Virus record (IMG/VR): IMGVR_UViG_2724679206_000002
Coordinates: 8,877-72,876 of that record
Direction: 5' to 3' (one strand)
Length of the DNA stretch: 64,000 nucleotides
DNA from: a virus
Lineage: Duplodnaviria > Caudoviricetes
Every line of letters begins with the position of its first letter. The stretch's first letter is position 1. Positions 1 to 64,000 of this stretch are shown piece after piece. Both the position numbers and the translations under genes were made by a program. The notes under the pieces were generated by a model, which saw only the letters and a program-made list of their open reading frames with translations, did not search any database and was not told the origin of the DNA.

Positions 1-479
1 ATATCACTAGGATCTAATATATATAGCCTGCTATTTTTGGGAGTATTAATACTAATATTTGTAACTTTATTAAATTTTGAAGTTAGTGATTTTATATATT
101 TATTATCATGATTATAGATAAACAACATACCATGCACTTTAAAATCTGAAGCACCTTCTAAATACAAAGTTTGCCATTCTTCGCTTATTTCAGAACATTC
201 CACTTGCATTGAAAGGCTTTGCAAGACTTCATTTAGATTTAAACTGCTTAGAGTGCTCTCAGAAAAACTTTTGAGATCAGTATGAATATAAGTAACTGTG
301 TTTGTGTATGGATCATTGTAATAAAAGACGACATCTGCTGGATGAGTATTTTTCTCATGCTCAGCATTTTCACATTTCCAATTAAGGTCTTCAAAAGTAC
401 ATTTTTCCCACCCAAAATAATTAAACAGTTCTTCAGAAATTAGAGCAGCCATTTTGCCAATATTGCTAGTTTCAGCCAT
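1..479 (-). CDS. PD-(D/E)XK nuclease-like protein, probable anti-phage defence gene; 3' end runs off the window
   Basis: Hand translation from ATG 479: MAETSNIGKMAALISEELF...THPADVVFYYNDPY...HTDLKSF, open to position 1; directly downstream of cI; low GC. Confidence 0.65.
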   Translation of the reverse strand, partial: MAETSNIGKMAALISEELFNYFGWEKCTFEDLNWKCENAEHEKNTHPADVVFYYNDPYTNTVTYIHTDLKSFSESTLSSLNLNEVLQSLSMQVECSEISEEWQTLYLEGASDFKVHGMLFIYNHDNKYIKSLTSKFNKVTNISINTPKNSRLYILDPSD

Positions 480-497
480 TTTTTATACCTAAATTAA

Positions 498-1187
498 TTA
501 AACATCCCGATACAACCCAACAACTTTCCCAACCAACTTACAGCCATCCTCCAAAGCAATTGCTTTCTCAGACCATTCAGGGTTTAAAGGCTGCAGATAC
601 ATATTGTCTGTTTCTACGATCAGCTTTTTAAAAGTTGCCGCTTTTCCGCTTTCACTAGAAACAATAACTAGATCTCCGGTTTTTAAATCACTCACTTGAA
701 AGTCAGGATTTACATAAATTTTGTCGCCAGGGCGGAAGTCAGGGAGCATGGATTCACCTGAAACTTCTAAGCCATAGCCATGCTTCCCGCATTTAGGATT
801 TGGCGGTAACCATTCTTCAAATTCTGTTCCGGCAGGAACGGCTTCTACGGTTGTCCACGAGCCAGCTTGTACCCATGAAATTACTGGAACTAGTCTGCCA
901 GCAACAGGGAATGGAGCTGAAACATTTGGTTCAATGCCAGTACCATGATCTAAATAGCTAATATCAACATTAAATTTTTCAGCCAAAGTCTGCATTTTTT
1001 CTTCACGTGGTTTTGCAATGCCAAGCGTATATCTACGAGCCATTTCATACGTAACTTCAATAGCATCTTTAAGCTGGTTCACTGTCTTAATTGGCGAACC
1101 ATCTTGTTCCATAAGGCTTTTGAGTCTTGATGCAAATTCAAGATATTTAGCTGATTGCACTTTGGATTTCTTTCCATTTTCTACCAC
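498..1187 (-). CDS. cI: CI-like repressor (XRE HTH + S24 peptidase)
   Basis: N-terminal HTH; VPVISWVQAG, GESM and ATFKKL S24 motifs; GTG 1187 preferred because the longer ORF overlaps cro. Confidence 0.92.
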   Translation of the reverse strand: MVENGKKSKVQSAKYLEFASRLKSLMEQDGSPIKTVNQLKDAIEVTYEMARRYTLGIAKPREEKMQTLAEKFNVDISYLDHGTGIEPNVSAPFPVAGRLVPVISWVQAGSWTTVEAVPAGTEFEEWLPPNPKCGKHGYGLEVSGESMLPDFRPGDKIYVNPDFQVSDLKTGDLVIVSSESGKAATFKKLIVETDNMYLQPLNPEWSEKAIALEDGCKLVGKVVGLYRDV

Positions 1188-1264
1188 TGGTAGAAGTTTA
1201 CCTCGTATTTTTAGTTGCACCAATTCTATTTTAGGTAGTATATTATCTTCTACTTTAAGTAGTT
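1179..1264. promoter_or_regulatory. OR-like operator array (TTCTAC-N5-GTAGAA x3) between cI and cro
   Basis: TTCTACCACTGGTAGAA 1179-1195, TTCTATTTTAGGTAGTA 1224-1240, TTCTACTTTAAGTAGTT 1248-1264. Confidence 0.75.
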
Positions 1265-1278
1265 TTATTGAGTGCATT

Positions 1279-1527
1279 ATGTCATCTCCAAAAGATGCTT
1301 TAGAAAAAGCTATAAAAATTGCTGGCAATAAATCAGCTTTAGCCCGTGGCTTAGGCATTACACCTTGGGCTTTAAGTAAGTGGAATTTCAATAAAATTCC
1401 AGAAGATCGATGTTTGCCAATTGAGGAATTAACTAAATCAAAAGTTAAAGCAGAACAGTTGCGGCCAGATATTAATTGGGCGTTTATACGTTCTACCCAA
1501 AATAGTAATAAACCCGCCATCCAATAA
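1279..1527 (+). CDS. cro: Cro/YdaS-like repressor
   Basis: MSSPKDALEKAIKIAGNKSALARGLGITPWALSKW...LRPDI; divergent from cI. Confidence 0.9.
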   Translation: MSSPKDALEKAIKIAGNKSALARGLGITPWALSKWNFNKIPEDRCLPIEELTKSKVKAEQLRPDINWAFIRSTQNSNKPAIQ

Positions 1528-1548
1528 ACACGTTCAAAAGGAACTGCC

Positions 1549-1995
1549 ATGAACATATTGGATGCCGCCCATCACACTGTCCGCCAATTTAAAGGCGGGG
1601 CAGCCGCACTCGCTGTCCGAATGGGCATGCGCAGCGTTGCAGTGCTCAACAGCAAAGTGAACCAAAACACAGAGACACATCACCTCACGCTGATGGAAGC
1701 CTCAACCATTATGGCCATTACAGGGGATTACCGAATTTTGCAGGCCTTATGCGCCGAGCACGGCAAAGTGGCCATCAATTTGCCCAATATCCCTGAATGC
1801 AGAGATACCGCGCTGACAGATTTGGTTTTGAGTATTGGAATGAATGGCGGGGATATATGTGCGCAGTTCAAAGAAATGATGGCAGACGGTCGGATCACAC
1901 GCGGCGAAGCCATAGACATGTCCAAAGTTATCCATGCCATGCATGAAGTCTTGGCAGAACTGGAAATGCAGATCAACAAATGTGTAGAGCAATAA
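1549..1995 (+). CDS. cII: CII-family (CP76-like) regulatory protein
   Basis: GGAAALAVRMG...LNSKVN...HHLTL motif; follows cro. Confidence 0.8.
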   Translation: MNILDAAHHTVRQFKGGAAALAVRMGMRSVAVLNSKVNQNTETHHLTLMEASTIMAITGDYRILQALCAEHGKVAINLPNIPECRDTALTDLVLSIGMNGGDICAQFKEMMADGRITRGEAIDMSKVIHAMHEVLAELEMQINKCVEQ

Positions 1996-1996
1996 A

Positions 1997-2024
1997 AAAA
2001 GCCTGACGGTTCAGGGCAGGCTTT
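1997..2024. terminator. Intrinsic terminator-like hairpin after cII
   Basis: AAAAGCCTG...CAGGCTTT. Confidence 0.55.
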
Positions 2025-2051
2025 AAACATCCATAAAAAGTGGAGCAATTT

Positions 2052-2483
2052 ATGAATAAATCCAAAGTAGCACAGAGCATTCTAGGTCACAACCAGCAGG
2101 GCGTTATGAACAACAAATCGCAACATGACTTAACACGTGAAATTGAAAAGCGCGAATTTGAATTAGGTTTAGCGCCTGACGATGCCTATGTAAAAACTGC
2201 AGAAGATTTCATAGCTGGTGATGTGGTCGTGTTTATGGATGAATCCAAAACAGACCGCTTAATGACTGTTTTTAAAGTACAGCGTAATGGTGTGCTGCTG
2301 GACGGAAACAGAAACTTTGCCTTAACGCATCTCATTCGTTCTGCCACAACTGCAGAGCTTAAAGCTAAACAACGACTGCCGGCGCCCGCTGCGCTATTTG
2401 TTTCTGCCAGCCATGAAACTGGCAGTCGGGATGAATCCATACACCTAATTCGTGCCTTAGGCGCACAAGGCTGGGTCACATGA
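2052..2483 (+). CDS. Hypothetical phage protein
   Basis: GGAG RBS upstream; in the early operon. Confidence 0.6.
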   Translation: MNKSKVAQSILGHNQQGVMNNKSQHDLTREIEKREFELGLAPDDAYVKTAEDFIAGDVVVFMDESKTDRLMTVFKVQRNGVLLDGNRNFALTHLIRSATTAELKAKQRLPAPAALFVSASHETGSRDESIHLIRALGAQGWVT

Positions 2484-2800
2484 GCCATGCATTTCAAAAG
2501 ATATTGGATCAAAAACAGCTTCATAGCATTCAGTCCTGGTATGAGCCGGCATTGCATCTGCTGGAAGAGCTAATGGAAGCAGCCAAACAAAATTTGCAAA
2601 AGCGCAATTACAACGAAGCGAATGCAGCCATACAGCGCGATATATTCCGCGATCAGCTGCAGCGCAGATACCGCATACCCATGTACACCGTTCTTGAAAT
2701 AGAAAAGAGCATGGGCCGCGCGGGCGTTATTGAATTTATAGGCGGAAACTTTGTGAAGCCAGCAAGCAAAGAAAGCCAGAGTGGAGAGGTAAAGCCATGA
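2480..2800 (+). CDS. Hypothetical phage protein
   Basis: ATGA overlaps with both neighbours. Confidence 0.65.
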   Translation: MSHAFQKILDQKQLHSIQSWYEPALHLLEELMEAAKQNLQKRNYNEANAAIQRDIFRDQLQRRYRIPMYTVLEIEKSMGRAGVIEFIGGNFVKPASKESQSGEVKP

Positions 2801-3207
2801 GCTACGATCAAAGAATTTATTGTGTTTTATGTCATCACAGAGAAGTCTTTAATCCGATTTTCAGAATGAATTCGCAATTTCAGCTTTGCGTAGAATGCGC
2901 GAGAGAAATTGCAAATTTGTATGTATTCGATTTTGAAGTTCGTTGGATTGATTCCGATTTTGAAGACAAATATGGTCCAGCACCAAAAAGTAAAGTTCGA
3001 AAATCATTGCCCCGTCAAATTAGAGAAACCGTCTTTATCCGTGATGGCCGTATATGCAAGCACTGTGGTTGTTTTGATAATTTAACAATCGACCATATTC
3101 ATCCAGTAACCCGTGGCGGCACAGATGATCTAGAGAATCTGCAGGTTCTTTGCCGAAGTTGTAACTCTAAGAAAGGCACGAATATTCAGGGCGGGAGCAA
3201 GCTATGA
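2797..3207 (+). CDS. HNH endonuclease
   Basis: RDGRICKHCG...TIDHIHP..RGG....NLQVLCRSCNSKKG. Confidence 0.9.
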   Translation: MSYDQRIYCVLCHHREVFNPIFRMNSQFQLCVECAREIANLYVFDFEVRWIDSDFEDKYGPAPKSKVRKSLPRQIRETVFIRDGRICKHCGCFDNLTIDHIHPVTRGGTDDLENLQVLCRSCNSKKGTNIQGGSKL

Positions 3208-4262
3208 GCAGGTTTGTCCCAAACTCATTTCAGATCACCAATGCCTTTGTTGATGAAGCAATGAATAAGCTTAGTGATGCCTCTATCAAGATTTACTTGC
3301 TGATCGTACGGAAGACTCGCGGTTGGGGAAAGGAGAGTGATTCATTATCATTGACTCAATTGGAGGAGTTATCGAGGAAAAGCCGTCCAACGGTGGTGAA
3401 ATGCCTTAATGAGCTAGTAAAAGTTGGTCTTGTTCAGAAGCGTAGTCAATCAAAATTTGGCAATGTTTACTCCTTAATTGATAACTACAACATTGGAGAG
3501 ATTATTAAATTCCCTAGTAAAAAAAATTTACTAGTTAAGGACTTCACTCCATTCGAAAATGAAGTAGTTAAAAATTTTAACCAGCAAGTTTTTGGCTATA
3601 AAAAAGTCAAAAATTCAGCTCAAAAAATTAGCGAAATTCGCCTAAATTTTCCTAGTAAAAATTCTTTACTAGTTAAAAGTTTTAACCAGACTAGTAAAAA
3701 CTTTTTACCGCAACTAGTAAAAATTTTTAACACACATAAAACAACTATCAAAAAACACTATCAAAATAAAAAAAAGAGCTGGTTGGTTTTGAAAAATTTG
3801 AAAGAAGAAATTGTTCTGGCAAATAATTCAATACCAGTTGAAAAAATCACTGAGGCGACTTGGTTTAATCGAGAGCTTGCAGCATTTGAAAATTTTAATG
3901 CTGACAAAAACCACAATCAGGAGTTTTTAACATACCTGTTTGCAGATTGGCTGATACGCGCATATTTCAAATACGAGAAACAGGCTCATGCCAAAACATT
4001 GTCGGATAGATCCCAAGCATCTGGTTCAGTAAAACCATCTCCAGATCCAAAACACCTCACTGAAAAACAGATTGCTGTGTTTGCACAGAAACTGGCGCAT
4101 CACAGTGAATTCGCCAGCAAGTTCAGCGAACCCGGCGACAGCTACGAAAAGCTGGCTGCCAAGATTGCCGTCAAACTCGAAGATCCAGCACAAGCCAAAA
4201 AATGGGAAAAATACCTCAAGCAGGTGGGCTTCACTGGAACGATCGCAAGGGAAGTCGCATGA
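3204..4262 (+). CDS. Phage replication initiator (lambda O-like)
   Basis: FVPNSFQITNAFVDE and IVRKTRGW N-terminal winged helix; internal iterons. Confidence 0.85.
   Translation: MSRFVPNSFQITNAFVDEAMNKLSDASIKIYLLIVRKTRGWGKESDSLSLTQLEELSRKSRPTVVKCLNELVKVGLVQKRSQSKFGNVYSLIDNYNIGEIIKFPSKKNLLVKDFTPFENEVVKNFNQQVFGYKKVKNSAQKISEIRLNFPSKNSLLVKSFNQTSKNFLPQLVKIFNTHKTTIKKHYQNKKKSWLVLKNLKEEIVLANNSIPVEKITEATWFNRELAAFENFNADKNHNQEFLTYLFADWLIRAYFKYEKQAHAKTLSDRSQASGSVKPSPDPKHLTEKQIAVFAQKLAHHSEFASKFSEPGDSYEKLAAKIAVKLEDPAQAKKWEKYLKQVGFTGTIAREVA
3511..3733 (+). repeat. Iterons of the phage replication origin inside the initiator gene
   Basis: About seven copies of (C/G)TAGT(A/T)AA, several followed by TTT(T)AC/TTTAAC, in an AT-rich tract. 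Confidence 0.75.
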
Positions 4263-4519
4263 ACCAGGCGAAGCGTACCTACCTGAACCTGATGATCTTC
4301 AAAATCATTGCTGAGTGCAAAGGCCGTATCTCTGTACAGCAGATCCACCAGCAGATTGAACCAAACATGGGAATGTCAGTACGCAGCCTACAGCGCTACA
4401 TGAAGGGCTTAGCGGAATGGGGGCTGATTCAGGCAGATGGCAAAACACCTCAGGGTTTTAAACTTTCTGAACATGCGAAAAGCATCTTCAAGGAACTAGC
4501 TGGGAGCGCGGCACATTGA
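4259..4519 (+). CDS. Winged-HTH DNA-binding protein
   Basis: ISVQQIHQQI...MSVRSLQRYMKGLAEWGLI; ATGA overlap with the initiator gene. Confidence 0.7.
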   Translation: MNQAKRTYLNLMIFKIIAECKGRISVQQIHQQIEPNMGMSVRSLQRYMKGLAEWGLIQADGKTPQGFKLSEHAKSIFKELAGSAAH

Positions 4520-4659
4520 ACAGCGTATACATTGGTGAAATGGAAAAATATAACGCGGCGGCGGGATTGGGTTATCAGGTTTACCAGTTCAGCACAGAGC
4601 AAGTGAAAAGCAGTATGGCAATACAGCAAGTTGAAAAAATGATAGGTGGTGTGGAATGA
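4516..4659 (+). pseudogene. C-terminal remnant of a DUF559/Vsr-like endonuclease
   Basis: Hand translation YIGEMEKYNAAAGLGYQVYQFSTEQVKSSMAIQQVEKMIG; N-terminal part absent. Confidence 0.55.
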
Positions 4660-5096
4660 ATACAGCGGCGAAAATTGAAGTAATGGATTGGGCTAAATTT
4701 ACAGCTGAGGAGTGGTTTAAGCAGTACGGGGCCTACATTCAAACCTGCCGCATGAAATCAGGTAACGCGCCAGACTCGCTGGGTATTAATCAAATCTTCT
4801 GGCTCATTTGTGAAAACAATAAAGGCGTGACAGAACGTAGAAATCAATTGGTATGCCAGATAAGCGATTTTGAAGCTGATGAAGTACGCAAATTAATTAT
4901 AGATTTAAAATTTTCAAACCGAATCTGTAATTCTGCGAAAGTGGCAGTAAACTTTTTTATTGAAAGGAATATCCGAGGGATGTCACTCCGCCAAATGGAA
5001 AATGAATTTAAGCTTGGAAAGACTTCGATCGATAATATGATTTTTGCAGGAAAGTATTTCTTAAATGGCCATGATAAAAGACTGAGAATTAATTGA
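4656..5096 (+). CDS. Q-like antiterminator / late regulator
   Basis: Last gene of the early operon; C-terminal sigma-4-like HTH (GMSLRQMENEFKLGKTSI); followed by a pR'-like promoter and terminator. Confidence 0.6.
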   Translation: MNTAAKIEVMDWAKFTAEEWFKQYGAYIQTCRMKSGNAPDSLGINQIFWLICENNKGVTERRNQLVCQISDFEADEVRKLIIDLKFSNRICNSAKVAVNFFIERNIRGMSLRQMENEFKLGKTSIDNMIFAGKYFLNGHDKRLRIN

Positions 5097-5121
5097 TTGT
5101 CCGGACAGCATATGGCATATT
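5093..5121 (+). promoter_or_regulatory. pR'-like sigma70 promoter
   Basis: TTGATT-N17-CATATT with extended TG, then a -10-like TATAGT and a terminator at 5166-5193. Confidence 0.55.
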
Positions 5122-5165
5122 TCTGTTATAGTGACCGAAGTGTATGTAAAGCACTAAAGTTAGTT

Positions 5166-5193
5166 AAAAGCTCGCCAAGTGGTGGGCTTTTTT
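5166..5193 (+). terminator. tR'-like intrinsic terminator
   Basis: AAAAGCTCGCC-aagt-GGTGGGCTTTTTT. Confidence 0.7.
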
Positions 5194-5274
5194 AACGTCT
5201 GCCTTCACGAAGCTTTTGGGCTTTTAAAAGAATAAAAATGGTATAGTGAGTTTGTCGTTTAAGTACCTTATTTT

Positions 5275-5562
5275 ATGTCTGAAATCTATAAATATCTCTG
5301 CACTCAAATTAGTACATTTGGGTCATTACCAACGCATAAAGTTTTTATAACTAGCGTAGGCAGGAAGACAAAATTAGTTTTCGCAGATAACACGTTTGTT
5401 TATGGCACTGTTTCAGATTGGGCTTTAAACCATTCAGGCCTTGATTCAAGAAAATCAGCATGGTCGGAAGAACCTAAATCATTTTTAGAAGATGAAAAAA
5501 ATAGATTGGGCCTATACAAGGCTTCACATCCACTATTCATAACAGAAGCAGGCATAGGTTAG
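5275..5562 (+). CDS. Hypothetical moron protein
   Basis: 95-aa ORF, low GC, upstream TATAGT. Confidence 0.55.
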   Translation: MSEIYKYLCTQISTFGSLPTHKVFITSVGRKTKLVFADNTFVYGTVSDWALNHSGLDSRKSAWSEEPKSFLEDEKNRLGLYKASHPLFITEAGIG

Positions 5563-5659
5563 TTTTTAAGATTTATTGGATTTAACCATGTCATAAGTGG
5601 TTATATTTTAATAAAGTTTGCTTTGTTAATACTTAGGGCGTATAACTGCACTACGTTGA

Positions 5660-5736
<77 letters not shown>

Positions 5737-5757
5737 ACGTAAAAATTAAAAGTTTAT

Positions 5758-5791
5758 ATACCTACCTTCCACTAGAGGTAGGTATTTTTTT
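5758..5791 (+). terminator. Intrinsic terminator after the tRNA
   Basis: ATACCTACCT...AGGTAGGTATTTTTTT. Confidence 0.75.
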
Positions 5792-5857
5792 GCCAGTTGT
5801 TTTATTCCTAGCTGTTTAAAAATGAATTCAGCTGGTACCTAAATCTAAGAGATTCAA

Positions 5858-5971
5858 ATGCTCCGATTCTTAAAATGCTTATTTAGCTTTCATGGCGCAA
5901 TTGAAATTGACTACACGATTGATGATGAAGCAATCAAAGTGTGCCGTGACTGCTTAAAAGAAGTTAAGTAA
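5858..5971 (+). CDS. 37-aa putative zinc-binding peptide (C-x4-H...CxxC)
   Basis: Hand translation MLRFLKCLFSFHGAIEIDYTIDDEAIKVCRDCLKEVK; below the ORF-track cutoff. Confidence 0.55.
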   Translation: MLRFLKCLFSFHGAIEIDYTIDDEAIKVCRDCLKEVK

Positions 5972-6469
5972 TTTGCCTAACGTTTTACTGCACATAAAAT
6001 CCCGTTCAATATGCATTATTGGCGGAGTTTCATTTTTTCTCTTATTGCTTTGAATGCGTTCAATCTAGGTAGTCATTAATAGACTATTGTAAAAATAATT
6101 TACAAATGAAACATAAAAGCATCTAAAGATATGTGAAATGAAACATAGTCTCTATATTTTCTATACCTTTCAAGTAATTTCGAGTGTTAGATTCTTATTC
6201 ATACTTATTAATATAAATTAAAAGTATAAAAGATTGAACATTTATAACCTTACTTAAGGCAGACAATTAAGTAGGGTTTTTTTATTTATAAAATTTTACA
6301 CTTATATAATCCGAGTGTTAGATCAATTATTTATATCATTGATAGTTAAATTTATTTTTTTATTCTTGGTGTTTTTGAAATTTTAACATTTGGTATATTT
6401 TGCAATTTAGAATTAATATGAAATTAGATATGTTACAAGCCTACATTAAAACAATGAGAATAAAGAACC

Positions 6470-6736
6470 ATGATTAAGACCTGTGAATTGCATATATTGC
6501 ATCAAATATACGATTTCCTTGCGGAGAGAGATGAGTTTCATAAAAAAACTCCGAATACTCAAGTCATAGAATTTTTTAAAGAACTGAACATTGGTAATCA
6601 ATCAGACTTTGTTCTTACAAGCCCCAGTACTGTGTATGGTAATTTTGGGCGTGTGTCTAAAGTAAGTTTGTCGAATGCACCTCTTTTTAGAGAAAAAGAT
6701 AAATTTATTAAATGGGCTTACGCTCAAGTACAGTAA
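6470..6736 (+). CDS. Hypothetical protein, paralogue of 7222-7494
   Basis: Shared QIYxF...FFxEL...DF..T.P...APxF..KxKFxxWA pattern. Confidence 0.7.
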   Translation: MIKTCELHILHQIYDFLAERDEFHKKTPNTQVIEFFKELNIGNQSDFVLTSPSTVYGNFGRVSKVSLSNAPLFREKDKFIKWAYAQVQ

Positions 6737-6784
6737 AGCCTTGTCGGGGTTTTGTTTTGCAATTTATGGGTTAAAATAGTGGTC

Positions 6785-6988
6785 ATGAAAAGATCACGAA
6801 AATTAGCAGTTCCACCCAAAATTAGCTGGACCACTGAACAAGATATTTACCTAATTGAAAATAGTACTCTTGATATCAGCCAATTGTGCATTCAGTTGGC
6901 TTTTACAGAAGAGCAAATTATAGAAAGAAAAGAAGTTCTTGGTTTGATCCGGCGTGAAAGGCAAATGAGAAGATTTAGAGGTAAGTAA
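6785..6988 (+). CDS. Small Myb/SANT-like HTH protein
   Basis: WTTEQDIYL...L...FTEEQI..R...LGL pattern; terminator at 6987-7016. Confidence 0.5.
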   Translation: MKRSRKLAVPPKISWTTEQDIYLIENSTLDISQLCIQLAFTEEQIIERKEVLGLIRRERQMRRFRGK

Positions 6989-7221
6989 AAAAGCCCCGTT
7001 ATTTTGCGGGGTTTTTCTTTTGAGGTCCAACAAGTTGCGGATGCGGGATGATTTGATATTTGCGCTTGAAATTTAAATGAATCTATATCTTGTTGCTTAA
7101 ATATGAATTATTGTTATTTCCTTATAAAAATTATGTATTTAAATGTAATAAGTAGTCAGTGATTGTGTTTGGAATACCCTGTAGATTACTGGGCTGATAA
7201 GGGGTAACAAGGAATATAATC

Positions 7222-7494
7222 ATGCCTATCGATAGTTCAAAATTAATAATTGAACAAATATATAATTTTATAATTGAAAAACCCCAGATTAGATATCAGA
7301 GTAAATTTATGCAATTAGCAATTTTCTTCGGTGAATTACATGAAGTGCATAAAAAAGACTTCCAGGCGACTAAACCATTTATTTATAAGGGCGTTTTTAA
7401 TGGTGAAACAAGAAAAATATCAGCCCTTGGAGCGCCAGAGTTTTTTGATAAAGAAAAATTTTTAAACTGGGCTGCAGGTAAAATAACAGACTAA
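7222..7494 (+). CDS. Hypothetical protein, paralogue of 6470-6736
   Basis: AGGA RBS; terminator AAAACCACC...GGTGGTTTT at about 7499-7520. Confidence 0.7.
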   Translation: MPIDSSKLIIEQIYNFIIEKPQIRYQSKFMQLAIFFGELHEVHKKDFQATKPFIYKGVFNGETRKISALGAPEFFDKEKFLNWAAGKITD

Positions 7495-8128
7495 ATACAA
7501 AACCACCACTGGGTGGTTTTCTAATGGACGAAATATTTTAAGATGTATTTAATATATATCTTAAATAAAATTATCTATAATTTCGATTGCTTAAATGCAT
7601 CCCGAATCAGCGCAAATGATAAAGGTGAAGCTTCATAGGAAACTATGGGGCTTTTTTAATGGATGTAATTTATGGTTGCTGATAGCTAATTGTGGGAAAC
7701 CCATAAGCACCCATCCAAAACTAAGCAACGCATTAAGCCCTATAGTGGATGGTATTTATAAAAAAGTTAGATTGATGATATTTAAATTTTTTTTCATTTC
7801 ATGTGATTGCAGGGCATCTATTTTTTTAAATTATATTTTTTTTATTAAAAGATTTGAAATTAATTTAAAGCCTTATCTAACCAAAGTATGTCGCGCTGTG
7901 AAACACCCTAACGACTTTTAACAGTTCGAACCTCTGAAGGGTTTAATTAAGTGCCGTATGCCTACCATCATTATGATTGAAAGAAAGCATGTTGAATATA
8001 AATCCTATCTGTACGTTAGGTGGTGAAATTTTGACACTGTCTCAAAATGTAGATGCCATAACGCTAGAAGTTTAAGCAATCCAGTATTGCAGATGAAGCA
8101 GCAAATTTTTGCACTTTTATAATTAGGA

Positions 8129-8812
8129 GTGAAAGTGAAAAATAGTCGAAGTGCATGGGATATTTGGGCTAAAAGCAATTCTGGCTCATTCTCAGATCCT
8201 TTTGAAGTAAAGAAAACATACCGAGCAGCGCGTGAACGCCGTGCGCTTGGAAGTGACATCATTTATCCATGTTCATTAAAAACAGAAGTGGTTAATGAAG
8301 ACTCTGTACACCGTGGTAGCACAGGCGGGATTGTGATTACCGGGGAAACTTTCATTACAGTGAAATTGCCTTATGGTGTGAGCGCTAATGATATTTGGCG
8401 TGCAACGATTGATGAAAATGGAAAGCAGAGAAACAGCCTTTCGGTCAGTGCAAAAAAATTTAAGAAAAAGGTATATGAGACTTACGCGCCAATATTCAAA
8501 GCCCTGAAATGGAAGGCATTGAATAAAGAGTGTGAAGTGCGCCTAATGGTGCAGCCACCGCTGAAAACCCGCAATTACAGCTCTAAAACTTATCCGCGCT
8601 TTGATATCGATAATTATCCAAAATTACTGATCGACTCACTCAAAGGCAGAGAAATGCTTTTTAAAGATGACAATATTTTTGTCAGTGAAAAGATCGAATT
8701 TGCAGAACCAACACAAGACGGCTGTGTCTGGCTTTCATGCATATTTATTGAAGAAACGAATTGGCTTGAGAAAAAAGTAGATTTTGATTGGCTTGCAGGG
8801 AGGTCTATCTAA
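8129..8812 (+). CDS. rusA: RusA-family Holliday junction resolvase
   Basis: LPYGVSANDIWR and DIDNYPKLLIDSLKG...FKDD catalytic motifs. Confidence 0.85.
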   Translation: MKVKNSRSAWDIWAKSNSGSFSDPFEVKKTYRAARERRALGSDIIYPCSLKTEVVNEDSVHRGSTGGIVITGETFITVKLPYGVSANDIWRATIDENGKQRNSLSVSAKKFKKKVYETYAPIFKALKWKALNKECEVRLMVQPPLKTRNYSSKTYPRFDIDNYPKLLIDSLKGREMLFKDDNIFVSEKIEFAEPTQDGCVWLSCIFIEETNWLEKKVDFDWLAGRSI

Positions 8813-9519
8813 TGGCGAAACATACTAATTTGGAAACACGTGCAATGATCGGCCGTAAGCTGGCATTAGCGCGTGAGCGCAGCGGCATGCTGCAGCACGA
8901 AGTTGCTATTGAATTGTTTGGTGTAGAGCAGAAGAACCGCATTTCAGAAATGGAAAATGGTAAAACACTGCCGGATGCGGAACTGCTTCAGGTCATGTGC
9001 AGCCTCTACCATGTATCAGTTGATTGGGTGCTGGGCTTTACGATCAATCCTGAGCTGAATGAAACTGAATCCGTGGCCGGTGTTCTTTTTAATAGTGTGG
9101 GCGATCTGCTATCAGAAAATCTAAATGCCCTTACTTTTCAGCTTTCATTGCTATGCTCAAATCATATATCGAGTTTTCCAAAGTCATTAAGCCTGCAGCT
9201 TTTAGAGCACTCTAAAATAGTGGTTAATGAATATTTAAGCCTGAATCATTTGGATCAGGCAAATGACGCACAATTTAAGCAGTCTATTATGGACTTGATT
9301 CAAACGGTCAAAGCATGTGAAAAGGACAGAGCGATTCAGTTCAATTCAATTGCCAAAGGCATGGAAGATATATTTGAGCGTGATGAAAATGACGTTCAGG
9401 AGAAGATTCTTTTAGATTTGAAAAAATCAAAAAAAAGCCGCTTTACCCAAACTACGCTTAAGAAAGGCAGCGGTGAAGACAAGCAATTGGATTTTTTAGC
9501 AGGGGAAGGATTGAGATAA
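8812..9519 (+). CDS. XRE-family HTH regulator with extended C-terminus
   Basis: IGRKLALARERSGMLQHEVA...ISEMENGKTLP...VSVDWVLG; TAATG coupling to rusA. Confidence 0.8.
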   Translation: MAKHTNLETRAMIGRKLALARERSGMLQHEVAIELFGVEQKNRISEMENGKTLPDAELLQVMCSLYHVSVDWVLGFTINPELNETESVAGVLFNSVGDLLSENLNALTFQLSLLCSNHISSFPKSLSLQLLEHSKIVVNEYLSLNHLDQANDAQFKQSIMDLIQTVKACEKDRAIQFNSIAKGMEDIFERDENDVQEKILLDLKKSKKSRFTQTTLKKGSGEDKQLDFLAGEGLR

Positions 9520-9522
9520 GTC

Positions 9523-10380
9523 ATGGCAGTACAATCTTATCCGCAGGAAGTTTGGGAGCGATTAAAGGCAGTGTATGAATCATCGCCTAAAATGACATGG
9601 CAGCAATTGGTTGATTCTGTCGCTGAAGAACTTGGCTGTGAGATGCCTTCCGCATCGGTTGTTCGCCGTAAAGCATTAGCTGAAAAATGGAAGAAGAGTG
9701 CTAAATCACTAGTCAAAAAGAGCGCCAGAGAACTCAATAAGGAGATCAAAAAAATGACTAGTCAAAAGACTGGTCAGAAAAACTCACAAGATGATGATAG
9801 TACAGAAGAAAATAACGCTGAAAAGAACGTCAAAAATCCGTCATTTTTACCTAATTTAACTGGTCAAAATCAGCAGAAATACAATACTTCTGACAGAGTC
9901 CATACAAACAAGCTTTCCTCAGCAACAATTATTCGAAAAAATCGCAATCGATTGGCTGATTTAGGCCAGCTTGCAGGCGATACAATTGACAGTGTGATCC
10001 ATATACGTGATGAAGTGCTGCAGATCGATATAAGCGGGCCCATCACTGATGAAACAGAACGCATAATTAATAATGTAAAGTTCAAAATGGGTTTAATCAG
10101 CCAGATTGTTGAACTGAATGTGAAGCAAAGTATTACTTTGACGAACATAGCCCGGTCAGAGGCATTGTTTTGGGGTTTTGAGCTGGAAGACCTGAAAGAT
10201 CAGTCCGAGGTACAGGCACGGCGTTCCGCAGTTGTAGCGGGAGCTGAGCAGAAGCTGCTTGAGGCAAAACAGGCGATGAAGGCAGGTAAACTTGCAGCAT
10301 TTCAGCGTAAGCTTGAGATCATTGAGGCAGGTGAGGCTGTAGAGGAAGATAATGATGAGTTTACGATCATAAAAGAATAA
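9523..10380 (+). CDS. Putative terminase small subunit (PacA-like)
   Basis: YPQEVWERLKAVYE...VRRKALAEKWKK N-terminal HTH, helical C-terminus. Confidence 0.6.
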   Translation: MAVQSYPQEVWERLKAVYESSPKMTWQQLVDSVAEELGCEMPSASVVRRKALAEKWKKSAKSLVKKSARELNKEIKKMTSQKTGQKNSQDDDSTEENNAEKNVKNPSFLPNLTGQNQQKYNTSDRVHTNKLSSATIIRKNRNRLADLGQLAGDTIDSVIHIRDEVLQIDISGPITDETERIINNVKFKMGLISQIVELNVKQSITLTNIARSEALFWGFELEDLKDQSEVQARRSAVVAGAEQKLLEAKQAMKAGKLAAFQRKLEIIEAGEAVEEDNDEFTIIKE

Positions 10381-10408
10381 AAGCCCTTACTCAAAAAAGT
10401 AAGGGCCT
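10381..10408. terminator. Hairpin between convergent terS and yoeB
   Basis: GCCCTTACT-caaaaa-AGTAAGGGC. Confidence 0.6.
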
Positions 10409-10412
10409 GTAT

Positions 10413-10676
10413 TCATTCGTAGTGATATCGACAAGCAATTATCGTTATCTCTGCGTCTGTTGCCGCATAAACTAGCCTATGCTGTTCATCTATCCTTCTG
10501 CTCCAAAATCCCGATAAATCACCGAGTAGAGCTTCAGGTTTTCCAATACCTTCAAAAGGTGTGCGTTGGCATTCCTTTATGAGGTTATTGATTCGCTTAA
10601 GCGTCTTTTTGTCTTGGCTTTGCCAAAATACATAATCATCCCAAGCTGAAGGGGTAAAGCTAGTCTTCCGTTTCAT
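10413..10676 (-). CDS. yoeB: YoeB/Txe toxin
   Basis: AWDDYVFWQ...GIGKPEAL...WSRRIDEQHRLVY...CRYHY. Confidence 0.95.
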   Translation of the reverse strand: MKRKTSFTPSAWDDYVFWQSQDKKTLKRINNLIKECQRTPFEGIGKPEALLGDLSGFWSRRIDEQHRLVYAATDAEITIIACRYHYE

Positions 10677-10923
10677 CTAAAAGTTCTCTTTCGATTGCTT
10701 TAGATGCACGAAACTCTGCAATTGATTTTGCAAGGTGTGCTGCATTCTTTGGCGAAGATATCAAATGTAATGTTTCCATTACGCTGTTGTAGTGGTCTTG
10801 ACCCATCACAACCGCATGTTGACCTTCTTTGCGAGTAATAACGGCTACATCCGCATCATCAATAACTTTGTCTAAAACGGATTTTAGATTGTTACGTGCA
10901 TCTGTATATGTAAATACTTGCAT
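10660..10923 (-). CDS. yefM: YefM/Phd antitoxin
   Basis: MQVFTYTDARNNLKSVLD...ETLHLISSPKNA; overlaps yoeB. Confidence 0.95.
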   Translation of the reverse strand: MQVFTYTDARNNLKSVLDKVIDDADVAVITRKEGQHAVVMGQDHYNSVMETLHLISSPKNAAHLAKSIAEFRASKAIERELLDETED

Positions 10924-10963
10924 GAAAAACTCCATATATCTGCTAGGCGAGAGTTTTAGTAGG

Positions 10964-11007
10964 TGTACAATATTCTGTACATGTTTAATTGTACAGTTTT
11001 CTGTACA
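10964..11007. promoter_or_regulatory. YefM-YoeB autoregulatory operator (TGTACA x4)
   Basis: TGTACA at 10964, 10976, 10990, 11002 (two pairs 12 bp apart), the core hexamer known from yefM-yoeB operators. Confidence 0.8.
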
Positions 11008-11089
11008 GGCTGTAAAGCATCATGTCAGGGGTGTTATCTGGGGGAATTAACGCAAGATTGGGATTTGGGAGCCTGAAGAGGATGATCTA

Positions 11090-11130
11090 CTGGAACTGAA
11101 GGCTGAGACTCATAGATATTGCCCGACAAT
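11090..11130 (+). promoter_or_regulatory. Late promoter element 1 (tape measure gene)
   Basis: CTGGAAC-N28-GACAAT, then hairpin ATCATCCTAT/ATAGGGTGAT. Confidence 0.75.
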
Positions 11131-11159
11131 CATCCTATGTAAAAATAGGGTGATTTTTT

Positions 11160-13334
11160 ATGTCAAATTCTTCAAGTGGTTTGCAATATGACGAGCTTGG
11201 TTTTCTGATTGGCTTAAAACAGACTGGCCGCGATGTGGCCAAGATTGATAAAAACGTAGAGCAGATAATCAGCCTGTTGGAGCAGGCATTGAATGCCAAG
11301 GCAATTCAATATCAGCATGCATCGCAGCCTAAGCTGAGCGCATTGGCGCAGGCCTTACAGGATGCACAACGGCAGCCCATTAGTGTCGAAAGCTTGATGA
11401 AGGAGCAACGGCAGGCCACTACTGCGATGAATCAAGTGCTTGAGAAGGTTGAAGACATTGTGGCTCAAGCGGCTAAGCCTGCAGACCGTAAAACCAAGCT
11501 TAAATTACCCGCTTTTCAAAAAGAACCTATCGTCATTGATTCGCAAGAGAGTATTGCGCGCGAGTTGGGAACAGACCGCCAGCGTGATTCAAATGGCCGC
11601 TTTATTGGATCTGGCCAGCAAAGTGGAACAGCCTTAGGTAAAATTACGCAAACGATAGGTACAGCAATAGCCAATGGCTTAAACAGCTCTCCTCAGGGCG
11701 TAGACCCTACTATTGACGCCATTAATGAGGTTGCCTCTGTATTATCGCCAGTGAAGCGCGCAGCAGGCTTTATGCTGCGCCCGCTAACCGGGCTGATGAA
11801 GAGCCGCAAACGCAGTGAGCCATTGCCTAAGGAAGAGAGTGAACATAATAAGAAGCAGATTAAGATGCTGCAGCGGATTGCAGACAATCTATCATCTAAA
11901 GGTGGCCTGCTGGGCGGCATTGGTAAACTTTTGGGTACAGGTGGCAGCCTTTTAGGTGGATTGCTGGGTAAAGGCGGTAAAGGTTTAGGAAAAATTCTTA
12001 AATTCGGTAAAGGCATACCGGTTTTAGGCGCTTTACTCACAGCACTGTCATTCAGCGACTGGAAGAGCCAAAGTACTAAAGAAAAGGGCGGCACAGTAGG
12101 CAGCCTTGCAGGCGGAACAATTGGAGCTGTAGCAGGAAGTTTTCTGGGGCCCGCTGGAACCCTTATAGGCGGAATGGCTGGCGCTTGGATCGGCGAAAAG
12201 CTTGGCAGTACTGTTGCGCCGTATTTTAAGGAATGGACTGACAGTTTAAAGTCAGCTGATTTACCTAGCTTGCTTAAAAGCGGCTGGGACAGTTTTATTG
12301 ATTTGGCGAAAAAGGCTTTTGACTTAACACCGGTCGGGCAGAGCGCCAATTTAATCAAAGGCGGGTACGATTGGATAAAACAGAAACTCTTTGGCAACAG
12401 TGGCGGTACATCGCTGTTATTTCGTAAACAATACGGCGGTCAGGGATTGGATGCGCCTGCGCAGTATGGCGGGGCGTCTTTAAATTCGTTTTCAGCGAGT
12501 GAATATGCACCAATATTAGATGAGATTGCACGAGGAGAATCAACCAAAGGGGCATTCGGTACATCTGGATATGATGCCGTATACAGCGGTGCGCCGATTA
12601 GGCCGCCGAAACCCATTTCACAAATGACTTTTGGTGAGGTTAAGGCTTATCAAAAGCAATTGATTAAAGCTGGCTCAAAATCGACAGGAGCAGGGCGATA
12701 TCAGAATATTTGGAATAATGGTGCGTTTGCAAAAATGGCCTCACAAGCTGGATTTAAAGACAGTGATATCTACAACGCGGAAAATCAAGATAAGTTGGCA
12801 ATTCATTATGCTGGCGGGAAGAAACAATTAGATGAGTGGATTAGAACTGGAAATGCGGCAGCTTTAGCAAACAAAACGTCCCAACAATGGGCAGGAGTCA
12901 AAAATGCACGTGGAGTTGGGAACTATGATGGTGATGGTTTAAATAAAGCCCGCCATGGTGGCATTGATGCAATGCGGAAGGCCAGTGAAGAGATTTTAAA
13001 TAATAGGAAACAAACTGCGGGTTCAAAATCTCCAGTGAACAATCAGGCTGCATCAATCGTAAATAGTGCGAAAAATAATACGAATTCAATGCTTGCTTTA
13101 AAAACCTCTGAAACGCCTACGATTGCGCGGACAACATCCTTAGCTACATCATTTAGTGCACCTAAAATCAATACACATGTTGAGCCAGCCAAAGAATACC
13201 TATCTTCTCCAAGCCCTCAGCAAGTCGTTGTTGTAAATCAAAATAGTGGGAACATTAACCAAAATGTGAGCGATCGCTTATTAGCCCACGCTATTACTGG
13301 CGGACTTGGGATGGGGGATGTGTGGAATGGTTAA
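11160..13334 (+). CDS. Tape-measure-like protein (P1 Sit-like) with lytic transglycosylase/lysozyme domain
   Basis: Helical N-terminus, Gly-rich hydrophobic middle, IARGES...GYDAVYSG...GAGRYQ...NQDKLA lysozyme-like motifs. Confidence 0.75.
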   Translation: MSNSSSGLQYDELGFLIGLKQTGRDVAKIDKNVEQIISLLEQALNAKAIQYQHASQPKLSALAQALQDAQRQPISVESLMKEQRQATTAMNQVLEKVEDIVAQAAKPADRKTKLKLPAFQKEPIVIDSQESIARELGTDRQRDSNGRFIGSGQQSGTALGKITQTIGTAIANGLNSSPQGVDPTIDAINEVASVLSPVKRAAGFMLRPLTGLMKSRKRSEPLPKEESEHNKKQIKMLQRIADNLSSKGGLLGGIGKLLGTGGSLLGGLLGKGGKGLGKILKFGKGIPVLGALLTALSFSDWKSQSTKEKGGTVGSLAGGTIGAVAGSFLGPAGTLIGGMAGAWIGEKLGSTVAPYFKEWTDSLKSADLPSLLKSGWDSFIDLAKKAFDLTPVGQSANLIKGGYDWIKQKLFGNSGGTSLLFRKQYGGQGLDAPAQYGGASLNSFSASEYAPILDEIARGESTKGAFGTSGYDAVYSGAPIRPPKPISQMTFGEVKAYQKQLIKAGSKSTGAGRYQNIWNNGAFAKMASQAGFKDSDIYNAENQDKLAIHYAGGKKQLDEWIRTGNAAALANKTSQQWAGVKNARGVGNYDGDGLNKARHGGIDAMRKASEEILNNRKQTAGSKSPVNNQAASIVNSAKNNTNSMLALKTSETPTIARTTSLATSFSAPKINTHVEPAKEYLSSPSPQQVVVVNQNSGNINQNVSDRLLAHAITGGLGMGDVWNG

Positions 13335-13388
13335 TATTTTTTAATGCTTACGAGTGATTGTTCACCCGCCAATGGGTAATGGATGAGA

Positions 13389-13429
13389 TTGGAACAGTCT
13401 GAAAGATTACTAAAATAATCATTCAAAAT
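13389..13429 (+). promoter_or_regulatory. Late promoter element 2 (hdf)
   Basis: TTGGAAC-N28-CAAAAT, then hairpin GCCCTATT/AATAGAGC and T-run. Confidence 0.8.
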
Positions 13430-13457
13430 TGCCCTATTCATCAATAGAGCTTTTTTT

Positions 13458-13964
13458 ATGGGCAATCTCAACCTTACAGCCATTACAGATCAAACGCCGT
13501 ATATTCAAAAGATTAAAGGCGCTTTAGAAAAGGCGACAGGGCAATCGATTCCGTTGACCGAAATTAAGAAGGTACAGCGCAAAGGTGGCGTCAGTGTTGC
13601 TCCAATTATATTTTTATTTGCCGGCGGCCAAGAACTCACTCTATTTGCCCGCGCAAGTGCTGATGTGTTTAAAGCTTCGCTCAATGGCAAAGAAATTGTT
13701 CTGTCCGGTGACTTCAGTGATGACTATAAACAGACATTTGATAACGCCGTATCCGGTATTGCTCAGTTGATCCGCACCGCACAGCCGAAGATTGAGCAGC
13801 AGAATAAAAAAGAAAAAGTGAATATTCCACGGCGCAAGTCCAATAGCGTTCCTAAACAGCTGTCCGAAAAACTGGAGCAGGAAAAGCAACTGGATCAAGA
13901 TGTCGCAGATATGACAGCACATCGTGATCAGCTACTGCAGCAGTTAAAGCAGGCTACCCCATAG
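13458..13964 (+). CDS. hdf: Hdf-like DarA N-terminal-domain protein
   Basis: RKGGVSVAPIIFLFAGGQELTL...DVFKASLNGK resembles the DarA_N domain; C-terminal coiled coil. Confidence 0.65.
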   Translation: MGNLNLTAITDQTPYIQKIKGALEKATGQSIPLTEIKKVQRKGGVSVAPIIFLFAGGQELTLFARASADVFKASLNGKEIVLSGDFSDDYKQTFDNAVSGIAQLIRTAQPKIEQQNKKEKVNIPRRKSNSVPKQLSEKLEQEKQLDQDVADMTAHRDQLLQQLKQATP

Positions 13965-14371
13965 AAAATAAGTGTCGAACTTTCGGGGTTGCTGTTCAAT
14001 GAAGGGTTTTTCGAGGCGGTTTTTCTTGCCGAATGGCTAAGAGGCTTGTTTAGGGGGGGCTAATCAAAGTTGTGAAACATTGATCAAAGAACAGGCGTGG
14101 AACATGAAGAATCCATAAAAAAACCCATTCTGGAGGGAATGGGTCGAAAATAGAAATCTACAGCTTTGATTTCAAAGGGATATTATATATCATTTCGTAT
14201 AACGCGTATTATGTTAATTTTAGGAAAATTTTATAATCTTTGTGAAAGTAACATAATAAAAGAAGCCTTAAATCATCACTATAAAACTTAGGCTCATACC
14301 GAATTTTTAATACTTTGTTTAGAAAACAAGATAAAGCTGATACATTAAAAATGACATTATAAAAAAGAAAG

Positions 14372-15586
14372 ATGGTGCCAGTGATGAAAATTAAACATCC
14401 CATTCTAAAATTAGTCGTAAGCTGCCTTTGCTTAAATTCAACATATGCAATAGCCTCTCCTATCTTTCTCAATAATGGTAAAGTCCAAACGTCTAATATC
14501 TCTAGCAAAACGCCAGGAACAATCTTATCCATAAAAGAAGAGAATATCGATCTATTTACGAATGCTTCACAGCGGTTCTTAATCACTTACCGTAGTCGCG
14601 GAGTACGGTCTGAACCAATTGTGACTTCAGGATATCTCTTACTGCCTAAAGGTAAAGTTCCCCAAGGGGGTTGGCCTGTTCTTGCTTGGGCTCATGGTAC
14701 AACTGGTGTAGCAGATACTTGTGCACCTTCTGGAGATTATGCCGGTGGACCAGTCCATGTCTATCAACAAATTGCCGCTAAAGCACTAAATGCCTGGCTT
14801 GCTCGTGGATATGCAGTCGTCGCTCCTGATTATCAGGGTTTAGGTACCCCAGGTGGACATCCATATATGAATGCACAAAGCCAGTTGCACACTGTCGTTG
14901 ATGCTGTCCGGGCAACCCACCTTTTAAAGCCTTATAAATTTAGTAAAAACTGGTATGTAATGGGGCATAGTCAAGGAGGCGCAGCATCTTTGAAGGTTGC
15001 AGCGGATGGCCAGAAAGATGCACCTGAACTCAATTTAAGAGGTGCCATTGCACTCGCACCAGGTGGCTATCAATACCAAGGAATCGCTGAATACGTAGCA
15101 ACCCATTCTCAAATTGAAACAAGTGTTGCCGCATTTTTTCCAATCGTGCTTCTGGGAGCAGAAGCAGCAGATCCTAGCATAGCTCCAGCAAATTTAGTTA
15201 GCTCAGACATGGGGGAAATTCTAAATTATGCACGTAATCGCTGTTTGTCAGAATTACAATCTGATCTAAAGACAGCACCTAAAACAGTTTTTAAACCGAA
15301 TGTAAATTTGACACCTTTGACAAATTATTTAAAAAAACAGTCTATTGATAATATGACACCTACTGTGCCGACTCTAATTGTACAAGGTGATAAAGATCAG
15401 CTTGTAGATTACAGTGGTACTTATGCTTACTATCAGCAAATATGTAAGACGCAAAAACCTATTTCCTTTCACCCAGTCAAAAATGGAGATCATCGTGACT
15501 CTTTAAGACAAAGTGAATTCCTGATTGGAAGCTTTATCAATTCAGTTGAACAAGGGAAAACTGTAAATACCTGCAATTCAAAATGA
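14372..15586 (+). CDS. Secretory lipase-family alpha/beta hydrolase
   Basis: Signal peptide; AWAHGTTG, APDYQGLG, GHSQGG nucleophile, QGDKD, DH. Confidence 0.88.
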   Translation: MVPVMKIKHPILKLVVSCLCLNSTYAIASPIFLNNGKVQTSNISSKTPGTILSIKEENIDLFTNASQRFLITYRSRGVRSEPIVTSGYLLLPKGKVPQGGWPVLAWAHGTTGVADTCAPSGDYAGGPVHVYQQIAAKALNAWLARGYAVVAPDYQGLGTPGGHPYMNAQSQLHTVVDAVRATHLLKPYKFSKNWYVMGHSQGGAASLKVAADGQKDAPELNLRGAIALAPGGYQYQGIAEYVATHSQIETSVAAFFPIVLLGAEAADPSIAPANLVSSDMGEILNYARNRCLSELQSDLKTAPKTVFKPNVNLTPLTNYLKKQSIDNMTPTVPTLIVQGDKDQLVDYSGTYAYYQQICKTQKPISFHPVKNGDHRDSLRQSEFLIGSFINSVEQGKTVNTCNSK

Positions 15587-15679
15587 TACGGTAGATTTAG
15601 GATTTTGAACTCAAAATAAAGCTATGCAGTAGAAGAGTTAAATATTTCTAGTTTTATATACAAATGGAAATAAATCAAA

Positions 15680-16456
15680 ATGATGCCACAAAGTTTATTA
15701 TCACTGACGAATAAAATAGCACTTGTAACAGGCGGTGCAGCAGGTATTGGGAAAGCCAGCGCTCTTATTCTTGCACAAGCAGGCTCGGACGTTATGATTG
15801 CCGATTTAAATTTAGAAGTAGCTAAACATACAGCTGAAGAAATAAAGAAACTAACTGGACGCAACATAGAATATGTTGCATGCAATATTCTGCAAGATGA
15901 TCAATTGGTCAATGCAGTGAATAAAACAATCGAAATTTTTGGTCACATTCACATCTTAGTTAACAATGCTGGAGGAGGTGGCGGTGGCCGTGAATCTCCT
16001 GATCAAATTACCATAGATACTATAGAACGTGATTTTCAGCTTAATGTGTTTGCTGCTTGGCGATTGTGTCAACTCGTCGCACCGCATATGAATAAAGCGG
16101 GTTACGGCTCAATAATAAATATCAGCTCTATGAGTTCAATTAACAAAAGCCCTGCTATGAGCGGATATGCATCATCAAAAGCAGCGTTAAATCATATGGT
16201 CGCTAATTTGGCACATGATTTTGGTCCGAATATACGTATTAATGCTGTAGGACCTGGAGCGATTCGTACCGCAGCACTAGAAAAAGTCCTGAAGCCTGAG
16301 ATTGAAAAAAAGATGCTCTCCCATACACCATTGCAACGATTAGGTGAACCCGAAGATATCGCGAGAGCTGTATTATTCTTTGCCTCACCTATTTCATCAT
16401 GGATTTCTGGACAAACCTTATTTGTAAATGGTGGTGGTGTACAAACACTTGATTAA
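15680..16456 (+). CDS. hdhA: 7-alpha-hydroxysteroid dehydrogenase (SDR)
   Basis: TGGAAGIG, NNAGGGG, YASSKAA, PEIEKKML.HTPL.RLG, SW.SGQ...GGGVQ.L closely resemble E. coli HdhA. Confidence 0.82.
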   Translation: MMPQSLLSLTNKIALVTGGAAGIGKASALILAQAGSDVMIADLNLEVAKHTAEEIKKLTGRNIEYVACNILQDDQLVNAVNKTIEIFGHIHILVNNAGGGGGGRESPDQITIDTIERDFQLNVFAAWRLCQLVAPHMNKAGYGSIINISSMSSINKSPAMSGYASSKAALNHMVANLAHDFGPNIRINAVGPGAIRTAALEKVLKPEIEKKMLSHTPLQRLGEPEDIARAVLFFASPISSWISGQTLFVNGGGVQTLD

Positions 16457-16706
16457 AGAGTGCTGTCTAAAACCTAAAACTCTTATAACTTTAATATGAG
16501 GTGCAATCTGTATTTGGATGCATAGCAACAGGCCTAAAGTTGCTACACAGGTCTCAACTACCCACTATTTAACAAAATGGCGATTATACGCAGCCTAGGT
16601 GTGGTAATCCTCCAATAGAAAAGTAAGCTTTTGATACTCACTTAGAGACGTTCTTAGCTATTTGATATTACTGCTAGCCAGTATTTTATAAATTTTATTT
16701 AGTTCT

Positions 16707-16732
16707 AAAAGACTGCATAGGCGGTCTTTTTT
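16707..16732 (+). terminator. Intrinsic terminator abutting a late promoter
   Basis: AAAAGACTGC-atag-GCGGTCTTTTTT. Confidence 0.7.
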
Positions 16733-16733
16733 A

Positions 16734-16775
16734 TTGGAACAAGTACGCTGGCTGCAGTCATAAAAATCTTACCCT
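16734..16775 (+). promoter_or_regulatory. Late promoter element 3 (baseplate operon)
   Basis: TTGGAAC-N29-TACCCT, then hairpin CCTAAGC/GCTTTAGG. Confidence 0.75.
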
Positions 16776-16802
16776 AAGCATAAATAGCTTTAGGAACGGG
16801 TA

Positions 16803-17156
16803 ATGCTGAATTTTGGTTTGAATGTACTGCTGGTCTTGCTCTTTTCAATGCATGTCTATTTCGCATTTAAGGGCTTTCGTGGCAGTAAAATACACCTCAT
16901 GAATCTTCTGCGTCAGGGCGTCGTTGATAACGTTTTCAGACATTCACGGAAGATTCTGTATCTGCTTTTGATCCCTGCGGTTTTGATCACCGGCATTGCC
17001 ACATGGTCTTTCTATAATGTGCTGACTTTCTGCGGCGCGTCAGATCTTATTCTTTATATTATTCTGGGCACATTCACCTGTTATTCCATGACAGTGATAG
17101 CAGCATTCCTGTTCTGCAAAGTCCTGCAATTAGCAGCGCATAAGGCGGGGCTATGA
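16803..17156 (+). CDS. Membrane protein (3 TM), unknown function
   Basis: Three hydrophobic segments; ATGA overlap with the next gene. Confidence 0.65.
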   Translation: MLNFGLNVLLVLLFSMHVYFAFKGFRGSKIHLMNLLRQGVVDNVFRHSRKILYLLLIPAVLITGIATWSFYNVLTFCGASDLILYIILGTFTCYSMTVIAAFLFCKVLQLAAHKAGL

Positions 17157-17488
17157 TTGATCGTAATAAGATACTGGCCATGCTTGATCATTGGTTCAAT
17201 TCTGAAATCAATGGTTACTTTGGCTCACCTTATGGGCCAGACCTGAACAGCCTGCTGATGGGGCCCCTAGATTCGCCCGTGGCGAATGAATTTATCAACA
17301 AGATGAAGCAGGACATTCCTATTCTTCAGCAGCTCAGTGCGGATGAGCTTGCGCTCTACAGCCAAAATAAAGGATTTGAAACCAAAGTCATTTATCTTAA
17401 AGTCGGTGATGTAGCGATTAACTTAAATCAGATCCGCGACAGCCAGCTGACAATGCAGGGGGAAACATACGATGCTGACGCAAGCTGA
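17153..17488 (+). CDS. Putative baseplate wedge protein (gp25/W-like)
   Basis: HWF...NGYFGSPYG motif; precedes the baseplate J-like gene. Confidence 0.55.
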   Translation: MIDRNKILAMLDHWFNSEINGYFGSPYGPDLNSLLMGPLDSPVANEFINKMKQDIPILQQLSADELALYSQNKGFETKVIYLKVGDVAINLNQIRDSQLTMQGETYDADAS

Positions 17489-18911
17489 TTTTGAGGCGCG
17501 TATTGTTGCCGCGCTGGATGATTATGAAATTCAGGAACAATATAACGCGCAAGATCCATTGGTGATCCAGCAGATCCGCTCTATTGCTGCATTTCTGGCG
17601 TTGTTCAGTCAGGAAATTGATATTGCAGAGCTTGAGCCGTTTATTAAAACCCGCGACCGGTCAATTATTGCGGATGCGGCCAATAAAGGGATTCTGCCAA
17701 TAGGAATGCCTGCGCAGCATATTCTGGAAGTGATCAACCGTGCAGGTAACAGCATCAGCTTAAGCCAAGGGCGCTTGATTGAAGATAACAGCGGCAGGCC
17801 ATGGCGCCTGCTGCAATCTGTGACTGTATCGACAGGTGAAACTGGGGAAGTACTGGCCGAGCAGAGTGAGTACAGAGAAGTCCAATACTCTGTACAAAAC
17901 AGTGAAAGTTTCCATCGTACGCAAATAAAATTGCAAGATGATTTGTCATTGGCCGGTCTTACAGTACGTGATGATCAAAACGATAATTATCTGCTTAAGA
18001 AACGCTGGATGAATGTTGCGCCTTTGGAATATGCATTCAATATAACCACGGACAGTCTGCGCCGTATCTTTATAGAATTTGGTGATGATGATCGCGCGGG
18101 ATGTACGGCAAAAGCCAATCAAGTATTTACATTTGGCATTCTGGAAACATACGGCGATGTTGATATTTCACGCCTGAAAGATGCCTCACTGGCCGATGTA
18201 TTCAATGCAGATGAACAGCGCGTGTCTGTACGTTTTAAGCAGGGCGGTGCAGTGCGCCAGGGTGCCGATCCGCTGAATGTTTCCGAGCTGCGGGTACTGT
18301 CCAGCTATCCTTCGCTTTATGATGAAAACGCCGTGTTTCTGGGAAACTTTGATTATTCAGTGCGGGCTAAATTTATGCCGCGCGCTTATTACTTGGCAGT
18401 ATGGAATGAAAATGAGCATGACCGCTACTATGGCGCGACTTATCAAGATATCAATCATTTGCATATTGCCGTCACTGCTAAAAACAGCGCTGAACAGGCA
18501 ACTCTAGAACAGGAAATTATTCAGTACATCGGCCAGCTGGATAGCCTGTATAAAGACCGGGTCCGTGTGCATGCCGTTTTAGAAAAGCCATACGCCTTGT
18601 CGTTAAATGGCCGTCTGGCAGCCGTGCATGATTTGGATGGGGTGAAGGTTCAGATTAAAGGCCTGCTGGTAGACCGCTATGGCCAAACGAAATTAAGCGC
18701 AAGCCGATGGCTGGTGAATGGCTTCAATACGCAGGAAATATCCACCCAGCTGCGGAAGAACATTACCGCCTTTCAGGACAATATCAGCGACTTTTCACTG
18801 AGCGTGCCTGCAGTCTTAAATAAACCGCATGAATGGGTGTACATCTCCAATGAAAGCATCACGCTAAAATTAGAACGAACTGCAGAGATGGGGGCAGCAT
18901 GGGTACTGTAA
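17472..18911 (+). CDS. Baseplate wedge protein (P1 BplA / J-like)
   Basis: EPFIKTRDRSIIADA...EFGDDDRAG...GADPL motifs; size and position. Confidence 0.7.
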   Translation: MLTQADFEARIVAALDDYEIQEQYNAQDPLVIQQIRSIAAFLALFSQEIDIAELEPFIKTRDRSIIADAANKGILPIGMPAQHILEVINRAGNSISLSQGRLIEDNSGRPWRLLQSVTVSTGETGEVLAEQSEYREVQYSVQNSESFHRTQIKLQDDLSLAGLTVRDDQNDNYLLKKRWMNVAPLEYAFNITTDSLRRIFIEFGDDDRAGCTAKANQVFTFGILETYGDVDISRLKDASLADVFNADEQRVSVRFKQGGAVRQGADPLNVSELRVLSSYPSLYDENAVFLGNFDYSVRAKFMPRAYYLAVWNENEHDRYYGATYQDINHLHIAVTAKNSAEQATLEQEIIQYIGQLDSLYKDRVRVHAVLEKPYALSLNGRLAAVHDLDGVKVQIKGLLVDRYGQTKLSASRWLVNGFNTQEISTQLRKNITAFQDNISDFSLSVPAVLNKPHEWVYISNESITLKLERTAEMGAAWVL

Positions 18912-19528
18912 GCTTTACTCGCCCGATTGATCAGCAAGTCAATAATCATCAGGGCTTAGAAACGGCCTTGGCCAAGGCATTTAAGCAAGTCTTTGCAGAT
19001 GTCTTTGAACAGCAGGTGAAGGACATGCTGGACTATGGCTGTCCGCACTTAGGCAGCCGAACAGTCATTGAACGCTTTTCTAAGCAGGATGGCCTTGTCG
19101 TGCTGCGCCGCCCATATACATCCGATACGTTGATGCGGGTCATATATGCAAACTGGTCAAGTCTGGCCAGTGAGCGCGGTTTAGGCTTCTTGGAATTTGT
19201 ATTGCGCATGATCTGGACAGATCAGTGGCAGATTAAGCGAATGTGGCATCCGATAAAAACCTATTTGAATTACCCAGCACATATTACGGTTGATGAAAAG
19301 CCAGAGCATTTCCTTACAAGCCGGCTGCGTATTTCAATTGAGGATACAGTTGATACTTCTGAAATTATTGAGCTGTCACCCATATTGCGCCGGCTTGTTC
19401 CCGCCAATGTTGTGGTAAAGGTACATTCAAAGGCTTTGGATGTTGAGTTGGGGGATAGCTCAATAGGTGTCGGGGTATATGGTCGGGTTTATCAGGTGAT
19501 TGATTTCAGCGATTTGGAACTGACGTAA
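18899..19528 (+). CDS. Baseplate protein (P1 gp16 / P2 I-like)
   Basis: RGLGFLEFVLR, LTSRLRI, LVPANVV; follows the BplA-like gene. Confidence 0.6.
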   Translation: MGTVSFTRPIDQQVNNHQGLETALAKAFKQVFADVFEQQVKDMLDYGCPHLGSRTVIERFSKQDGLVVLRRPYTSDTLMRVIYANWSSLASERGLGFLEFVLRMIWTDQWQIKRMWHPIKTYLNYPAHITVDEKPEHFLTSRLRISIEDTVDTSEIIELSPILRRLVPANVVVKVHSKALDVELGDSSIGVGVYGRVYQVIDFSDLELT

Positions 19529-19555
19529 ATATCCCAATCAGTTAAGTGTTTTTAT
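19514..19555 (+). promoter_or_regulatory. Late promoter element 4 (tad1-like operon)
   Basis: TTGGAAC-N29-TTTTAT (weak -10). Confidence 0.55.
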
Positions 19556-19599
19556 GGAGTCACTTTAAATTGATCGTGCATATTTTTTCAGGAGTGCCC

Positions 19600-20058
19600 A
19601 TGGCTGAAAATACAGATAAAAACTTACTGGCTATTACCGCAGATGCTGGAAGTGACCAAAATCTGATTGTTGAAGAATTTTTAGGTCACGCTAAAGCTGA
19701 TTTAGATCCAGCTGTCATTGAGCAGGTACAGAACGGTGAACAGGTTGACGGCGTAACGGCGTATGCCCGCGGCAATTATTATAAAATTTCAGCAAATCCT
19801 GATTCCCCAGACTACATTGAGCCCTTTGATATTCATCTCCATTTCCAAGACGGTCCAACGGCTTTAGAAGGGGTAAACGGCGCAACAAATGAGGCGCTTT
19901 TAAAAGTGCTGATTCATCGAACTCAGATTTTAGACAGCCAATTCCCTTCAGAACATAACAAGCAGGCGATTGCAGCTATGGAAACAGCTCTGGCTGCATT
20001 TGATGCACGGACAACTGAACGGCTGACACGTGGTGTTGAAGGTCAGAAGGCGGAGTAA
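19600..20058 (+). CDS. tad1: Tad1/Acb2-family anti-defence nucleotide sponge
   Basis: HFQDGP...GVNGATNEALL...N..AI..METAL...RT..R..RGVEG matches the Tad1 core; AGGAG RBS. Confidence 0.75.
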   Translation: MAENTDKNLLAITADAGSDQNLIVEEFLGHAKADLDPAVIEQVQNGEQVDGVTAYARGNYYKISANPDSPDYIEPFDIHLHFQDGPTALEGVNGATNEALLKVLIHRTQILDSQFPSEHNKQAIAAMETALAAFDARTTERLTRGVEGQKAE

Positions 20059-20063
20059 TCATT

Positions 20064-20261
20064 ATGAAATCTAAATTAATGAGTGTTGCCTTATTGGGTG
20101 CATTAGCATGCGGTTTAAGTGTTCCTGCGGCAGCCATTCACAGCGGATCAAACACAGATAAATCACCGTATGCCTTCACCACGAAACGCAAAGCAAATGC
20201 AAAAGCCAATAAGGTCAGCCAGAAGAAAAAGCGCCTAAATGCGCGGCGTTTAGGCCGTTAA
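20064..20261 (+). CDS. Small exported peptide with basic C-terminus
   Basis: Signal-like N-terminus (..VPAAA), KRKANAKANKVSQKKKRLNARR. Confidence 0.6.
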   Translation: MKSKLMSVALLGALACGLSVPAAAIHSGSNTDKSPYAFTTKRKANAKANKVSQKKKRLNARRLGR

Positions 20262-20267
20262 GGAGAA

Positions 20268-20498
20268 TTGTCAATGCTGACTAAAATCCGTTGCTGTAAA
20301 AAAGCCAATGATCAGTATGTTGATTTAGATGACATTTCATATATTGAAGTTTCCGACACTGACTATTGCGGTGGAATGCGAGGGTATGAAAGTAAATATG
20401 CCAGCGTCATTTTAGGCATGAAAAATGGTCTTACTGTGTTGCTGACAATGGAAAGAACTAAACTTGATGAGCTTACAGCACGTAAATCTCAAGTCTAA
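20268..20498 (+). CDS. Hypothetical protein
   Basis: AGGAG RBS upstream. Confidence 0.6.
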   Translation: MSMLTKIRCCKKANDQYVDLDDISYIEVSDTDYCGGMRGYESKYASVILGMKNGLTVLLTMERTKLDELTARKSQV

Positions 20499-20540
20499 TT
20501 GGAACATTGCAAAACCTATACTGCGCTGAATTGCCAAAAT
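20499..20540 (+). promoter_or_regulatory. Late promoter element 5 (head protease operon)
   Basis: TTGGAAC-N29-CAAAAT, then hairpin AGCCCTAATAA/TTATTGGGGCT and T-run. Confidence 0.8.
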
Positions 20541-20573
20541 AGCCCTAATAATCTACTTATTGGGGCTTTTTTC

Positions 20574-21488
20574 ATGGCTGATACAGCTCGAAAAACCAAG
20601 AAAATCACATACAATTTATTTGAGCGCGGCCGCCAGCATTCAGGTAAAAACCGCGCCAATGTTGATATGAAAGAAATGATCAGTCAGATCAATCATCCTA
20701 AAGTTCAGGAAATGATTAAGTCAGGGACTTTGTACGGCTATAACGGACATGAGATCCGCCGCCGCTACGGCATGTTTCCGCCTGAATCCGTAGTCATTGA
20801 TGGGAAAGTGGTGTACTTAGAAGCTGCATTCAGAACCATTGAATCCTATGCTGATAAAAATGGTGATGTAACCCATGTAGCAGAGTTTCTCGATAATGCA
20901 GCAGGGGAACATGCCCGCAAGCAGTATCTAGCCCGTGTTGGCGGTTTCAGCTCAGCTCAGGATTACCGCCGTTCTGGACTAGGTTTAGTGCCGGTTAATT
21001 TTTATGGATATGACTATGTCACACAGCCAAACTATGTCACTAACGTAGGCGATGGCCAGCTGTTTGATGGACTGGCTGTACCTGAGCAGCAGGAAGGCCT
21101 CATTTCCTGTTTTGACAGTGCGACAGATGTTTCCCTGCTATCGCCTTCAGAAGCGATGATTGCGAATATGCTGGAACAGCAGATTGTACGTGATTTCGAT
21201 AATATTCATGCACAGTTCCAGCTGTATCAGTTTAATGAGCAGGCCTTGGATCAGGTAGATATGCTTGCCGCGCAGCTGGCTAAACGTGAACAGCGAGCAG
21301 TCTTGCAGGCCCAGCGTGAACAGGATTTCTATACGGGCATGGTTGGAGAGATCCGTTCATTTGACTCTGTATGCGATGAAGCTGAGCAATTGCTGAATCA
21401 AAGTGAAATTGCGCGCATGCATATCGATGGAGAAAAGCCGAAGCGCAATGCTGCCAAGAAAGGCACTAAAATCTTTGGGTGGGGTTAA
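20574..21488 (+). CDS. Head-processing (prohead) protease, P1 Pro-like
   Basis: YNLFERGR..SG..R, YGYNGH, VGGFSS, GYDYV.QPNY motifs. Confidence 0.75.
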   Translation: MADTARKTKKITYNLFERGRQHSGKNRANVDMKEMISQINHPKVQEMIKSGTLYGYNGHEIRRRYGMFPPESVVIDGKVVYLEAAFRTIESYADKNGDVTHVAEFLDNAAGEHARKQYLARVGGFSSAQDYRRSGLGLVPVNFYGYDYVTQPNYVTNVGDGQLFDGLAVPEQQEGLISCFDSATDVSLLSPSEAMIANMLEQQIVRDFDNIHAQFQLYQFNEQALDQVDMLAAQLAKREQRAVLQAQREQDFYTGMVGEIRSFDSVCDEAEQLLNQSEIARMHIDGEKPKRNAAKKGTKIFGWG

Positions 21489-22297
21489 TGATGAATATGC
21501 CCAAAGATCCTCAAAAATGCATTCAAGATGCCTGGTATAAAATGCTGGTCGATTTTCGGGCATGGTTCATGCCTGAAACTGTTCAGACGACAGAGTGGAA
21601 AAATCGGAATATCAGCACTGCAATAAAGTCCTGTCCAAGCCGGCTTATGGATGATTCAGAATCGATGCTGGCTGAGTACCGCAAAAGCCAAAATGCTGAT
21701 GTCTCAGGCGGCGCTACGGCGTTTATGCCTATTATGCTGACAGCTACGGCATTGATTGATCAACCGCCCGATGTTAGCCAATTATTGCCGGTACCGTACT
21801 TTGTGCCGGCAGTGATCGACGAAAAGTATGTGAAGATCCGCTTAGTCGCAAAAACAGTACGAGCGCAATTGGCTTTCTATGCAACTAACTCACATGATGC
21901 GCGGTCGGTCTGCGATCAGTTCTGCACATACATGCAGGATGATGTTAAGCGCCGTATAGATGTTCCTTTTGAAATTTCCAGTACACATTCTGAATTCAGC
22001 AGCTTCACAGTTTTAGAAAACCAGTTGTTCCCATCACCGGTTCCCAGTGATGCCATCAACCTGTCTATTTTTACGATCGATGTCCAGCTGATCGGCTATG
22101 TTCCGCAGATTCTGGGACTGGGCGGGCCGAATGATAACAATACGGACAATGGTTATACCCCAGACGGATCTGCAATAGAAAAGCCATTGGACAATTCCGT
22201 AGTGATTCAAGCGGATAAGCTGGCTGAAGACGGGCATGTCCGAATTCATGCTGATAGAGATACGGGCGCCATTACAGAGGAAAACATTCATGAGTGA
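21488..22297 (+). CDS. Putative tail terminator/neck protein (P1 gp24-like)
   Basis: Structural operon position; beta-rich C-terminal half. Confidence 0.45.
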   Translation: MMNMPKDPQKCIQDAWYKMLVDFRAWFMPETVQTTEWKNRNISTAIKSCPSRLMDDSESMLAEYRKSQNADVSGGATAFMPIMLTATALIDQPPDVSQLLPVPYFVPAVIDEKYVKIRLVAKTVRAQLAFYATNSHDARSVCDQFCTYMQDDVKRRIDVPFEISSTHSEFSSFTVLENQLFPSPVPSDAINLSIFTIDVQLIGYVPQILGLGGPNDNNTDNGYTPDGSAIEKPLDNSVVIQADKLAEDGHVRIHADRDTGAITEENIHE

Positions 22298-22799
22298 TAT
22301 GATCCGCATTGACAGCCGCGTGACCGGTTTTTCAGATGATCCTGTACGCTTGATGGCAATGTGCTATCAGGACACAGGCGAAATCCTGCTGCAAAAGACG
22401 GAGATCTACACAACGTTAGCAGTGCCGCCGGATTTACGAAAAAATACGGTGGTTGTAACTGATTCACCCAATTTAATTAAGAATTGGCAGTTGAAATTTG
22501 ACGCGCAGCAGCATCTTGAAGAAGTGATCCGCATTTACCAGGCAAGCTATCGCGGTGGGCTGGTCGAGTTTGAACCGTCAATTGCGCGGTACAATCCGAT
22601 GAACATTCTTCAGGTGCGCAAAATTGATAAGCGGGGCATGCAGCAAGAGTTCGACAGCAGTTCGCTTGATAATGGGCACATTGCAGCGCTGCTGGCAATT
22701 TGGGCAAGCCATAAGATAGCGACAGGGTACGGAGTGATGTCGAATCAAGTGCAGAAAGTGGATGATATCGATCCGACGATGTTGCCGTTTAGTATTTAA
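22290..22799 (+). CDS. Phage morphogenesis protein, unknown function
   Basis: GAGG RBS; overlaps the upstream gene. Confidence 0.6.
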   Translation: MSDMIRIDSRVTGFSDDPVRLMAMCYQDTGEILLQKTEIYTTLAVPPDLRKNTVVVTDSPNLIKNWQLKFDAQQHLEEVIRIYQASYRGGLVEFEPSIARYNPMNILQVRKIDKRGMQQEFDSSSLDNGHIAALLAIWASHKIATGYGVMSNQVQKVDDIDPTMLPFSI

Positions 22800-22837
22800 A
22801 GCACTTAAGTGCTCTGCACATTGCATGGCGCGGCATT

Positions 22838-22878
22838 TTGGAACAGCTGTAAAACATTAAATTTTAAAAACTTAGAAT
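22838..22878 (+). promoter_or_regulatory. Late promoter element 6 (terL)
   Basis: TTGGAAC-N28-TAGAAT. Confidence 0.8.
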
Positions 22879-22907
22879 AAAAATTATAATTCTTCTTCCT
22901 ATTTTCA

Positions 22908-24914
22908 ATGGCACTCCAACCTCTTAAAGAAATCCCTGAATGGTGGGAACTCTGCACCCGCTACCGCTATGACATTTATGCCTTTGCGGTCGAAGCGCTG
23001 GGCATTACACCAACATGGCAGCAGGAACTTTTATTTGAGTCAATTGCCTTTGACGGCAGCCGCACATCTGTAGCATCCGGTCATGGCTGTTTTGGTAAAG
23101 GCACAAAGATCCGCTTAGCAAATGGCAAGTGGAAGCGTGTTGAAAAAATAACAATTAAAGACGCCGTACTGGGAAGTGACGGCATTACACCGAGGGAAGT
23201 GATCAGCACCGTTACAGGCTGGCAGGATCTCTACCGCTTTGAATATGAAAATGGCAAAAGCCATGTCTACAACAAGTCACACATCCTTTGTTTAATTTCA
23301 CTTGAAACCAAAAACGGCTGGAAAGCCGGCGATACCATGGAAGTTTTGGTTTCTAAATGGCTGGAATGGCCTGAGGAAACTAAACGCCAATTTGCTGCCT
23401 ACGAGCTGAAGCATAAGAAATACATCCCAGTACGCATTGAGCGCGCCGTATCACTGGGAGAAGGCGAGTATTTCGGCTTTATGCTGGATGGTGATTCAAC
23501 TTTCCTCACTGCTGACGGCATGGTGCATCACAATACAGGCAAAACCGCTTCGGCAGGGGTCGTTGCACTCTGGCATCTGCTGTTCTTTGATGAATCGATC
23601 ATGATGTTTACTGCCCCGCAAATTGGGCAGCTGAAAAAACAGGTATGGAAAGAAATCAGCATTAACCTGGCGCGGCTTAAAAATGGCCCGCTGGCTTGGC
23701 TGGCTGATTATGTCGGTTTCCAGTCTGAACTGGTTTACATCAAAGGATCAAAAGAAAAGTGGTATGTCTTTGCCAAGACGGCTCCAAAACATCAGCCGAC
23801 TAACCTTGCAGGGAACCATGGCGACAATTACATGGTTTGGGTGGATGAGGCCAGCGGTGTAGCGGATGAAGTTCTGGATGTTGCATTTGGTGCCTTAACG
23901 CACGAAGACAACCGTGCGGTAATGACTTCACAGCCTACCCGTAATGCGGGCATGTTCTATGAAACACATCATACGTTGAGCCACCGCTCTGGCGGTGTGT
24001 GGACTGCGCTTACATTCAACGGTGAAGAATCTCCGCTGGTCAGTAAGCAGTCTTTAGCGGAACAGCGCCAAAAGTACGGCAGCCGTGATGATCCTCAATA
24101 TCAAATTCGTGTTTTAGGTCAATTCCCAGACCGTGCCGATGAATTCCTTATAACCAAGCGCCAAGCAGAAGATATGTACTGCGGCGCTTCAATATTTACT
24201 GAGCACATTTTTGGCTATGTGATCACGGTCGATGTCGGCGGCGGTGTAGGCCGAGACGATTCTGTTATTGCTGTATCTAAAGTTTGGGGTGAAGCGCAAT
24301 GGGGGGATCGGGCGCGGCGGGTTGAAGTGGTTGATATACCGCTTTGCAAGAATAGAGATGATATTACTGAGCTGTTCGCAAAAATTCATGAATGCATTTT
24401 GAAATATCCGAATGCCACGCTGGTTGTCGATGACAATGGCGCCGGCAAGGGCTTAGGCCAGCTGCTGAAGAAAAACGGCATCTGGTATATGCCTGTGCAT
24501 TGGGGCGGCGCATGCTTCAATAATGACAACCGCAAAGAGTATGTGAATAAACGCGCTTTGGCCTATGTGGGTCTTTACCGGGCGGTAGAGCAGGGCCGGT
24601 TTAAAATTAAAACCATTAAGTTCAAAATTAAGGTACAGGCTCAGATTATTAAGATCCCTTATACATTCGATGAGCACAGTCGCTATAAGATTTTCAGTAA
24701 GGATGAAATGAAACGCATGGGGATTAAATCCCCCGATTTAGGTGATGTTTTCGCCTTCTTATTTTTGGAAAATGTGTTCTATACCGAAGCGTATGAAAAT
24801 GTTGCTGTCTTGGATGAAAGTCCAGAGGCGCAGGAGCAGGCAGCAAGAAAATCACGTTTCAGTCAGCTGAAAGAAGCCGCGGAAAAAGAATTTGGAAAAG
24901 ATGGGAATAAGTAA
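22908..24914 (+). CDS. terL: Terminase large subunit (P1 PacB-like), intein-containing
   Basis: Walker A SGHG/TGKT split by an intein, Walker B VWVDEASG, nuclease ITVDVGGG...SPDLGD. Confidence 0.93.
   Translation: MALQPLKEIPEWWELCTRYRYDIYAFAVEALGITPTWQQELLFESIAFDGSRTSVASGHGCFGKGTKIRLANGKWKRVEKITIKDAVLGSDGITPREVISTVTGWQDLYRFEYENGKSHVYNKSHILCLISLETKNGWKAGDTMEVLVSKWLEWPEETKRQFAAYELKHKKYIPVRIERAVSLGEGEYFGFMLDGDSTFLTADGMVHHNTGKTASAGVVALWHLLFFDESIMMFTAPQIGQLKKQVWKEISINLARLKNGPLAWLADYVGFQSELVYIKGSKEKWYVFAKTAPKHQPTNLAGNHGDNYMVWVDEASGVADEVLDVAFGALTHEDNRAVMTSQPTRNAGMFYETHHTLSHRSGGVWTALTFNGEESPLVSKQSLAEQRQKYGSRDDPQYQIRVLGQFPDRADEFLITKRQAEDMYCGASIFTEHIFGYVITVDVGGGVGRDDSVIAVSKVWGEAQWGDRARRVEVVDIPLCKNRDDITELFAKIHECILKYPNATLVVDDNGAGKGLGQLLKKNGIWYMPVHWGGACFNNDNRKEYVNKRALAYVGLYRAVEQGRFKIKTIKFKIKVQAQIIKIPYTFDEHSRYKIFSKDEMKRMGIKSPDLGDVFAFLFLENVFYTEAYENVAVLDESPEAQEQAARKSRFSQLKEAAEKEFGKDGNK
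23088..23534 (+). mobile_element. Mini-intein (149 aa) in the TerL P-loop
   Basis: Starts CFGKGTKIRLANG, ends YFGF.LDG...VHHN, +1 residue Thr; too short to hold a homing endonuclease. Confidence 0.9.
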
Positions 24915-24926
24915 AAGCCCCGCTAT

Positions 24927-24968
24927 TTGGAACAGCTCCCTAATTTTGAGCGGTGGAGTGCTTAGTAT
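24927..24968 (+). promoter_or_regulatory. Late promoter element 7 (TerL nuclease paralogue)
   Basis: TTGGAAC-N29-TAGTAT, then ATTCAG...CTGAAT stem. Confidence 0.75.
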
Positions 24969-25001
24969 TCAGCTTTATCGTTAGAATTCGAGTACTGAAT
25001 A

Positions 25002-25781
25002 ATGAAACAGGTATTTAAGACTGTAAACCTGCTGGCGGCAGGTGTCCAATTGCTCGGAGATTTAAAAGGGCCACTCCTGAATTTTAAGAATAATGTGCGC
25101 CGTAATAGAAATGACCCCAGCCCTAAATATAAGCAGCTATTTACACCTGAAATGATTAATAAAGCCTACTTAAACCCAGCGCTGCAGCTGAAAAATTTCG
25201 GACATTTCATTATTGTGAATGCACGATATACAGCAGTTGCTGCGGTGCAAGGCAATACGTCTAAAACACGAAAGACGGTAGTTTTAGAGTTTAAAGAAAA
25301 TAGGGCTATGAGTATTGACGATATTCTACAGCTTTTATCCACATACCCTGCAGCAACACTCAGTGTTAATGATAATGGTGAGGGTAAATTCCTAGGCCAG
25401 TTATTAAAGAAAAACGGCATTTGGTATATGCCAGTGCACTGGGGTGGAAACTGCTTTAGTAATGACAATCGTAAAGAGTATGTCAATAAGCGTGCACAGT
25501 CTTATGCCTGCTTATCTTACGCAGTCAATACGTATAGCTTTAAAATTTGCCAGCCGCACAATAACGAAAAAGTATTGAAAGAACTCAAAAGCATTCGTTA
25601 CAGCTTTGATGAGCGTTCACGCTTTAGAATCATGCCAGTATCTGAGATGCGTGAGATCGGGCTTGATGTTCCAGATATTGCAGATTTATTTGCCCAGATT
25701 TTTTTAGAAGGTACCGCGTATTCATTGGAACTAAACAGTCCTGACTTATCCACGCCAGCTAACAATACCCAAAGTGATTAA
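25002..25781 (+). CDS. Stand-alone paralogue of the TerL C-terminal nuclease domain
   Basis: LGQLLKKNGIWYMPVHWGGxCFxNDNRKEYVNKRA shared with TerL; YSFDERSR and PDIADLFA parallel YTFDEHSR and PDLGDVFA. Confidence 0.85.
   Translation: MKQVFKTVNLLAAGVQLLGDLKGPLLNFKNNVRRNRNDPSPKYKQLFTPEMINKAYLNPALQLKNFGHFIIVNARYTAVAAVQGNTSKTRKTVVLEFKENRAMSIDDILQLLSTYPAATLSVNDNGEGKFLGQLLKKNGIWYMPVHWGGNCFSNDNRKEYVNKRAQSYACLSYAVNTYSFKICQPHNNEKVLKELKSIRYSFDERSRFRIMPVSEMREIGLDVPDIADLFAQIFLEGTAYSLELNSPDLSTPANNTQSD
25725..25766 (+). promoter_or_regulatory. Late promoter element 8 (tail fibre)
   Basis: TTGGAAC-N29-AACAAT, then hairpin ACCCAA/TTGGGT. Confidence 0.75.
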
Positions 25782-25792
25782 TTGGGTGGATT

Positions 25793-27862
<2,070 letters not shown>

Positions 27863-27872
27863 TCTCAATTTA

Positions 27873-27898
27873 AGCCCCACGGATATGTGGGGCTTTTT
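27873..27898 (+). terminator. Intrinsic terminator
   Basis: AAGCCCCAC-ggatat-GTGGGGCTTTTT. Confidence 0.8.
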
Positions 27899-27901
27899 AG
27901 T

Positions 27902-27943
27902 TTGGAATTGGCAGGTTTGTATTATTTATCTGGCAACTACCAT
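27902..27943 (+). promoter_or_regulatory. Late promoter element 9
   Basis: TTGGAAT-N29-TACCAT. Confidence 0.7.
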
Positions 27944-27970
27944 ATTTAAAAACGGCTTGAAGCAGCAGCA

Positions 27971-28240
27971 ATGATTAATGAATACCGCAATGCCATCCGC
28001 GACCATATCAACCGCTTAATTAAGCAGGGCAAGTTGAATCAGCTGATTGTCTGGGATATTCAGCAGGACGAAGCTCAAGATCCAACACTATTGAGTTTAA
28101 GAATGTACGGTTCAAGGGCATATACAGACGCTATTCAGGTTGCATGCGGCACCAGCGGCATCTGGGAAAAACTGCCGGTTAAAAGAATAGCGGTCCCCCT
28201 GATCGCAGATGTTCTTGAATTTCGCCGTGAATATCTCTAA
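27971..28240 (+). CDS. Small baseplate protein (P1 PmgA-like, LysM-like)
   Basis: DE..DPTLLS.R.YGSR motif. Confidence 0.55.
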   Translation: MINEYRNAIRDHINRLIKQGKLNQLIVWDIQQDEAQDPTLLSLRMYGSRAYTDAIQVACGTSGIWEKLPVKRIAVPLIADVLEFRREYL

Positions 28241-28252
28241 GGAATATGACTC

Positions 28253-29359
28253 ATGGCTAATCCAACTCCTGATCAATTGCAGCAAGCTCATAAGCAAATG
28301 CAGGAAGCGCTGCGAAAAGGCGGGCTGCGCCATGATCTTCAAGGCCGCAGAAGTGCTGACAGCAAGCAGCGCGGCGAAGCTGATAAAGAATTCAACTATG
28401 ATGAATTCGGCAGAAAAATTCCCAAGCCTACTTTTTTAAGACCTGCAGATATTGAAAAAGGTGAGAAGTACGATGTTGAACGCGTGCTGTATACAACACT
28501 TGGGCAGCAGAAAGGAGAAGCCCCGAGAAAGATCACCCGCGAAGATATTATGGCCTTCAAGGACAATATTGACCTTTTGCGGGAGCATTATTCTACAGGC
28601 ATCAGTATTCAAAATATTATCAACTTAAGTCATGCCGATGATATTGACCGCGCCAATGAGCAAATACATCTTGTTGTGCCGCTCAGCCGTAAAGACAGTC
28701 TTGTGCATCTGATGACCAATGCAGGACCGAAAAGCAAGGTGACGAATCATCACGTTGAAATTGAGTTCAGCAGCTTCAGTTCATTGGTTTCAAGCACCAG
28801 TCAAAATGCCGTCAACTTGGTTAAGCGCTGGTTATCCGGCGGCAAAATTAAATTCGAGTGTGACTGTGAGCGGCATACATTCTGGTACCGCTATATGGCT
28901 ACGATTGGCGGCTATGCCTTAGGGCGTAAGGAAAATGGCTACCCGAAGCTTAGAAACCCTTTATTGTCTGGTGTGGCATGCAAGCACGTCCTGAAAGCAG
29001 TGCATTGGATTCAATCTCCATCAGGCATTGAGTACCTTAAAAAGGAAGTCCAAAAAGACCGGACCAAGCAGCTCAGTGTACGGAAAAAACAGACAGATCG
29101 GCAAATCTTGGCAGAATTGGACCAGCAAATAAGTGACTTGAATAAAGCCACTAAAGGCAAGATTCAGCCAAATGTGCAAAAAGCTGAAAAAGAAATGATC
29201 CGCCGCGCAGCAAAAGTTGCGAAGGAGTATTTTGCTGAGCAGGGAAAACAGGCCAAACACTTTCAGGATGCGCAGGACCGGACAAAATACACAGAATGGC
29301 GCAATAGTGGAATTGTGACTGATGATGTTTATCAGGAATTGATGCGGAGATTTAAATAA
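28253..29359 (+). CDS. Tail-associated protein with SWIM-type zinc finger (P1 gp25-like)
   Basis: FECDCERHTFWYRY...GVACKH. Confidence 0.6.
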   Translation: MANPTPDQLQQAHKQMQEALRKGGLRHDLQGRRSADSKQRGEADKEFNYDEFGRKIPKPTFLRPADIEKGEKYDVERVLYTTLGQQKGEAPRKITREDIMAFKDNIDLLREHYSTGISIQNIINLSHADDIDRANEQIHLVVPLSRKDSLVHLMTNAGPKSKVTNHHVEIEFSSFSSLVSSTSQNAVNLVKRWLSGGKIKFECDCERHTFWYRYMATIGGYALGRKENGYPKLRNPLLSGVACKHVLKAVHWIQSPSGIEYLKKEVQKDRTKQLSVRKKQTDRQILAELDQQISDLNKATKGKIQPNVQKAEKEMIRRAAKVAKEYFAEQGKQAKHFQDAQDRTKYTEWRNSGIVTDDVYQELMRRFK

Positions 29360-29916
29360 TGCTGAATAGAGCAGTCAACCGTGTAGCCAATGGCCGCCAT
29401 ATGGCCGCGCGCCGTATTGTGATGAATACCCTGACAAGTATTCCAGCTCAGGTTTGGCGCAAGCGCATTGTGTACAGCAATCCGGTTGAAGCTGGTAAGC
29501 CAGCCGATCCGCTTTCATTTGAAGCCAATGCGCTGTCTATTCAGGATGAGCCGAACTATGAATATGATCCGGTCGGGCATGCTTTTGTACTGGCTGACAA
29601 GTTCAATGGCGGCTATATCCATAAGAACAATTCTCTGAATAACCCTTCAGATCTGGCGATTTTGGCACAGGTTGAAGTCTATGATGCTCATTTGTCCACT
29701 TTGGCGGAACAGTTGCTGCAGGTGCCGGATACTGTGCTGAATGAAGGTGACTTGCTGGGGCTGATGGTCTACGAGGGTTTTATTTTGTGGTTTGAAATTG
29801 TTGGAATCAGTGGGCAAACATTGATGTCTGATTTCGGCAAAAAGTATGTGTTGAACCGCCGTGATGAAATTGGACTTGATCCAGTGAAAAGCGAAGTTGA
29901 ATCTCGAACAAACTAA
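29359..29916 (+). CDS. Putative head-tail/neck protein
   Basis: Translational coupling; beta-barrel-like C-terminus (EGDLLGL...WFEIVG). Confidence 0.45.
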   Translation: MLNRAVNRVANGRHMAARRIVMNTLTSIPAQVWRKRIVYSNPVEAGKPADPLSFEANALSIQDEPNYEYDPVGHAFVLADKFNGGYIHKNNSLNNPSDLAILAQVEVYDAHLSTLAEQLLQVPDTVLNEGDLLGLMVYEGFILWFEIVGISGQTLMSDFGKKYVLNRRDEIGLDPVKSEVESRTN

Positions 29917-29938
29917 TTTTTTTAGCAGGGTTGAAGCA

Positions 29939-30241
29939 ATGTCTTATTTAATTTTTCAAGAACACGCAAAGAAAGCGGGTGATCAAGGGGTGGCAATCCA
30001 ATGCACTTCAGCAATTTTCAATTACCAGGTCATTGGTGCAGGTGCAGCAGTTGAATTCTCTGGCAGCAATAAGCCCGATGCTGACCCGCTTGTCGATGAA
30101 CATTGGGAGCCAATTGTGGCCTTGCAAGCCGGCATTCCTGATTCAGAGCTGTTTCGGCAGCATGCGTGGGATAAGATCCGCTATACAGTGACTGCAGGCG
30201 AAAGCGTTGAAATTTATGTCTCCAGCGGTGTCAGCGGATAA
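29939..30241 (+). CDS. Small beta-rich virion-associated protein
   Basis: 100-aa ORF followed by a terminator at 30259-30288. Confidence 0.55.
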   Translation: MSYLIFQEHAKKAGDQGVAIQCTSAIFNYQVIGAGAAVEFSGSNKPDADPLVDEHWEPIVALQAGIPDSELFRQHAWDKIRYTVTAGESVEIYVSSGVSG

Positions 30242-30303
30242 GGATGCTTTGACGGCTTTAAAAAACCTGCAGTCAAGCAGGTTTTTTTATTTAAGTAATA
30301 TCA

Positions 30304-30345
30304 TTGGAACTGTATAGAACAGCCTTTTCCAAGTCATGCGAATCT
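30304..30345 (+). promoter_or_regulatory. Late promoter element 10 (major capsid)
   Basis: TTGGAAC-N29-GAATCT after terminator AAAAAACCTGC/GCAGGTTTTTTT. Confidence 0.75.
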
Positions 30346-30385
30346 ATTTCCATCAAAGATTTTAGACCCATGACAGGTAAAAAAT

Positions 30386-32149
30386 ATGTCTCTATCTGAT
30401 TTAATGCAGCAGCAATTCAAAGCGCAAATGCTTGCAACACAGCAATGCCAGAACTATTTCTATAAAGACGGTGAAGAAACTGGCTTTGACAGCGCTATGG
30501 GTATGCCGGAAATTCGCCCACAGGCGCTGAATGAATTACTTGATATTATGGGCTTTGACAGCGCTTCTGATGTCGATGAAGCGATTAAGACAGGGATCAG
30601 CCAGTATCAATATTGCCACGGCGGCGAATTGCCTCACCCATCCATCATTGCAACGGCATTAAGCAACGGTGTCGCCATTGCTAAAAAAGTTTGCAGCTAC
30701 AGTGATCAAGCGACTCAAGGCTATGCAGATTTAGAAAAAGGCTTTGATGACATCAGCAATACCCATCAAGAATCAGTCAGTATCGTGCCAGCACTGTCAG
30801 TGACCACAATTGCAACAACGATTGCGTATGCCTCTCCAATTGTGGCTTATATTCCAAACAGCAACGGTTCAAATGAAGTACCGATTGTTGCTGCGCGTTT
30901 TGTCACTGACCGCACATTTGGCGCCATGGAAAAAAATGATTATCTCGATGGTGTACAGGCGGCAAAGCCATATGCTGAAGGGCGCTTCCGTTTTGCGCTC
31001 AGCAATGGCGGGGCTGGCGCCGTATATACAGTAGTCGCACACACGCATTATGCGGACTATGCCGCTAAAACACCGGATATCAATGCGCCACTGCTGCCAT
31101 TTATCAGCGGTAATGTTTCTATTCGTATTGCGGGCAAAGAAGTTGCGCACACCCGCAGCCGCAGCAAATCTAAACTTGCAGGCTCTATTTCTGCGATTGC
31201 TGAAAAAAATGCAAATATTGGCGGCGAAGTATACTCAGTGACTTCCAGCAATATTAATTTGGATACCAGTTCGATTTCAGTCACCTTGGATAAAGAGCTT
31301 CCTGACGGCATCAAGCTGGAAGTGTGTTTAATTGCTGATTTTGAAGCACGTGATGCTGCCAATAAATTCAAAATGGAACCGGTTGGCGTCAGCATGGAGC
31401 CTGAATACGAAACATTGGTCAGCGCGCCGATCATGACGCAAATCCGGGCATCGAAACTGCTGGTCAATCAGATATCAAGCGAACTGAAAGTCGGTTTTGT
31501 AGGAACTGCATTAGGACTGATGCAAGGTAAAATCTATCTTGAGCAGACGATCCGGCTGTTGGGTGAAGGTAAAGACCGTGCTTTATACAATGGCCGAGAG
31601 TTTACCTTTGATGCTTCCCGCGGTGTAACGGGCAATTTAGCTGCGGCATATAACACTTCTGGCGATTTGTTCGGCGAATTCATGAAGTATCTTGAAGCGG
31701 CGAAGTTAGGGATTGTTCAGGATTCTGGCGGCGCTACAGTCGGTTTTGATTTGTATGTCGGCGATACGGCTAAAATTTTCTTTGCACAGCTGTCATCAGA
31801 CAAAATGCCAGTGAAAACAGGTGCTACTGCCGGCCATGGTCAAATTGTACGGATTGGTACATTGGCTGACGGCACTAATGTTTATCACGTGCCAAGCTCT
31901 GCCGCTGTGCTGAATGAAGCAGGCCAAGCTTTTGAAATGCTGCTGATTGGCCGAGGTAATGAACCAGTACGCAATCCATTTATCGGCTTTACGGAAATGC
32001 CGCTGACAGTGAGTGAAGCGACTCCAGATCCGCGTGAACAGCTGATTGCCTTAATTGGATCACAGGCTGCAGAACTTAACCCGCTGGACCGCTATGCTGA
32101 TCAGTTTGCATTGATCAACGCGATCAACATGCCAAAACTCAAAAACTAA
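30386..32149 (+). CDS. Major capsid protein (P1 gp23-like)
   Basis: 587 aa, own promoter and terminator, N-terminal propeptide with FDS motifs, synteny capsid-sheath-gp21. Confidence 0.7.
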   Translation: MSLSDLMQQQFKAQMLATQQCQNYFYKDGEETGFDSAMGMPEIRPQALNELLDIMGFDSASDVDEAIKTGISQYQYCHGGELPHPSIIATALSNGVAIAKKVCSYSDQATQGYADLEKGFDDISNTHQESVSIVPALSVTTIATTIAYASPIVAYIPNSNGSNEVPIVAARFVTDRTFGAMEKNDYLDGVQAAKPYAEGRFRFALSNGGAGAVYTVVAHTHYADYAAKTPDINAPLLPFISGNVSIRIAGKEVAHTRSRSKSKLAGSISAIAEKNANIGGEVYSVTSSNINLDTSSISVTLDKELPDGIKLEVCLIADFEARDAANKFKMEPVGVSMEPEYETLVSAPIMTQIRASKLLVNQISSELKVGFVGTALGLMQGKIYLEQTIRLLGEGKDRALYNGREFTFDASRGVTGNLAAAYNTSGDLFGEFMKYLEAAKLGIVQDSGGATVGFDLYVGDTAKIFFAQLSSDKMPVKTGATAGHGQIVRIGTLADGTNVYHVPSSAAVLNEAGQAFEMLLIGRGNEPVRNPFIGFTEMPLTVSEATPDPREQLIALIGSQAAELNPLDRYADQFALINAINMPKLKN

Positions 32150-32161
32150 AATTCAGTAAAT

Positions 32162-32189
32162 TAAGGCGCATTGAATATGCGCCTTATTT
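32162..32189 (+). terminator. Terminator after the capsid gene
   Basis: TAAGGCGCAT-tgaat-ATGCGCCTTATTT. Confidence 0.7.
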
Positions 32190-32219
32190 CATTTTCTAAT
32201 TTGATTAAGGGTGATTAAG

Positions 32220-32855
32220 ATGACTCAAGCCAACCCAAATGTTCCAGCAGAAAAAGCCGCTGCAGCCAAAAGACGCACCGCTAGACCGAAAGCCGCTGCA
32301 GCGACTGAAGTTCTTGTTTCAGCTGATGCTGAAGTGCAACAAGAGCTGCCGCAAGCAGATGCAGAACTGCTAGCTGCAGATCATTCGCCTGCCACAACAG
32401 AACAGCTTGAAAAAGTTGATCCTGTAGAAAAAGAAGAAAAGGACCCTGATCAAGAAACAGGTCATTCACTGTCATCAGCAGAAACTGAGTTACTGGCGGA
32501 AAAACAGAAATCAGAATCAGCGGATTTGTCCGATAAAGCAAATGATGAAGTTGTTTCGGCTCCGGCATCAGTCATTTCAGAACCTTCAGCTGCTTTGCAA
32601 AAACCAAGTGATAACTCAGAAAGCAAGGCGGTTGCAACTTCTAAAAAAACACAAGCCTCATCACAGCACCGCATATACGTAACTGTTAAAAATATGGGTA
32701 TGCAAGCTGTATTCGAGCCGCTATCCAAGACATCAATTAAGCCAGGTGAATCAGTTGTAATTGGCTGTAAATCAAATCAATTCAAATCGGAAGTTGTAAA
32801 TAACTTGCAGCAGTTTATTGGCCTAGGCAAACGATTGGAGATCAAAAATGCATGA
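32220..32855 (+). CDS. Low-complexity protein with C-terminal anchor-like module
   Basis: Acidic disordered N-terminus; C-terminal VKN...AVFEPL....KPGE...NLQQ module shared with the next gene. Confidence 0.7.
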   Translation: MTQANPNVPAEKAAAAKRRTARPKAAAATEVLVSADAEVQQELPQADAELLAADHSPATTEQLEKVDPVEKEEKDPDQETGHSLSSAETELLAEKQKSESADLSDKANDEVVSAPASVISEPSAALQKPSDNSESKAVATSKKTQASSQHRIYVTVKNMGMQAVFEPLSKTSIKPGESVVIGCKSNQFKSEVVNNLQQFIGLGKRLEIKNA

Positions 32856-33849
32856 ATATAACGGCTCAAATTCGCTGCTTGATGCACTGGGTGACGTGCC
32901 TAGTGTTAAAGTCATCAGTATGACAAATACCTCTGCTTATGCGGTGACAGAGCCATTAACGCAAGTGCTTTTGAAACCAAATGAAGTCACTGTTATTCAA
33001 GTTACGGGTGCGGCGGCTTTAGAGCAAATAATTTCTAATTTAGGGCAAATTAATGCCTTAAAAGCAAATATTATTCAGCATGAATTACATGAGCCAGAGA
33101 ATTCTGAAAATTCCATGGTAATGCGCGTTTCAGAAGAAGCGGATTTCGTGACACTGGCCATAGGCGGCGGACCATTCCAGATTGACTGGGGCGATGGTAC
33201 AGCTGAGTTCATCACAGAAGGGTATGTAACCCATGAATATGCCGCCCGCGCAGAATGGCGTATTGTCATTGATAAGGAACAGGGAAACATAAGCCCGTCA
33301 CCAATGATGTTGGGTGTTGCTGTTGGTATCAAAGAAGTGATTGCGTGGTGGGGTGAAGGGTACGAAGTTTTACGATTTATTGATTCTGAAGAAGATAGGC
33401 TTCAGGATAAGCTGATTAAAGTTCCAAACATTGCACCTCAAGTATTTTCGCTTGAAAGAGGCGAATATTCACCGATTTTCTGTGCATGCACTAAAATTAA
33501 TGATCCAAACATTAGCGAATGGGATGTGTCTTTATGGCCGAATTTGGGCGGCATGTTCCAGCTTGCATCGGCATTCAATCAATCGCTAAATAAGTGGAAT
33601 GTATCGAATGCTAGAAGCATAAATGCTATGTTCCAGTATGCATTGGCATTCAATCAGCCGCTAAATGAATGGGATGTGTCTAGTAATGACGGCAACATGG
33701 TCAGCGCTTTCGAAGGTGCAGAATCATTTGATCAAGACCTATCCGGCTGGTGTGTGGGGAATATTCTGTCAGAGCCGCAAGCATTTGCAGTCGGTTCCGC
33801 ATTGCAACCTCAACATATGCCGGTTTGGGGGACTTGTCCTGTCGAATAA
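32848..33849 (+). CDS. Putative decoration/adhesin: anchor module + PKD-like + DUF285/BspA-like repeats
   Basis: TN..AVTEPL....KPNE...NLGQ N-terminus; IDWGDG; repeated WDVS...MF..A.AFNQ.L. Confidence 0.75.
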   Translation: MHEYNGSNSLLDALGDVPSVKVISMTNTSAYAVTEPLTQVLLKPNEVTVIQVTGAAALEQIISNLGQINALKANIIQHELHEPENSENSMVMRVSEEADFVTLAIGGGPFQIDWGDGTAEFITEGYVTHEYAARAEWRIVIDKEQGNISPSPMMLGVAVGIKEVIAWWGEGYEVLRFIDSEEDRLQDKLIKVPNIAPQVFSLERGEYSPIFCACTKINDPNISEWDVSLWPNLGGMFQLASAFNQSLNKWNVSNARSINAMFQYALAFNQPLNEWDVSSNDGNMVSAFEGAESFDQDLSGWCVGNILSEPQAFAVGSALQPQHMPVWGTCPVE

Positions 33850-33896
33850 GTTCTTTGTATAAAAACTATAACTCTGCTTCGGCAGGGTTTTTTTTA

Positions 33897-33938
33897 TTGG
33901 AACTAATAAAAATTTTGCCCAGCGCGTACTGCAAGAAT
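33897..33938 (+). promoter_or_regulatory. Late promoter element 11 (sheath)
   Basis: TTGGAAC-N29-AAGAAT directly after terminator AACTCTGC-ttcg-GCAGGGTTTTTTT. Confidence 0.8.
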
Positions 33939-33972
33939 AAAGCTAAGAATTTTGCCGCAGGCAGTCATCATA

Positions 33973-35271
33973 ATGATTTTAAATTTAGACCAGCAAGGTA
34001 ACTTGAATCTGTCAACATCATCAGATGAAGAGGCGGTTTTTAACCTTGAATTGGTGACATACAGTTACTTGGCAGATGCACAGCTTGAAGCTGCATTTAT
34101 CAGTAAAGTTTCAAATCCAGAACTCTCAGATATTGTCTTGCGTCTTCGTATTGTGGATTCAGTCAATGGTGATGAAATTATTAAAATTCAGGGAGCGCTG
34201 GATGAAGACCCTGACAATTTGGCATCTATTGTCGCTGTGGCTGACGCAACAAAAGAGTTTGAAGTTTTTGAGCTCGCCTTGCCGCAGGAACCAAGTGATA
34301 TTTTGGAGGCTATCAAGAGCTCAGAGGCCTTTAACTCATCCAACAGCCTAGGTCGCAGCAAAACAGTCATTGAATTGCCAGATGATACGTTGCCGGCATT
34401 TGATGGTGATGAGATTTATACCATTCTGACCAATCAGGTCGAGCCGCCGGCCTATATTGTCCTGCCGCAAACAGATGACCTGCCGATATATGTGGCGGCA
34501 CTGCGCGCAGCGGAAAAATTGAATATTCCGCTTGATGCTGAAATCGACCCAACCATTACAGCGGAACAAGCAGCGGAATTTGCATTATCCATGGATGCCC
34601 AGTCGCACCGCGTTCAATTCATCTGGTCACCAAATCTTTGCCGAGCGCGAGATTCAGTTTCATTAAGCGGGCGAAAAATACCTGCGCCGTATATTGGGCA
34701 ATATATCGGTGACAAGCTGTTGCGCAATGCACGTACTGATGCAGAAGGCTATGCGCCGCTGCATGTCGCTGTAGCATGGAAGGATTTTCCGTTCCGTAAA
34801 AAAGCATTAGAGCTTCGTCCCGATATTGTATTGGATGAGCCGACGGTAGAAATGCTGGCTAAAGCCAAAGTTAATGTCGTGCGTCCAATCAAGTTTAAAC
34901 AGGGCATGCGTTATGTGCTAAGTGATCTGCTGACTCAGCGCCAAAGCAAGAACAGTGCGCTTCGCTTAGTACCGGCAGCTGAAATTGCCATGCGTACATC
35001 CAATGAAGTGGTTTCAATCTTAAAAGAACATATGCTGAAGCCGACTTCCAGTTATTTGAAAGATGCCAGCGATGACATTGACGATTATCTATCTGGCGCC
35101 GTGACTGCCGGATGGCTGAAGCCTGCTGATGATTTAGGCGGTAAGCCATATGCCTTCCGTTTGACGCCGGATAAAAATTTCCCATTTGAACGTGTGCGCC
35201 TTTACTTAGCGCGGCGTCCTGAAGGCGCAACACGGGCAGTTATTTTTGATGAAGACGTTTTAGTTAAATAA
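33973..35271 (+). CDS. Tail sheath protein (P1 gp22-like), apparently lacking the N-terminal domain
   Basis: LAKAKVNVVR, D.LT...KNSALRL, P.G.TR C-terminal sheath features. Confidence 0.7.
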   Translation: MILNLDQQGNLNLSTSSDEEAVFNLELVTYSYLADAQLEAAFISKVSNPELSDIVLRLRIVDSVNGDEIIKIQGALDEDPDNLASIVAVADATKEFEVFELALPQEPSDILEAIKSSEAFNSSNSLGRSKTVIELPDDTLPAFDGDEIYTILTNQVEPPAYIVLPQTDDLPIYVAALRAAEKLNIPLDAEIDPTITAEQAAEFALSMDAQSHRVQFIWSPNLCRARDSVSLSGRKIPAPYIGQYIGDKLLRNARTDAEGYAPLHVAVAWKDFPFRKKALELRPDIVLDEPTVEMLAKAKVNVVRPIKFKQGMRYVLSDLLTQRQSKNSALRLVPAAEIAMRTSNEVVSILKEHMLKPTSSYLKDASDDIDDYLSGAVTAGWLKPADDLGGKPYAFRLTPDKNFPFERVRLYLARRPEGATRAVIFDEDVLVK

Positions 35272-35289
35272 TTTTAGGCAGGTGAAAAT

Positions 35290-36066
35290 ATGTTTGGTTC
35301 AAAAAACCCTTTAAATGCAAAAACTCAGAATTTACTTCTGCGAGAATTTGATTCAGCTGCTGCGGAAATTAAAACTTCTGTTTCAGCATTAACCAGTTCA
35401 ATTCGTGAAGAACTTTCATTTATTGAGCACGTCCGTGAACAAGCTTTAAACATTGTTGCGGAGCTTGCAGATGCAGTGACTGAAGGAACGCTTGAAGAAG
35501 GTGAGCTGCCATCGGACCGATTGGACTTTTTGATTTTGGAGGTGATCGACGGCGCTGATGATGATGAAAATACATTAGAAAATGCTGTATTAGAATCAAT
35601 TGCAGATGCATTGGCCACATTTGGGGTTGATGATTCTATTATTGAAGAAATGATGGGTGAAAATGTCGAAGCGGCCGATGCTGCGATTGAGGCGGCGGCA
35701 AGCACTGTAATTGCCAATATGCCAGACGATGGTGATCCGCTGGATGATTTGGTGCGTGAATTCATCTATGGCGAGCCAGATGAAATGGAAAGCGGCTTTG
35801 ATGCTGCAACTGGGAAAAAACTGTCCCGCGGAAAAATGACCACAAAATCTTTCAACGGCAAGAAAATCCGTTATAAAGCTATTGCTGCAATTCGCAAGGG
35901 GGTAAAGACAGTTGTTAATAAACGCTTACCAGGGCAAAAAGTTCGCTTATCCAGCGACCAAAAAGCGGGTTTGAAAAAAGCGCGCTTAAAATCGACTTCT
36001 GCAAACTCGATCCGTAAGCGCATGAAGTCGTTGCTTAAAGGTAAAAAACTTGGATTGTATAAATAA
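35290..36066 (+). CDS. P1 gp21-like protein (acidic body, very basic C-terminus)
   Basis: D/E-rich up to aa 170, then K/R-rich tail (VNKRLP...QKAGLKKAR.K...R.KS); follows the sheath gene. Confidence 0.65.
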   Translation: MFGSKNPLNAKTQNLLLREFDSAAAEIKTSVSALTSSIREELSFIEHVREQALNIVAELADAVTEGTLEEGELPSDRLDFLILEVIDGADDDENTLENAVLESIADALATFGVDDSIIEEMMGENVEAADAAIEAAASTVIANMPDDGDPLDDLVREFIYGEPDEMESGFDAATGKKLSRGKMTTKSFNGKKIRYKAIAAIRKGVKTVVNKRLPGQKVRLSSDQKAGLKKARLKSTSANSIRKRMKSLLKGKKLGLYK

Positions 36067-36147
36067 CCAAAATTGCGCAATTATAATTTATTTCATTTCT
36101 TAGAGTAGAACTAAAGTTATCAGTTAATTTTATAATTTACCGATACT

Positions 36148-36181
36148 AAAAATAAGAGCGCTTATGGGCGCTCTTATTTTT
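36148..36181. terminator. Bidirectional terminator
   Basis: AAAATAAGAGCGC-ttatgg-GCGCTCTTATTTT between convergent genes. Confidence 0.8.
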
Positions 36182-36202
36182 ATATCCGATAATTGGGTTA
36201 AA

Positions 36203-37822
36203 TTAATGAAACACAGTTTCAAGTGCTTTTAACCCTACTTTTGGGTCTAGCAAACCATTGTAGATGTCTGGAATTTCTCGATTTACACCAAAAAATTCAT
36301 AAATAGCGAGCATAGCGCCACGCACTGAATATTCAACAGTAAAAACCACATCATCTTCGATTTCTACGAACTGCCCCAAAAAGGCGAAGTTTTTTGAACC
36401 ATGTGGAATAACTAAAGGACGGTCACCAGGTTTGCGGCATGCGAACAATGCGGATGCATACGGCATCATGGCTGTCGTCACATCAGTTGTATCTAAAACA
36501 TGTTCTAAGATGTCATCAAAACCAAGTTGCTTAACGAGTTCAGTTAAAATCTCTTTACCTGTTGCTTCACACATTGGTTTCTTAATGTAGTTACCTTGAT
36601 GGTCTATTTGGAAACCATAGCCCCACAAAGTGTATATACCTTCCGGCAAATCGGCAAAATGGGGCTGTGCAGGAACAACAATTGATAAGTGCCAGCCAGA
36701 TTCAAACCAAGTCATCAGCGCGCCTGTACCGGGCTCATTACCCGTATAGTCAATGATACGCTTTAATAGCACATCATCTTTCATTGTAAGGGTGAACGAT
36801 TCCCATTTATGCTCATCGACGTTGCCGCAAAAAGTCATCGGGCGTCCAAAATCAGGGGCTTTTTTGGCTAAAGTTTCCCACAATGTCCAGCCATGATCCA
36901 AACGATCACGGATTAAAGGTGGCACATCATCATTGCCTCCATAACGTGAATCTGCAGTAATTGATCCTAATGTGAATATAGCTAAGTCTTGTGGTTTAAC
37001 TTCAATCTGCTCTGTGCCCTCAGGCAGCTTGACATATAATCGCGTCGCTTGGCGCTCTTGAGTTTGTGCGTCTGTGACAAAGTCTGCATCAGTCACATAA
37101 TTTCCAAAGCGAACATCAACACCTTGTGCCGTCAACCAGCGTTGTAGAGGCAAAATCATAGAATCATACTGATTGTATTTAGTACGTTTTACGCCAGCGA
37201 GGGTATGAATACGTGGTAATTCCTGAATGAATCGTAAAAAATAGCGACGCAATTCGGCGGCGCTATGCCATTTTTGAAAGGCAAAGGTGGTACGCCACAT
37301 GCGCCAGAAATTGGTGTCAAAAAAAGCCTCATCAAAAAATTCGTCAATACGCCGGCTACCAATTTTTTCCTCTTTAGAGGCAAGTAGGCGCAACATTTGT
37401 GCGCGGTGCATTGTGTTAAGTCCTAACTTTGCAGCGTCAGCAATATTATGTTTTGAATCAATCAATCGCGCTTGAGCATGAGTTTTAATCTGCTCATTGA
37501 ATTGGCGGCACTCTTCACGTACAGAAATTTCCGGGTTTTCTAAAGAAGGAATACTGGAAAATAAGTCCCAAAGGCATAAATAGGTTTCATCTGTTAACAT
37601 ACGCCCGCCACGCGTCACCCACGCCTGAGCAGCATGTGGGGTATGGCCGCCGTCCATTGATCCGCCGGAGATATCAAGCTCTTCCAGAATATGAATGTTT
37701 TTTGCAGGAACTTTGGCATCACGGATGGCAAAAGCCGCCGCTGCCATACCTGCAATACCTCCGCCAATAATCCAAAGATGTGAATGCTGCGGATCCAAAG
37801 CACTGCGTTTATTATTTTGCAT
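36203..37822 (-). CDS. ohyA: Oleate hydratase (MCRA family)
   Basis: IIGGGIAG, GGSMDG, RGGRM, FQKWHSA.E..RY, YNQYDS, GQFVE..DDVVFTVEYSVR. Confidence 0.93.
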   Translation of the reverse strand: MQNNKRSALDPQHSHLWIIGGGIAGMAAAAFAIRDAKVPAKNIHILEELDISGGSMDGGHTPHAAQAWVTRGGRMLTDETYLCLWDLFSSIPSLENPEISVREECRQFNEQIKTHAQARLIDSKHNIADAAKLGLNTMHRAQMLRLLASKEEKIGSRRIDEFFDEAFFDTNFWRMWRTTFAFQKWHSAAELRRYFLRFIQELPRIHTLAGVKRTKYNQYDSMILPLQRWLTAQGVDVRFGNYVTDADFVTDAQTQERQATRLYVKLPEGTEQIEVKPQDLAIFTLGSITADSRYGGNDDVPPLIRDRLDHGWTLWETLAKKAPDFGRPMTFCGNVDEHKWESFTLTMKDDVLLKRIIDYTGNEPGTGALMTWFESGWHLSIVVPAQPHFADLPEGIYTLWGYGFQIDHQGNYIKKPMCEATGKEILTELVKQLGFDDILEHVLDTTDVTTAMMPYASALFACRKPGDRPLVIPHGSKNFAFLGQFVEIEDDVVFTVEYSVRGAMLAIYEFFGVNREIPDIYNGLLDPKVGLKALETVFH

Positions 37823-38135
37823 TGTTTGCCCTCGATTGATAAAAATTATGTGTGGTAGGTTTTTAAAACCATAATTTTAGTATGTCTTTTTATATATGAA
37901 AAGTGTATGAAATTTAAAGTATTTAAATAACTATTTTTGTAATGAAGAATCCATTCTTAATAGTTTTTTTGGATATTTTATTAAATACATTAAAAATTTT
38001 GGTGATAAATAGGGAGTGTTAAAGTTCGCTTTTAAATCCTTCTAAGAACTGAAACACTTTAATAGAAGATATTCAATTTTTTTACTTTCAGCTAACGGGC
38101 TATAAACTTTAATTATCAATAAACTAAGTCATGGA

Positions 38136-38176
38136 TTGGAACATGCTAAAAAAATAGACCAATCATTTGTCAAAAT
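38136..38176 (+). promoter_or_regulatory. Late promoter element 12 (tube operon)
   Basis: TTGGAAC-N28-CAAAAT. Confidence 0.8.
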
Positions 38177-38205
38177 AAATTATCAAAAGACATTTGAGAA
38201 AAGCG

Positions 38206-38847
38206 ATGCGTCAAGTCAATCCTATTTTACTCAATCAGTTAAGAGCTGACTATTTAGCAATTAAGCAGCTTGGTTCTCCTCTATTAGCCTGCCAAGGAAT
38301 GTTGGTGCCGCGCGGCATGGAAGACTACCGCTTGCTGATCAAGAGCTGCCCGCGTCCAATAGTCAGCAATGAAGATCCAGCGGAAGTGCAATACCCTGGC
38401 GGGTTTACAGGCATTGTTGCAGGTGTACCTAAAACGCACTACACAGGCAACTTGCAGATGTTGGTGACTGAAGCTGGCCATGATCAGATTTTTGCAGATT
38501 ATATTGTTGCCAATGGCGGAATGATTGACTGCGATTATTATGATGGCCGTGTAGACAGCTTTACTCGGGCATATTTTCTGGAGAATTGTGCAATCCGTTT
38601 TGAAATGGCTGAATACGATTCGGATAGCCGCTCCCAAAATATGACTGTTTCATGCCCGATAGACTTTAACTTTTTCGGCAACTTCGCAAATATTGGCAGC
38701 AATGGCACCATCTTACCGGGCTTGCGTCAAATCGAAGGTACTCAAGAGCTGATCAGCCGTGTGCAGACTGTGATTGATACAGCGCTGTCAGCTACGACGA
38801 GCTTGCAAAGCAGTGTTACACGTCAACTAGGATCTCTTTTCGGATAA
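38206..38847 (+). CDS. Tail tube-like protein (P1 BplB/Tub-like)
   Basis: Beta-rich tube-like pattern; first gene after a late promoter. Confidence 0.55.
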   Translation: MRQVNPILLNQLRADYLAIKQLGSPLLACQGMLVPRGMEDYRLLIKSCPRPIVSNEDPAEVQYPGGFTGIVAGVPKTHYTGNLQMLVTEAGHDQIFADYIVANGGMIDCDYYDGRVDSFTRAYFLENCAIRFEMAEYDSDSRSQNMTVSCPIDFNFFGNFANIGSNGTILPGLRQIEGTQELISRVQTVIDTALSATTSLQSSVTRQLGSLFG

Positions 38848-38851
38848 AGCC

Positions 38852-39298
38852 ATGCAGTTATTGCCGAATTATGGAACAAATACTTACCGTGCCGTGGCTG
38901 GGCCTATATCAATACTTGCAGAGGTTTACCACAAGAAGCTCACTTTGAAAGGCTATTCATTGCTGCAGGATGAAGTCCAATCCGCTTTTATTGAGGAAGT
39001 TAAGCGCTATGCCGGCTGGCAAAGCCTTACTTGCCAGAAAAACGCGACAGCTCCGATCGAAGTAGACGAAAATTTAATTCTTGAAGCTTTTGAATGGGTC
39101 ATCATTGAGCCGTGCGTAAAGGCGAACTGTGATCTTATCCAAGCATCATTGGTTGAAGCTTCACGCAGTATGGGTACTGAAGGGTTTGGCATGACGGTCA
39201 GTGAAGCTGAACAGGCCTATGAAGCTGAGAAGGAAAAAATGCCTAAGAACGCATTTATCCATCCGCCGTTCAGTTTTAAAACATTGGGAGGGCAGTAA
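38852..39298 (+). CDS. Phage structural protein, unknown function
   Basis: Operon position. Confidence 0.55.
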   Translation: MQLLPNYGTNTYRAVAGPISILAEVYHKKLTLKGYSLLQDEVQSAFIEEVKRYAGWQSLTCQKNATAPIEVDENLILEAFEWVIIEPCVKANCDLIQASLVEASRSMGTEGFGMTVSEAEQAYEAEKEKMPKNAFIHPPFSFKTLGGQ

Positions 39299-40195
39299 AT
39301 GCAAATCGTCATTACTGCTGCAAATAAGCTGATATCAGCATCAGAGTTAATGCTGGCCACGCTTCGCACTGATCTAGCTCCAGTGCCATTAAGCCTTGAA
39401 TTTTCTGTTAAGGCAACACCAGAACTTGAAGCTCAGCTTAAAGTGGGTGCCGAAATTTTAGTGGGTAATATCAGTCAACCGCTTGAAATTGTGCTGGTGC
39501 GGCCAGTCAAGTCGCAAACAGTGAAAGATGACCGCAGGATTGGCGCCATTTCATGTATTGCGGTTTTGGCTGGCTGTCAAAAGCTCATTGTGAATACTGA
39601 TCGGGCCATCATTCAAATTGAAACATCATTTAATGCTGCGATTAGAGCGTGCGGTGTAAAAAATATCCGCTTTGGAGATGATCTTCCTCTGCCAGAATTC
39701 ATTTGCCTTAAGGGCCGATTGCCTACAGTAAGGCTGGCACTGTATCTGCAGCAGGAAGCTGCAGTAATTTGTTTTCGCGATAATAAGCTGAATGTTTTGA
39801 AACTGGATTCACTATTTAAACAAGATCCAGTACTGAAATTGGATTTTAGTGAAGTAAGTTGGCTGAACAGCAATCAGAAAGAAAAGCTTCAAAAATCCTC
39901 CTATGTGTCAGTTGATCAAGACGGTTCAACGGTTATTGGTGATGACACAACAACATCGGGGCAAGCCGTTATTCAGAGAGCTGGACTGGATGCGCGTCAG
40001 CTGAAGAATTTAGAAAAGGTGCTCATTCCACGCGGGACGATTGAACGGCCGCTGAATATGGGTCTTATGGCGGGTTTAATTGTTGAAATCAGTCAAACAA
40101 AATACGTGATATTGACTGCTGCCCATCAGGTTGAAACCGGGGCAGTCGGGGGCAATGTCGGATCAATAACCAAATTATGGTTGGCAAGTTTATGA
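39299..40195 (+). CDS. Putative baseplate hub protein
   Basis: LRTDLAPVP.SLEF N-terminus, YVILTAAH C-terminus; upstream of the spike gene. Confidence 0.55.
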   Translation: MQIVITAANKLISASELMLATLRTDLAPVPLSLEFSVKATPELEAQLKVGAEILVGNISQPLEIVLVRPVKSQTVKDDRRIGAISCIAVLAGCQKLIVNTDRAIIQIETSFNAAIRACGVKNIRFGDDLPLPEFICLKGRLPTVRLALYLQQEAAVICFRDNKLNVLKLDSLFKQDPVLKLDFSEVSWLNSNQKEKLQKSSYVSVDQDGSTVIGDDTTTSGQAVIQRAGLDARQLKNLEKVLIPRGTIERPLNMGLMAGLIVEISQTKYVILTAAHQVETGAVGGNVGSITKLWLASL

Positions 40196-41430
40196 ATACT
40201 ACAAAGATATTAGGTGAAGCCGTTGGCATTCAGCGTCAGGATATTATTGACCAGACTGAAGAGCAGCTGGCAGACAGTCTAAATGGCGCTGCAATTTTAG
40301 GCCGTTTCAAACGTGGCCGTTTAGACAAAACTATGACTATTCATCAAGGCAATATCCGCGGGCAGCTGGGTTATGATCCAAATAACCCGGACTACATCGC
40401 CGTGCAGGATTGTCTAGATGCAGGTGTGCCGAGCGTGCAAGTGCTGCGTATTTCAGCTGGTGACGACAGTGGTGAAGGCGGTAATGGTGTCGCTGATGTA
40501 ACCATACAAAATATTGACATGACTGGCAGATTTGCAATTGCAAGAGACAAAACCCCGAATGCTTATACTGTTCATGCTATAAATGATCAAGTTATTGATT
40601 TTTCGAGTAACTTAAAAGTAGTAAGTGACTCTGAAAACATGATTGCGATTAGGAAAGCGATTTTTGCACCGAGCGGGAATATATTTGCTCATTATGAATC
40701 AGATGCTTCATTTATTAATCTTCAAACAGCATTTTATTGGTTCAATGGGACGGACTTCTCAAGTCAAATAAGTTTTGATCCTCCTTTGGGCACACAAAAC
40801 GTAATCCCAATTATCGCTGTATCGCCGGATGATCAATACATACTTTTCAGCGGATTGAATAAAGCAATAAATGTATATAAAAAATTAGATGCTATGTCTT
40901 ATACGCGAATACATCAAATGGAAGATGCTGAAATATTTACAGGATTAGAATTTTCACCTGATTCGACTAAATTTAGCTTTCTATCATTAGGTGACACTGC
41001 ACTAAAAGTATACTCATTGGCTGGCGAAGACGATGCTTTAAGCTATCTGGGTAAGTTAAAGATTCCAGATTATGTAAGCTGGCCGGCCGGAAGCCTTGTA
41101 TATTCCCCAATATGGATGAATAACAGCATGATTTATCGTATTGTTCGTGAAAACATAGAAAATACAGATACTGATTACATGGCTTTTCAGGCAGTGATTG
41201 AAGTTTCAAGTGATAGCTTGTCTTACGCTTACGAGAACACAGAAAGCGTCGGATTTCATGGTGCTGCGCACTCAAATTATACGGGCGGGGCTTTAGTTAA
41301 TGTTGATTCTTATCGACATGGAAATTATGGATACAGTCTTACTACGCTGAACACAAATGGCAACGTGATCAAAACAGTTAAAGACTTCTCAGAGCTGCGT
41401 GATCAAAAAATGCTTTATTTTACAGTCTAA
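40192..41430 (+). CDS. Sheath N-terminal-domain (PmgG-like) protein fused to a beta-propeller-like payload
   Basis: AAILGRFKRG.LDK...LG...YIAV..CL..G...VQVLRIS; FAPSG, VSPDDQY, FSPDST blade-like repeats. Confidence 0.7.
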   Translation: MNTTKILGEAVGIQRQDIIDQTEEQLADSLNGAAILGRFKRGRLDKTMTIHQGNIRGQLGYDPNNPDYIAVQDCLDAGVPSVQVLRISAGDDSGEGGNGVADVTIQNIDMTGRFAIARDKTPNAYTVHAINDQVIDFSSNLKVVSDSENMIAIRKAIFAPSGNIFAHYESDASFINLQTAFYWFNGTDFSSQISFDPPLGTQNVIPIIAVSPDDQYILFSGLNKAINVYKKLDAMSYTRIHQMEDAEIFTGLEFSPDSTKFSFLSLGDTALKVYSLAGEDDALSYLGKLKIPDYVSWPAGSLVYSPIWMNNSMIYRIVRENIENTDTDYMAFQAVIEVSSDSLSYAYENTESVGFHGAAHSNYTGGALVNVDSYRHGNYGYSLTTLNTNGNVIKTVKDFSELRDQKMLYFTV

Positions 41431-41560
41431 TGAAAGTGAAGTTCGCATAATGGTTGCTGATGCGTACATCAACGGTGATGTTGATTATCTGTGCAAAACA
41501 ATAGTCTACAATAAAGCATCCCAATCTTATTCTGTACTCTAAAATGAAATAATGCCAAGT

Positions 41561-41587
41561 AAGCCCGTAGACCGCGGGCTTTCTTTT
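41561..41587 (+). terminator. Intrinsic terminator
   Basis: AAGCCCG-tagaccg-CGGGCTTTCTTTT. Confidence 0.7.
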
Positions 41588-41635
41588 CCGTCCTCTGGCA
41601 GCGGGTTAATATTTGCCACCGCGATCCTAATTTAA

Positions 41636-41677
41636 TTGGAATCATTGCAAATCTGTTCAAATTGTTTCATGCACACT
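41636..41677 (+). promoter_or_regulatory. Late promoter element 13
   Basis: TTGGAAT-N29-CACACT. Confidence 0.7.
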
Positions 41678-41703
41678 GTTGATTATTTGATTTAGGAAAA
41701 GTA

Positions 41704-42261
41704 ATGAATACTACAAAGATATTAGGTGAAGCGGTTGGCATTCAGCGTCAGGACATCGTGGACCAGACAGAAGAGCAGCTGGCAGACAGTCTAAATGGCG
41801 CTGCAATTTTAGGCCGTTTCAAACGTGGCCGCTTAGATAAACCCATTACGATTCATCAAGGTAATATCCGCGGGCAATTGGGCTATGAACCAAATAACCC
41901 GGACTATATCGCTGTGCAGGATTGTCTGGACGCAGGCGTGCCTAACGTGCAAGTTTTACGTATTTCAGGGGGCGCATTGATTTGCCAAAAGCTTGTTAAT
42001 GTTGATAATTATCGTCAATTTATTGTTAGGCCTGATCTTACTGACGCGGGCCAGCAAGAGATAGATAAGGTACTTGATGCACTAATTGAATCCGGTAGGT
42101 ACACAATCAATGAGCATCCATATCAATTGAAGAACACCTATTATGTACGGACGGATGAATATATTGATATATCTATCAGCCGTTCTGAATCAATAGGCGA
42201 ATTTAACGAAGTTGAATTTTGTGCATCCGTGCCTTTCATTTTTGAAGCATGGTACACCTAA
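41704..42261 (+). CDS. Second sheath N-terminal-domain (PmgG-like) protein with a short unrelated C-terminus
   Basis: First 88 aa nearly identical to the 40192 protein, then unrelated. Confidence 0.75.
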   Translation: MNTTKILGEAVGIQRQDIVDQTEEQLADSLNGAAILGRFKRGRLDKPITIHQGNIRGQLGYEPNNPDYIAVQDCLDAGVPNVQVLRISGGALICQKLVNVDNYRQFIVRPDLTDAGQQEIDKVLDALIESGRYTINEHPYQLKNTYYVRTDEYIDISISRSESIGEFNEVEFCASVPFIFEAWYT

Positions 42262-42779
42262 TGCTGATCGGGTTTAAGCGAGCCAAAATTCTAAGCTACA
42301 GCGCAAAGAACAGAACTGCCAAAATTCATATTCACGGTATGACTGATGGGGCCAGCGAAGGTTTAACGGCCACTTTTGCTTATCCGGTCGGGGACAGTGA
42401 TAAGGATACTGAACGGGAAATTCTAACGGGAGAAGACGTTTATGTATTCTTTGAAAATGGTGAGGAATCTAGGCCTGTTATTGCGTTTTTCAGCAGCCAT
42501 GGTGAAGAGCCCGTTGTTGATATACGCCGTATCCGGCAAGAGAACATTGAATTGCTGGCTAAAAGCCAAGTGTATATAGAAGCGCCAGAAGTCCGCATTA
42601 AAGCAAAACTGATCTTGGAAGGTGATTTTGAGCACCAAGGAAATCAAAAAACAGAAGGCATGATCACGGCCACAGTCGATGTTGTTGCTGCAAATGTATC
42701 CGTTAAATCTCATCCTCATAGCAATGTCCGTGCAGGAACAGACGATAGTGGGCCTCCTAAACCAGCTGGAACTGCCTAA
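42261..42779 (+). CDS. Baseplate spike (gp5/gpV-like)
   Basis: OB-fold N-terminus (VYVFFENG...PV), beta-helix, HPHS metal-binding tip. Confidence 0.8.
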   Translation: MLIGFKRAKILSYSAKNRTAKIHIHGMTDGASEGLTATFAYPVGDSDKDTEREILTGEDVYVFFENGEESRPVIAFFSSHGEEPVVDIRRIRQENIELLAKSQVYIEAPEVRIKAKLILEGDFEHQGNQKTEGMITATVDVVAANVSVKSHPHSNVRAGTDDSGPPKPAGTA

Positions 42780-42807
42780 GCGTATTGAACATAACGTATT
42801 TCATAAT
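42766..42807 (+). promoter_or_regulatory. Late promoter element 14 (portal)
   Basis: CTGGAAC-N29-CATAAT, then hairpin ATGATTTT/AGAATCAT. Confidence 0.8.
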
Positions 42808-42836
42808 GATTTTAATTTTAGAATCATGGCTTCGGT

Positions 42837-44372
42837 ATGGCTGCTTCAGACATCCTTTCGTTATTGCTTGGTCCTAGCGCCAATAGTGTTCCTCTGCAGC
42901 TGGCGAATGACAATCAGGAAACTATGGTGCAAATGTTTGACTCATTTGCACCATTTTCGCTTGGTACAAATTCAACTGTAGAAAACCGTAAGCGAACCCG
43001 CAAAGAAATATATACAAAATGGGAGCAGATGCTCCGTTTCGCGCCTGTTGCAGAGGGAATTGGCATTCATGTCACTGCAGCTTTAGGCGGTGATACCCAT
43101 AATGGTCAGCAAATTTTTATAACACCGGCTGAGCGCTTGCGGGGTGAAACCGGTGCTGCTGCTAAAGAGCAGCTGGAACGGTTGCAAAAGCGTATCAAGC
43201 CCATGGAAACCTTGATTAATAAATACATCACTAAGATTTGCTCTGACGGCATTTCATTTGGCGATGCTTATGCACGGATCTATGGGAAGAAAAGTAAAGG
43301 CGTTACAGATATGCTCTGTAATGAGTTCACTCATCCGCCCTTATTGCAGTCCTTTGAGCAAGGCAGCAAAACCGTCGCTTTTTTTGCCTTAAATCCAAAA
43401 AACTGGGTCAAAACCATTACTAAAATGAGTTCTACACAAATGGTCCGGCTAAAGATGCCCCGTATTGTGAATGTGCCTCAATTTGATTTAGTTGAAACTG
43501 GGTTGATCGTACAGATGCTCGAAAGAGATGAACCCGATGAATTACCGATCCTGCCTGCTATGGTTGGCGGTTCATTCCTGTTTGCAATTGAGAAAGCATA
43601 TGATGACGTCATGCTGTCTTTAACAACAATGAATAGCCAGCAGGTTGCAGATGCAGTCAACCAGATGTTTTTATCCCTTAATATGGCAGGCATGCCAGAA
43701 GCGCAGCGCGAAGCATACAAGCGCGGTTTAGAAGGTATGCTGCAAGATCATGAGAAATTCGTAAAAAATGCGATGTCTGGTGGAGAAGGTATTTGGAATA
43801 CCAAATATCATGTATTGCCGACCTGGGACGAAAAACAGATCTTAAACCCAGTCGGTGACATTAAAGGCCAGCGCAATTCACCGATTAATATTGAAACATT
43901 CATGATCAATGTACGCCTGCTGATGGGCGGCTTTGGACTTGATCCATCGATGGTTGGTTGGGCGGATATGCTGGCGGGCGGTTTAGGAGATGGAGCCGCG
44001 ACATTAACATATTCCAGCCAGGTGATGCGGCGCTCTATGTGGATTCGGCAGTCAGCAACACAATTCGTGAATGACATTATGCATCTTGATTGGGGCTATG
44101 CATACAATGAACAGTTTGATCAGCTGGATTTCCCATGGCAGGTTGAATTCTCAAGTAGCCAATCTGCTGCCGTGACTGAAGAAAATACAAATAAGCAAAC
44201 GCAAATGAATACTTCACTGCTGAAGATTCAAGTCATTAACTCATTGAAAGAATCCAATCTCAGTGAAGAGACCATGCAGTACATATTAGAAAAAGATGCT
44301 GGCTTCAATTATGACGATGCCAATCGTGTGGCTAAAGATATTGCAGCTTCAAGACAAAATGAATCGGAGTAG
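42837..44372 (+). CDS. Portal protein (P1 Prt-like)
   Basis: FGDAYARIY, GGSFL, G.DPSMVGWADMLAGGLGDG motifs; 511 aa. Confidence 0.75.
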   Translation: MAASDILSLLLGPSANSVPLQLANDNQETMVQMFDSFAPFSLGTNSTVENRKRTRKEIYTKWEQMLRFAPVAEGIGIHVTAALGGDTHNGQQIFITPAERLRGETGAAAKEQLERLQKRIKPMETLINKYITKICSDGISFGDAYARIYGKKSKGVTDMLCNEFTHPPLLQSFEQGSKTVAFFALNPKNWVKTITKMSSTQMVRLKMPRIVNVPQFDLVETGLIVQMLERDEPDELPILPAMVGGSFLFAIEKAYDDVMLSLTTMNSQQVADAVNQMFLSLNMAGMPEAQREAYKRGLEGMLQDHEKFVKNAMSGGEGIWNTKYHVLPTWDEKQILNPVGDIKGQRNSPINIETFMINVRLLMGGFGLDPSMVGWADMLAGGLGDGAATLTYSSQVMRRSMWIRQSATQFVNDIMHLDWGYAYNEQFDQLDFPWQVEFSSSQSAAVTEENTNKQTQMNTSLLKIQVINSLKESNLSEETMQYILEKDAGFNYDDANRVAKDIAASRQNESE

Positions 44373-44375
44373 GCA

Positions 44376-45011
44376 ATGAGTATTTATGATGGGGGAACTT
44401 TGCCGCCGATTAGTGTAGAAGCAGCCTCTAATGCCTTACAAGGCATGTGGTCTGGCATGCCGATCAGTAAGGCAAAGGCTATTTATGACGGGATCTATAA
44501 ATTAGGAACAATCTCAAACATTCATTTTGGGGTAGAGCTTAAGCCCTTTGATCCAAACAGTGCGATTGCACAACAGGATATTCCCATTTTTGATGAACAG
44601 GTGCGGCTGCCTTGGTTATGCCAGAGTATCGATTTGTCAGTGCTGGATGCGCAGACAGACAGCGCGCAGGTGGGGGCTTTTCAGCTGAATTTTTTAACGG
44701 GCAACAATTCAGGTGAAATTTCAATTCCATTTATTGAGACAAAAAATGCTGACATTTTAAATAGTGCAGGCTTTATCAAAGATATTATGTTTCCAGATGG
44801 GGCGGCTGGCGGTACTCAGGCACTGCCGATCGATTATCTGATGAAAATGACCATTTATATTTACGATAGGCACAGTTATTCAACACGGGTTTTTGAAGTT
44901 CAGCACATGGTCGCGCTGCAGACTGGCAGCATTCCGCTGGATGCTTCTAACCGTGGCGGGGTGGGTATAGTGACGCTGAATTTTATTAAGATGTTTCCCA
45001 TGTTGAAGTGA
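44376..45011 (+). CDS. Tail tube-fold protein (tube or tube initiator)
   Basis: LCQSIDL...VG.F..N..TG..SGEISI.FIET pattern. Confidence 0.55.
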   Translation: MSIYDGGTLPPISVEAASNALQGMWSGMPISKAKAIYDGIYKLGTISNIHFGVELKPFDPNSAIAQQDIPIFDEQVRLPWLCQSIDLSVLDAQTDSAQVGAFQLNFLTGNNSGEISIPFIETKNADILNSAGFIKDIMFPDGAAGGTQALPIDYLMKMTIYIYDRHSYSTRVFEVQHMVALQTGSIPLDASNRGGVGIVTLNFIKMFPMLK

Positions 45012-45053
45012 TTGGAACAGATAAACAGTGCGAAGTTTTTGAAGTGACAAAAT
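45012..45053 (+). promoter_or_regulatory. Late promoter element 15 (darA)
   Basis: TTGGAAC-N29-CAAAAT, then hairpin TGCCTCAA/TTGAGGCA covering the GAGG RBS. Confidence 0.85.
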
Positions 45054-45086
45054 TGCCTCAAGTATAAAAAGTTGAGGCATATTTAA

Positions 45087-46703
45087 ATGCGTAATATTGA
45101 TATTTTCAAACAGCACTGGGCGCCGCATCAGTCCCGCATCGTTGCCGGCTTTGACTCAGCTGTAAACAGCGGAACATGCTTAATTGGCGTTATTCAAGGC
45201 AAGTATCGGACGCTGAATGCGATTGTGACTGAGACTGCGACAGAAGATGATCAGTGGCGTATCGTGAATTTGAAGGGCCATAAAGATAGTATTCCAGCTT
45301 TTGATTCAATTGCCGTATTGGGCGCCGTAGACGATACGCAGGCTTCGGCACTTGCAGGACTGCAGTTCGGCCGCATGTTTGATTCTGCCGTAGACTCAGT
45401 AATTGAAACCAATCCGCAGGGGCTGATGCGCCATTTGGCGGCGCCGTATTACCACAAAACCCCAAATATCATCCCGGAATGGCAGCTGGCCCAGCTTCAG
45501 GATGTCACATGCGCCACTGTGCCCGGCTGGGACGGAATCAGTCTGACGTCCCATGACGGACAGACCGCCAATTTAATGCTGGATCTGCAGCGGCATGATG
45601 ACCATGGCGGTCTGCTGCAGGAATTTGACGGACTGGCGCCGCTGCTTGAGTCTATCGGCGCTGTGTATGCGGACTTTGATTCAATCATTGTTGAATATCA
45701 GTATTTGGAAAAGCTGATGGCCATGCTTCACAAAGTGATGCAAAGCACTTCAAAAGGTGGGGTAAAAATTCTGAATGTTGAACAAAGTGAAAAGCCGTTT
45801 AAGCATAAAAAAGTATTGAATATTGCTGTTACTTATAATTTTGAAGATGGTCAAAGCATTACAATCCTGTTTCATCATCCAGACCGTGAAGCTAAAAAAA
45901 TTACGCCGCAGGATATGCTGATTTCATGGAAGATCCTCATGAATAGCCGTGATATTACAGGCGCTATTCAGCCGAATCAGGGTGAAGGAATTGAGATGCC
46001 GGTACTGGCAGGCCGGATCATGAAACTGGTCAATCAGAACAGCGCCCGCTTTAAGCGCACTCAGGCTAAAAAGGCAGAAAATGTTCAGGCCTTAGCCGAT
46101 GCAGAACAACGTTTGTTTGATAAACAGGGGATAAAAGCTGCGCTTGAGGCCGAAATTCAGGGTTTGCTGAATCAGCTGGATCAACAACAGGCACAGCAAT
46201 TAGCCCAACAAACATCACAAAATGAGGATATTCCTGCTGAACCTGCTAAGGCATATCCGCCAATAGAAGATTTAGGCGACGGTTATTACCAGGCATTTAA
46301 AAATGATAAGAAAGTAGATTCTTGGACGGCACATTTGAATACAAACGGTAAATGGGAAGTATCAGCAAACAACGCTCAAACACGTGCATGGAACCGTGGA
46401 TTTGGAGCGCCACGATTCTTTAATACTATTGATGAGATGATTGCAAAGTATCCTGCATTTGGTGAACTGGCAGAGTTGTTGGAGACATCGAATGCATCCA
46501 GCGGCAACAAAGGTGATTCTGATGATGCTGATTATTTGAATCAAGTCATTAAGGGTGAAGTGGATTTTTCGAAGTCAAATGAAGTTGAAACGAAGCTTGA
46601 AGACATTGGCAGCCGGCTTACTGCAGAAATTAATGACTTATTTGAGCAGGCCGTTACTTCCTATTCAGTTTATCAAGTCGGCCAAGCCTCACAAATTCAT
46701 TGA
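45087..46703 (+). CDS. darA: DarA-like defence-against-restriction head protein
   Basis: FEDGQSITILFHHPD...WK..MN.RDIT...NSARF (DarA_N); DADYL..VI.GEVD...LFEQAV.SYS (DarA_C). Confidence 0.8.
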   Translation: MRNIDIFKQHWAPHQSRIVAGFDSAVNSGTCLIGVIQGKYRTLNAIVTETATEDDQWRIVNLKGHKDSIPAFDSIAVLGAVDDTQASALAGLQFGRMFDSAVDSVIETNPQGLMRHLAAPYYHKTPNIIPEWQLAQLQDVTCATVPGWDGISLTSHDGQTANLMLDLQRHDDHGGLLQEFDGLAPLLESIGAVYADFDSIIVEYQYLEKLMAMLHKVMQSTSKGGVKILNVEQSEKPFKHKKVLNIAVTYNFEDGQSITILFHHPDREAKKITPQDMLISWKILMNSRDITGAIQPNQGEGIEMPVLAGRIMKLVNQNSARFKRTQAKKAENVQALADAEQRLFDKQGIKAALEAEIQGLLNQLDQQQAQQLAQQTSQNEDIPAEPAKAYPPIEDLGDGYYQAFKNDKKVDSWTAHLNTNGKWEVSANNAQTRAWNRGFGAPRFFNTIDEMIAKYPAFGELAELLETSNASSGNKGDSDDADYLNQVIKGEVDFSKSNEVETKLEDIGSRLTAEINDLFEQAVTSYSVYQVGQASQIH

Positions 46704-46718
46704 TAGGAAATTTATGTA

Positions 46719-47033
46719 ATGAATGCATTAGAAAGATTGAAACTCACCAAAGAGCTGCGTCAGCTGGTAGATACAATTCCTGATATGAAGGGCATGGATA
46801 AGTTGCAAAGTACAAAACGTTTGCGCGAATTGATTGAGATTTTAGGCGGTCAGGCAACGTCTGAAGTAAATAAACTGTATCAGTCAATTATTGATGGAAG
46901 AGAGGAAGCATCAGTTGAATTGCTGCTGCAGGTACGTGCAGAGGCAGAAAAAAACCTGCAAGATCCTTTGCTGATTGACGCTGTAAATGTATTGATTGCG
47001 CAAATCAATGAATTGGCTGGAACAGCTGAATAA
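46719..47033 (+). CDS. DdrA-like small helical protein
   Basis: Lies between darA and ddrB; MNALERLKL..EL helical hairpin. Confidence 0.5.
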   Translation: MNALERLKLTKELRQLVDTIPDMKGMDKLQSTKRLRELIEILGGQATSEVNKLYQSIIDGREEASVELLLQVRAEAEKNLQDPLLIDAVNVLIAQINELAGTAE

Positions 47034-47058
47034 TCCGGCCTCATGCATCTTTCAAAAT
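47017..47058 (+). promoter_or_regulatory. Late promoter element 16 (ddrB)
   Basis: CTGGAAC-N29-CAAAAT, hairpin AAAATAGTCCT/AGGGCTATTTT. Confidence 0.85.
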
Positions 47059-47091
47059 AGTCCTTAACAGGGCTATTTTTTTGAGTACGTA

Positions 47092-49926
47092 ATGAGTGAT
47101 TTTGCAAAAATTGACAACATTCAGGATGAATCTGAAGTTTTAACAACAATCGATAAATTAATCTCAAAAGTTGAGAATAATGAGATTGTTGAATGGGACA
47201 GTGAGCAGGCAGAAAAACTGTACCGCGAATATCTGGCAAATCTTGATAAGTATGATGGCAAGTCTATTGCTGCATCAAAGGCCTATTTTAATGATCACCT
47301 AAATGGCAAGCTGGTGCACACCAAAATTGGTTTAGTCCGTATTAATTCAAAATCAAGAGGTAAGGTTCATGACCGGATGCGGGATGTTAAATATTTGGCT
47401 ATCCCATATATTCCTGAAGTTTTAATGACGGGTGAAATTAGTGATTTAGTGCCATTAAATAAAGACCGTACTGATAGCGTAGAAGGGTATTATATTTTTG
47501 AAAAGTCAAAGCAGCTGAATGACTTCACGCTAAATATAACTTTGAAAGTGGCATTAGATTCTGAAGGGCATTTATTATATTACTTAGGCGCATCAAAAGA
47601 AAAAAGCCAACTTACACCTATCTCACAGGTCGTTAACCCCATAGGCTTGGAAGCTGGCTTTGACTCTATTGAATCACGGTATGAAGACGAAATCAATATT
47701 GATGTACAAGTTTTAGACAAAGATGGCAATGTGCTATCTCAAGCGGACGCCTTGAAAGCATTATTAAAAAAATACGGTATTAATAATATTGTAAAAGGCC
47801 GCAACAATAAGGTTAAGACAGCCAAAGGAACACAGGTTTCAACCGTATTTGCATTACTTGAGACTAAAGACGTCATCGCTTCGCATACAGCCGCCGGCGC
47901 TGAAAATACTGAATACCCTCAGGAACTGCAGCCGCGTGACCGCAGCCGCGAATCCTCACAGGCTTGGGTTCAAAAAACGTCAAATGGATTAGATACTGAA
48001 AGTCTTGGGCGATCTGGCCGAGCCGATACTGGCGCCCCAATTGTAGGGGATGATTTGGTCGTTGAATCGGGCAATGGCCGCACCATGGCTATTAAGCTGG
48101 CTTATGAACGCGGGCAGGCTGAAGAATACCGGCAATGGCTGATTGAAGAAGCCGAATATTTTGGATTTTCATCAGATCAGGTTGAGAATTTTACTGCTCC
48201 TATTTTGGTACGCATTCGCACTTCAGTTGTGGACCGAGTTCAGTTCACGATAGAGGCCAATCAGGACGATAAGCTGTCATTCAGCGCCACTGAGCGCGCG
48301 AAATCAGATGCCAAGCGGCTGGACGAAAACCTGCTGGCCTTATTTACTCCAGGCGATGACGGCGACCTGCTGACGGCCGGCAATCAGAAGTTCATTCATG
48401 GCTTCCTGAAATCCATAGGCGATACGGAAGCGGCTCAGTACATCACCACCGAAGGCAAGCCGACTCAGGCGCTTGTTGCCCGGATCAAGGCTGCTATTTT
48501 CAGTAAAGCCTATAACGATGACCGGTTGCTGGAAATGATGGCTGATCAAACAAAACCAGATCTACAGAATATGTTGAATGCCTTAGGCGCCGCAGCGCCC
48601 AAGTTTATAGAGGCGCAAGCGGTAAGCCGTGGTGATATTCAGGATGTATCCAGCTCAATTGTAGATGGGATCGAGCAGGCGCTGGACAAGCGCGTTACCA
48701 ATGCCATTATTGATGCTGCCAATACTATCGTTGCTGCAAAGCGGAATGACCAAGACATTGCAGAGTTTGTTCAGCAGCAGGGCTTATTTGGTGACTTGGG
48801 GGAGGGTGTGCCAGAGCTGGCAGTATTCCTGTCAAAGAACAGCCGCAGCGCCAAAAAGATGAGCATGCTGTTTAAGGCAATGGCGGAATTTGCGGAAAAG
48901 CAGGCAATTGATCAGCTGAATATGGGGCTGTTTGGAGAGCCGGAACCAGTCAGCATTAAAGACGCGATCAGCTATGCCGCAGCAGTCATCAATGATAATT
49001 ACGGGGACAATGCGACTATCAGCATGTTTGACTCAGCGAATGAGGAATTCACGCTGTTTGATCAGCATGCCCATCAGGCAGCAACTTCTCCCTACAGCCG
49101 CGCCACGCTGCCGGAACAGGCGAACTTGATTGCCGGCAAGTACCTTAAAGGCGCCGTAAAGATTGGTGAGCTGAATATCGCAATTAAAAATCCGGCAGAC
49201 TCCGTCCGCGCTGGCACAGATCCCAGCGGAAAAAAATGGGAAGTCAAAATGCAGCATCACTATGGCTACATTGAAAATACAACGGGCGCGGATGGCGATG
49301 AAATCGATGTGTTTGTTAAAAACCACTTGGATTCAGTACCGGAGCAAGCCTATATCATCCGGCAGCTGAATGCCGCCGGCGCCTTTGATGAGCATAAAAT
49401 CATTATCGGCGCTGAATCTGAGAATGAGGCTAAACAGATCTATCATTCAAATTTTGAACCGGGCTGGCAAGGCTTCGGGAGCATTCAGCGGATTGCAATG
49501 GCTGATCTGCCGCAGAAGCTTCAGCACACCTGGTCTGAGTTTGATTCATGGGCAGCAGACGGCAGCTATGAGCATATTCCATTAAAGCAAATTGTCACAG
49601 ACAAGGCGCTTAAAGTGGACGAAAGCAAAATCAACAAAGAAGATCCGGTGCTGGTGATTGAAAAAGGGCATAAGTATTATCTTGTTGTCGGGCTGGAGCG
49701 GCTAAAGCTGGCCGCCCAGCGACATGAAAGCCTGGTACCGGCGATCATTTTTGATGACAGGGATGTGAAGAGCAAAATCATTCAGAATGCCTTGAGAAAG
49801 GCCGGCAGCACAGTGGATACGGTTGCCCTTGCAGCCTTGATTGTTGATGAGATGGAGAAAATTTTAATTTCCAGTTTTGATTCGGCAGCCAATTCATTGT
49901 TTGAAATCCTTTACCAGTCCAGCTGA
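47092..49926 (+). CDS. ddrB: DdrB-like polyvalent protein (LPD3/BECR-like + ddrB-ParB + inorganic pyrophosphatase-like + ParB-like)
   Basis: LQPRDRSR...GAPIVG...VESGNGR (ddrB-ParB); NP..S.R.G...W...M..HYGYI..T.GADGD.IDVF...FDEHK (InPase). Confidence 0.8.
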   Translation: MSDFAKIDNIQDESEVLTTIDKLISKVENNEIVEWDSEQAEKLYREYLANLDKYDGKSIAASKAYFNDHLNGKLVHTKIGLVRINSKSRGKVHDRMRDVKYLAIPYIPEVLMTGEISDLVPLNKDRTDSVEGYYIFEKSKQLNDFTLNITLKVALDSEGHLLYYLGASKEKSQLTPISQVVNPIGLEAGFDSIESRYEDEINIDVQVLDKDGNVLSQADALKALLKKYGINNIVKGRNNKVKTAKGTQVSTVFALLETKDVIASHTAAGAENTEYPQELQPRDRSRESSQAWVQKTSNGLDTESLGRSGRADTGAPIVGDDLVVESGNGRTMAIKLAYERGQAEEYRQWLIEEAEYFGFSSDQVENFTAPILVRIRTSVVDRVQFTIEANQDDKLSFSATERAKSDAKRLDENLLALFTPGDDGDLLTAGNQKFIHGFLKSIGDTEAAQYITTEGKPTQALVARIKAAIFSKAYNDDRLLEMMADQTKPDLQNMLNALGAAAPKFIEAQAVSRGDIQDVSSSIVDGIEQALDKRVTNAIIDAANTIVAAKRNDQDIAEFVQQQGLFGDLGEGVPELAVFLSKNSRSAKKMSMLFKAMAEFAEKQAIDQLNMGLFGEPEPVSIKDAISYAAAVINDNYGDNATISMFDSANEEFTLFDQHAHQAATSPYSRATLPEQANLIAGKYLKGAVKIGELNIAIKNPADSVRAGTDPSGKKWEVKMQHHYGYIENTTGADGDEIDVFVKNHLDSVPEQAYIIRQLNAAGAFDEHKIIIGAESENEAKQIYHSNFEPGWQGFGSIQRIAMADLPQKLQHTWSEFDSWAADGSYEHIPLKQIVTDKALKVDESKINKEDPVLVIEKGHKYYLVVGLERLKLAAQRHESLVPAIIFDDRDVKSKIIQNALRKAGSTVDTVALAALIVDEMEKILISSFDSAANSLFEILYQSS

Positions 49927-49968
49927 TTGGAACTGCAGAGGCTAGCTTTAGCCCAGCCTTGAGAAAAT
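49927..49968 (+). promoter_or_regulatory. Late promoter element 17
   Basis: TTGGAAC-N29-GAAAAT, hairpin AAAATAGCCCTG/CAGGGCTATTTT. Confidence 0.85.
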
Positions 49969-49994
49969 AGCCCTGTTCAAATCAGGGCTATTTT

Positions 49995-50822
49995 ATGGGT
50001 AATGATCTTTCAAAAGTGCCAGCCGCTAATGCTCACTCGGTGAAACAGCCTGAGCGTATGAATGCAGATCCTTTTTGGGGAAAAGTCTCAAAACATAAAT
50101 TTGCTGAATTCAATCTTTGCAGTGTTTCACGTGATGAGAATAATAATGAAGTCATTACTGTAGATACCAGCCAGCCTACAGTGCGTGCTTTTCTGGTCGA
50201 TGGTGACAAGACCATGGAAAGCCAATGGCAAACGCCCTTTGAAAATAGTAATCCTGAGCTGAAAATGCCGATGTTGATGGCGGGTTTGCAGACTGGGCAG
50301 ACAATAACGTCCATGGGCGCTGCAGCAGACAGTATTCTGGGAGATACAGTTTCAGCTGCAGCAAAAACCGCGATGAAGCCTATGGCTGACTTTATAAAGT
50401 CAGTTCAAGGGCATACCAATCTGAATAAAGTCAACACAACTCAGGTTTTCCTTTCGACCGCTTCAGTCCGTCTTAACCTCAGTCTTTTTTTTATTGCTTT
50501 TAGAAATGCAAAAATTGAAGTTGAGGAGAAAATAATGAAGCTGGAATCATGGTCCGTGCCAGTGCATTTGTCGCAGGGGACTGTACTTACAGATGTTGTT
50601 GAACAAGGGGCAGCGGGCCTATTTTCGGGTGTCATTCCGCCGTATATCTCTCTTACGACACACGGTAAAACCTATTGGCCGTTTATTTTAGAAAGCGTTT
50701 CTGCCCCGATTGTGACGCCGATTGATGAAGACGGAAACCGTTTAAACCTCGCAATAAACATCAGCATTGTGAGCCGTACAGCATGGGATGCAGACGATGT
50801 TCGTAAACTTTATGGGAATTAA
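49995..50822 (+). CDS. Putative baseplate/tail-tube initiator protein
   Basis: SQWQTPFE and ILESVS.PI..PID..GNR motifs; late promoter. Confidence 0.5.
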   Translation: MGNDLSKVPAANAHSVKQPERMNADPFWGKVSKHKFAEFNLCSVSRDENNNEVITVDTSQPTVRAFLVDGDKTMESQWQTPFENSNPELKMPMLMAGLQTGQTITSMGAAADSILGDTVSAAAKTAMKPMADFIKSVQGHTNLNKVNTTQVFLSTASVRLNLSLFFIAFRNAKIEVEEKIMKLESWSVPVHLSQGTVLTDVVEQGAAGLFSGVIPPYISLTTHGKTYWPFILESVSAPIVTPIDEDGNRLNLAINISIVSRTAWDADDVRKLYGN

Positions 50823-50827
50823 CAGAA

Positions 50828-51526
50828 ATGCTGACTTTTGATCCAGTTCAAATAGGAAATAATGTCTATCAACTTCATGAAATTGAATTCAATAACGCAT
50901 TGAAGGTCGCGGCCATTGATCAGAGGCTGAATGAAAAACGTATCAGTGAATTTTTGAGGCATATACTGGATAAAGATCAGCCCTTAGAGCTGACAGCCCA
51001 AGAGCGTTATTGCTTGATGCTGAAATATATGGAAAAGCAGTCTATCACGCTCTTTTCAACGGATACGGATTTTTCAAAATGTTATTTGGCCAGTGAAAAA
51101 CCATGGCTAAATGAAATTACACATAATGGAATTACAGTACGCCAGCTGATCGGTAGAGAAGTGGAGTATATGGAAGCTCACTGTGCGAATGCAGCTGAAT
51201 GGATCGCATGCATGCTGGCATTCCAAATCAGTTACAGCGGGCATGAAGCTTTATCAGAGTTGCCGAACCGCAGTTTAAATGACACTGATTTTATTAATCA
51301 GTTTTCTGAACGTTTAGCATATTTAAAACGCCGCGCTCAAAGTGATTTTGATTTGATTTACCAAGATTTTAATGTGTTAAATAATCAGCTGTTCAGCAAA
51401 ATTCATCTCAATGTCAGTAATCAAGGTCTTGTTATTTCAAGAGGTGCAGATGACGCTCCACTTCGATTTCGCCCCGCTGCCGCCTTTCTTGGAATCATCA
51501 AAGAACTGGATCAGTCACTTGTTTAG
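50828..51526 (+). CDS. Putative tail/baseplate assembly protein
   Basis: Operon position. Confidence 0.55.
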   Translation: MLTFDPVQIGNNVYQLHEIEFNNALKVAAIDQRLNEKRISEFLRHILDKDQPLELTAQERYCLMLKYMEKQSITLFSTDTDFSKCYLASEKPWLNEITHNGITVRQLIGREVEYMEAHCANAAEWIACMLAFQISYSGHEALSELPNRSLNDTDFINQFSERLAYLKRRAQSDFDLIYQDFNVLNNQLFSKIHLNVSNQGLVISRGADDAPLRFRPAAAFLGIIKELDQSLV

Positions 51527-51737
51527 TACTGCGCATGATTTGGCCCAGCATTCAAAAATGTCATTGCATGAAGTACTCAATATGCCAGTCAGTTTTGAAG
51601 CATTTTATTATTCTTCAGAAGCTTGGGAGAAACGAAAATTGGAAATTGAAGCCGAGGTTAAGCAGAGCAATGCCCTTATTAAAATGGGCAATGAAATAAT
51701 TAAAGCAATCAGCAGTTTAGGTGGAAAAAGGAAATGA
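51411..51737 (+). CDS. Small phage protein (start uncertain)
   Basis: Ends just before the terminator at 51748-51777; overlaps the upstream gene. Confidence 0.45.
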   Translation: MSVIKVLLFQEVQMTLHFDFAPLPPFLESSKNWISHLFSTAHDLAQHSKMSLHEVLNMPVSFEAFYYSSEAWEKRKLEIEAEVKQSNALIKMGNEIIKAISSLGGKRK

Positions 51738-51747
51738 GTGCTGTAGA

Positions 51748-51777
51748 AAAACCCTAGATCTAAGTCTAGGGTTTTTT
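51748..51777 (+). terminator. Intrinsic terminator abutting the lysis promoter
   Basis: AAAACCCTAGA-tctaag-TCTAGGGTTTTTT. Confidence 0.8.
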
Positions 51778-51779
51778 AT

Positions 51780-51821
51780 TTGGAACATGCTTTTTTACTG
51801 CTTAATCAGTCGAGCCAAAAT
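51780..51821 (+). promoter_or_regulatory. Late promoter element 18 (lysis cassette)
   Basis: TTGGAAC-N29-CAAAAT, hairpin TACTTGTA/TACAGGTA. Confidence 0.85.
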
Positions 51822-51851
51822 ACTTGTATAGAAAATTACAGGTATACAGCC

Positions 51852-52232
51852 ATGCAGGAAAATACTTTCCCTTGGATCATTAAGATTATTCCAGCTGTTG
51901 TTGGGGCTTTACTCGCTTTGGTGTTGAGCGGCGACATTGATAAGACAGGGAAAATTCAAGTTTCAATGTCTGTCATTGGCAAGTTTGCGGCAAGTGTCAC
52001 GGTGAGCTTATACGGTGGATCTGCCTTCATTGAATACTTTGGAATGCTTAAAGCATCAACGATGTATCAAGGTTTTGTGATGCTGATGTTTGCTGTTTTT
52101 GGCCTTCTTGCGATCGGGATTTTATATCAGTCAATTGCTTTGCTGAAGGGAAAACCTTTACCAGAAGTTATTGCTGAAATTAAGTCTGCCTTTCTTGCTA
52201 TTTGGAGCAGCGGAAAAGGGGGCAATGACTAA
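51852..52232 (+). CDS. Holin
   Basis: Three TM segments; TAATG-coupled to the endolysin. Confidence 0.8.
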   Translation: MQENTFPWIIKIIPAVVGALLALVLSGDIDKTGKIQVSMSVIGKFAASVTVSLYGGSAFIEYFGMLKASTMYQGFVMLMFAVFGLLAIGILYQSIALLKGKPLPEVIAEIKSAFLAIWSSGKGGND

Positions 52233-52852
52233 TGAGTATTGATCAATCGCAACAAATTGCGCAAACATATTCATGGCTGCGGGCCATGTCCGGCGGTAAG
52301 TTGTCAGTGGATCAAGTTATAGCTGGTGATCAGATTATTGCTACAAGTGGTTTAAGCACTTTTGCACAATCAATCGGATTTGTATTGCCTTCATCTGTGG
52401 CCACAGGTCAATGGGATATCTCAGATAAAGGGTATGCATTAATTCGTGAACTTGAAGGTTTTAAAGCTGACGCATATTTGGACACCGGTGGCGTTTGGAC
52501 AATTGGTTTTGGTACCATCAAATATCCCGATGGAACGCGGGTACGAAAAGGAGATGTTTGCACACGCGGGCAAGCTGAAGTATGGCTTAAAAATGACAGT
52601 GCATGGGTAGATACTTGCTTAGATCGAACTGTTAAAACAAAAATAACTCAAACCCAATTTGATGCTTTGGCCAGCTTTGTTTACAACATTGGTGAAACAG
52701 CATTTGTAAAAAGCACTATGCTGACTCTAATCAATCAAAATAATTTAACTGGTGCTGCAAACCAGTTTGATCGATGGGTATTTGATAATGGAAAGCGGGT
52801 GCAGGGCCTTGTTAATCGTCGCCTTAAAGAAAAGTCGCTATTCTTATCGTGA
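52232..52852 (+). CDS. Endolysin (GH24 lysozyme)
   Basis: LEG...AYLDTGGVWTIGFG (E-D-T triad), QFDALASFVYNIG, GLVNRR..E. Confidence 0.95.
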   Translation: MSIDQSQQIAQTYSWLRAMSGGKLSVDQVIAGDQIIATSGLSTFAQSIGFVLPSSVATGQWDISDKGYALIRELEGFKADAYLDTGGVWTIGFGTIKYPDGTRVRKGDVCTRGQAEVWLKNDSAWVDTCLDRTVKTKITQTQFDALASFVYNIGETAFVKSTMLTLINQNNLTGAANQFDRWVFDNGKRVQGLVNRRLKEKSLFLS

Positions 52853-52867
52853 TCAAAGCTATGGTGC

Positions 52868-52895
52868 TGTGTAGCCTGATTACAGGCTACACAGT
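52868..52895. terminator. Perfect 12-bp hairpin between the endolysin and the convergent NRPS-like gene
   Basis: CTGTGTAGCCTG-atta-CAGGCTACACAG. Confidence 0.6.
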
Positions 52896-52922
52896 CCACT
52901 TTTTGAAAAAATAATTTAGAAA

Positions 52923-55900
52923 TTATGTTTTCATTATATTACTGGGAATAAAATTGCTCTCAATCCAATACTTAAGATATTTATGTAAAATTTCTTGATT
53001 TAAAGTTGGGGATTCTAAATTATTACCTAAAGCTTTTTTGACATTATCCGTGCGATAAGTAGGCATATTTTCATAAACCTCCCAACGGGTCATTGAGCCA
53101 TAGACAGGTTCTTTAAGCATAGGCAATAATGGCAGAAGTGGGTTGCTGTTCAAGTCACCAGATTTTTCTAAAATATTTATCCATTCTTGATACTGAACTA
53201 GCTCTAAGTTATAGCCATATTTAAGAAGATATCCGTGTAATTCAATTAAATTAATCGAATCATCAGGATTTAAAGGCACAAAATTATAACACTGCTGATA
53301 ACACATTTTTTTTGCGATATTCAATAAGCAACTACTTACATAATCTACTGCAATAAACTCTTTTTTCTGCTTCTCTAATTTAGGAAATACTCCTATTTCG
53401 ATACAGCCTTTTAAAAATCTTGCTACGAAGTCTTTTTCATTACCAATACCATTTTTACTATCTCCCATGATAAAACCAGGGCGATAGATATTAATCGGAA
53501 GGCCTTCATCTTGCGCTCTGATCATTATTTTTTCTGCAACCCATTGGCTTTGAGAATAACCTGTATCGTATCTTAAGCAATCGAGATGCTTATCCAAAGG
53601 TTCATTTTCACTTAAATCACTCACTTTATTGAAAAAGCCAGTAGGTCCAAATGCAGCAATGCTTGAAGTATAATGTAAAGGTTTAACTCTATGATTAATT
53701 GAAAATTCAATTATGTTTAAGGTACCTGTCACGTTGGCAGGCTTATGCACTGAGTAGGGTTGTGTATAATTTACATGAGCTCCCAAATGAAAAATACATG
53801 ATATATCCTCACTGAGTTTTTCGTATTCAGTATGCGTTAAGCCAAATAAGTTTTGATCTAAAAAACCACAGATAACTTTAATTTTTTTTAAATATGTTTC
53901 ATCCCATAGATTGTATTTTTTTTGGTTGAGAATAATTTTTTCCAGACCGTCTGATATGTTTTTAGCTCTTACTAAGCAATAAACTGCTTTAATTGAATCT
54001 TCTTTACATAGGTCATTTAAAAAGAAAGCACCTAAAAATCCAGTGCTGCCCGTAAGAAATACGTTGCCTTCATTTTCGGATAGCCAATTAATTTGGTGAT
54101 AATTTTTTTCAAATAATGGTAATTCTAAATTTCCATCGTTTCTTAATATTTCTACAGTATTGTCTATTGAAACACTTTCTATTTTATTGATTTTAGATTC
54201 AATTAATAGCGCTAATTTAATGAGTGTAGGATTTTCATACAGTTCAATAATAGGGATTTGAACATAAAAATGTTTTTCAATATCTATTACTAATGTTGCG
54301 ACATGCAATGAACTCCCACCTAATTCAAAGAAGTCATCATACTGATCTATTGATGAGTAATTAAGCAATTCAATCCAAAGTTTTCTCAATTTTTTTATAA
54401 TATGGTTTTCATCACTTGTATCAATTTTTTTATTTATATCTGACATTTCAAAAAGCTTTCTTTTATCAGCCTTGCCATTTGAATTTAATGCAATATATGG
54501 AACTAAAGAAATCCTAGGGAGCATATAATTTGGAAGAATTTTCCCTAATTTATCTTTTAGATCAAATAATGAAAATTCTTTTTTTAGAATAACATAGGCC
54601 ATAATATAGGGTTCATGATGTATCTCAATAGGTTTGATGATATCTACAACTACCGATTCAACAAGCTTACTATGCAAAATTTCTTGCTCTATCTCCTCAA
54701 GATTTATACGATGTCCTCTAATTTTAATTTGATTATCTTTGCGTCCAAAGCATTCGAGAAAGTCATTGTTATTAATCCTTCCTAAATCCCCGGTACGGTA
54801 GATTTTTTGCTCAATGCCATTGATGGTTATTGTGATAAATTTTTCCAAATTTTCTGTATCATTATTAGCATAACTTCTAGATACACCATCACCTGCTATC
54901 CCAATTTCTCCCATATCCCCCTTATGCACGATTTCCATTTGATTGTTTAGGATGAATATATCTGTATTCGCAATTGGCCTTCCAATATCTATATTTTTAT
55001 TATGATTTAAATATTCCAAAGTGATATGCCTTGTACTTGCATAAGTTGTACATTCAGTTGGACCATATCCATTTCTTAAATTTTCTACGTTAGAATGAAT
55101 TAATACTTGCTTCATAGCATAGGCATTAGCGGGTTCACCACCAACAATTATAGAATTTACACCTTTGAATGCATCTGGCTTTGATAATGCGATTACATTA
55201 AATAAGGCAGTTGTAACAGCCATAATTGTAATATTACGATTTTTGATTTCTTCTTGAAAAGCATTAAGGCTTAATATTGTTTTCTTGGGGATTATATGAA
55301 GCGTGCACCCATTTAATAACGTACCGTAAATTTCAAATAAAGAAGCATCAAATGTTGGATTGCTAATATGGGAGACTTCATCTGTGGGTGTAAATACACA
55401 AAACTCCTCATTAAAAGCAAGACGCATAATTCCTTTGGATAAAATTTGTACTGCTTTGGGGGTGCCCGTGGTCCCTGATGTATGAAGAATGTGGGTTCTA
55501 TGATCTAGTGTTAAATTTATTGTTTTTGATGGCTCTGCAAATTGCCTTTTAGTTATATTGCTTATTGTTAAGATTTTACTAATTTTCAGTCTATTTTTTT
55601 CACAATCTTCTGTTATCAATATCTTACAGCGTAAATTATCTAAAATATTCTGAATTCTTAGAGTAGGCTGGTTCCTATCTAAAGGGATACAAGTGCCGCC
55701 TCCAAATAAAATTCCTATTTGAGCAATAATACTTTCAATTGATGGCTCAAGAAGAATCCCTATAGGCTCTTCAATGGAAATATCTAGTTCTCGCAGTTGA
55801 TAGGCTAAACTCTTTGCCTTTTTTATTAGTTCGCTATAGGTAATAGATTCTTGTTCAATTTTTATTGCTATTTTTTCAGGAAAAGTAATAGCTAATGAAT

Positions 55901-55973
55901 CTAAAATTTTAGTTAAATCGCATTGTAAATAAGAATTTTTATTCCCAATTAAGTAACTCAATTGATGGTTCAT
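52923..55973 (-). CDS. NRPS-like A-T-R enzyme (adenylation, carrier, thioester reductase)
   Basis: TSGTTGTPK, YGPTE, YRTGDLG, GRKDNQIKIRG, NGKAD; FFELGGSSL; LTGSTGFLG and GYSQSQW. Confidence 0.92.
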   Translation of the reverse strand: MNHQLSYLIGNKNSYLQCDLTKILDSLAITFPEKIAIKIEQESITYSELIKKAKSLAYQLRELDISIEEPIGILLEPSIESIIAQIGILFGGGTCIPLDRNQPTLRIQNILDNLRCKILITEDCEKNRLKISKILTISNITKRQFAEPSKTINLTLDHRTHILHTSGTTGTPKAVQILSKGIMRLAFNEEFCVFTPTDEVSHISNPTFDASLFEIYGTLLNGCTLHIIPKKTILSLNAFQEEIKNRNITIMAVTTALFNVIALSKPDAFKGVNSIIVGGEPANAYAMKQVLIHSNVENLRNGYGPTECTTYASTRHITLEYLNHNKNIDIGRPIANTDIFILNNQMEIVHKGDMGEIGIAGDGVSRSYANNDTENLEKFITITINGIEQKIYRTGDLGRINNNDFLECFGRKDNQIKIRGHRINLEEIEQEILHSKLVESVVVDIIKPIEIHHEPYIMAYVILKKEFSLFDLKDKLGKILPNYMLPRISLVPYIALNSNGKADKRKLFEMSDINKKIDTSDENHIIKKLRKLWIELLNYSSIDQYDDFFELGGSSLHVATLVIDIEKHFYVQIPIIELYENPTLIKLALLIESKINKIESVSIDNTVEILRNDGNLELPLFEKNYHQINWLSENEGNVFLTGSTGFLGAFFLNDLCKEDSIKAVYCLVRAKNISDGLEKIILNQKKYNLWDETYLKKIKVICGFLDQNLFGLTHTEYEKLSEDISCIFHLGAHVNYTQPYSVHKPANVTGTLNIIEFSINHRVKPLHYTSSIAAFGPTGFFNKVSDLSENEPLDKHLDCLRYDTGYSQSQWVAEKIMIRAQDEGLPINIYRPGFIMGDSKNGIGNEKDFVARFLKGCIEIGVFPKLEKQKKEFIAVDYVSSCLLNIAKKMCYQQCYNFVPLNPDDSINLIELHGYLLKYGYNLELVQYQEWINILEKSGDLNSNPLLPLLPMLKEPVYGSMTRWEVYENMPTYRTDNVKKALGNNLESPTLNQEILHKYLKYWIESNFIPSNIMKT

Positions 55974-56211
55974 TTAAAATTTCTCTCATTGTAAAAAGAC
56001 TTTAATTTAAACTTCAAGAGATTGAATATTAACTTCTTTTATTTTGCGTTTCTTTGGCTAATACTTACTATTTGGTCAAATTTAGAACCGTTTTCTATAA
56101 TTATTTGGGCCCACCGCTGCTACAGAATGACCAACCGTAGATTGCTGATTAAACGATAATTAAAGCGGACAGATCTTTGTAATCATGCTTGTGGCGGATT
56201 CACCCTGCATT

Positions 56212-56338
56212 GTATACAGCATGGTAGGCAGGAAAATACATCCCTTGGATCCTTAAGATTATTCCAGCTTTCATTGGAGCTTTACTCACTTTGATGTTGA
56301 GCGGCGACATTGATAAGACAGGGAAAATTTAAATTTCA
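56212..56338 (+). pseudogene. Degenerate copy of the 5' end of the holin gene
   Basis: Near match to 51842-51965 (TTGAGCGGCGACATTGATAAGACAGGGAAAATT identical) with indels and a stop. Confidence 0.85.
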
Positions 56339-56508
56339 CAATAATTCGTGATAATGAGGGCTTTCGGAACAAAACTTATAAAGAAACTGGCGGTGTTTAT
56401 GGTGCTGTGCAGTATGCGTTAGAACGTACAGCACAAGCACTAAACTCAGAAAATCACTTAAATATACTTTTCTGTTAACACGTATTTTCTAATCATATTA
56501 AGAAAAGT

Positions 56509-57663
56509 TTAAGACCAGCCTTGTTGACGATTACGTATGTAAGGCAGAAGAGAAGCCAATGCTAATACAGCCAATACAGCACCAATCCATAAGCCTGAAC
56601 GTAAGCCATAACCATTTGTAATCGCTAAACCGCCAATATATGAGCCGCCGCCTAAACCAATGTTAATTACCGATGTATGTACCGCATTGACCATAGGCCC
56701 AGGATGGGCAACACTGACAATTCTCGCCATCATTGCTGGATTCATTGGAACACCTGATAAACCAATTAAGATTATTGCGATGATTGCCACCGTTTTATAT
56801 TCGGCAAAGATTGCAAAAGCGAACAAGGCTATAGTTAATACGGTTAGTCCAATGAGCATAATGTTAAGGCTGTGATCATGTGCTAAACGACCAGTGATCG
56901 TGTTACCTACAATATTTGCAAAACCAAATGCCATCAAAATAAATGGCACAACTTGCATGCTGAAACCAGTAATATCGACCAAAACAGGGACAAAATAACT
57001 AAATGCTGCAAAGCTTGCACCTAGAATCAAGCAGCTGGTTGCACAGGCTTTCCAGTACGCTTTATTTTTAAAGGCTTTGATCTCATCTTCCATTTTGAGC
57101 TGTCCACTGCCAGTTACTTCAGGTAAAAGACGTACTAGAGCGATGAGGCATACAAATACCAATACAGCGACTAAACCAAAAGTGATACGCCAGCCCCATT
57201 GTTGATCAATTATGGTCGCAAGAGGGACACCAAATACATTGGAAATCATAAAACCACCAATCACAATCGCTGCTGCGCGAGGGCGGTTATGATTTGGAAC
57301 CATGGCCATACTTATGGCAAGTGAAAGGCTTAAGCAGCCAGCACATAAGACACCAGTGACAAGACGGATGACGATCAAAACAGCATGACTGGAAGTAAAT
57401 GCGCTAAGACCTTGAATCACCACATAGAGTGCTAAAAGAATCAGTAAGACTTTGCGATATTGAACTTTATATTTGAGGAAAAAGTAGGTGAGAACAGGCC
57501 CACCTAACATGACACCAAAGGCATAGTATGAAATTAAATGTCCAACGTCACCTACACTAATTCCAAAGGCATGGGATAAAGTGGCGGTCATACCAGCGAC
57601 CATCAATTCTGCTGTACCAATTGAAAAAATCGCCAGACCTAATATATATACTGCTAACGGCAT
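56509..57663 (-). CDS. MFS efflux transporter (DHA1, Cmx/CmrA-like)
   Basis: About 12 TM segments; MPLAVYILGLAIFSIGTAE, GVPL.T.I....GWR.TF. Confidence 0.9.
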   Translation of the reverse strand: MPLAVYILGLAIFSIGTAELMVAGMTATLSHAFGISVGDVGHLISYYAFGVMLGGPVLTYFFLKYKVQYRKVLLILLALYVVIQGLSAFTSSHAVLIVIRLVTGVLCAGCLSLSLAISMAMVPNHNRPRAAAIVIGGFMISNVFGVPLATIIDQQWGWRITFGLVAVLVFVCLIALVRLLPEVTGSGQLKMEDEIKAFKNKAYWKACATSCLILGASFAAFSYFVPVLVDITGFSMQVVPFILMAFGFANIVGNTITGRLAHDHSLNIMLIGLTVLTIALFAFAIFAEYKTVAIIAIILIGLSGVPMNPAMMARIVSVAHPGPMVNAVHTSVINIGLGGGSYIGGLAITNGYGLRSGLWIGAVLAVLALASLLPYIRNRQQGWS

Positions 57664-57740
57664 TTTTTTAACACATTCCTATTTATTTAACGATCATTAC
57701 AAAATTAAAGGGTTTAATTTCTTTTGCACTGGTGATGTAA

Positions 57741-58343
57741 TTACAAGTTGGCTAAGAGGCCATTAACTACATCTTCCAGAAAGCTTTTATCTGAAATATT
57801 TTTGTTCAGTACACGCAAGCCGTAGTAACCAGCTAAAAAGCTTCGAGCCATTTCAAGGGCTGAAGCTTTGCTGCTGAATTCCCCATTTGCTTGTCCTTCG
57901 ACAAATACTGCGATGAGAGATTTCTCTAGGCGTTGTCGATACTCTTGATTCAGATTTGCGACGACCGGATCTTTATCTCCCATTTCTAAAGCGGAGAATA
58001 AGACCATTGCTTCGTGCTTTTCTGATTGTGAAAGATCCTCGGCAATCCCCCAAAGCAAGAGGGATCGTAATCGATCTTTGAGCAGTCCTGACTGTGTCAG
58101 GATAGATAATTGAGCAGCCATAGTTTGTTCATGGCTACGTAATAAAGCTTGTTCATATAAGGCTTGTTTGCTGCCGAAAGCGTTATATAAACTTCCTCTT
58201 CCTAAGCCTGTGCTATCACATAAATTTTGCGCAGAAGTGCCTGCATACCCATTGGTACTAAAGACAGCTACGGCTGCATCAATGATCTCTTTATCTTCAA
58301 ACTGTCTAGGACGGCCTGGATAATTAGATTTTTCATCACTCAT
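57741..58343 (-). CDS. TetR/AcrR regulator
   Basis: GRPRQF...GY.GTS...TGLGRGSLYNAFGSK. Confidence 0.93.
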   Translation of the reverse strand: MSDEKSNYPGRPRQFEDKEIIDAAVAVFSTNGYAGTSAQNLCDSTGLGRGSLYNAFGSKQALYEQALLRSHEQTMAAQLSILTQSGLLKDRLRSLLLWGIAEDLSQSEKHEAMVLFSALEMGDKDPVVANLNQEYRQRLEKSLIAVFVEGQANGEFSSKASALEMARSFLAGYYGLRVLNKNISDKSFLEDVVNGLLANL

Positions 58344-58518
58344 GGATAAGCCCGAGAGGGGTAAGCTGAGGTGGTATACTAGGTATTATGGAACGATTTG
58401 TCAAATATTAAGTCAGTGCTTAGAATTCTTATTTATGAAGAAAAATAAGATATTTATAATGGGTATTATGCAAAATGCTTGAAATTTACTCACAAGCATC
58501 AATATTTTATATGAAACC

Positions 58519-58910
58519 ATGACGGGGTTCAGCGCACTGTCATGGTTTCATTTCGATTATGTCAGCAAGCCAGAAAATGAAGATGATTTGTGAATACACT
58601 TGTTGAAGCCTTGGATGAGCTTTTAGATACCGTTGGTGATGATGAGTCACATCCTTTAATGGGGCTTATTCATCAGCTGGGCGATTTAGTTTCTGCGTAT
58701 GAAAACGAACATTTACCTATGCCCAAAGGCGATGGCCGAGCGGCTTTAGCTTTTTTGATGGCGCAGCACGGTTTGGGTCAGTCTGATTTACCAGAAGTCG
58801 CAACCCAATCTGTTATCTCAGAAATTTTAAGCGGTAAACGCCAATTGAACATTCGTCATATTAAAGCGCTATCTGAGCGGTTCAATGTCTCCGCAGATAC
58901 TTTTTTCTAA
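58519..58910 (+). pseudogene. higA: HigA-family antitoxin, apparently frameshifted near its N-terminus; no higB
   Basis: KPENEDDL then TGA; removing the duplicated TG at about 58588-58591 joins it to NTLVEALDELL...HPL...YE and the XRE HTH. Confidence 0.6.
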
Positions 58911-58946
58911 AAGGTAGAGTGCCGTGTGGCATTATATTTGAGTTTA

Positions 58947-59570
58947 TTAAGATGATTCAACGAGTAGCATAGCTTTTACTTCACTAATAGTAAAAGCGGG
59001 CTTTCTTCGATGGATTATGTAATGACAATTGGGGCAAACAGGGGCTAAGTCATCCTTTGGATTTACAACGTATTCTTTTTTAATTGAACTGATTTCGATT
59101 AAGTGATGTACATGAATGCATTCTTTACCAATTTCTCCGTATGTTTTTTCAAAATCAAATGAACAAACAGCACAAGTATAACCATGTATTTCTAAACATT
59201 TTTTACGTGCTTTTTTATTTCTCTCGTACGCATTAATTGTGACTGTTTTAGTAGAACCTTCGGTTAATCCATCTGAAAACTTTTCTTCATACTCTTCAGG
59301 TGGGAGAGTTTCCGTTATTTGTAGACGCCAATTTCCTCTACCAGCAGTTATGGGTTTTTCAATTAGGCCTTCTTGAACTAGATCTTGATGGGCCCAGCGG
59401 ATTTTATTTTGATAAATGGGACGCCCTTTTTTTTCTTCACTCAGCTCTGAAGGGCTTAGAGCCCATAGACTTGAAAAAAAACTATAAGCAATTTCAGGGG
59501 TAATTGAACCTCTCTCAGAAATTAGAGTGATTAATTGCTCTTTAATAATTTTGCGATTTGGAACGGGCAT
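58947..59570 (-). CDS. Mrr_N-like winged helix + McrA-like HNH endonuclease
   Basis: YQNKIRWA..DL...GLIE...RGNWRL; EG......YERN..AR...C.VC.FDF..YG...IHVHH...CPNCH. Confidence 0.85.
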   Translation of the reverse strand: MPVPNRKIIKEQLITLISERGSITPEIAYSFFSSLWALSPSELSEEKKGRPIYQNKIRWAHQDLVQEGLIEKPITAGRGNWRLQITETLPPEEYEEKFSDGLTEGSTKTVTINAYERNKKARKKCLEIHGYTCAVCSFDFEKTYGEIGKECIHVHHLIEISSIKKEYVVNPKDDLAPVCPNCHYIIHRRKPAFTISEVKAMLLVESS

Positions 59571-59615
59571 TTTTTGAACCTAGATCTAACTGTTTAAAAT
59601 AAAAAAGATAAGAGT

Positions 59616-59837
59616 TTATTTCTTCTTCTTCGGGCACTTCTTGCCATTTCCACCCGGCAAGCAATCACATGCTTGACCATCACCGTCGCGGTCTAAACTT
59701 TTCCAGCCTGTCTGTCCTGATTTCTTCCTTTGCTCATACCATTTCTGTGCTTGCTGCTGAGTACTAAAGTCAGCACACTTTTTTGCATAAACTTGGATGG
59801 AAGTGAACCCCAAAACTAAAATAAGTAAAAATTTCAT
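59616..59837 (-). CDS. Exported Excalibur calcium-binding protein
   Basis: Signal peptide; CADF.TQ..AQ...LDRDGDG.AC. Confidence 0.85.
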   Translation of the reverse strand: MKFLLILVLGFTSIQVYAKKCADFSTQQQAQKWYEQRKKSGQTGWKSLDRDGDGQACDCLPGGNGKKCPKKKK

Positions 59838-59985
59838 AAATTATTTTAAAGTCAAAACATTAGCCGAAGTCTAACAACTCTCAGCTTGTTTGCTCAATGA
59901 ATCTAGTTAGAAAGTATTATAAAATTTAGTTTGGTTGACAAAACTTTAAAATAGTCCTAAATCAAACTTTTATTTTATAAAAAAC

Positions 59986-60651
59986 ATGATAATGGAAAAT
60001 TTATTAAAAATTGGTGGGTTGTTGGCAGTTCTCGTTGTACCGATATTTTTGGCGCATTTGAACAATAGATTGGCACATCTAAAACATTCAAAAGATAGCA
60101 AAGCTGAGGCTTTGAAATTAGCAGATGAGTTTGAATCTTCTGAGCTAGAAAAGCGTTCAAATTTGTATAAGGATAGGCTAGCCAAATCACTTTTTAACAA
60201 TGAAGCACTTACATATAGTGAGGCTAAATTCTTTACCAAGTATGAAAATGCAGATATGTGGGTAGGCGAATACGTAAAAGTAAGGAATAGGTTGAAACGT
60301 GAAAGGGATGAAGACGGTACTTTAATAGAGTTTAAAGCTAGGGCTAAGTGGTACACGATTCTGCTATCACTGTTTGGGTATATCGCTTTTGCTTTTGTAG
60401 GATTAATCCCTTTTTATAAAGCTCAGAAGTATATGGATTGGATACTAAGCTACTACGATAAAGGAATGCTATTAAGTGTTTTTATCATAGTTGCATTGCA
60501 TGCAATATGTTTAGCTGCTGCATTTTTATGCCTAAAATATGTTGAGAGGTGTGCTGATGCGGGTATATTTATGAATGACTTTTATAAATATGCTTTTAAG
60601 GTAGAGAATATTGAAGAACAGGATATTGGTGAAATAGATAAGGTTGCATAG
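59986..60651 (+). CDS. Membrane protein, unknown function
   Basis: N-terminal TM plus two further TM segments; low GC. Confidence 0.7.
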   Translation: MIMENLLKIGGLLAVLVVPIFLAHLNNRLAHLKHSKDSKAEALKLADEFESSELEKRSNLYKDRLAKSLFNNEALTYSEAKFFTKYENADMWVGEYVKVRNRLKRERDEDGTLIEFKARAKWYTILLSLFGYIAFAFVGLIPFYKAQKYMDWILSYYDKGMLLSVFIIVALHAICLAAAFLCLKYVERCADAGIFMNDFYKYAFKVENIEEQDIGEIDKVA

Positions 60652-60717
60652 ATTATAATCCCAAGCAAGCCAAGAATTCCTAAACTTGTAGAATAAAGCA
60701 CCCGAAGGTGCTAATTT

Positions 60718-61392
60718 TTACTTGCGCGTATTTATTGGGCCAAACATTCCTGAATTGATTAATAATTCCCATGTTTTCTTAATGGCTTGACCTGTTTCTT
60801 GATTTACAAATAAAGAAGATCTACGTCCATGCGGTTTACCCAATAAGTGAGGCAACATGTTGTCCCAAGTTTCGGCAAAAGTGCTTATCTTAGAAGCATC
60901 AACGGCTTTTTCTAAGATTAAAGGCATAGCTGTAGACAAGGGGATAGTTCCATCATCGTAAAGTGGTTTACTCCATTCACACTTTACTAATACTGCAGTT
61001 GCTTGTGAGCTATAAAACTTCACTGCTAAACGTTCTGCTGTAATTAAAGCAGCATCATTCGGTATTTGTTTACGAACGGAGTCTATGACTTTTTGTCCAT
61101 CATCATATGGACAGGTAATGAAACCGTGAGTAAAAAAAACAGTATGATCTAAACCTTTATATCCACAATCTGCGTGTGGAGCGACTACTTGTCTAGTTTT
61201 CTTTTGGATATTTAGTAAAGGATGCCAATCAGGATACCAATCTATAACAGGACCTAGATCAATAAATAAATCCTGCAGAACGCTTCTACTTTCGCTTTGT
61301 TCTTTAGTACTTAAATCATTAAGCCGAGACAGAAGATAGTTTTCAGCCCATGCTTTACCATCTTTTATCTCTTCATCTGCTCTAAAAGCCAT
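60718..61392 (-). CDS. Hypothetical protein
   Basis: 224-aa ORF; hairpin AGCACC-cgaa-GGTGCT downstream. Confidence 0.7.
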   Translation of the reverse strand: MAFRADEEIKDGKAWAENYLLSRLNDLSTKEQSESRSVLQDLFIDLGPVIDWYPDWHPLLNIQKKTRQVVAPHADCGYKGLDHTVFFTHGFITCPYDDGQKVIDSVRKQIPNDAALITAERLAVKFYSSQATAVLVKCEWSKPLYDDGTIPLSTAMPLILEKAVDASKISTFAETWDNMLPHLLGKPHGRRSSLFVNQETGQAIKKTWELLINSGMFGPINTRK

Positions 61393-61637
61393 GTTAGCAA
61401 TCTCTTAAGAATCTAAAAACACTATATTTAAACATTATGCATAAAACAATGATTTTATGCATTAATTTTAAAATTTTTATTATCTACTTGTTCTTATTAA
61501 CTTTAATTATTGACGCATTCGGTAAAGATATTTCAATATGAGCCATCTTTTTGTTTGGATAAGCACAGTATTAGACGGTATTTAGGTAATGAATGTGTGG
61601 CAATTCAAAAACAAAGAAGAGAACTAAAAAAAGCACC

Positions 61638-62528
61638 TTATGGTGCTTCTTTATTTTTTACTTCATTCTTAAATGCTTGTGCCATTGTCGTCATTGTTTC
61701 CAATGCATCTTTAGCAAAACTAACATCAGCATTCTTTAATAGGTAAGTTTCTGGCCATTTAATTTCTGAACTAAGTTGCTCCAACAAGATAGTAAAATCT
61801 TTATCACCCTTTTCAGCAGAGACAAGATATATCAGCATATATTTATCAAAAATTGATTTAATTTTGGTTAGGTAGGTTGATGTATCAGAGAAACTTTTAT
61901 ACTGGCGAAGATACCATGCACTTATAAACTCAATAAATATAAATACTAATGAGGTTGAGATGATGCCATATATGTGATTAGTTTTAAATTCACCTATGTA
62001 GCTTATATATATTTGCCAAAATATGATGGCGATAATGAAATAAGTAATTCCTGTAATAAAATATAGTTTTCCATTATCAAGAAGTATCGATGCTTTCTTA
62101 TCTGAATCGATACTTTTTTCTTCCAGAGTATTTACTATTTTTAAAAAATACAGCTTAAAGCTATCGAGTGAATTTAAATCAGTGAGCCTTTCTTCTTTGC
62201 CTTGTTCTACTTTACTATTGGGATTTTGATTGATCTCTCTAGAGGTATCGATATCACTTAAATTCTTTGTACTTCTGAAAGCAGAATATAGTTCGCTTGA
62301 GAGTAAATATAGTATGGGAATACCAAAATATATAAAAATATTGTCTTGAAAAAATAAATCGAAAGTTTTTTCTGTGTCAATTGGTGGGCTAAATAATTGA
62401 TATCCAAAGTAAGAGTATAATAATAAGAATATTGAAAACATTAAAACAAATTTTTTATTTCTACTGAAAATCTTGAAAATAAAATCGGTTGCTAAATTTA
62501 TTTCGCTGAACATTTTTACCCTAAACAA
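61638..62528 (-). CDS. Membrane protein (about 4 TM), unknown function
   Basis: Hydrophobic segments; very low GC; downstream of the mnt-like gene. Confidence 0.7.
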   Translation of the reverse strand: MFRVKMFSEINLATDFIFKIFSRNKKFVLMFSIFLLLYSYFGYQLFSPPIDTEKTFDLFFQDNIFIYFGIPILYLLSSELYSAFRSTKNLSDIDTSREINQNPNSKVEQGKEERLTDLNSLDSFKLYFLKIVNTLEEKSIDSDKKASILLDNGKLYFITGITYFIIAIIFWQIYISYIGEFKTNHIYGIISTSLVFIFIEFISAWYLRQYKSFSDTSTYLTKIKSIFDKYMLIYLVSAEKGDKDFTILLEQLSSEIKWPETYLLKNADVSFAKDALETMTTMAQAFKNEVKNKEAP

Positions 62529-62588
62529 CTGTATTAAATATTTATAAAAAATAGGTTAACTTGGTTTTACCCCAAAAACTAACCAAAG

Positions 62589-62864
62589 TTAGTTTTCATC
62601 ACTTTTTTTTGAGAGTCTTTCCCCGCGCTCAATTTCTTCACTCGTAAGTCGTATAGAGTTTTCCCCGAGCTTTTTCATAACGACAGCTAATAATTTCTCT
62701 AAAGGCACACTTTCTAGATACCCAATTTCATTTCTAAAGCTTTGCTCTAAACGAAATACAGCCTCGGCATTGATAGACCTGCCACTTTCTTTAGCAGCAT
62801 TTTCAACCTGCTGTTTAAGTTCAATTGGTACACGAAGATTAAATTGTGGATCTGTTCTAGCCAT
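62589..62864 (-). CDS. mnt: Arc/Mnt-family ribbon-helix-helix repressor (Mnt-like)
   Basis: MARTDPQFNLRVP.ELK...A...GRS.NAE. Confidence 0.8.
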   Translation of the reverse strand: MARTDPQFNLRVPIELKQQVENAAKESGRSINAEAVFRLEQSFRNEIGYLESVPLEKLLAVVMKKLGENSIRLTSEEIERGERLSKKSDEN

Positions 62865-62901
62865 CAGAATGAAGCCTAAATAAATTTTAGTAAGAATATG
62901 C

Positions 62902-62955
62902 TAGTACGGTGCTTGACTTCAATATTAGCACGGTATTAGTATTAGCACTGTGATA
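62902..62955. promoter_or_regulatory. Pant-like promoter with three TAGCAC-n-GTGCTA-like operators
   Basis: TAGTACGGTGCTT 62902, TAGCACGGTATTA 62926, TAGCACTGTGATA 62943; -35 TTGACT at 62913. Confidence 0.7.
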
Positions 62956-62974
62956 TCAATAAAGAGTTTCTTAA

Positions 62975-63124
62975 ATGTCGAGACAAGATAGACAATTGAA
63001 TATTCGAATACCCCATAAATTGATAGCAGAGCTAAAGAAAAATGCGGAAGTAAACAAAAGATCTATGACAGCTCAACTAAATTTTATTATTGAAGAATGG
63101 TTGAAAAATCAGCCTAATAGCTAA
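62975..63124 (+). CDS. arc: Arc-like repressor (49 aa)
   Basis: Hand translation MSRQDRQLNIRIPHKLIAELKKNAEVNKRSMTAQLNFIIEEWLKNQPNS. Confidence 0.8.
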   Translation: MSRQDRQLNIRIPHKLIAELKKNAEVNKRSMTAQLNFIIEEWLKNQPNS

Positions 63125-63190
63125 CACAAATAATGAAGCCCCTTAATCTTGGCGGACCAGGGGCTTCTGTCTAAACCTTGGAGTAAAGAC

Positions 63191-64000
63191 ATGAATAGTC
63201 TAGCATTAACATTTAATGAAGTGAACTTGAAACCATTATTAGTGAATAATAGTCAAGTTTGGATAGGGGTAACCCAAATTGGGTTAGCCTTAGGATATGC
63301 CAATCCCGAAACAGCTATAACGAAAATTTTTAATCGTAAGTCTGATGAATTTACTTCTGATATGACACGTCTAGTTGAAGTGCAGACGAATGGTGGGGTT
63401 CAGCAAATTAGAGCTTTCTCTTTACGTGGTTGCCATCTCATTACATTCTTTGCCCGCACACCAGTCGCCAAAGAGTTCCGCAAATGGGTACTCGACGTAC
63501 TGGAAAAAGAAGTCTTGCAACAACAAATCGACACTCGAGTAAAAATCAACGCAGAACAACAAGCCTTACTCAAAGAAATTGTCGACCGACGTTGTGAGGG
63601 CAGCACAAAGAAACGCACTGAACTCTGGGCTAGACATAACAAGCACTTTCGCATCCCACGTTATAGCGAACTCTTGGCCATGCATTTCCAAGATGCTGTG
63701 GACTACCTAGAAACCATGCAAATCAAAGCAAAAGGGGATATTCATATAGATGAAAGCCAATCTATAGAAATGCTTTGTGGCCATGCTCGGCTATTTCAGG
63801 CTTGGTGGAACACCCATAGCCCGGCATTCGCCAAACTTAACCCACAGCTCGTTTATATGCTGCACGACAATATGTTCTCTATGAGCTATGCCATATCGGA
63901 CGTATGCAAAAAATATGGCATCAAAGTACCAAGTTATGACTATGACCACATGTTCGAACTAAAAACACTGCCGCATGAACGATATAGATTGCTGAAATAA
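63191..64000 (+). CDS. ant: Antirepressor (BRO-N domain)
   Basis: LALGYA...EFT..MT...GG.Q..R.FSLRGCHL...ART..AKEFRKWVLD; GGAG RBS. Confidence 0.88.
   Translation: MNSLALTFNEVNLKPLLVNNSQVWIGVTQIGLALGYANPETAITKIFNRKSDEFTSDMTRLVEVQTNGGVQQIRAFSLRGCHLITFFARTPVAKEFRKWVLDVLEKEVLQQQIDTRVKINAEQQALLKEIVDRRCEGSTKKRTELWARHNKHFRIPRYSELLAMHFQDAVDYLETMQIKAKGDIHIDESQSIEMLCGHARLFQAWWNTHSPAFAKLNPQLVYMLHDNMFSMSYAISDVCKKYGIKVPSYDYDHMFELKTLPHERYRLLK

Follow-up and report, generated by a model that had tools for sequence, protein, structure and literature searches.

An FD(S/A) motif as the predicted cut site of an Asp-specific protease in the head and cargo proteins of a P1-like phage

Background

The prohead protease of phage T4, gp21, has a His-Ser-Asp catalytic triad (PMC5694885). 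The known pattern for proteases of the gp21 type is cleavage of propeptides at multiple sites together with C-terminal self-cleavage, and the proteases of phiKZ and SPN3US are known to cleave their own C-terminal regions at their own motif (PMC5694885). In phage P1, cleavage of gp23, the major capsid protein, was mapped by Edman degradation to MLE↓S, between E120 and S121 within KAMLE↓SVAAEM (PMC9024508; the arrow marks the bond cut, or presumed to be cut).

Here we analyse a window of 64,000 nucleotides (positions 8,877 to 72,876 of IMG/VR record IMGVR_UViG_2724679206_000002; Duplodnaviria, Caudoviricetes), on which an Acinetobacter-type, P1-like myovirus has its head and cargo module. A sequence-only reading of this DNA had proposed that an F-D-S motif marks the head proteins as a probable Asp-specific prohead-protease site, and had stated that P1 head proteins carry MLE(S/A) at equivalent places. 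The P1 motif was given correctly: in addition to the mapped gp23 site, P1 Pro has MLES, MFES, LLES and LFES, and P1 DarA has LLE↓A. We consider it probable that the protease encoded at 20574–21488 performs an Asp-specific head-maturation cleavage at the FD motif across the head and cargo module. Motif enrichment, conservation, linker or domain-edge position, the protease fold with its invariant His, Ser and Asp, and the column match with P1 and D6 are documented below; cleavage behind the Asp, by this protease and at all of the listed sites, is what we infer.

Results and discussion

Distribution of the motif

All of the F-D-x positions listed in the sequence-only reading are present, and their nucleotide coordinates were checked (Table 1). 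The enrichment that it claimed is borne out. Eight head-module proteins (3,457 aa) contain 14 FDS against 0.61 expected from within-protein shuffles, and 16 FD[SA] against 1.47 expected; neither count was reached in any of 3,000 shuffles. The other 51 ORFs (14,222 aa) contain one FDS against 2.18 expected and five FD[SA] against 4.80. The Fisher odds ratio for FDS in head versus other ORFs is 58 (p 1.4e-9), although this and the other enrichment figures carry the choice of a head set that was drawn up with the motif already seen. FDS is the top over-represented tripeptide of the set (Poisson 5e-15), and GFD and DSA come next, which points to an extended motif G-F-D-S-A. When the gp21-like protein is left out, 13 FDS remain in 3,199 aa. 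Seven head orthologues of the cultured relative ABMM1 have 8 FDS in 3,009 aa (0.54 expected; 0 of 1,000 shuffles), and its 55 other ORFs have 5 in 18,387 aa (2.9 expected); neither the published ABMM1 study nor its supplement contains peptide-level data. In the window the Glu motif [LFM]E[SA] is not enriched. The head proteins of phage P1 contain seven [FLM][FLM]E[SA] against 1.47 expected, a count attained in 3 of 2,000 shuffles, and show no enrichment of the Asp version.

The motif carriers (capsid, protease, DarA, the DdrB-like and the gp21-like protein) are mutually unrelated, and what they have in common is a core of 3–5 residues. Most sites are invariant or nearly so among relatives of 50–90% identity, with the motif retained while its flanks vary. 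They are located in propeptides, at the borders of Pfam domains and in linkers that AlphaFold models with low confidence. The single EFDS reported outside the head set was found again at aa 139 of the 22236–22799 protein. This protein (phrog_4179) has no assigned function and is encoded directly upstream of the large terminase; all 22 of its distinct relatives keep the FDS unchanged.

Table 1. Coordinates in the window of the motif-bearing proteins, their motif copies and the candidate catalytic residues
Feature	Position	Strand	Basis or remark
Prohead protease, P1 Pro homologue, 304 aa	20574..21488	+	phrog_4727 E 3.6e-130
His59, candidate catalytic histidine, GH motif	20748..20750	+	conservation
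Ser126, candidate catalytic serine, GGFS	20949..20951	+	conservation
Asp147, candidate third triad member	21012..21014	+	conservation
Protease FDG 164-166, weaker variant in disordered linker	21063..21071	+	conservation, AF2
Protease FDS 180-182, predicted first self-cleavage site	21111..21119	+	right after linker 152-177
Protease FDS 263-265, second predicted self-cleavage site	21360..21368	+	between helices 191-253 and 263-284
EFDS 139, FDS 139-141 of 22236-22799 protein	22650..22658	+	sole FDS outside head set
Major capsid protein, 587 aa, P1 gp23 homologue	30386..32149	+	phrog_1014 E 2.3e-163
Capsid FDS 34-36, propeptide	30485..30493	+	conservation
Capsid FDS 57-59, propeptide, variable	30554..30562	+	conservation
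Capsid FDD 120-122, predicted maturation cut after D121	30743..30751	+	alignment to P1/D6 sites
gp21-like protein, 258 aa	35290..36066	+	phrog_1053
gp21-like FDS 20-22	35347..35355	+	38/38 distinct relatives
gp21-like FDA 170-172, acidic/basic junction	35797..35805	+	F38, D38, S35/A3 of 38
Portal protein	42837..44372	+	phrog_1497 E 1.3e-179; BLASTP to P1 Prt E 4e-34
Portal FDS 34-36, doubtful site	42936..42944	+	poorly conserved
DarA-like internal head protein, 538 aa	45087..46703	+	phrog_8883; Pfam DarA_N 196-319, E 6e-27
DarA FDS 22-24	45150..45158	+	FDS in 43/43 distinct homologues
DarA FDS 72-74	45300..45308	+	[FY]DS in 43/43
DarA FDS 98-100	45378..45386	+	FD[AS] in 43/43
DarA FDG 180-182	45624..45632	+	FDG in 43/43
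DarA FDS 197-199, precisely at DarA_N start	45675..45683	+	[FY]DS in 43/43
DdrB-like polyvalent cargo protein, 944 aa	47092..49926	+	Pfam; BLASTP to P1 DdrB
DdrB FDS 190-192, between LPD3 and ParB	47659..47667	+	inside pLDDT<50 segment 167-200
DdrB FDS 646-648, between ParB region and InPase	49027..49035	+	inside pLDDT<50 segment 638-652
DdrB FDS 817-819, seven residues past InPase	49540..49548	+	borders pLDDT<50 segment 821-825
DdrB FDS 929-931, 14 residues from C-terminus	49876..49884	+	inside pLDDT<50 segment 924-944

The protease

Protease numbering here begins with the ATG at 20574; in the ORF list the start is a TTG at 20499. It matches P1 Pro by BLASTP (E 4e-20, 34% over 149 aa), and a Pfam search of 20574–21488 gave no match. 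A catalytic domain of about residues 1–157 is followed by a tail with motifs of its own. The AlphaFold2 model, with pLDDT up to 92 in the catalytic domain, matches T4 gp21 (5jbl) with a Foldseek E of 2.5e-4 and a VIA Z of 10.7 (rmsd 3.3 Å across 130 aa; the second-best match has Z 5.3), and its fold is that of T4 gp21 and the herpesvirus protease. His59 and Ser126 are kept in all 178 aligned family members other than P1, and Asp147 in 176 of them; all three are also present in P1 Pro. They are candidates for a catalytic triad as in T4 gp21. Arg62, three residues after His59, is likewise invariant (178/178, and P1 Pro).

Three copies of the motif follow the catalytic domain. The FDG at 164–166 (F27, D27, G23/D4 of 27 distinct relatives) is in a linker, 152–177, of pLDDT <50. 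The FDS at 180–182 is conserved as F27, D27, S26 in the same relatives, and in 115 of the 138 representatives of the family the aligned residue is Asp. It is aligned with MFE↓S of P1 Pro, where the flanks are alike (CFDSATDVSLL over MFESADSKSLL, an Asp/Glu pair at the level of the column), and it occupies the position of MLE↓S in D6. The FDS at 263–265, near a pLDDT dip at 255–258, has all three residues in 27 of 27. The protease most likely targets x-(Phe/Tyr)-Asp where Ser, Ala or Asp comes next, and cleaves between the two; it would shorten its own C-terminal tail in this way, with cuts at 181 and 264.

The major capsid protein

At its N-terminus the capsid protein has a propeptide of some 121 residues. 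Its family, phrog_1014, also matches P1 gp23 (1.6e-252) and the capsid of Rb1 (1.2e-129), and both matches begin at profile position ~3–10. Across 72 capsids of 30–93% identity, aligned with those of Rb1 and phage P1, the site at 34 has F66/Y5 at subsite P2, D72 at subsite P1 and S70 at P1'. The site at 57 is variable, with F in just 8 of 38 close relatives and D37/E17 of 72 in the Asp column; the ABMM1 capsid has IFDS three residues earlier. All 39 relatives compared keep every residue of FDD 120–122. Inside the prohead the propeptide would be removed piecewise, by cuts at 35, 58 and finally 121, and the last of these is predicted to leave a shell protein of 466 aa and 49.6 kDa; mature P1 gp23 is 49.3 kDa (PMC9024508).

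The column match between this cut and the measured P1 site depends on which alignment is used. No alignment of the two capsids was found by BLASTP, and hhalign begins only at 154/157. In a 73-capsid L-INS-i alignment GFD↓D of the window is in the same column as AMLE↓S of P1 and AMFE↓S of D6, the column reading D70, E2, T1, whereas in a 6-sequence MAFFT alignment the P1 MLE↓S falls instead on HQE↓S (128–130) of the window.

Could F-D-S be a docking or capsid-targeting motif for the shell interior, the protease or the scaffold, with any cleavage elsewhere, such as at this HQE↓S? The Glu there is conserved (63/72), copies of F-D-S are present in N-terminal leaders (DarA 22, gp21-like 20, capsid 34), and it is in such leaders that T4 proteins and P1 DarB have their targeting signals (PMC9024508). 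However, in the richer alignments the Edman-mapped site of P1 falls in the FD↓D column, and the HQE column has a polar P2 and a variable P1' (S40, Q14, A11), Rb1 reading HHD↓Q. C-terminal or inter-module copies (DdrB 817 and 929, protease 180 and 263) would be odd as targeting signals, while multiple propeptide sites with C-terminal self-cleavage fit the gp21-type pattern. We regard targeting as quite improbable and retain Asp-specific cleavage.

An FD[SA] also occurs in the capsid body, as TFDAS at 408. It is invariant, P1 also has TFD, and it cannot be a maturation site because it lies in a folded region.

DarA, gp21-like and portal proteins

A leader of ~198 aa precedes the DarA_N domain of the DarA-like protein. 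It would be removed in several pieces, the predicted last cut, at 197–199, leaving 38.1 kDa. P1 DarA differs in having LLE↓A, at 66–69, and its residues 1–69 are invisible in cryo-EM. A single LLE↓S (188–190) is also found in DarA of the window.

The gp21-like protein and P1 gp21 both match phrog_1053, and BLASTP aligns the two with E 3e-12. A short leader is followed by an acidic region, 22–171 (pI 4.1), and a very basic C-terminal region, 172–258 (pI 12.0), and cuts are predicted at 21 and 171. P1 gp21 has LME↓S at 28–31 as a possible counterpart of FDS 20–22, and the P1 ELE↓A near FDA 170 is aligned with it in MAFFT but offset in BLASTP; neither pair matches at the level of the column. Because P1 gp21 is annotated as 'baseplate or tail tube', that is, as a tail component, the earlier assignment of the gp21-like protein to the head is drawn from the motif, which it does carry in conserved form. 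A prohead-protease site that has Asp in place of the Glu of P1 and T4 is supported by each of the computational tests made here. The portal site is not conserved: 21 distinct portals have [FY]D[SA] in 4 and LYE[T/S] in 17.

The DdrB-like cargo protein

Pfam domains of the DdrB-like protein are LPD3 (62–163), DdrB-ParB (245–376) and InPase (679–810), with no peptidase domain among the Pfam matches, and it aligns with P1 DdrB over 236–650 (BLASTP E 2e-92). Segments of pLDDT <50 make up 174 of its 944 residues; three of the four sites are within such segments and the other is at the edge of one. The protein would be cut at these module joints, at 191, 647, 818 and 930. After LPD3, GFDSI recurs in relatives of different build. 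At the second site MFDSAN stands over LFESVS of P1, exactly where the BLASTP alignment ends, again an Asp/Glu pair at column level, and 37 homologues read QMYDSL in 33 and SMFDSA in 3. A cut of P1 DdrB at LFE↓S would yield a 47.9-kDa fragment, which disagrees with the 76-kDa form reported. At the last site, the sequence is GLFELE in both of the other relatives long enough to include it.

The third site belongs to a wider pattern. All 80 distinct InPase modules with at least 12 aa behind them have [FY]D[SADG] 7–11 residues past the InPase end, regardless of the module's place in the protein. In DdrB-like proteins the motif travels with conserved module ends (SEFDSW follows InPase in 41 of the 80), and part of the count is shared descent. 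This, and a head set selected with the motif in view, would suit a structural or linker habit, a by-product of polyvalent module shuffling without proteolytic role, or a post-hoc choice of proteins. Yet the fold has no need of the motif, since eight other InPase modules terminate at that point and lack it. Nor would such a habit account for a core shared by unrelated carriers, for a count that shuffling does not reach and a first-ranked tripeptide, or for a concerted Asp/Glu lineage difference at aligned sites that has no structural explanation. This reading is very improbable, and cleavage at the motif is preferred.

Asp versus Glu in the P1-Pro family

The tail of P1 Pro has no hydrophobic-Asp and five hydrophobic-Glu motifs, and the D6 and JK004 protease tails have hydrophobic-Glu-Ser/Ala motifs alone, 5 and 6. 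Among the other family representatives, hydrophobic-Asp motifs outnumber hydrophobic-Glu (Ser/Ala) motifs in the tails of 128 of 138, with totals of 515 and 78 at similar D and E content. Together the capsid column and the tail counts make the Asp/Glu dichotomy within the family real at the level of sequence.

The dichotomy need not lie in the enzyme. A protease specific for acidic residues, Asp or Glu, with a bulky hydrophobic P2 could be shared by all, the Asp bias being a habit of the substrate lineage. LYE[T/S] in the portals, the D/E mixture at capsid column 57 and the one LLE↓S of DarA are in keeping with such an enzyme, as is the invariance of Arg62, a candidate partner for the acidic side chain, in Asp- and Glu-type members alike. 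A catalytic-domain residue that tracks the two types was sought and none found; the Asp-type P0107 shares W125 and V146 with P1 Pro. A tolerant enzyme does not, however, explain why the tail motifs stand at 515 against 78, why the P1, D6 and JK004 tails lack hydrophobic-Asp motifs, or why the capsid maturation column divides as D70/E2, and the LYE[T/S] and IEY variants have a poor P1' (Thr, Tyr) and may be lost sites. General acidic specificity is on balance unlikely, and an Asp-specific protease is favoured.

Comparison with phage P1

The alignment with P1 homologues suggested as a check pairs Asp sites of the protease, of DdrB and, in the richer alignments, of the capsid with P1 Glu sites. 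The FD[SA] signal is most likely the cut site of the head-maturation protease, after Asp, where phage P1 cuts after Glu. Of the regulon-wide switch from Glu to Asp that had been proposed, the difference at aligned sites stands and the direction is not supported; because Asp is usual among the sampled P1-Pro representatives (128 of 138), the change may have run the opposite way. Within these representatives Asp appears from the sequences to be the common form, and the Glu of the enterobacterial phages P1, JK004 and D6 the exception.

Arrangement of the virion module

Open reading frame, PHROG and Pfam matches place the virion module of a P1-like myovirus between about 8 kb and 53 kb of the window. 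It begins with baseplate genes, the protease candidate and a large terminase gene with a Hint insert, followed by tail fibre, capsid and sheath; the second part holds the gp21-like protein, tail tube, portal, the DarA-like and DdrB-like cargo proteins, PmgG and endolysin. The closest cultured phage is Acinetobacter phage vB_AbaM_ABMM1 (ABMM1), with a capsid identity of 62.1%. The capsid tblastn search gave one further phage record, Xanthomonas phage Rb1, at 24.7%. The profile phrog_1014 spans P1 gp23 and the window and Rb1 capsids from about position 3–10 through to the end.

Features of the virion module in the window (coordinates in nucleotides of the window)
Feature	Coordinates	Strand	Matches
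Protease	20574-21488		P1 Pro, BLASTP E 4e-20, 34% over 149 aa; phrog_4727, 3.6e-130
Small protein with EFDS	22236-22799		
Large terminase	22908-24914		Hom_end-associated Hint segment at residues 61-130 (PF05203, E 7e-13)
ORF next after terminase	25002-25781		no PHROG match
Capsid	30386-32149		phrog_1014
gp21-like protein	35290-36066		
MCRA-family gene	36203-37822	minus	PF06100, E 7e-192
ORF before portal	40177-41430		
ORF before portal	41704-42261		
ORF before portal	42249-42779		
Portal	42837-44372		
ORF at Hdf position	44376-45011		P1 Hdf, BLASTP E 0.2 or worse
DarA-like protein (538 aa)	45087-46703		DarA_N, PF18788, E 6e-27; ABMM1 DarA residues 6-417
ORF at DdrA position (104 aa)	46719-47033		P1 DdrA, BLASTP E 0.2 or worse; ABMM1 DarA residues 595-645
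DdrB-like protein	47092-49926		DdrB-ParB, PF18763, E 1.4e-33

The Hint segment in the large terminase suggests an intein or the remnant of one. The MCRA-family gene, of a group whose members are presumably oleate hydratases, lies between the gp21-like and tail tube genes on the opposite strand and is a probable moron amid the structural genes; the corresponding spot in ABMM1 is occupied by antirepressor and toxin-antitoxin genes. Two adjacent members of the three ORFs preceding the portal gene have the same N-terminal 90–140 residues (phrog_5283/14345), and the third matches just residues 3–150 of the 3,451-aa ABMM1 gp22. In the window, the giant ABMM1 tail protein seems to have been replaced or broken up.

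FDS is concentrated in the head proteins

The sequence-only reading had proposed that the tripeptide Phe-Asp-Ser marks head proteins and is essentially absent from tail and baseplate proteins. Each position listed for FDS or its variants was checked and all are present. The eight proteins called as head proteins (3,457 aa) contain 14 FDS against 0.61 expected, and none of 3,000 within-protein shuffles reached 14; the eight were picked after the motif had been seen, and the count is 13 if the gp21-like protein is left out. No other tripeptide is as strongly over-represented in the head set as FDS; GFD and DSA come next. Of the 29 FD pairs in head proteins, 14 are directly followed by serine, against 1 of 34 outside them. 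The other 51 ORFs (14,222 aa) contain a single FDS, where 2.18 would be expected, which bears out the near-absence. The orthologous head set of ABMM1 has 8 FDS (0.54 expected) and 15 [FY]D[SA] (2.25 expected), and the motif is not enriched in the other 55 ORFs of that phage.

The single non-head FDS is indeed the EFDS noted in the product of 22236-22799, where QQEFDSSSL is invariant in 22 of 22 relatives. This protein, the only one beyond the head set to hold the motif, is small and encoded just upstream of the terminase gene. It could be a head protein not yet recognised as such, or a small subunit of the terminase.

Conservation of the motif was followed through two IMG/VR scans, one centred on the capsid and one on the portal, which gave 80 loci each, mostly of 61–64% identity; for DarA a single-protein scan gave only three loci and was replaced by the portal alignment scan. 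Sites are numbered by their Phe. The F-D-S/D core shows little or no variation among 27–39 distinct sequences at capsid residues 34 and 120, protease residues 180 and 263, gp21-like residues 20 and 170 and, in the 22236-22799 protein, residue 139; the positions flanking these cores vary. All 43 distinct DarA homologues keep [FY]D[SAG] at each of the five DarA sites. Capsid residue 57 is not conserved (F in 8 of 38), nor is the portal site, which reads LYE[T/S] in 17 of 21 distinct portals and [FY]D[SA] in 4. An FDA at capsid residue 408 is inside the folded part of the protein, which rules it out as a maturation site. Judged by these sequence patterns, FDS is most likely the cleavage code of the protease.

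The predicted capsid maturation site

By Edman degradation, mature P1 gp23 begins SVAAEM (Gonzales et al. 2022, PMC9024508, in the portion available), and it is therefore cut between E120 and S121, in the sequence KAMLE/SVAAEM (a slash marks the cut). Where does this cut fall on the window capsid? BLASTP gave no alignment of the window and P1 capsids, that of hhalign begins no earlier than 154/157, and the placement depends on the alignment used. An alignment of three sequences set the P1 site on GFD/D of the window; a six-sequence MAFFT alignment shifted it to HQE/S, eight residues downstream. The placement adopted here comes from a set of 70 homologues of 30–93% identity, 69 of which, of at least 550 aa, were aligned with the window, Rb1 and P1 capsids (72 sequences), with that of the P1-group phage D6 added later (73). 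This alignment brings AMLE/S of P1, AMFE/S of D6, AMD/S of Rb1 and GFD/D of the window into one column; of the 73 sequences, 70 have D there, 2 (P1 and D6) have E and 1 has T. Among the 72, P2 is F in 62, Y in 5, L in 3 and M in 1. The HQE column of the rival placement has a polar P2 and a variable P1'. Cleavage at GFD/D would leave a mature capsid (residues 122–587) of 49.6 kDa; that of P1 gp23 is 49.3 kDa (PMC9024508). The ABMM1 paper and its single supplement contain, in their accessible parts, no band sizes and no peptide maps.

Glu sites of P1 paired with Asp sites of the window

Other P1 head proteins carry a Glu motif where the window has Asp. When the two DdrB proteins are aligned by BLASTP (E 2e-92), the match stops exactly at MFDSAN of the window over LFESVS of P1, and the modules differ beyond. 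The first motif after the protease catalytic domain is CFDSATDVSLL in the window and MFESADSKSLL in P1. In P1 DarA, LLE/A stands at 66–69, which fits the cryo-EM limit, residues 1–69 being unseen, and the removal of about 9 kDa (PMC12810830, in the part available). The strict pattern [FLM][FLM]E[SA], which was defined post hoc, was counted 7 times in nine P1 head proteins, where 1.47 would be expected and 3 of 2,000 shuffles attain that count, and a single time across 30 further P1 proteins. The P1 head proteins show no enrichment of its Asp counterpart.

In the gp21-like protein a leader of 21 residues precedes an acidic middle of pI 4.1 and a very basic C-terminal piece of 87 residues (pI 12.0), with the head-protease motif dividing these parts. 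P1 gp21 (gene 21, L004:1593-2408 of a P1 record, minus strand) has LME/S and ELE/A in similar places. These pairs were seen in MAFFT; BLASTP did not reproduce them and they were dropped as column-level evidence. P1 gp21 bears the legacy annotation 'baseplate or tail tube', yet the P1 virion proteome table does not list it. A protein atlas search with the gp21-like protein returned just unnamed clusters and a legacy 'tail tube' label. It may be a head-internal substrate, scaffold-like or DNA-binding, rather than a baseplate or tail tube protein.

For P1 DdrB (ddrB, 24542-27529 of P1 record L001, minus strand) a cut at LFE/S would not yield the reported 76-kDa product. A cut after DIE/A at 707–709 would give an N-terminal fragment of 77.2 kDa, close to that form; Iyer et al. 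trace the form to a metallopeptidase domain within DdrB itself (PMC5512222, in the part seen).

The protease

P1 Pro matches the same family as the window protease (phrog_4727 / phrog_1801 / phrog_30560), phrog_4727 at 4e-24. The window protease hit no Pfam family at E <= 0.01, including Peptidase_S77, which we take to be the curated model for T4 gp21-type proteases, and a profile search of PDB chains gave nothing significant (best E 0.83), so that the fold type is known from the fold search alone. The AlphaFold (AF2) model has a mean pLDDT of 70, rising to 92 in the catalytic domain. Its residues 1–152 match T4 gp21 (5jbl_B) with Z 10.7 and an rmsd of 3.3 Å over 130 aligned residues, herpesvirus proteases coming next at Z of about 5, and Foldseek gave E 2.5e-4 and probability 1.00 for T4 gp21. 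As modelled, the catalytic domain has the T4 gp21-type / herpesvirus-assemblin fold. Proteases of this type have a catalytic His and Ser, to which T4 gp21 adds an Asp. Among 179 aligned family members the candidate catalytic residues H59 and S126 are invariant (in 178 of 178 and in P1 Pro), as is R62, and a further candidate, D147, is present in 176 of 178 and in P1 Pro.

In the model, the linker 152–177 is disordered, FDS 180 lies just past it, and FDS 263 falls between the long helix 191–253 and the next. The tail holds 4 hydrophobic-Asp and no hydrophobic-Glu motifs in the window, against 0 and 5 in P1 Pro. The phiKZ and SPN3US proteases cleave themselves C-terminally at their own motif and, as T4 gp21 does, cut after Glu (PMC5694885, PMC10052503, available portions).

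An alignment of P1 Pro with Asp-type members was searched for a residue that would explain Asp versus Glu specificity, and none was found. The columns in which P1 Pro departs from the Asp-type majority (F125W, F146V, F105I, N40E and others) do not follow the code; the Asp-type homologue P0107, with 4 hydrophobic-Asp sites, has W125 and V146 as well.

Asp and Glu across the protease family

Does the split between P1 and the window extend to their relatives? A profile search gave 340 cluster representatives of the P1-Pro family at E <= 0.001, of which the best 150 were examined. Of these, 138 are at least 250 aa long, and their tails contain 515 hydrophobic-Asp-[SAG] against 78 hydrophobic-Glu-[SAG] motifs at nearly equal contents of D and E (1,632 versus 1,506); the catalytic cores have 110 against 46. 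Asp dominates in 128 of the 138 and Glu in 3, with 7 tied. The D6 protease, 43% identical to P1 Pro, has (M/L/A)(L/M)ES five times in its tail, and that of JK004, another P1-group phage, has six hydrophobic-Glu motifs; neither tail contains a hydrophobic-Asp-[SAG] motif. In Rb1, which belongs to a lineage apart, hydrophobic-Asp-Ser stands four times in the tail of the protease and three times in the propeptide of the capsid.

Taken as sequence patterns, the Asp/Glu dichotomy between lineages is real. The sequence-only reading had seen in it a switch from Glu to Asp. The split stood, with 128 of 138 Asp-dominant and only hydrophobic-Glu in the tails of P1, D6 and JK004; the change may have run either way. 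Among the best 150 of 340 representatives, Asp is the common form, and Glu is confined to the enterobacterial P1/JK004/D6 group.

Cargo proteins

The DarA-like and DdrB-like genes lie directly downstream of the portal gene. The DarA-like gene looks split: the two matches to the 650-aa ABMM1 DarA fall in separate ORFs, and that at the DdrA position, which matches the C-terminal end, is therefore probably a C-terminal piece of DarA and not a DdrA homologue.

In the DdrB-like protein Pfam finds LPD3, DdrB-ParB and InPase but no peptidase domain. All four FDS sites of the protein (190, 646, 817 and 929) are between or after domains, and in the AlphaFold model three are inside segments with pLDDT below 50 (174 of 944 residues) and the fourth borders one. 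Across 120 DdrB-like homologues of varied architectures, [FY]D[SA] was counted 338 times against about 100 expected. In 80 of 80 distinct InPase modules with 12 or more residues behind them, [FY]D[SADG] stands 7–11 residues past the domain end, and it is kept also where InPase is the first module; eight other proteins end at that point. In four homologues (P0234, P0302, P0305 and P0288) added modules are flanked by motif pairs, for example SMFDSA at 675 and SMFDSI at 883 of P0234.

These patterns suggest that polyvalent cassettes carry their own cut sites. Since the DdrB-like protein has no peptidase domain and the motif stands at its module joints, cutting in trans by the prohead protease would be the simpler reading of its processing.

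Implications

Motif-directed head maturation is textbook knowledge for T4 and well documented for phiKZ-like phages. To our knowledge the cuts in these phages always follow Glu, and in the P1 family we know of only one mapped site, that of gp23. The analysis offers P1 a testable rule, hydrophobic-hydrophobic-Glu/Ser or Ala, which fits both gp23 and the DarA cryo-EM limit, and a second, Asp-based rule for the much larger remainder of the family, including widespread Acinetobacter prophages and the cultured ABMM1. Predictions follow for the mature N-termini and fragment sizes of capsid, DarA, protease and polyvalent cargo protein, and the sites suggest that cargo modules are set free by the head protease. 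The Asp-type and Glu-type enzymes are a matched natural pair for a joint change of specificity in a protease and all its sites. Foreign proteins have been loaded into capsids with T4 and with the P1 DarB leader, and a defined site and leader could load them into such capsids too.

A wider reading, to which we give slightly less than an even chance, is that the whole P1-Pro family (at least 340 clusters) normally uses hydrophobic-Asp/Ser or Ala, that the enterobacterial P1/JK004/D6 group recoded enzyme and all substrate sites jointly to Glu, and that the code of the Asp branch bounds swappable cassettes (LPD3, ParB, InPase, ART, MuF-C) in polyvalent cargo that the prohead protease dices before injection. 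If true, the recoding would be a natural example of a protease and the full set of its substrates evolving together. Separate effectors would be released by the prohead protease instead of a built-in peptidase, and any FDS-flanked domain would be a packaged, released payload.

Comparison with known systems

The protease, capsid, portal, DarA and DdrB of P1 and the window are homologous, with a propeptide of about 120 residues and a mature shell protein of about 49.5 kDa (as predicted for the window), and sites in both have a bulky hydrophobic P2, an acidic P1 and a small P1'. They differ in that the sites of P1, JK004 and D6 read (M/L)(L/F/M)-Glu/Ser or Ala, whereas those predicted for the window clade read x-Phe/Tyr-Asp before a cut at Ser, Ala or Asp. 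The window protease gene is also 21 kb from the portal gene, whereas the two genes overlap in P1.

T4 gp21, which we take to be MEROPS S77, shares its fold with the window protease (Z 10.7). T4 gp21, phiKZ gp175 and SPN3US gp245 resemble the system predicted for the window in making motif-directed cuts in capsid, internal proteins and their own C-terminal tail, with several sites per long propeptide. The code of T4 gp21 is (L/I)-x-Glu and that of the phiKZ and SPN3US enzymes (S80) is (S/A/G)-x-Glu; there the informative residue is P3, whereas the predicted window sites have Asp and an informative hydrophobic residue at P2. We infer from the Asp in the enriched, conserved motif that the window protease departs from Glu cutting. 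The SPN3US protease favours Ser at P1' (PMC10052503, PMC5694885, parts available). In literature outside subscription journals we found no Asp-specific prohead protease and no P1 Pro site consensus. Particular to the window system are its tie to a cut mapped by experiment in a homologous capsid and the clean division of sister lineages into Asp and Glu.

Polyvalent proteins, in the accessible part of Iyer et al. 2017 (PMC5512222), share LPD3, DdrB-ParB and InPase modules in variable order with the DdrB-like protein of the window, and P1 DdrB is reportedly processed before or during packaging. That account assigns processing to a built-in zincin-like peptidase, whereas the DdrB-like protein of the window has the head-protease motif at its joints.
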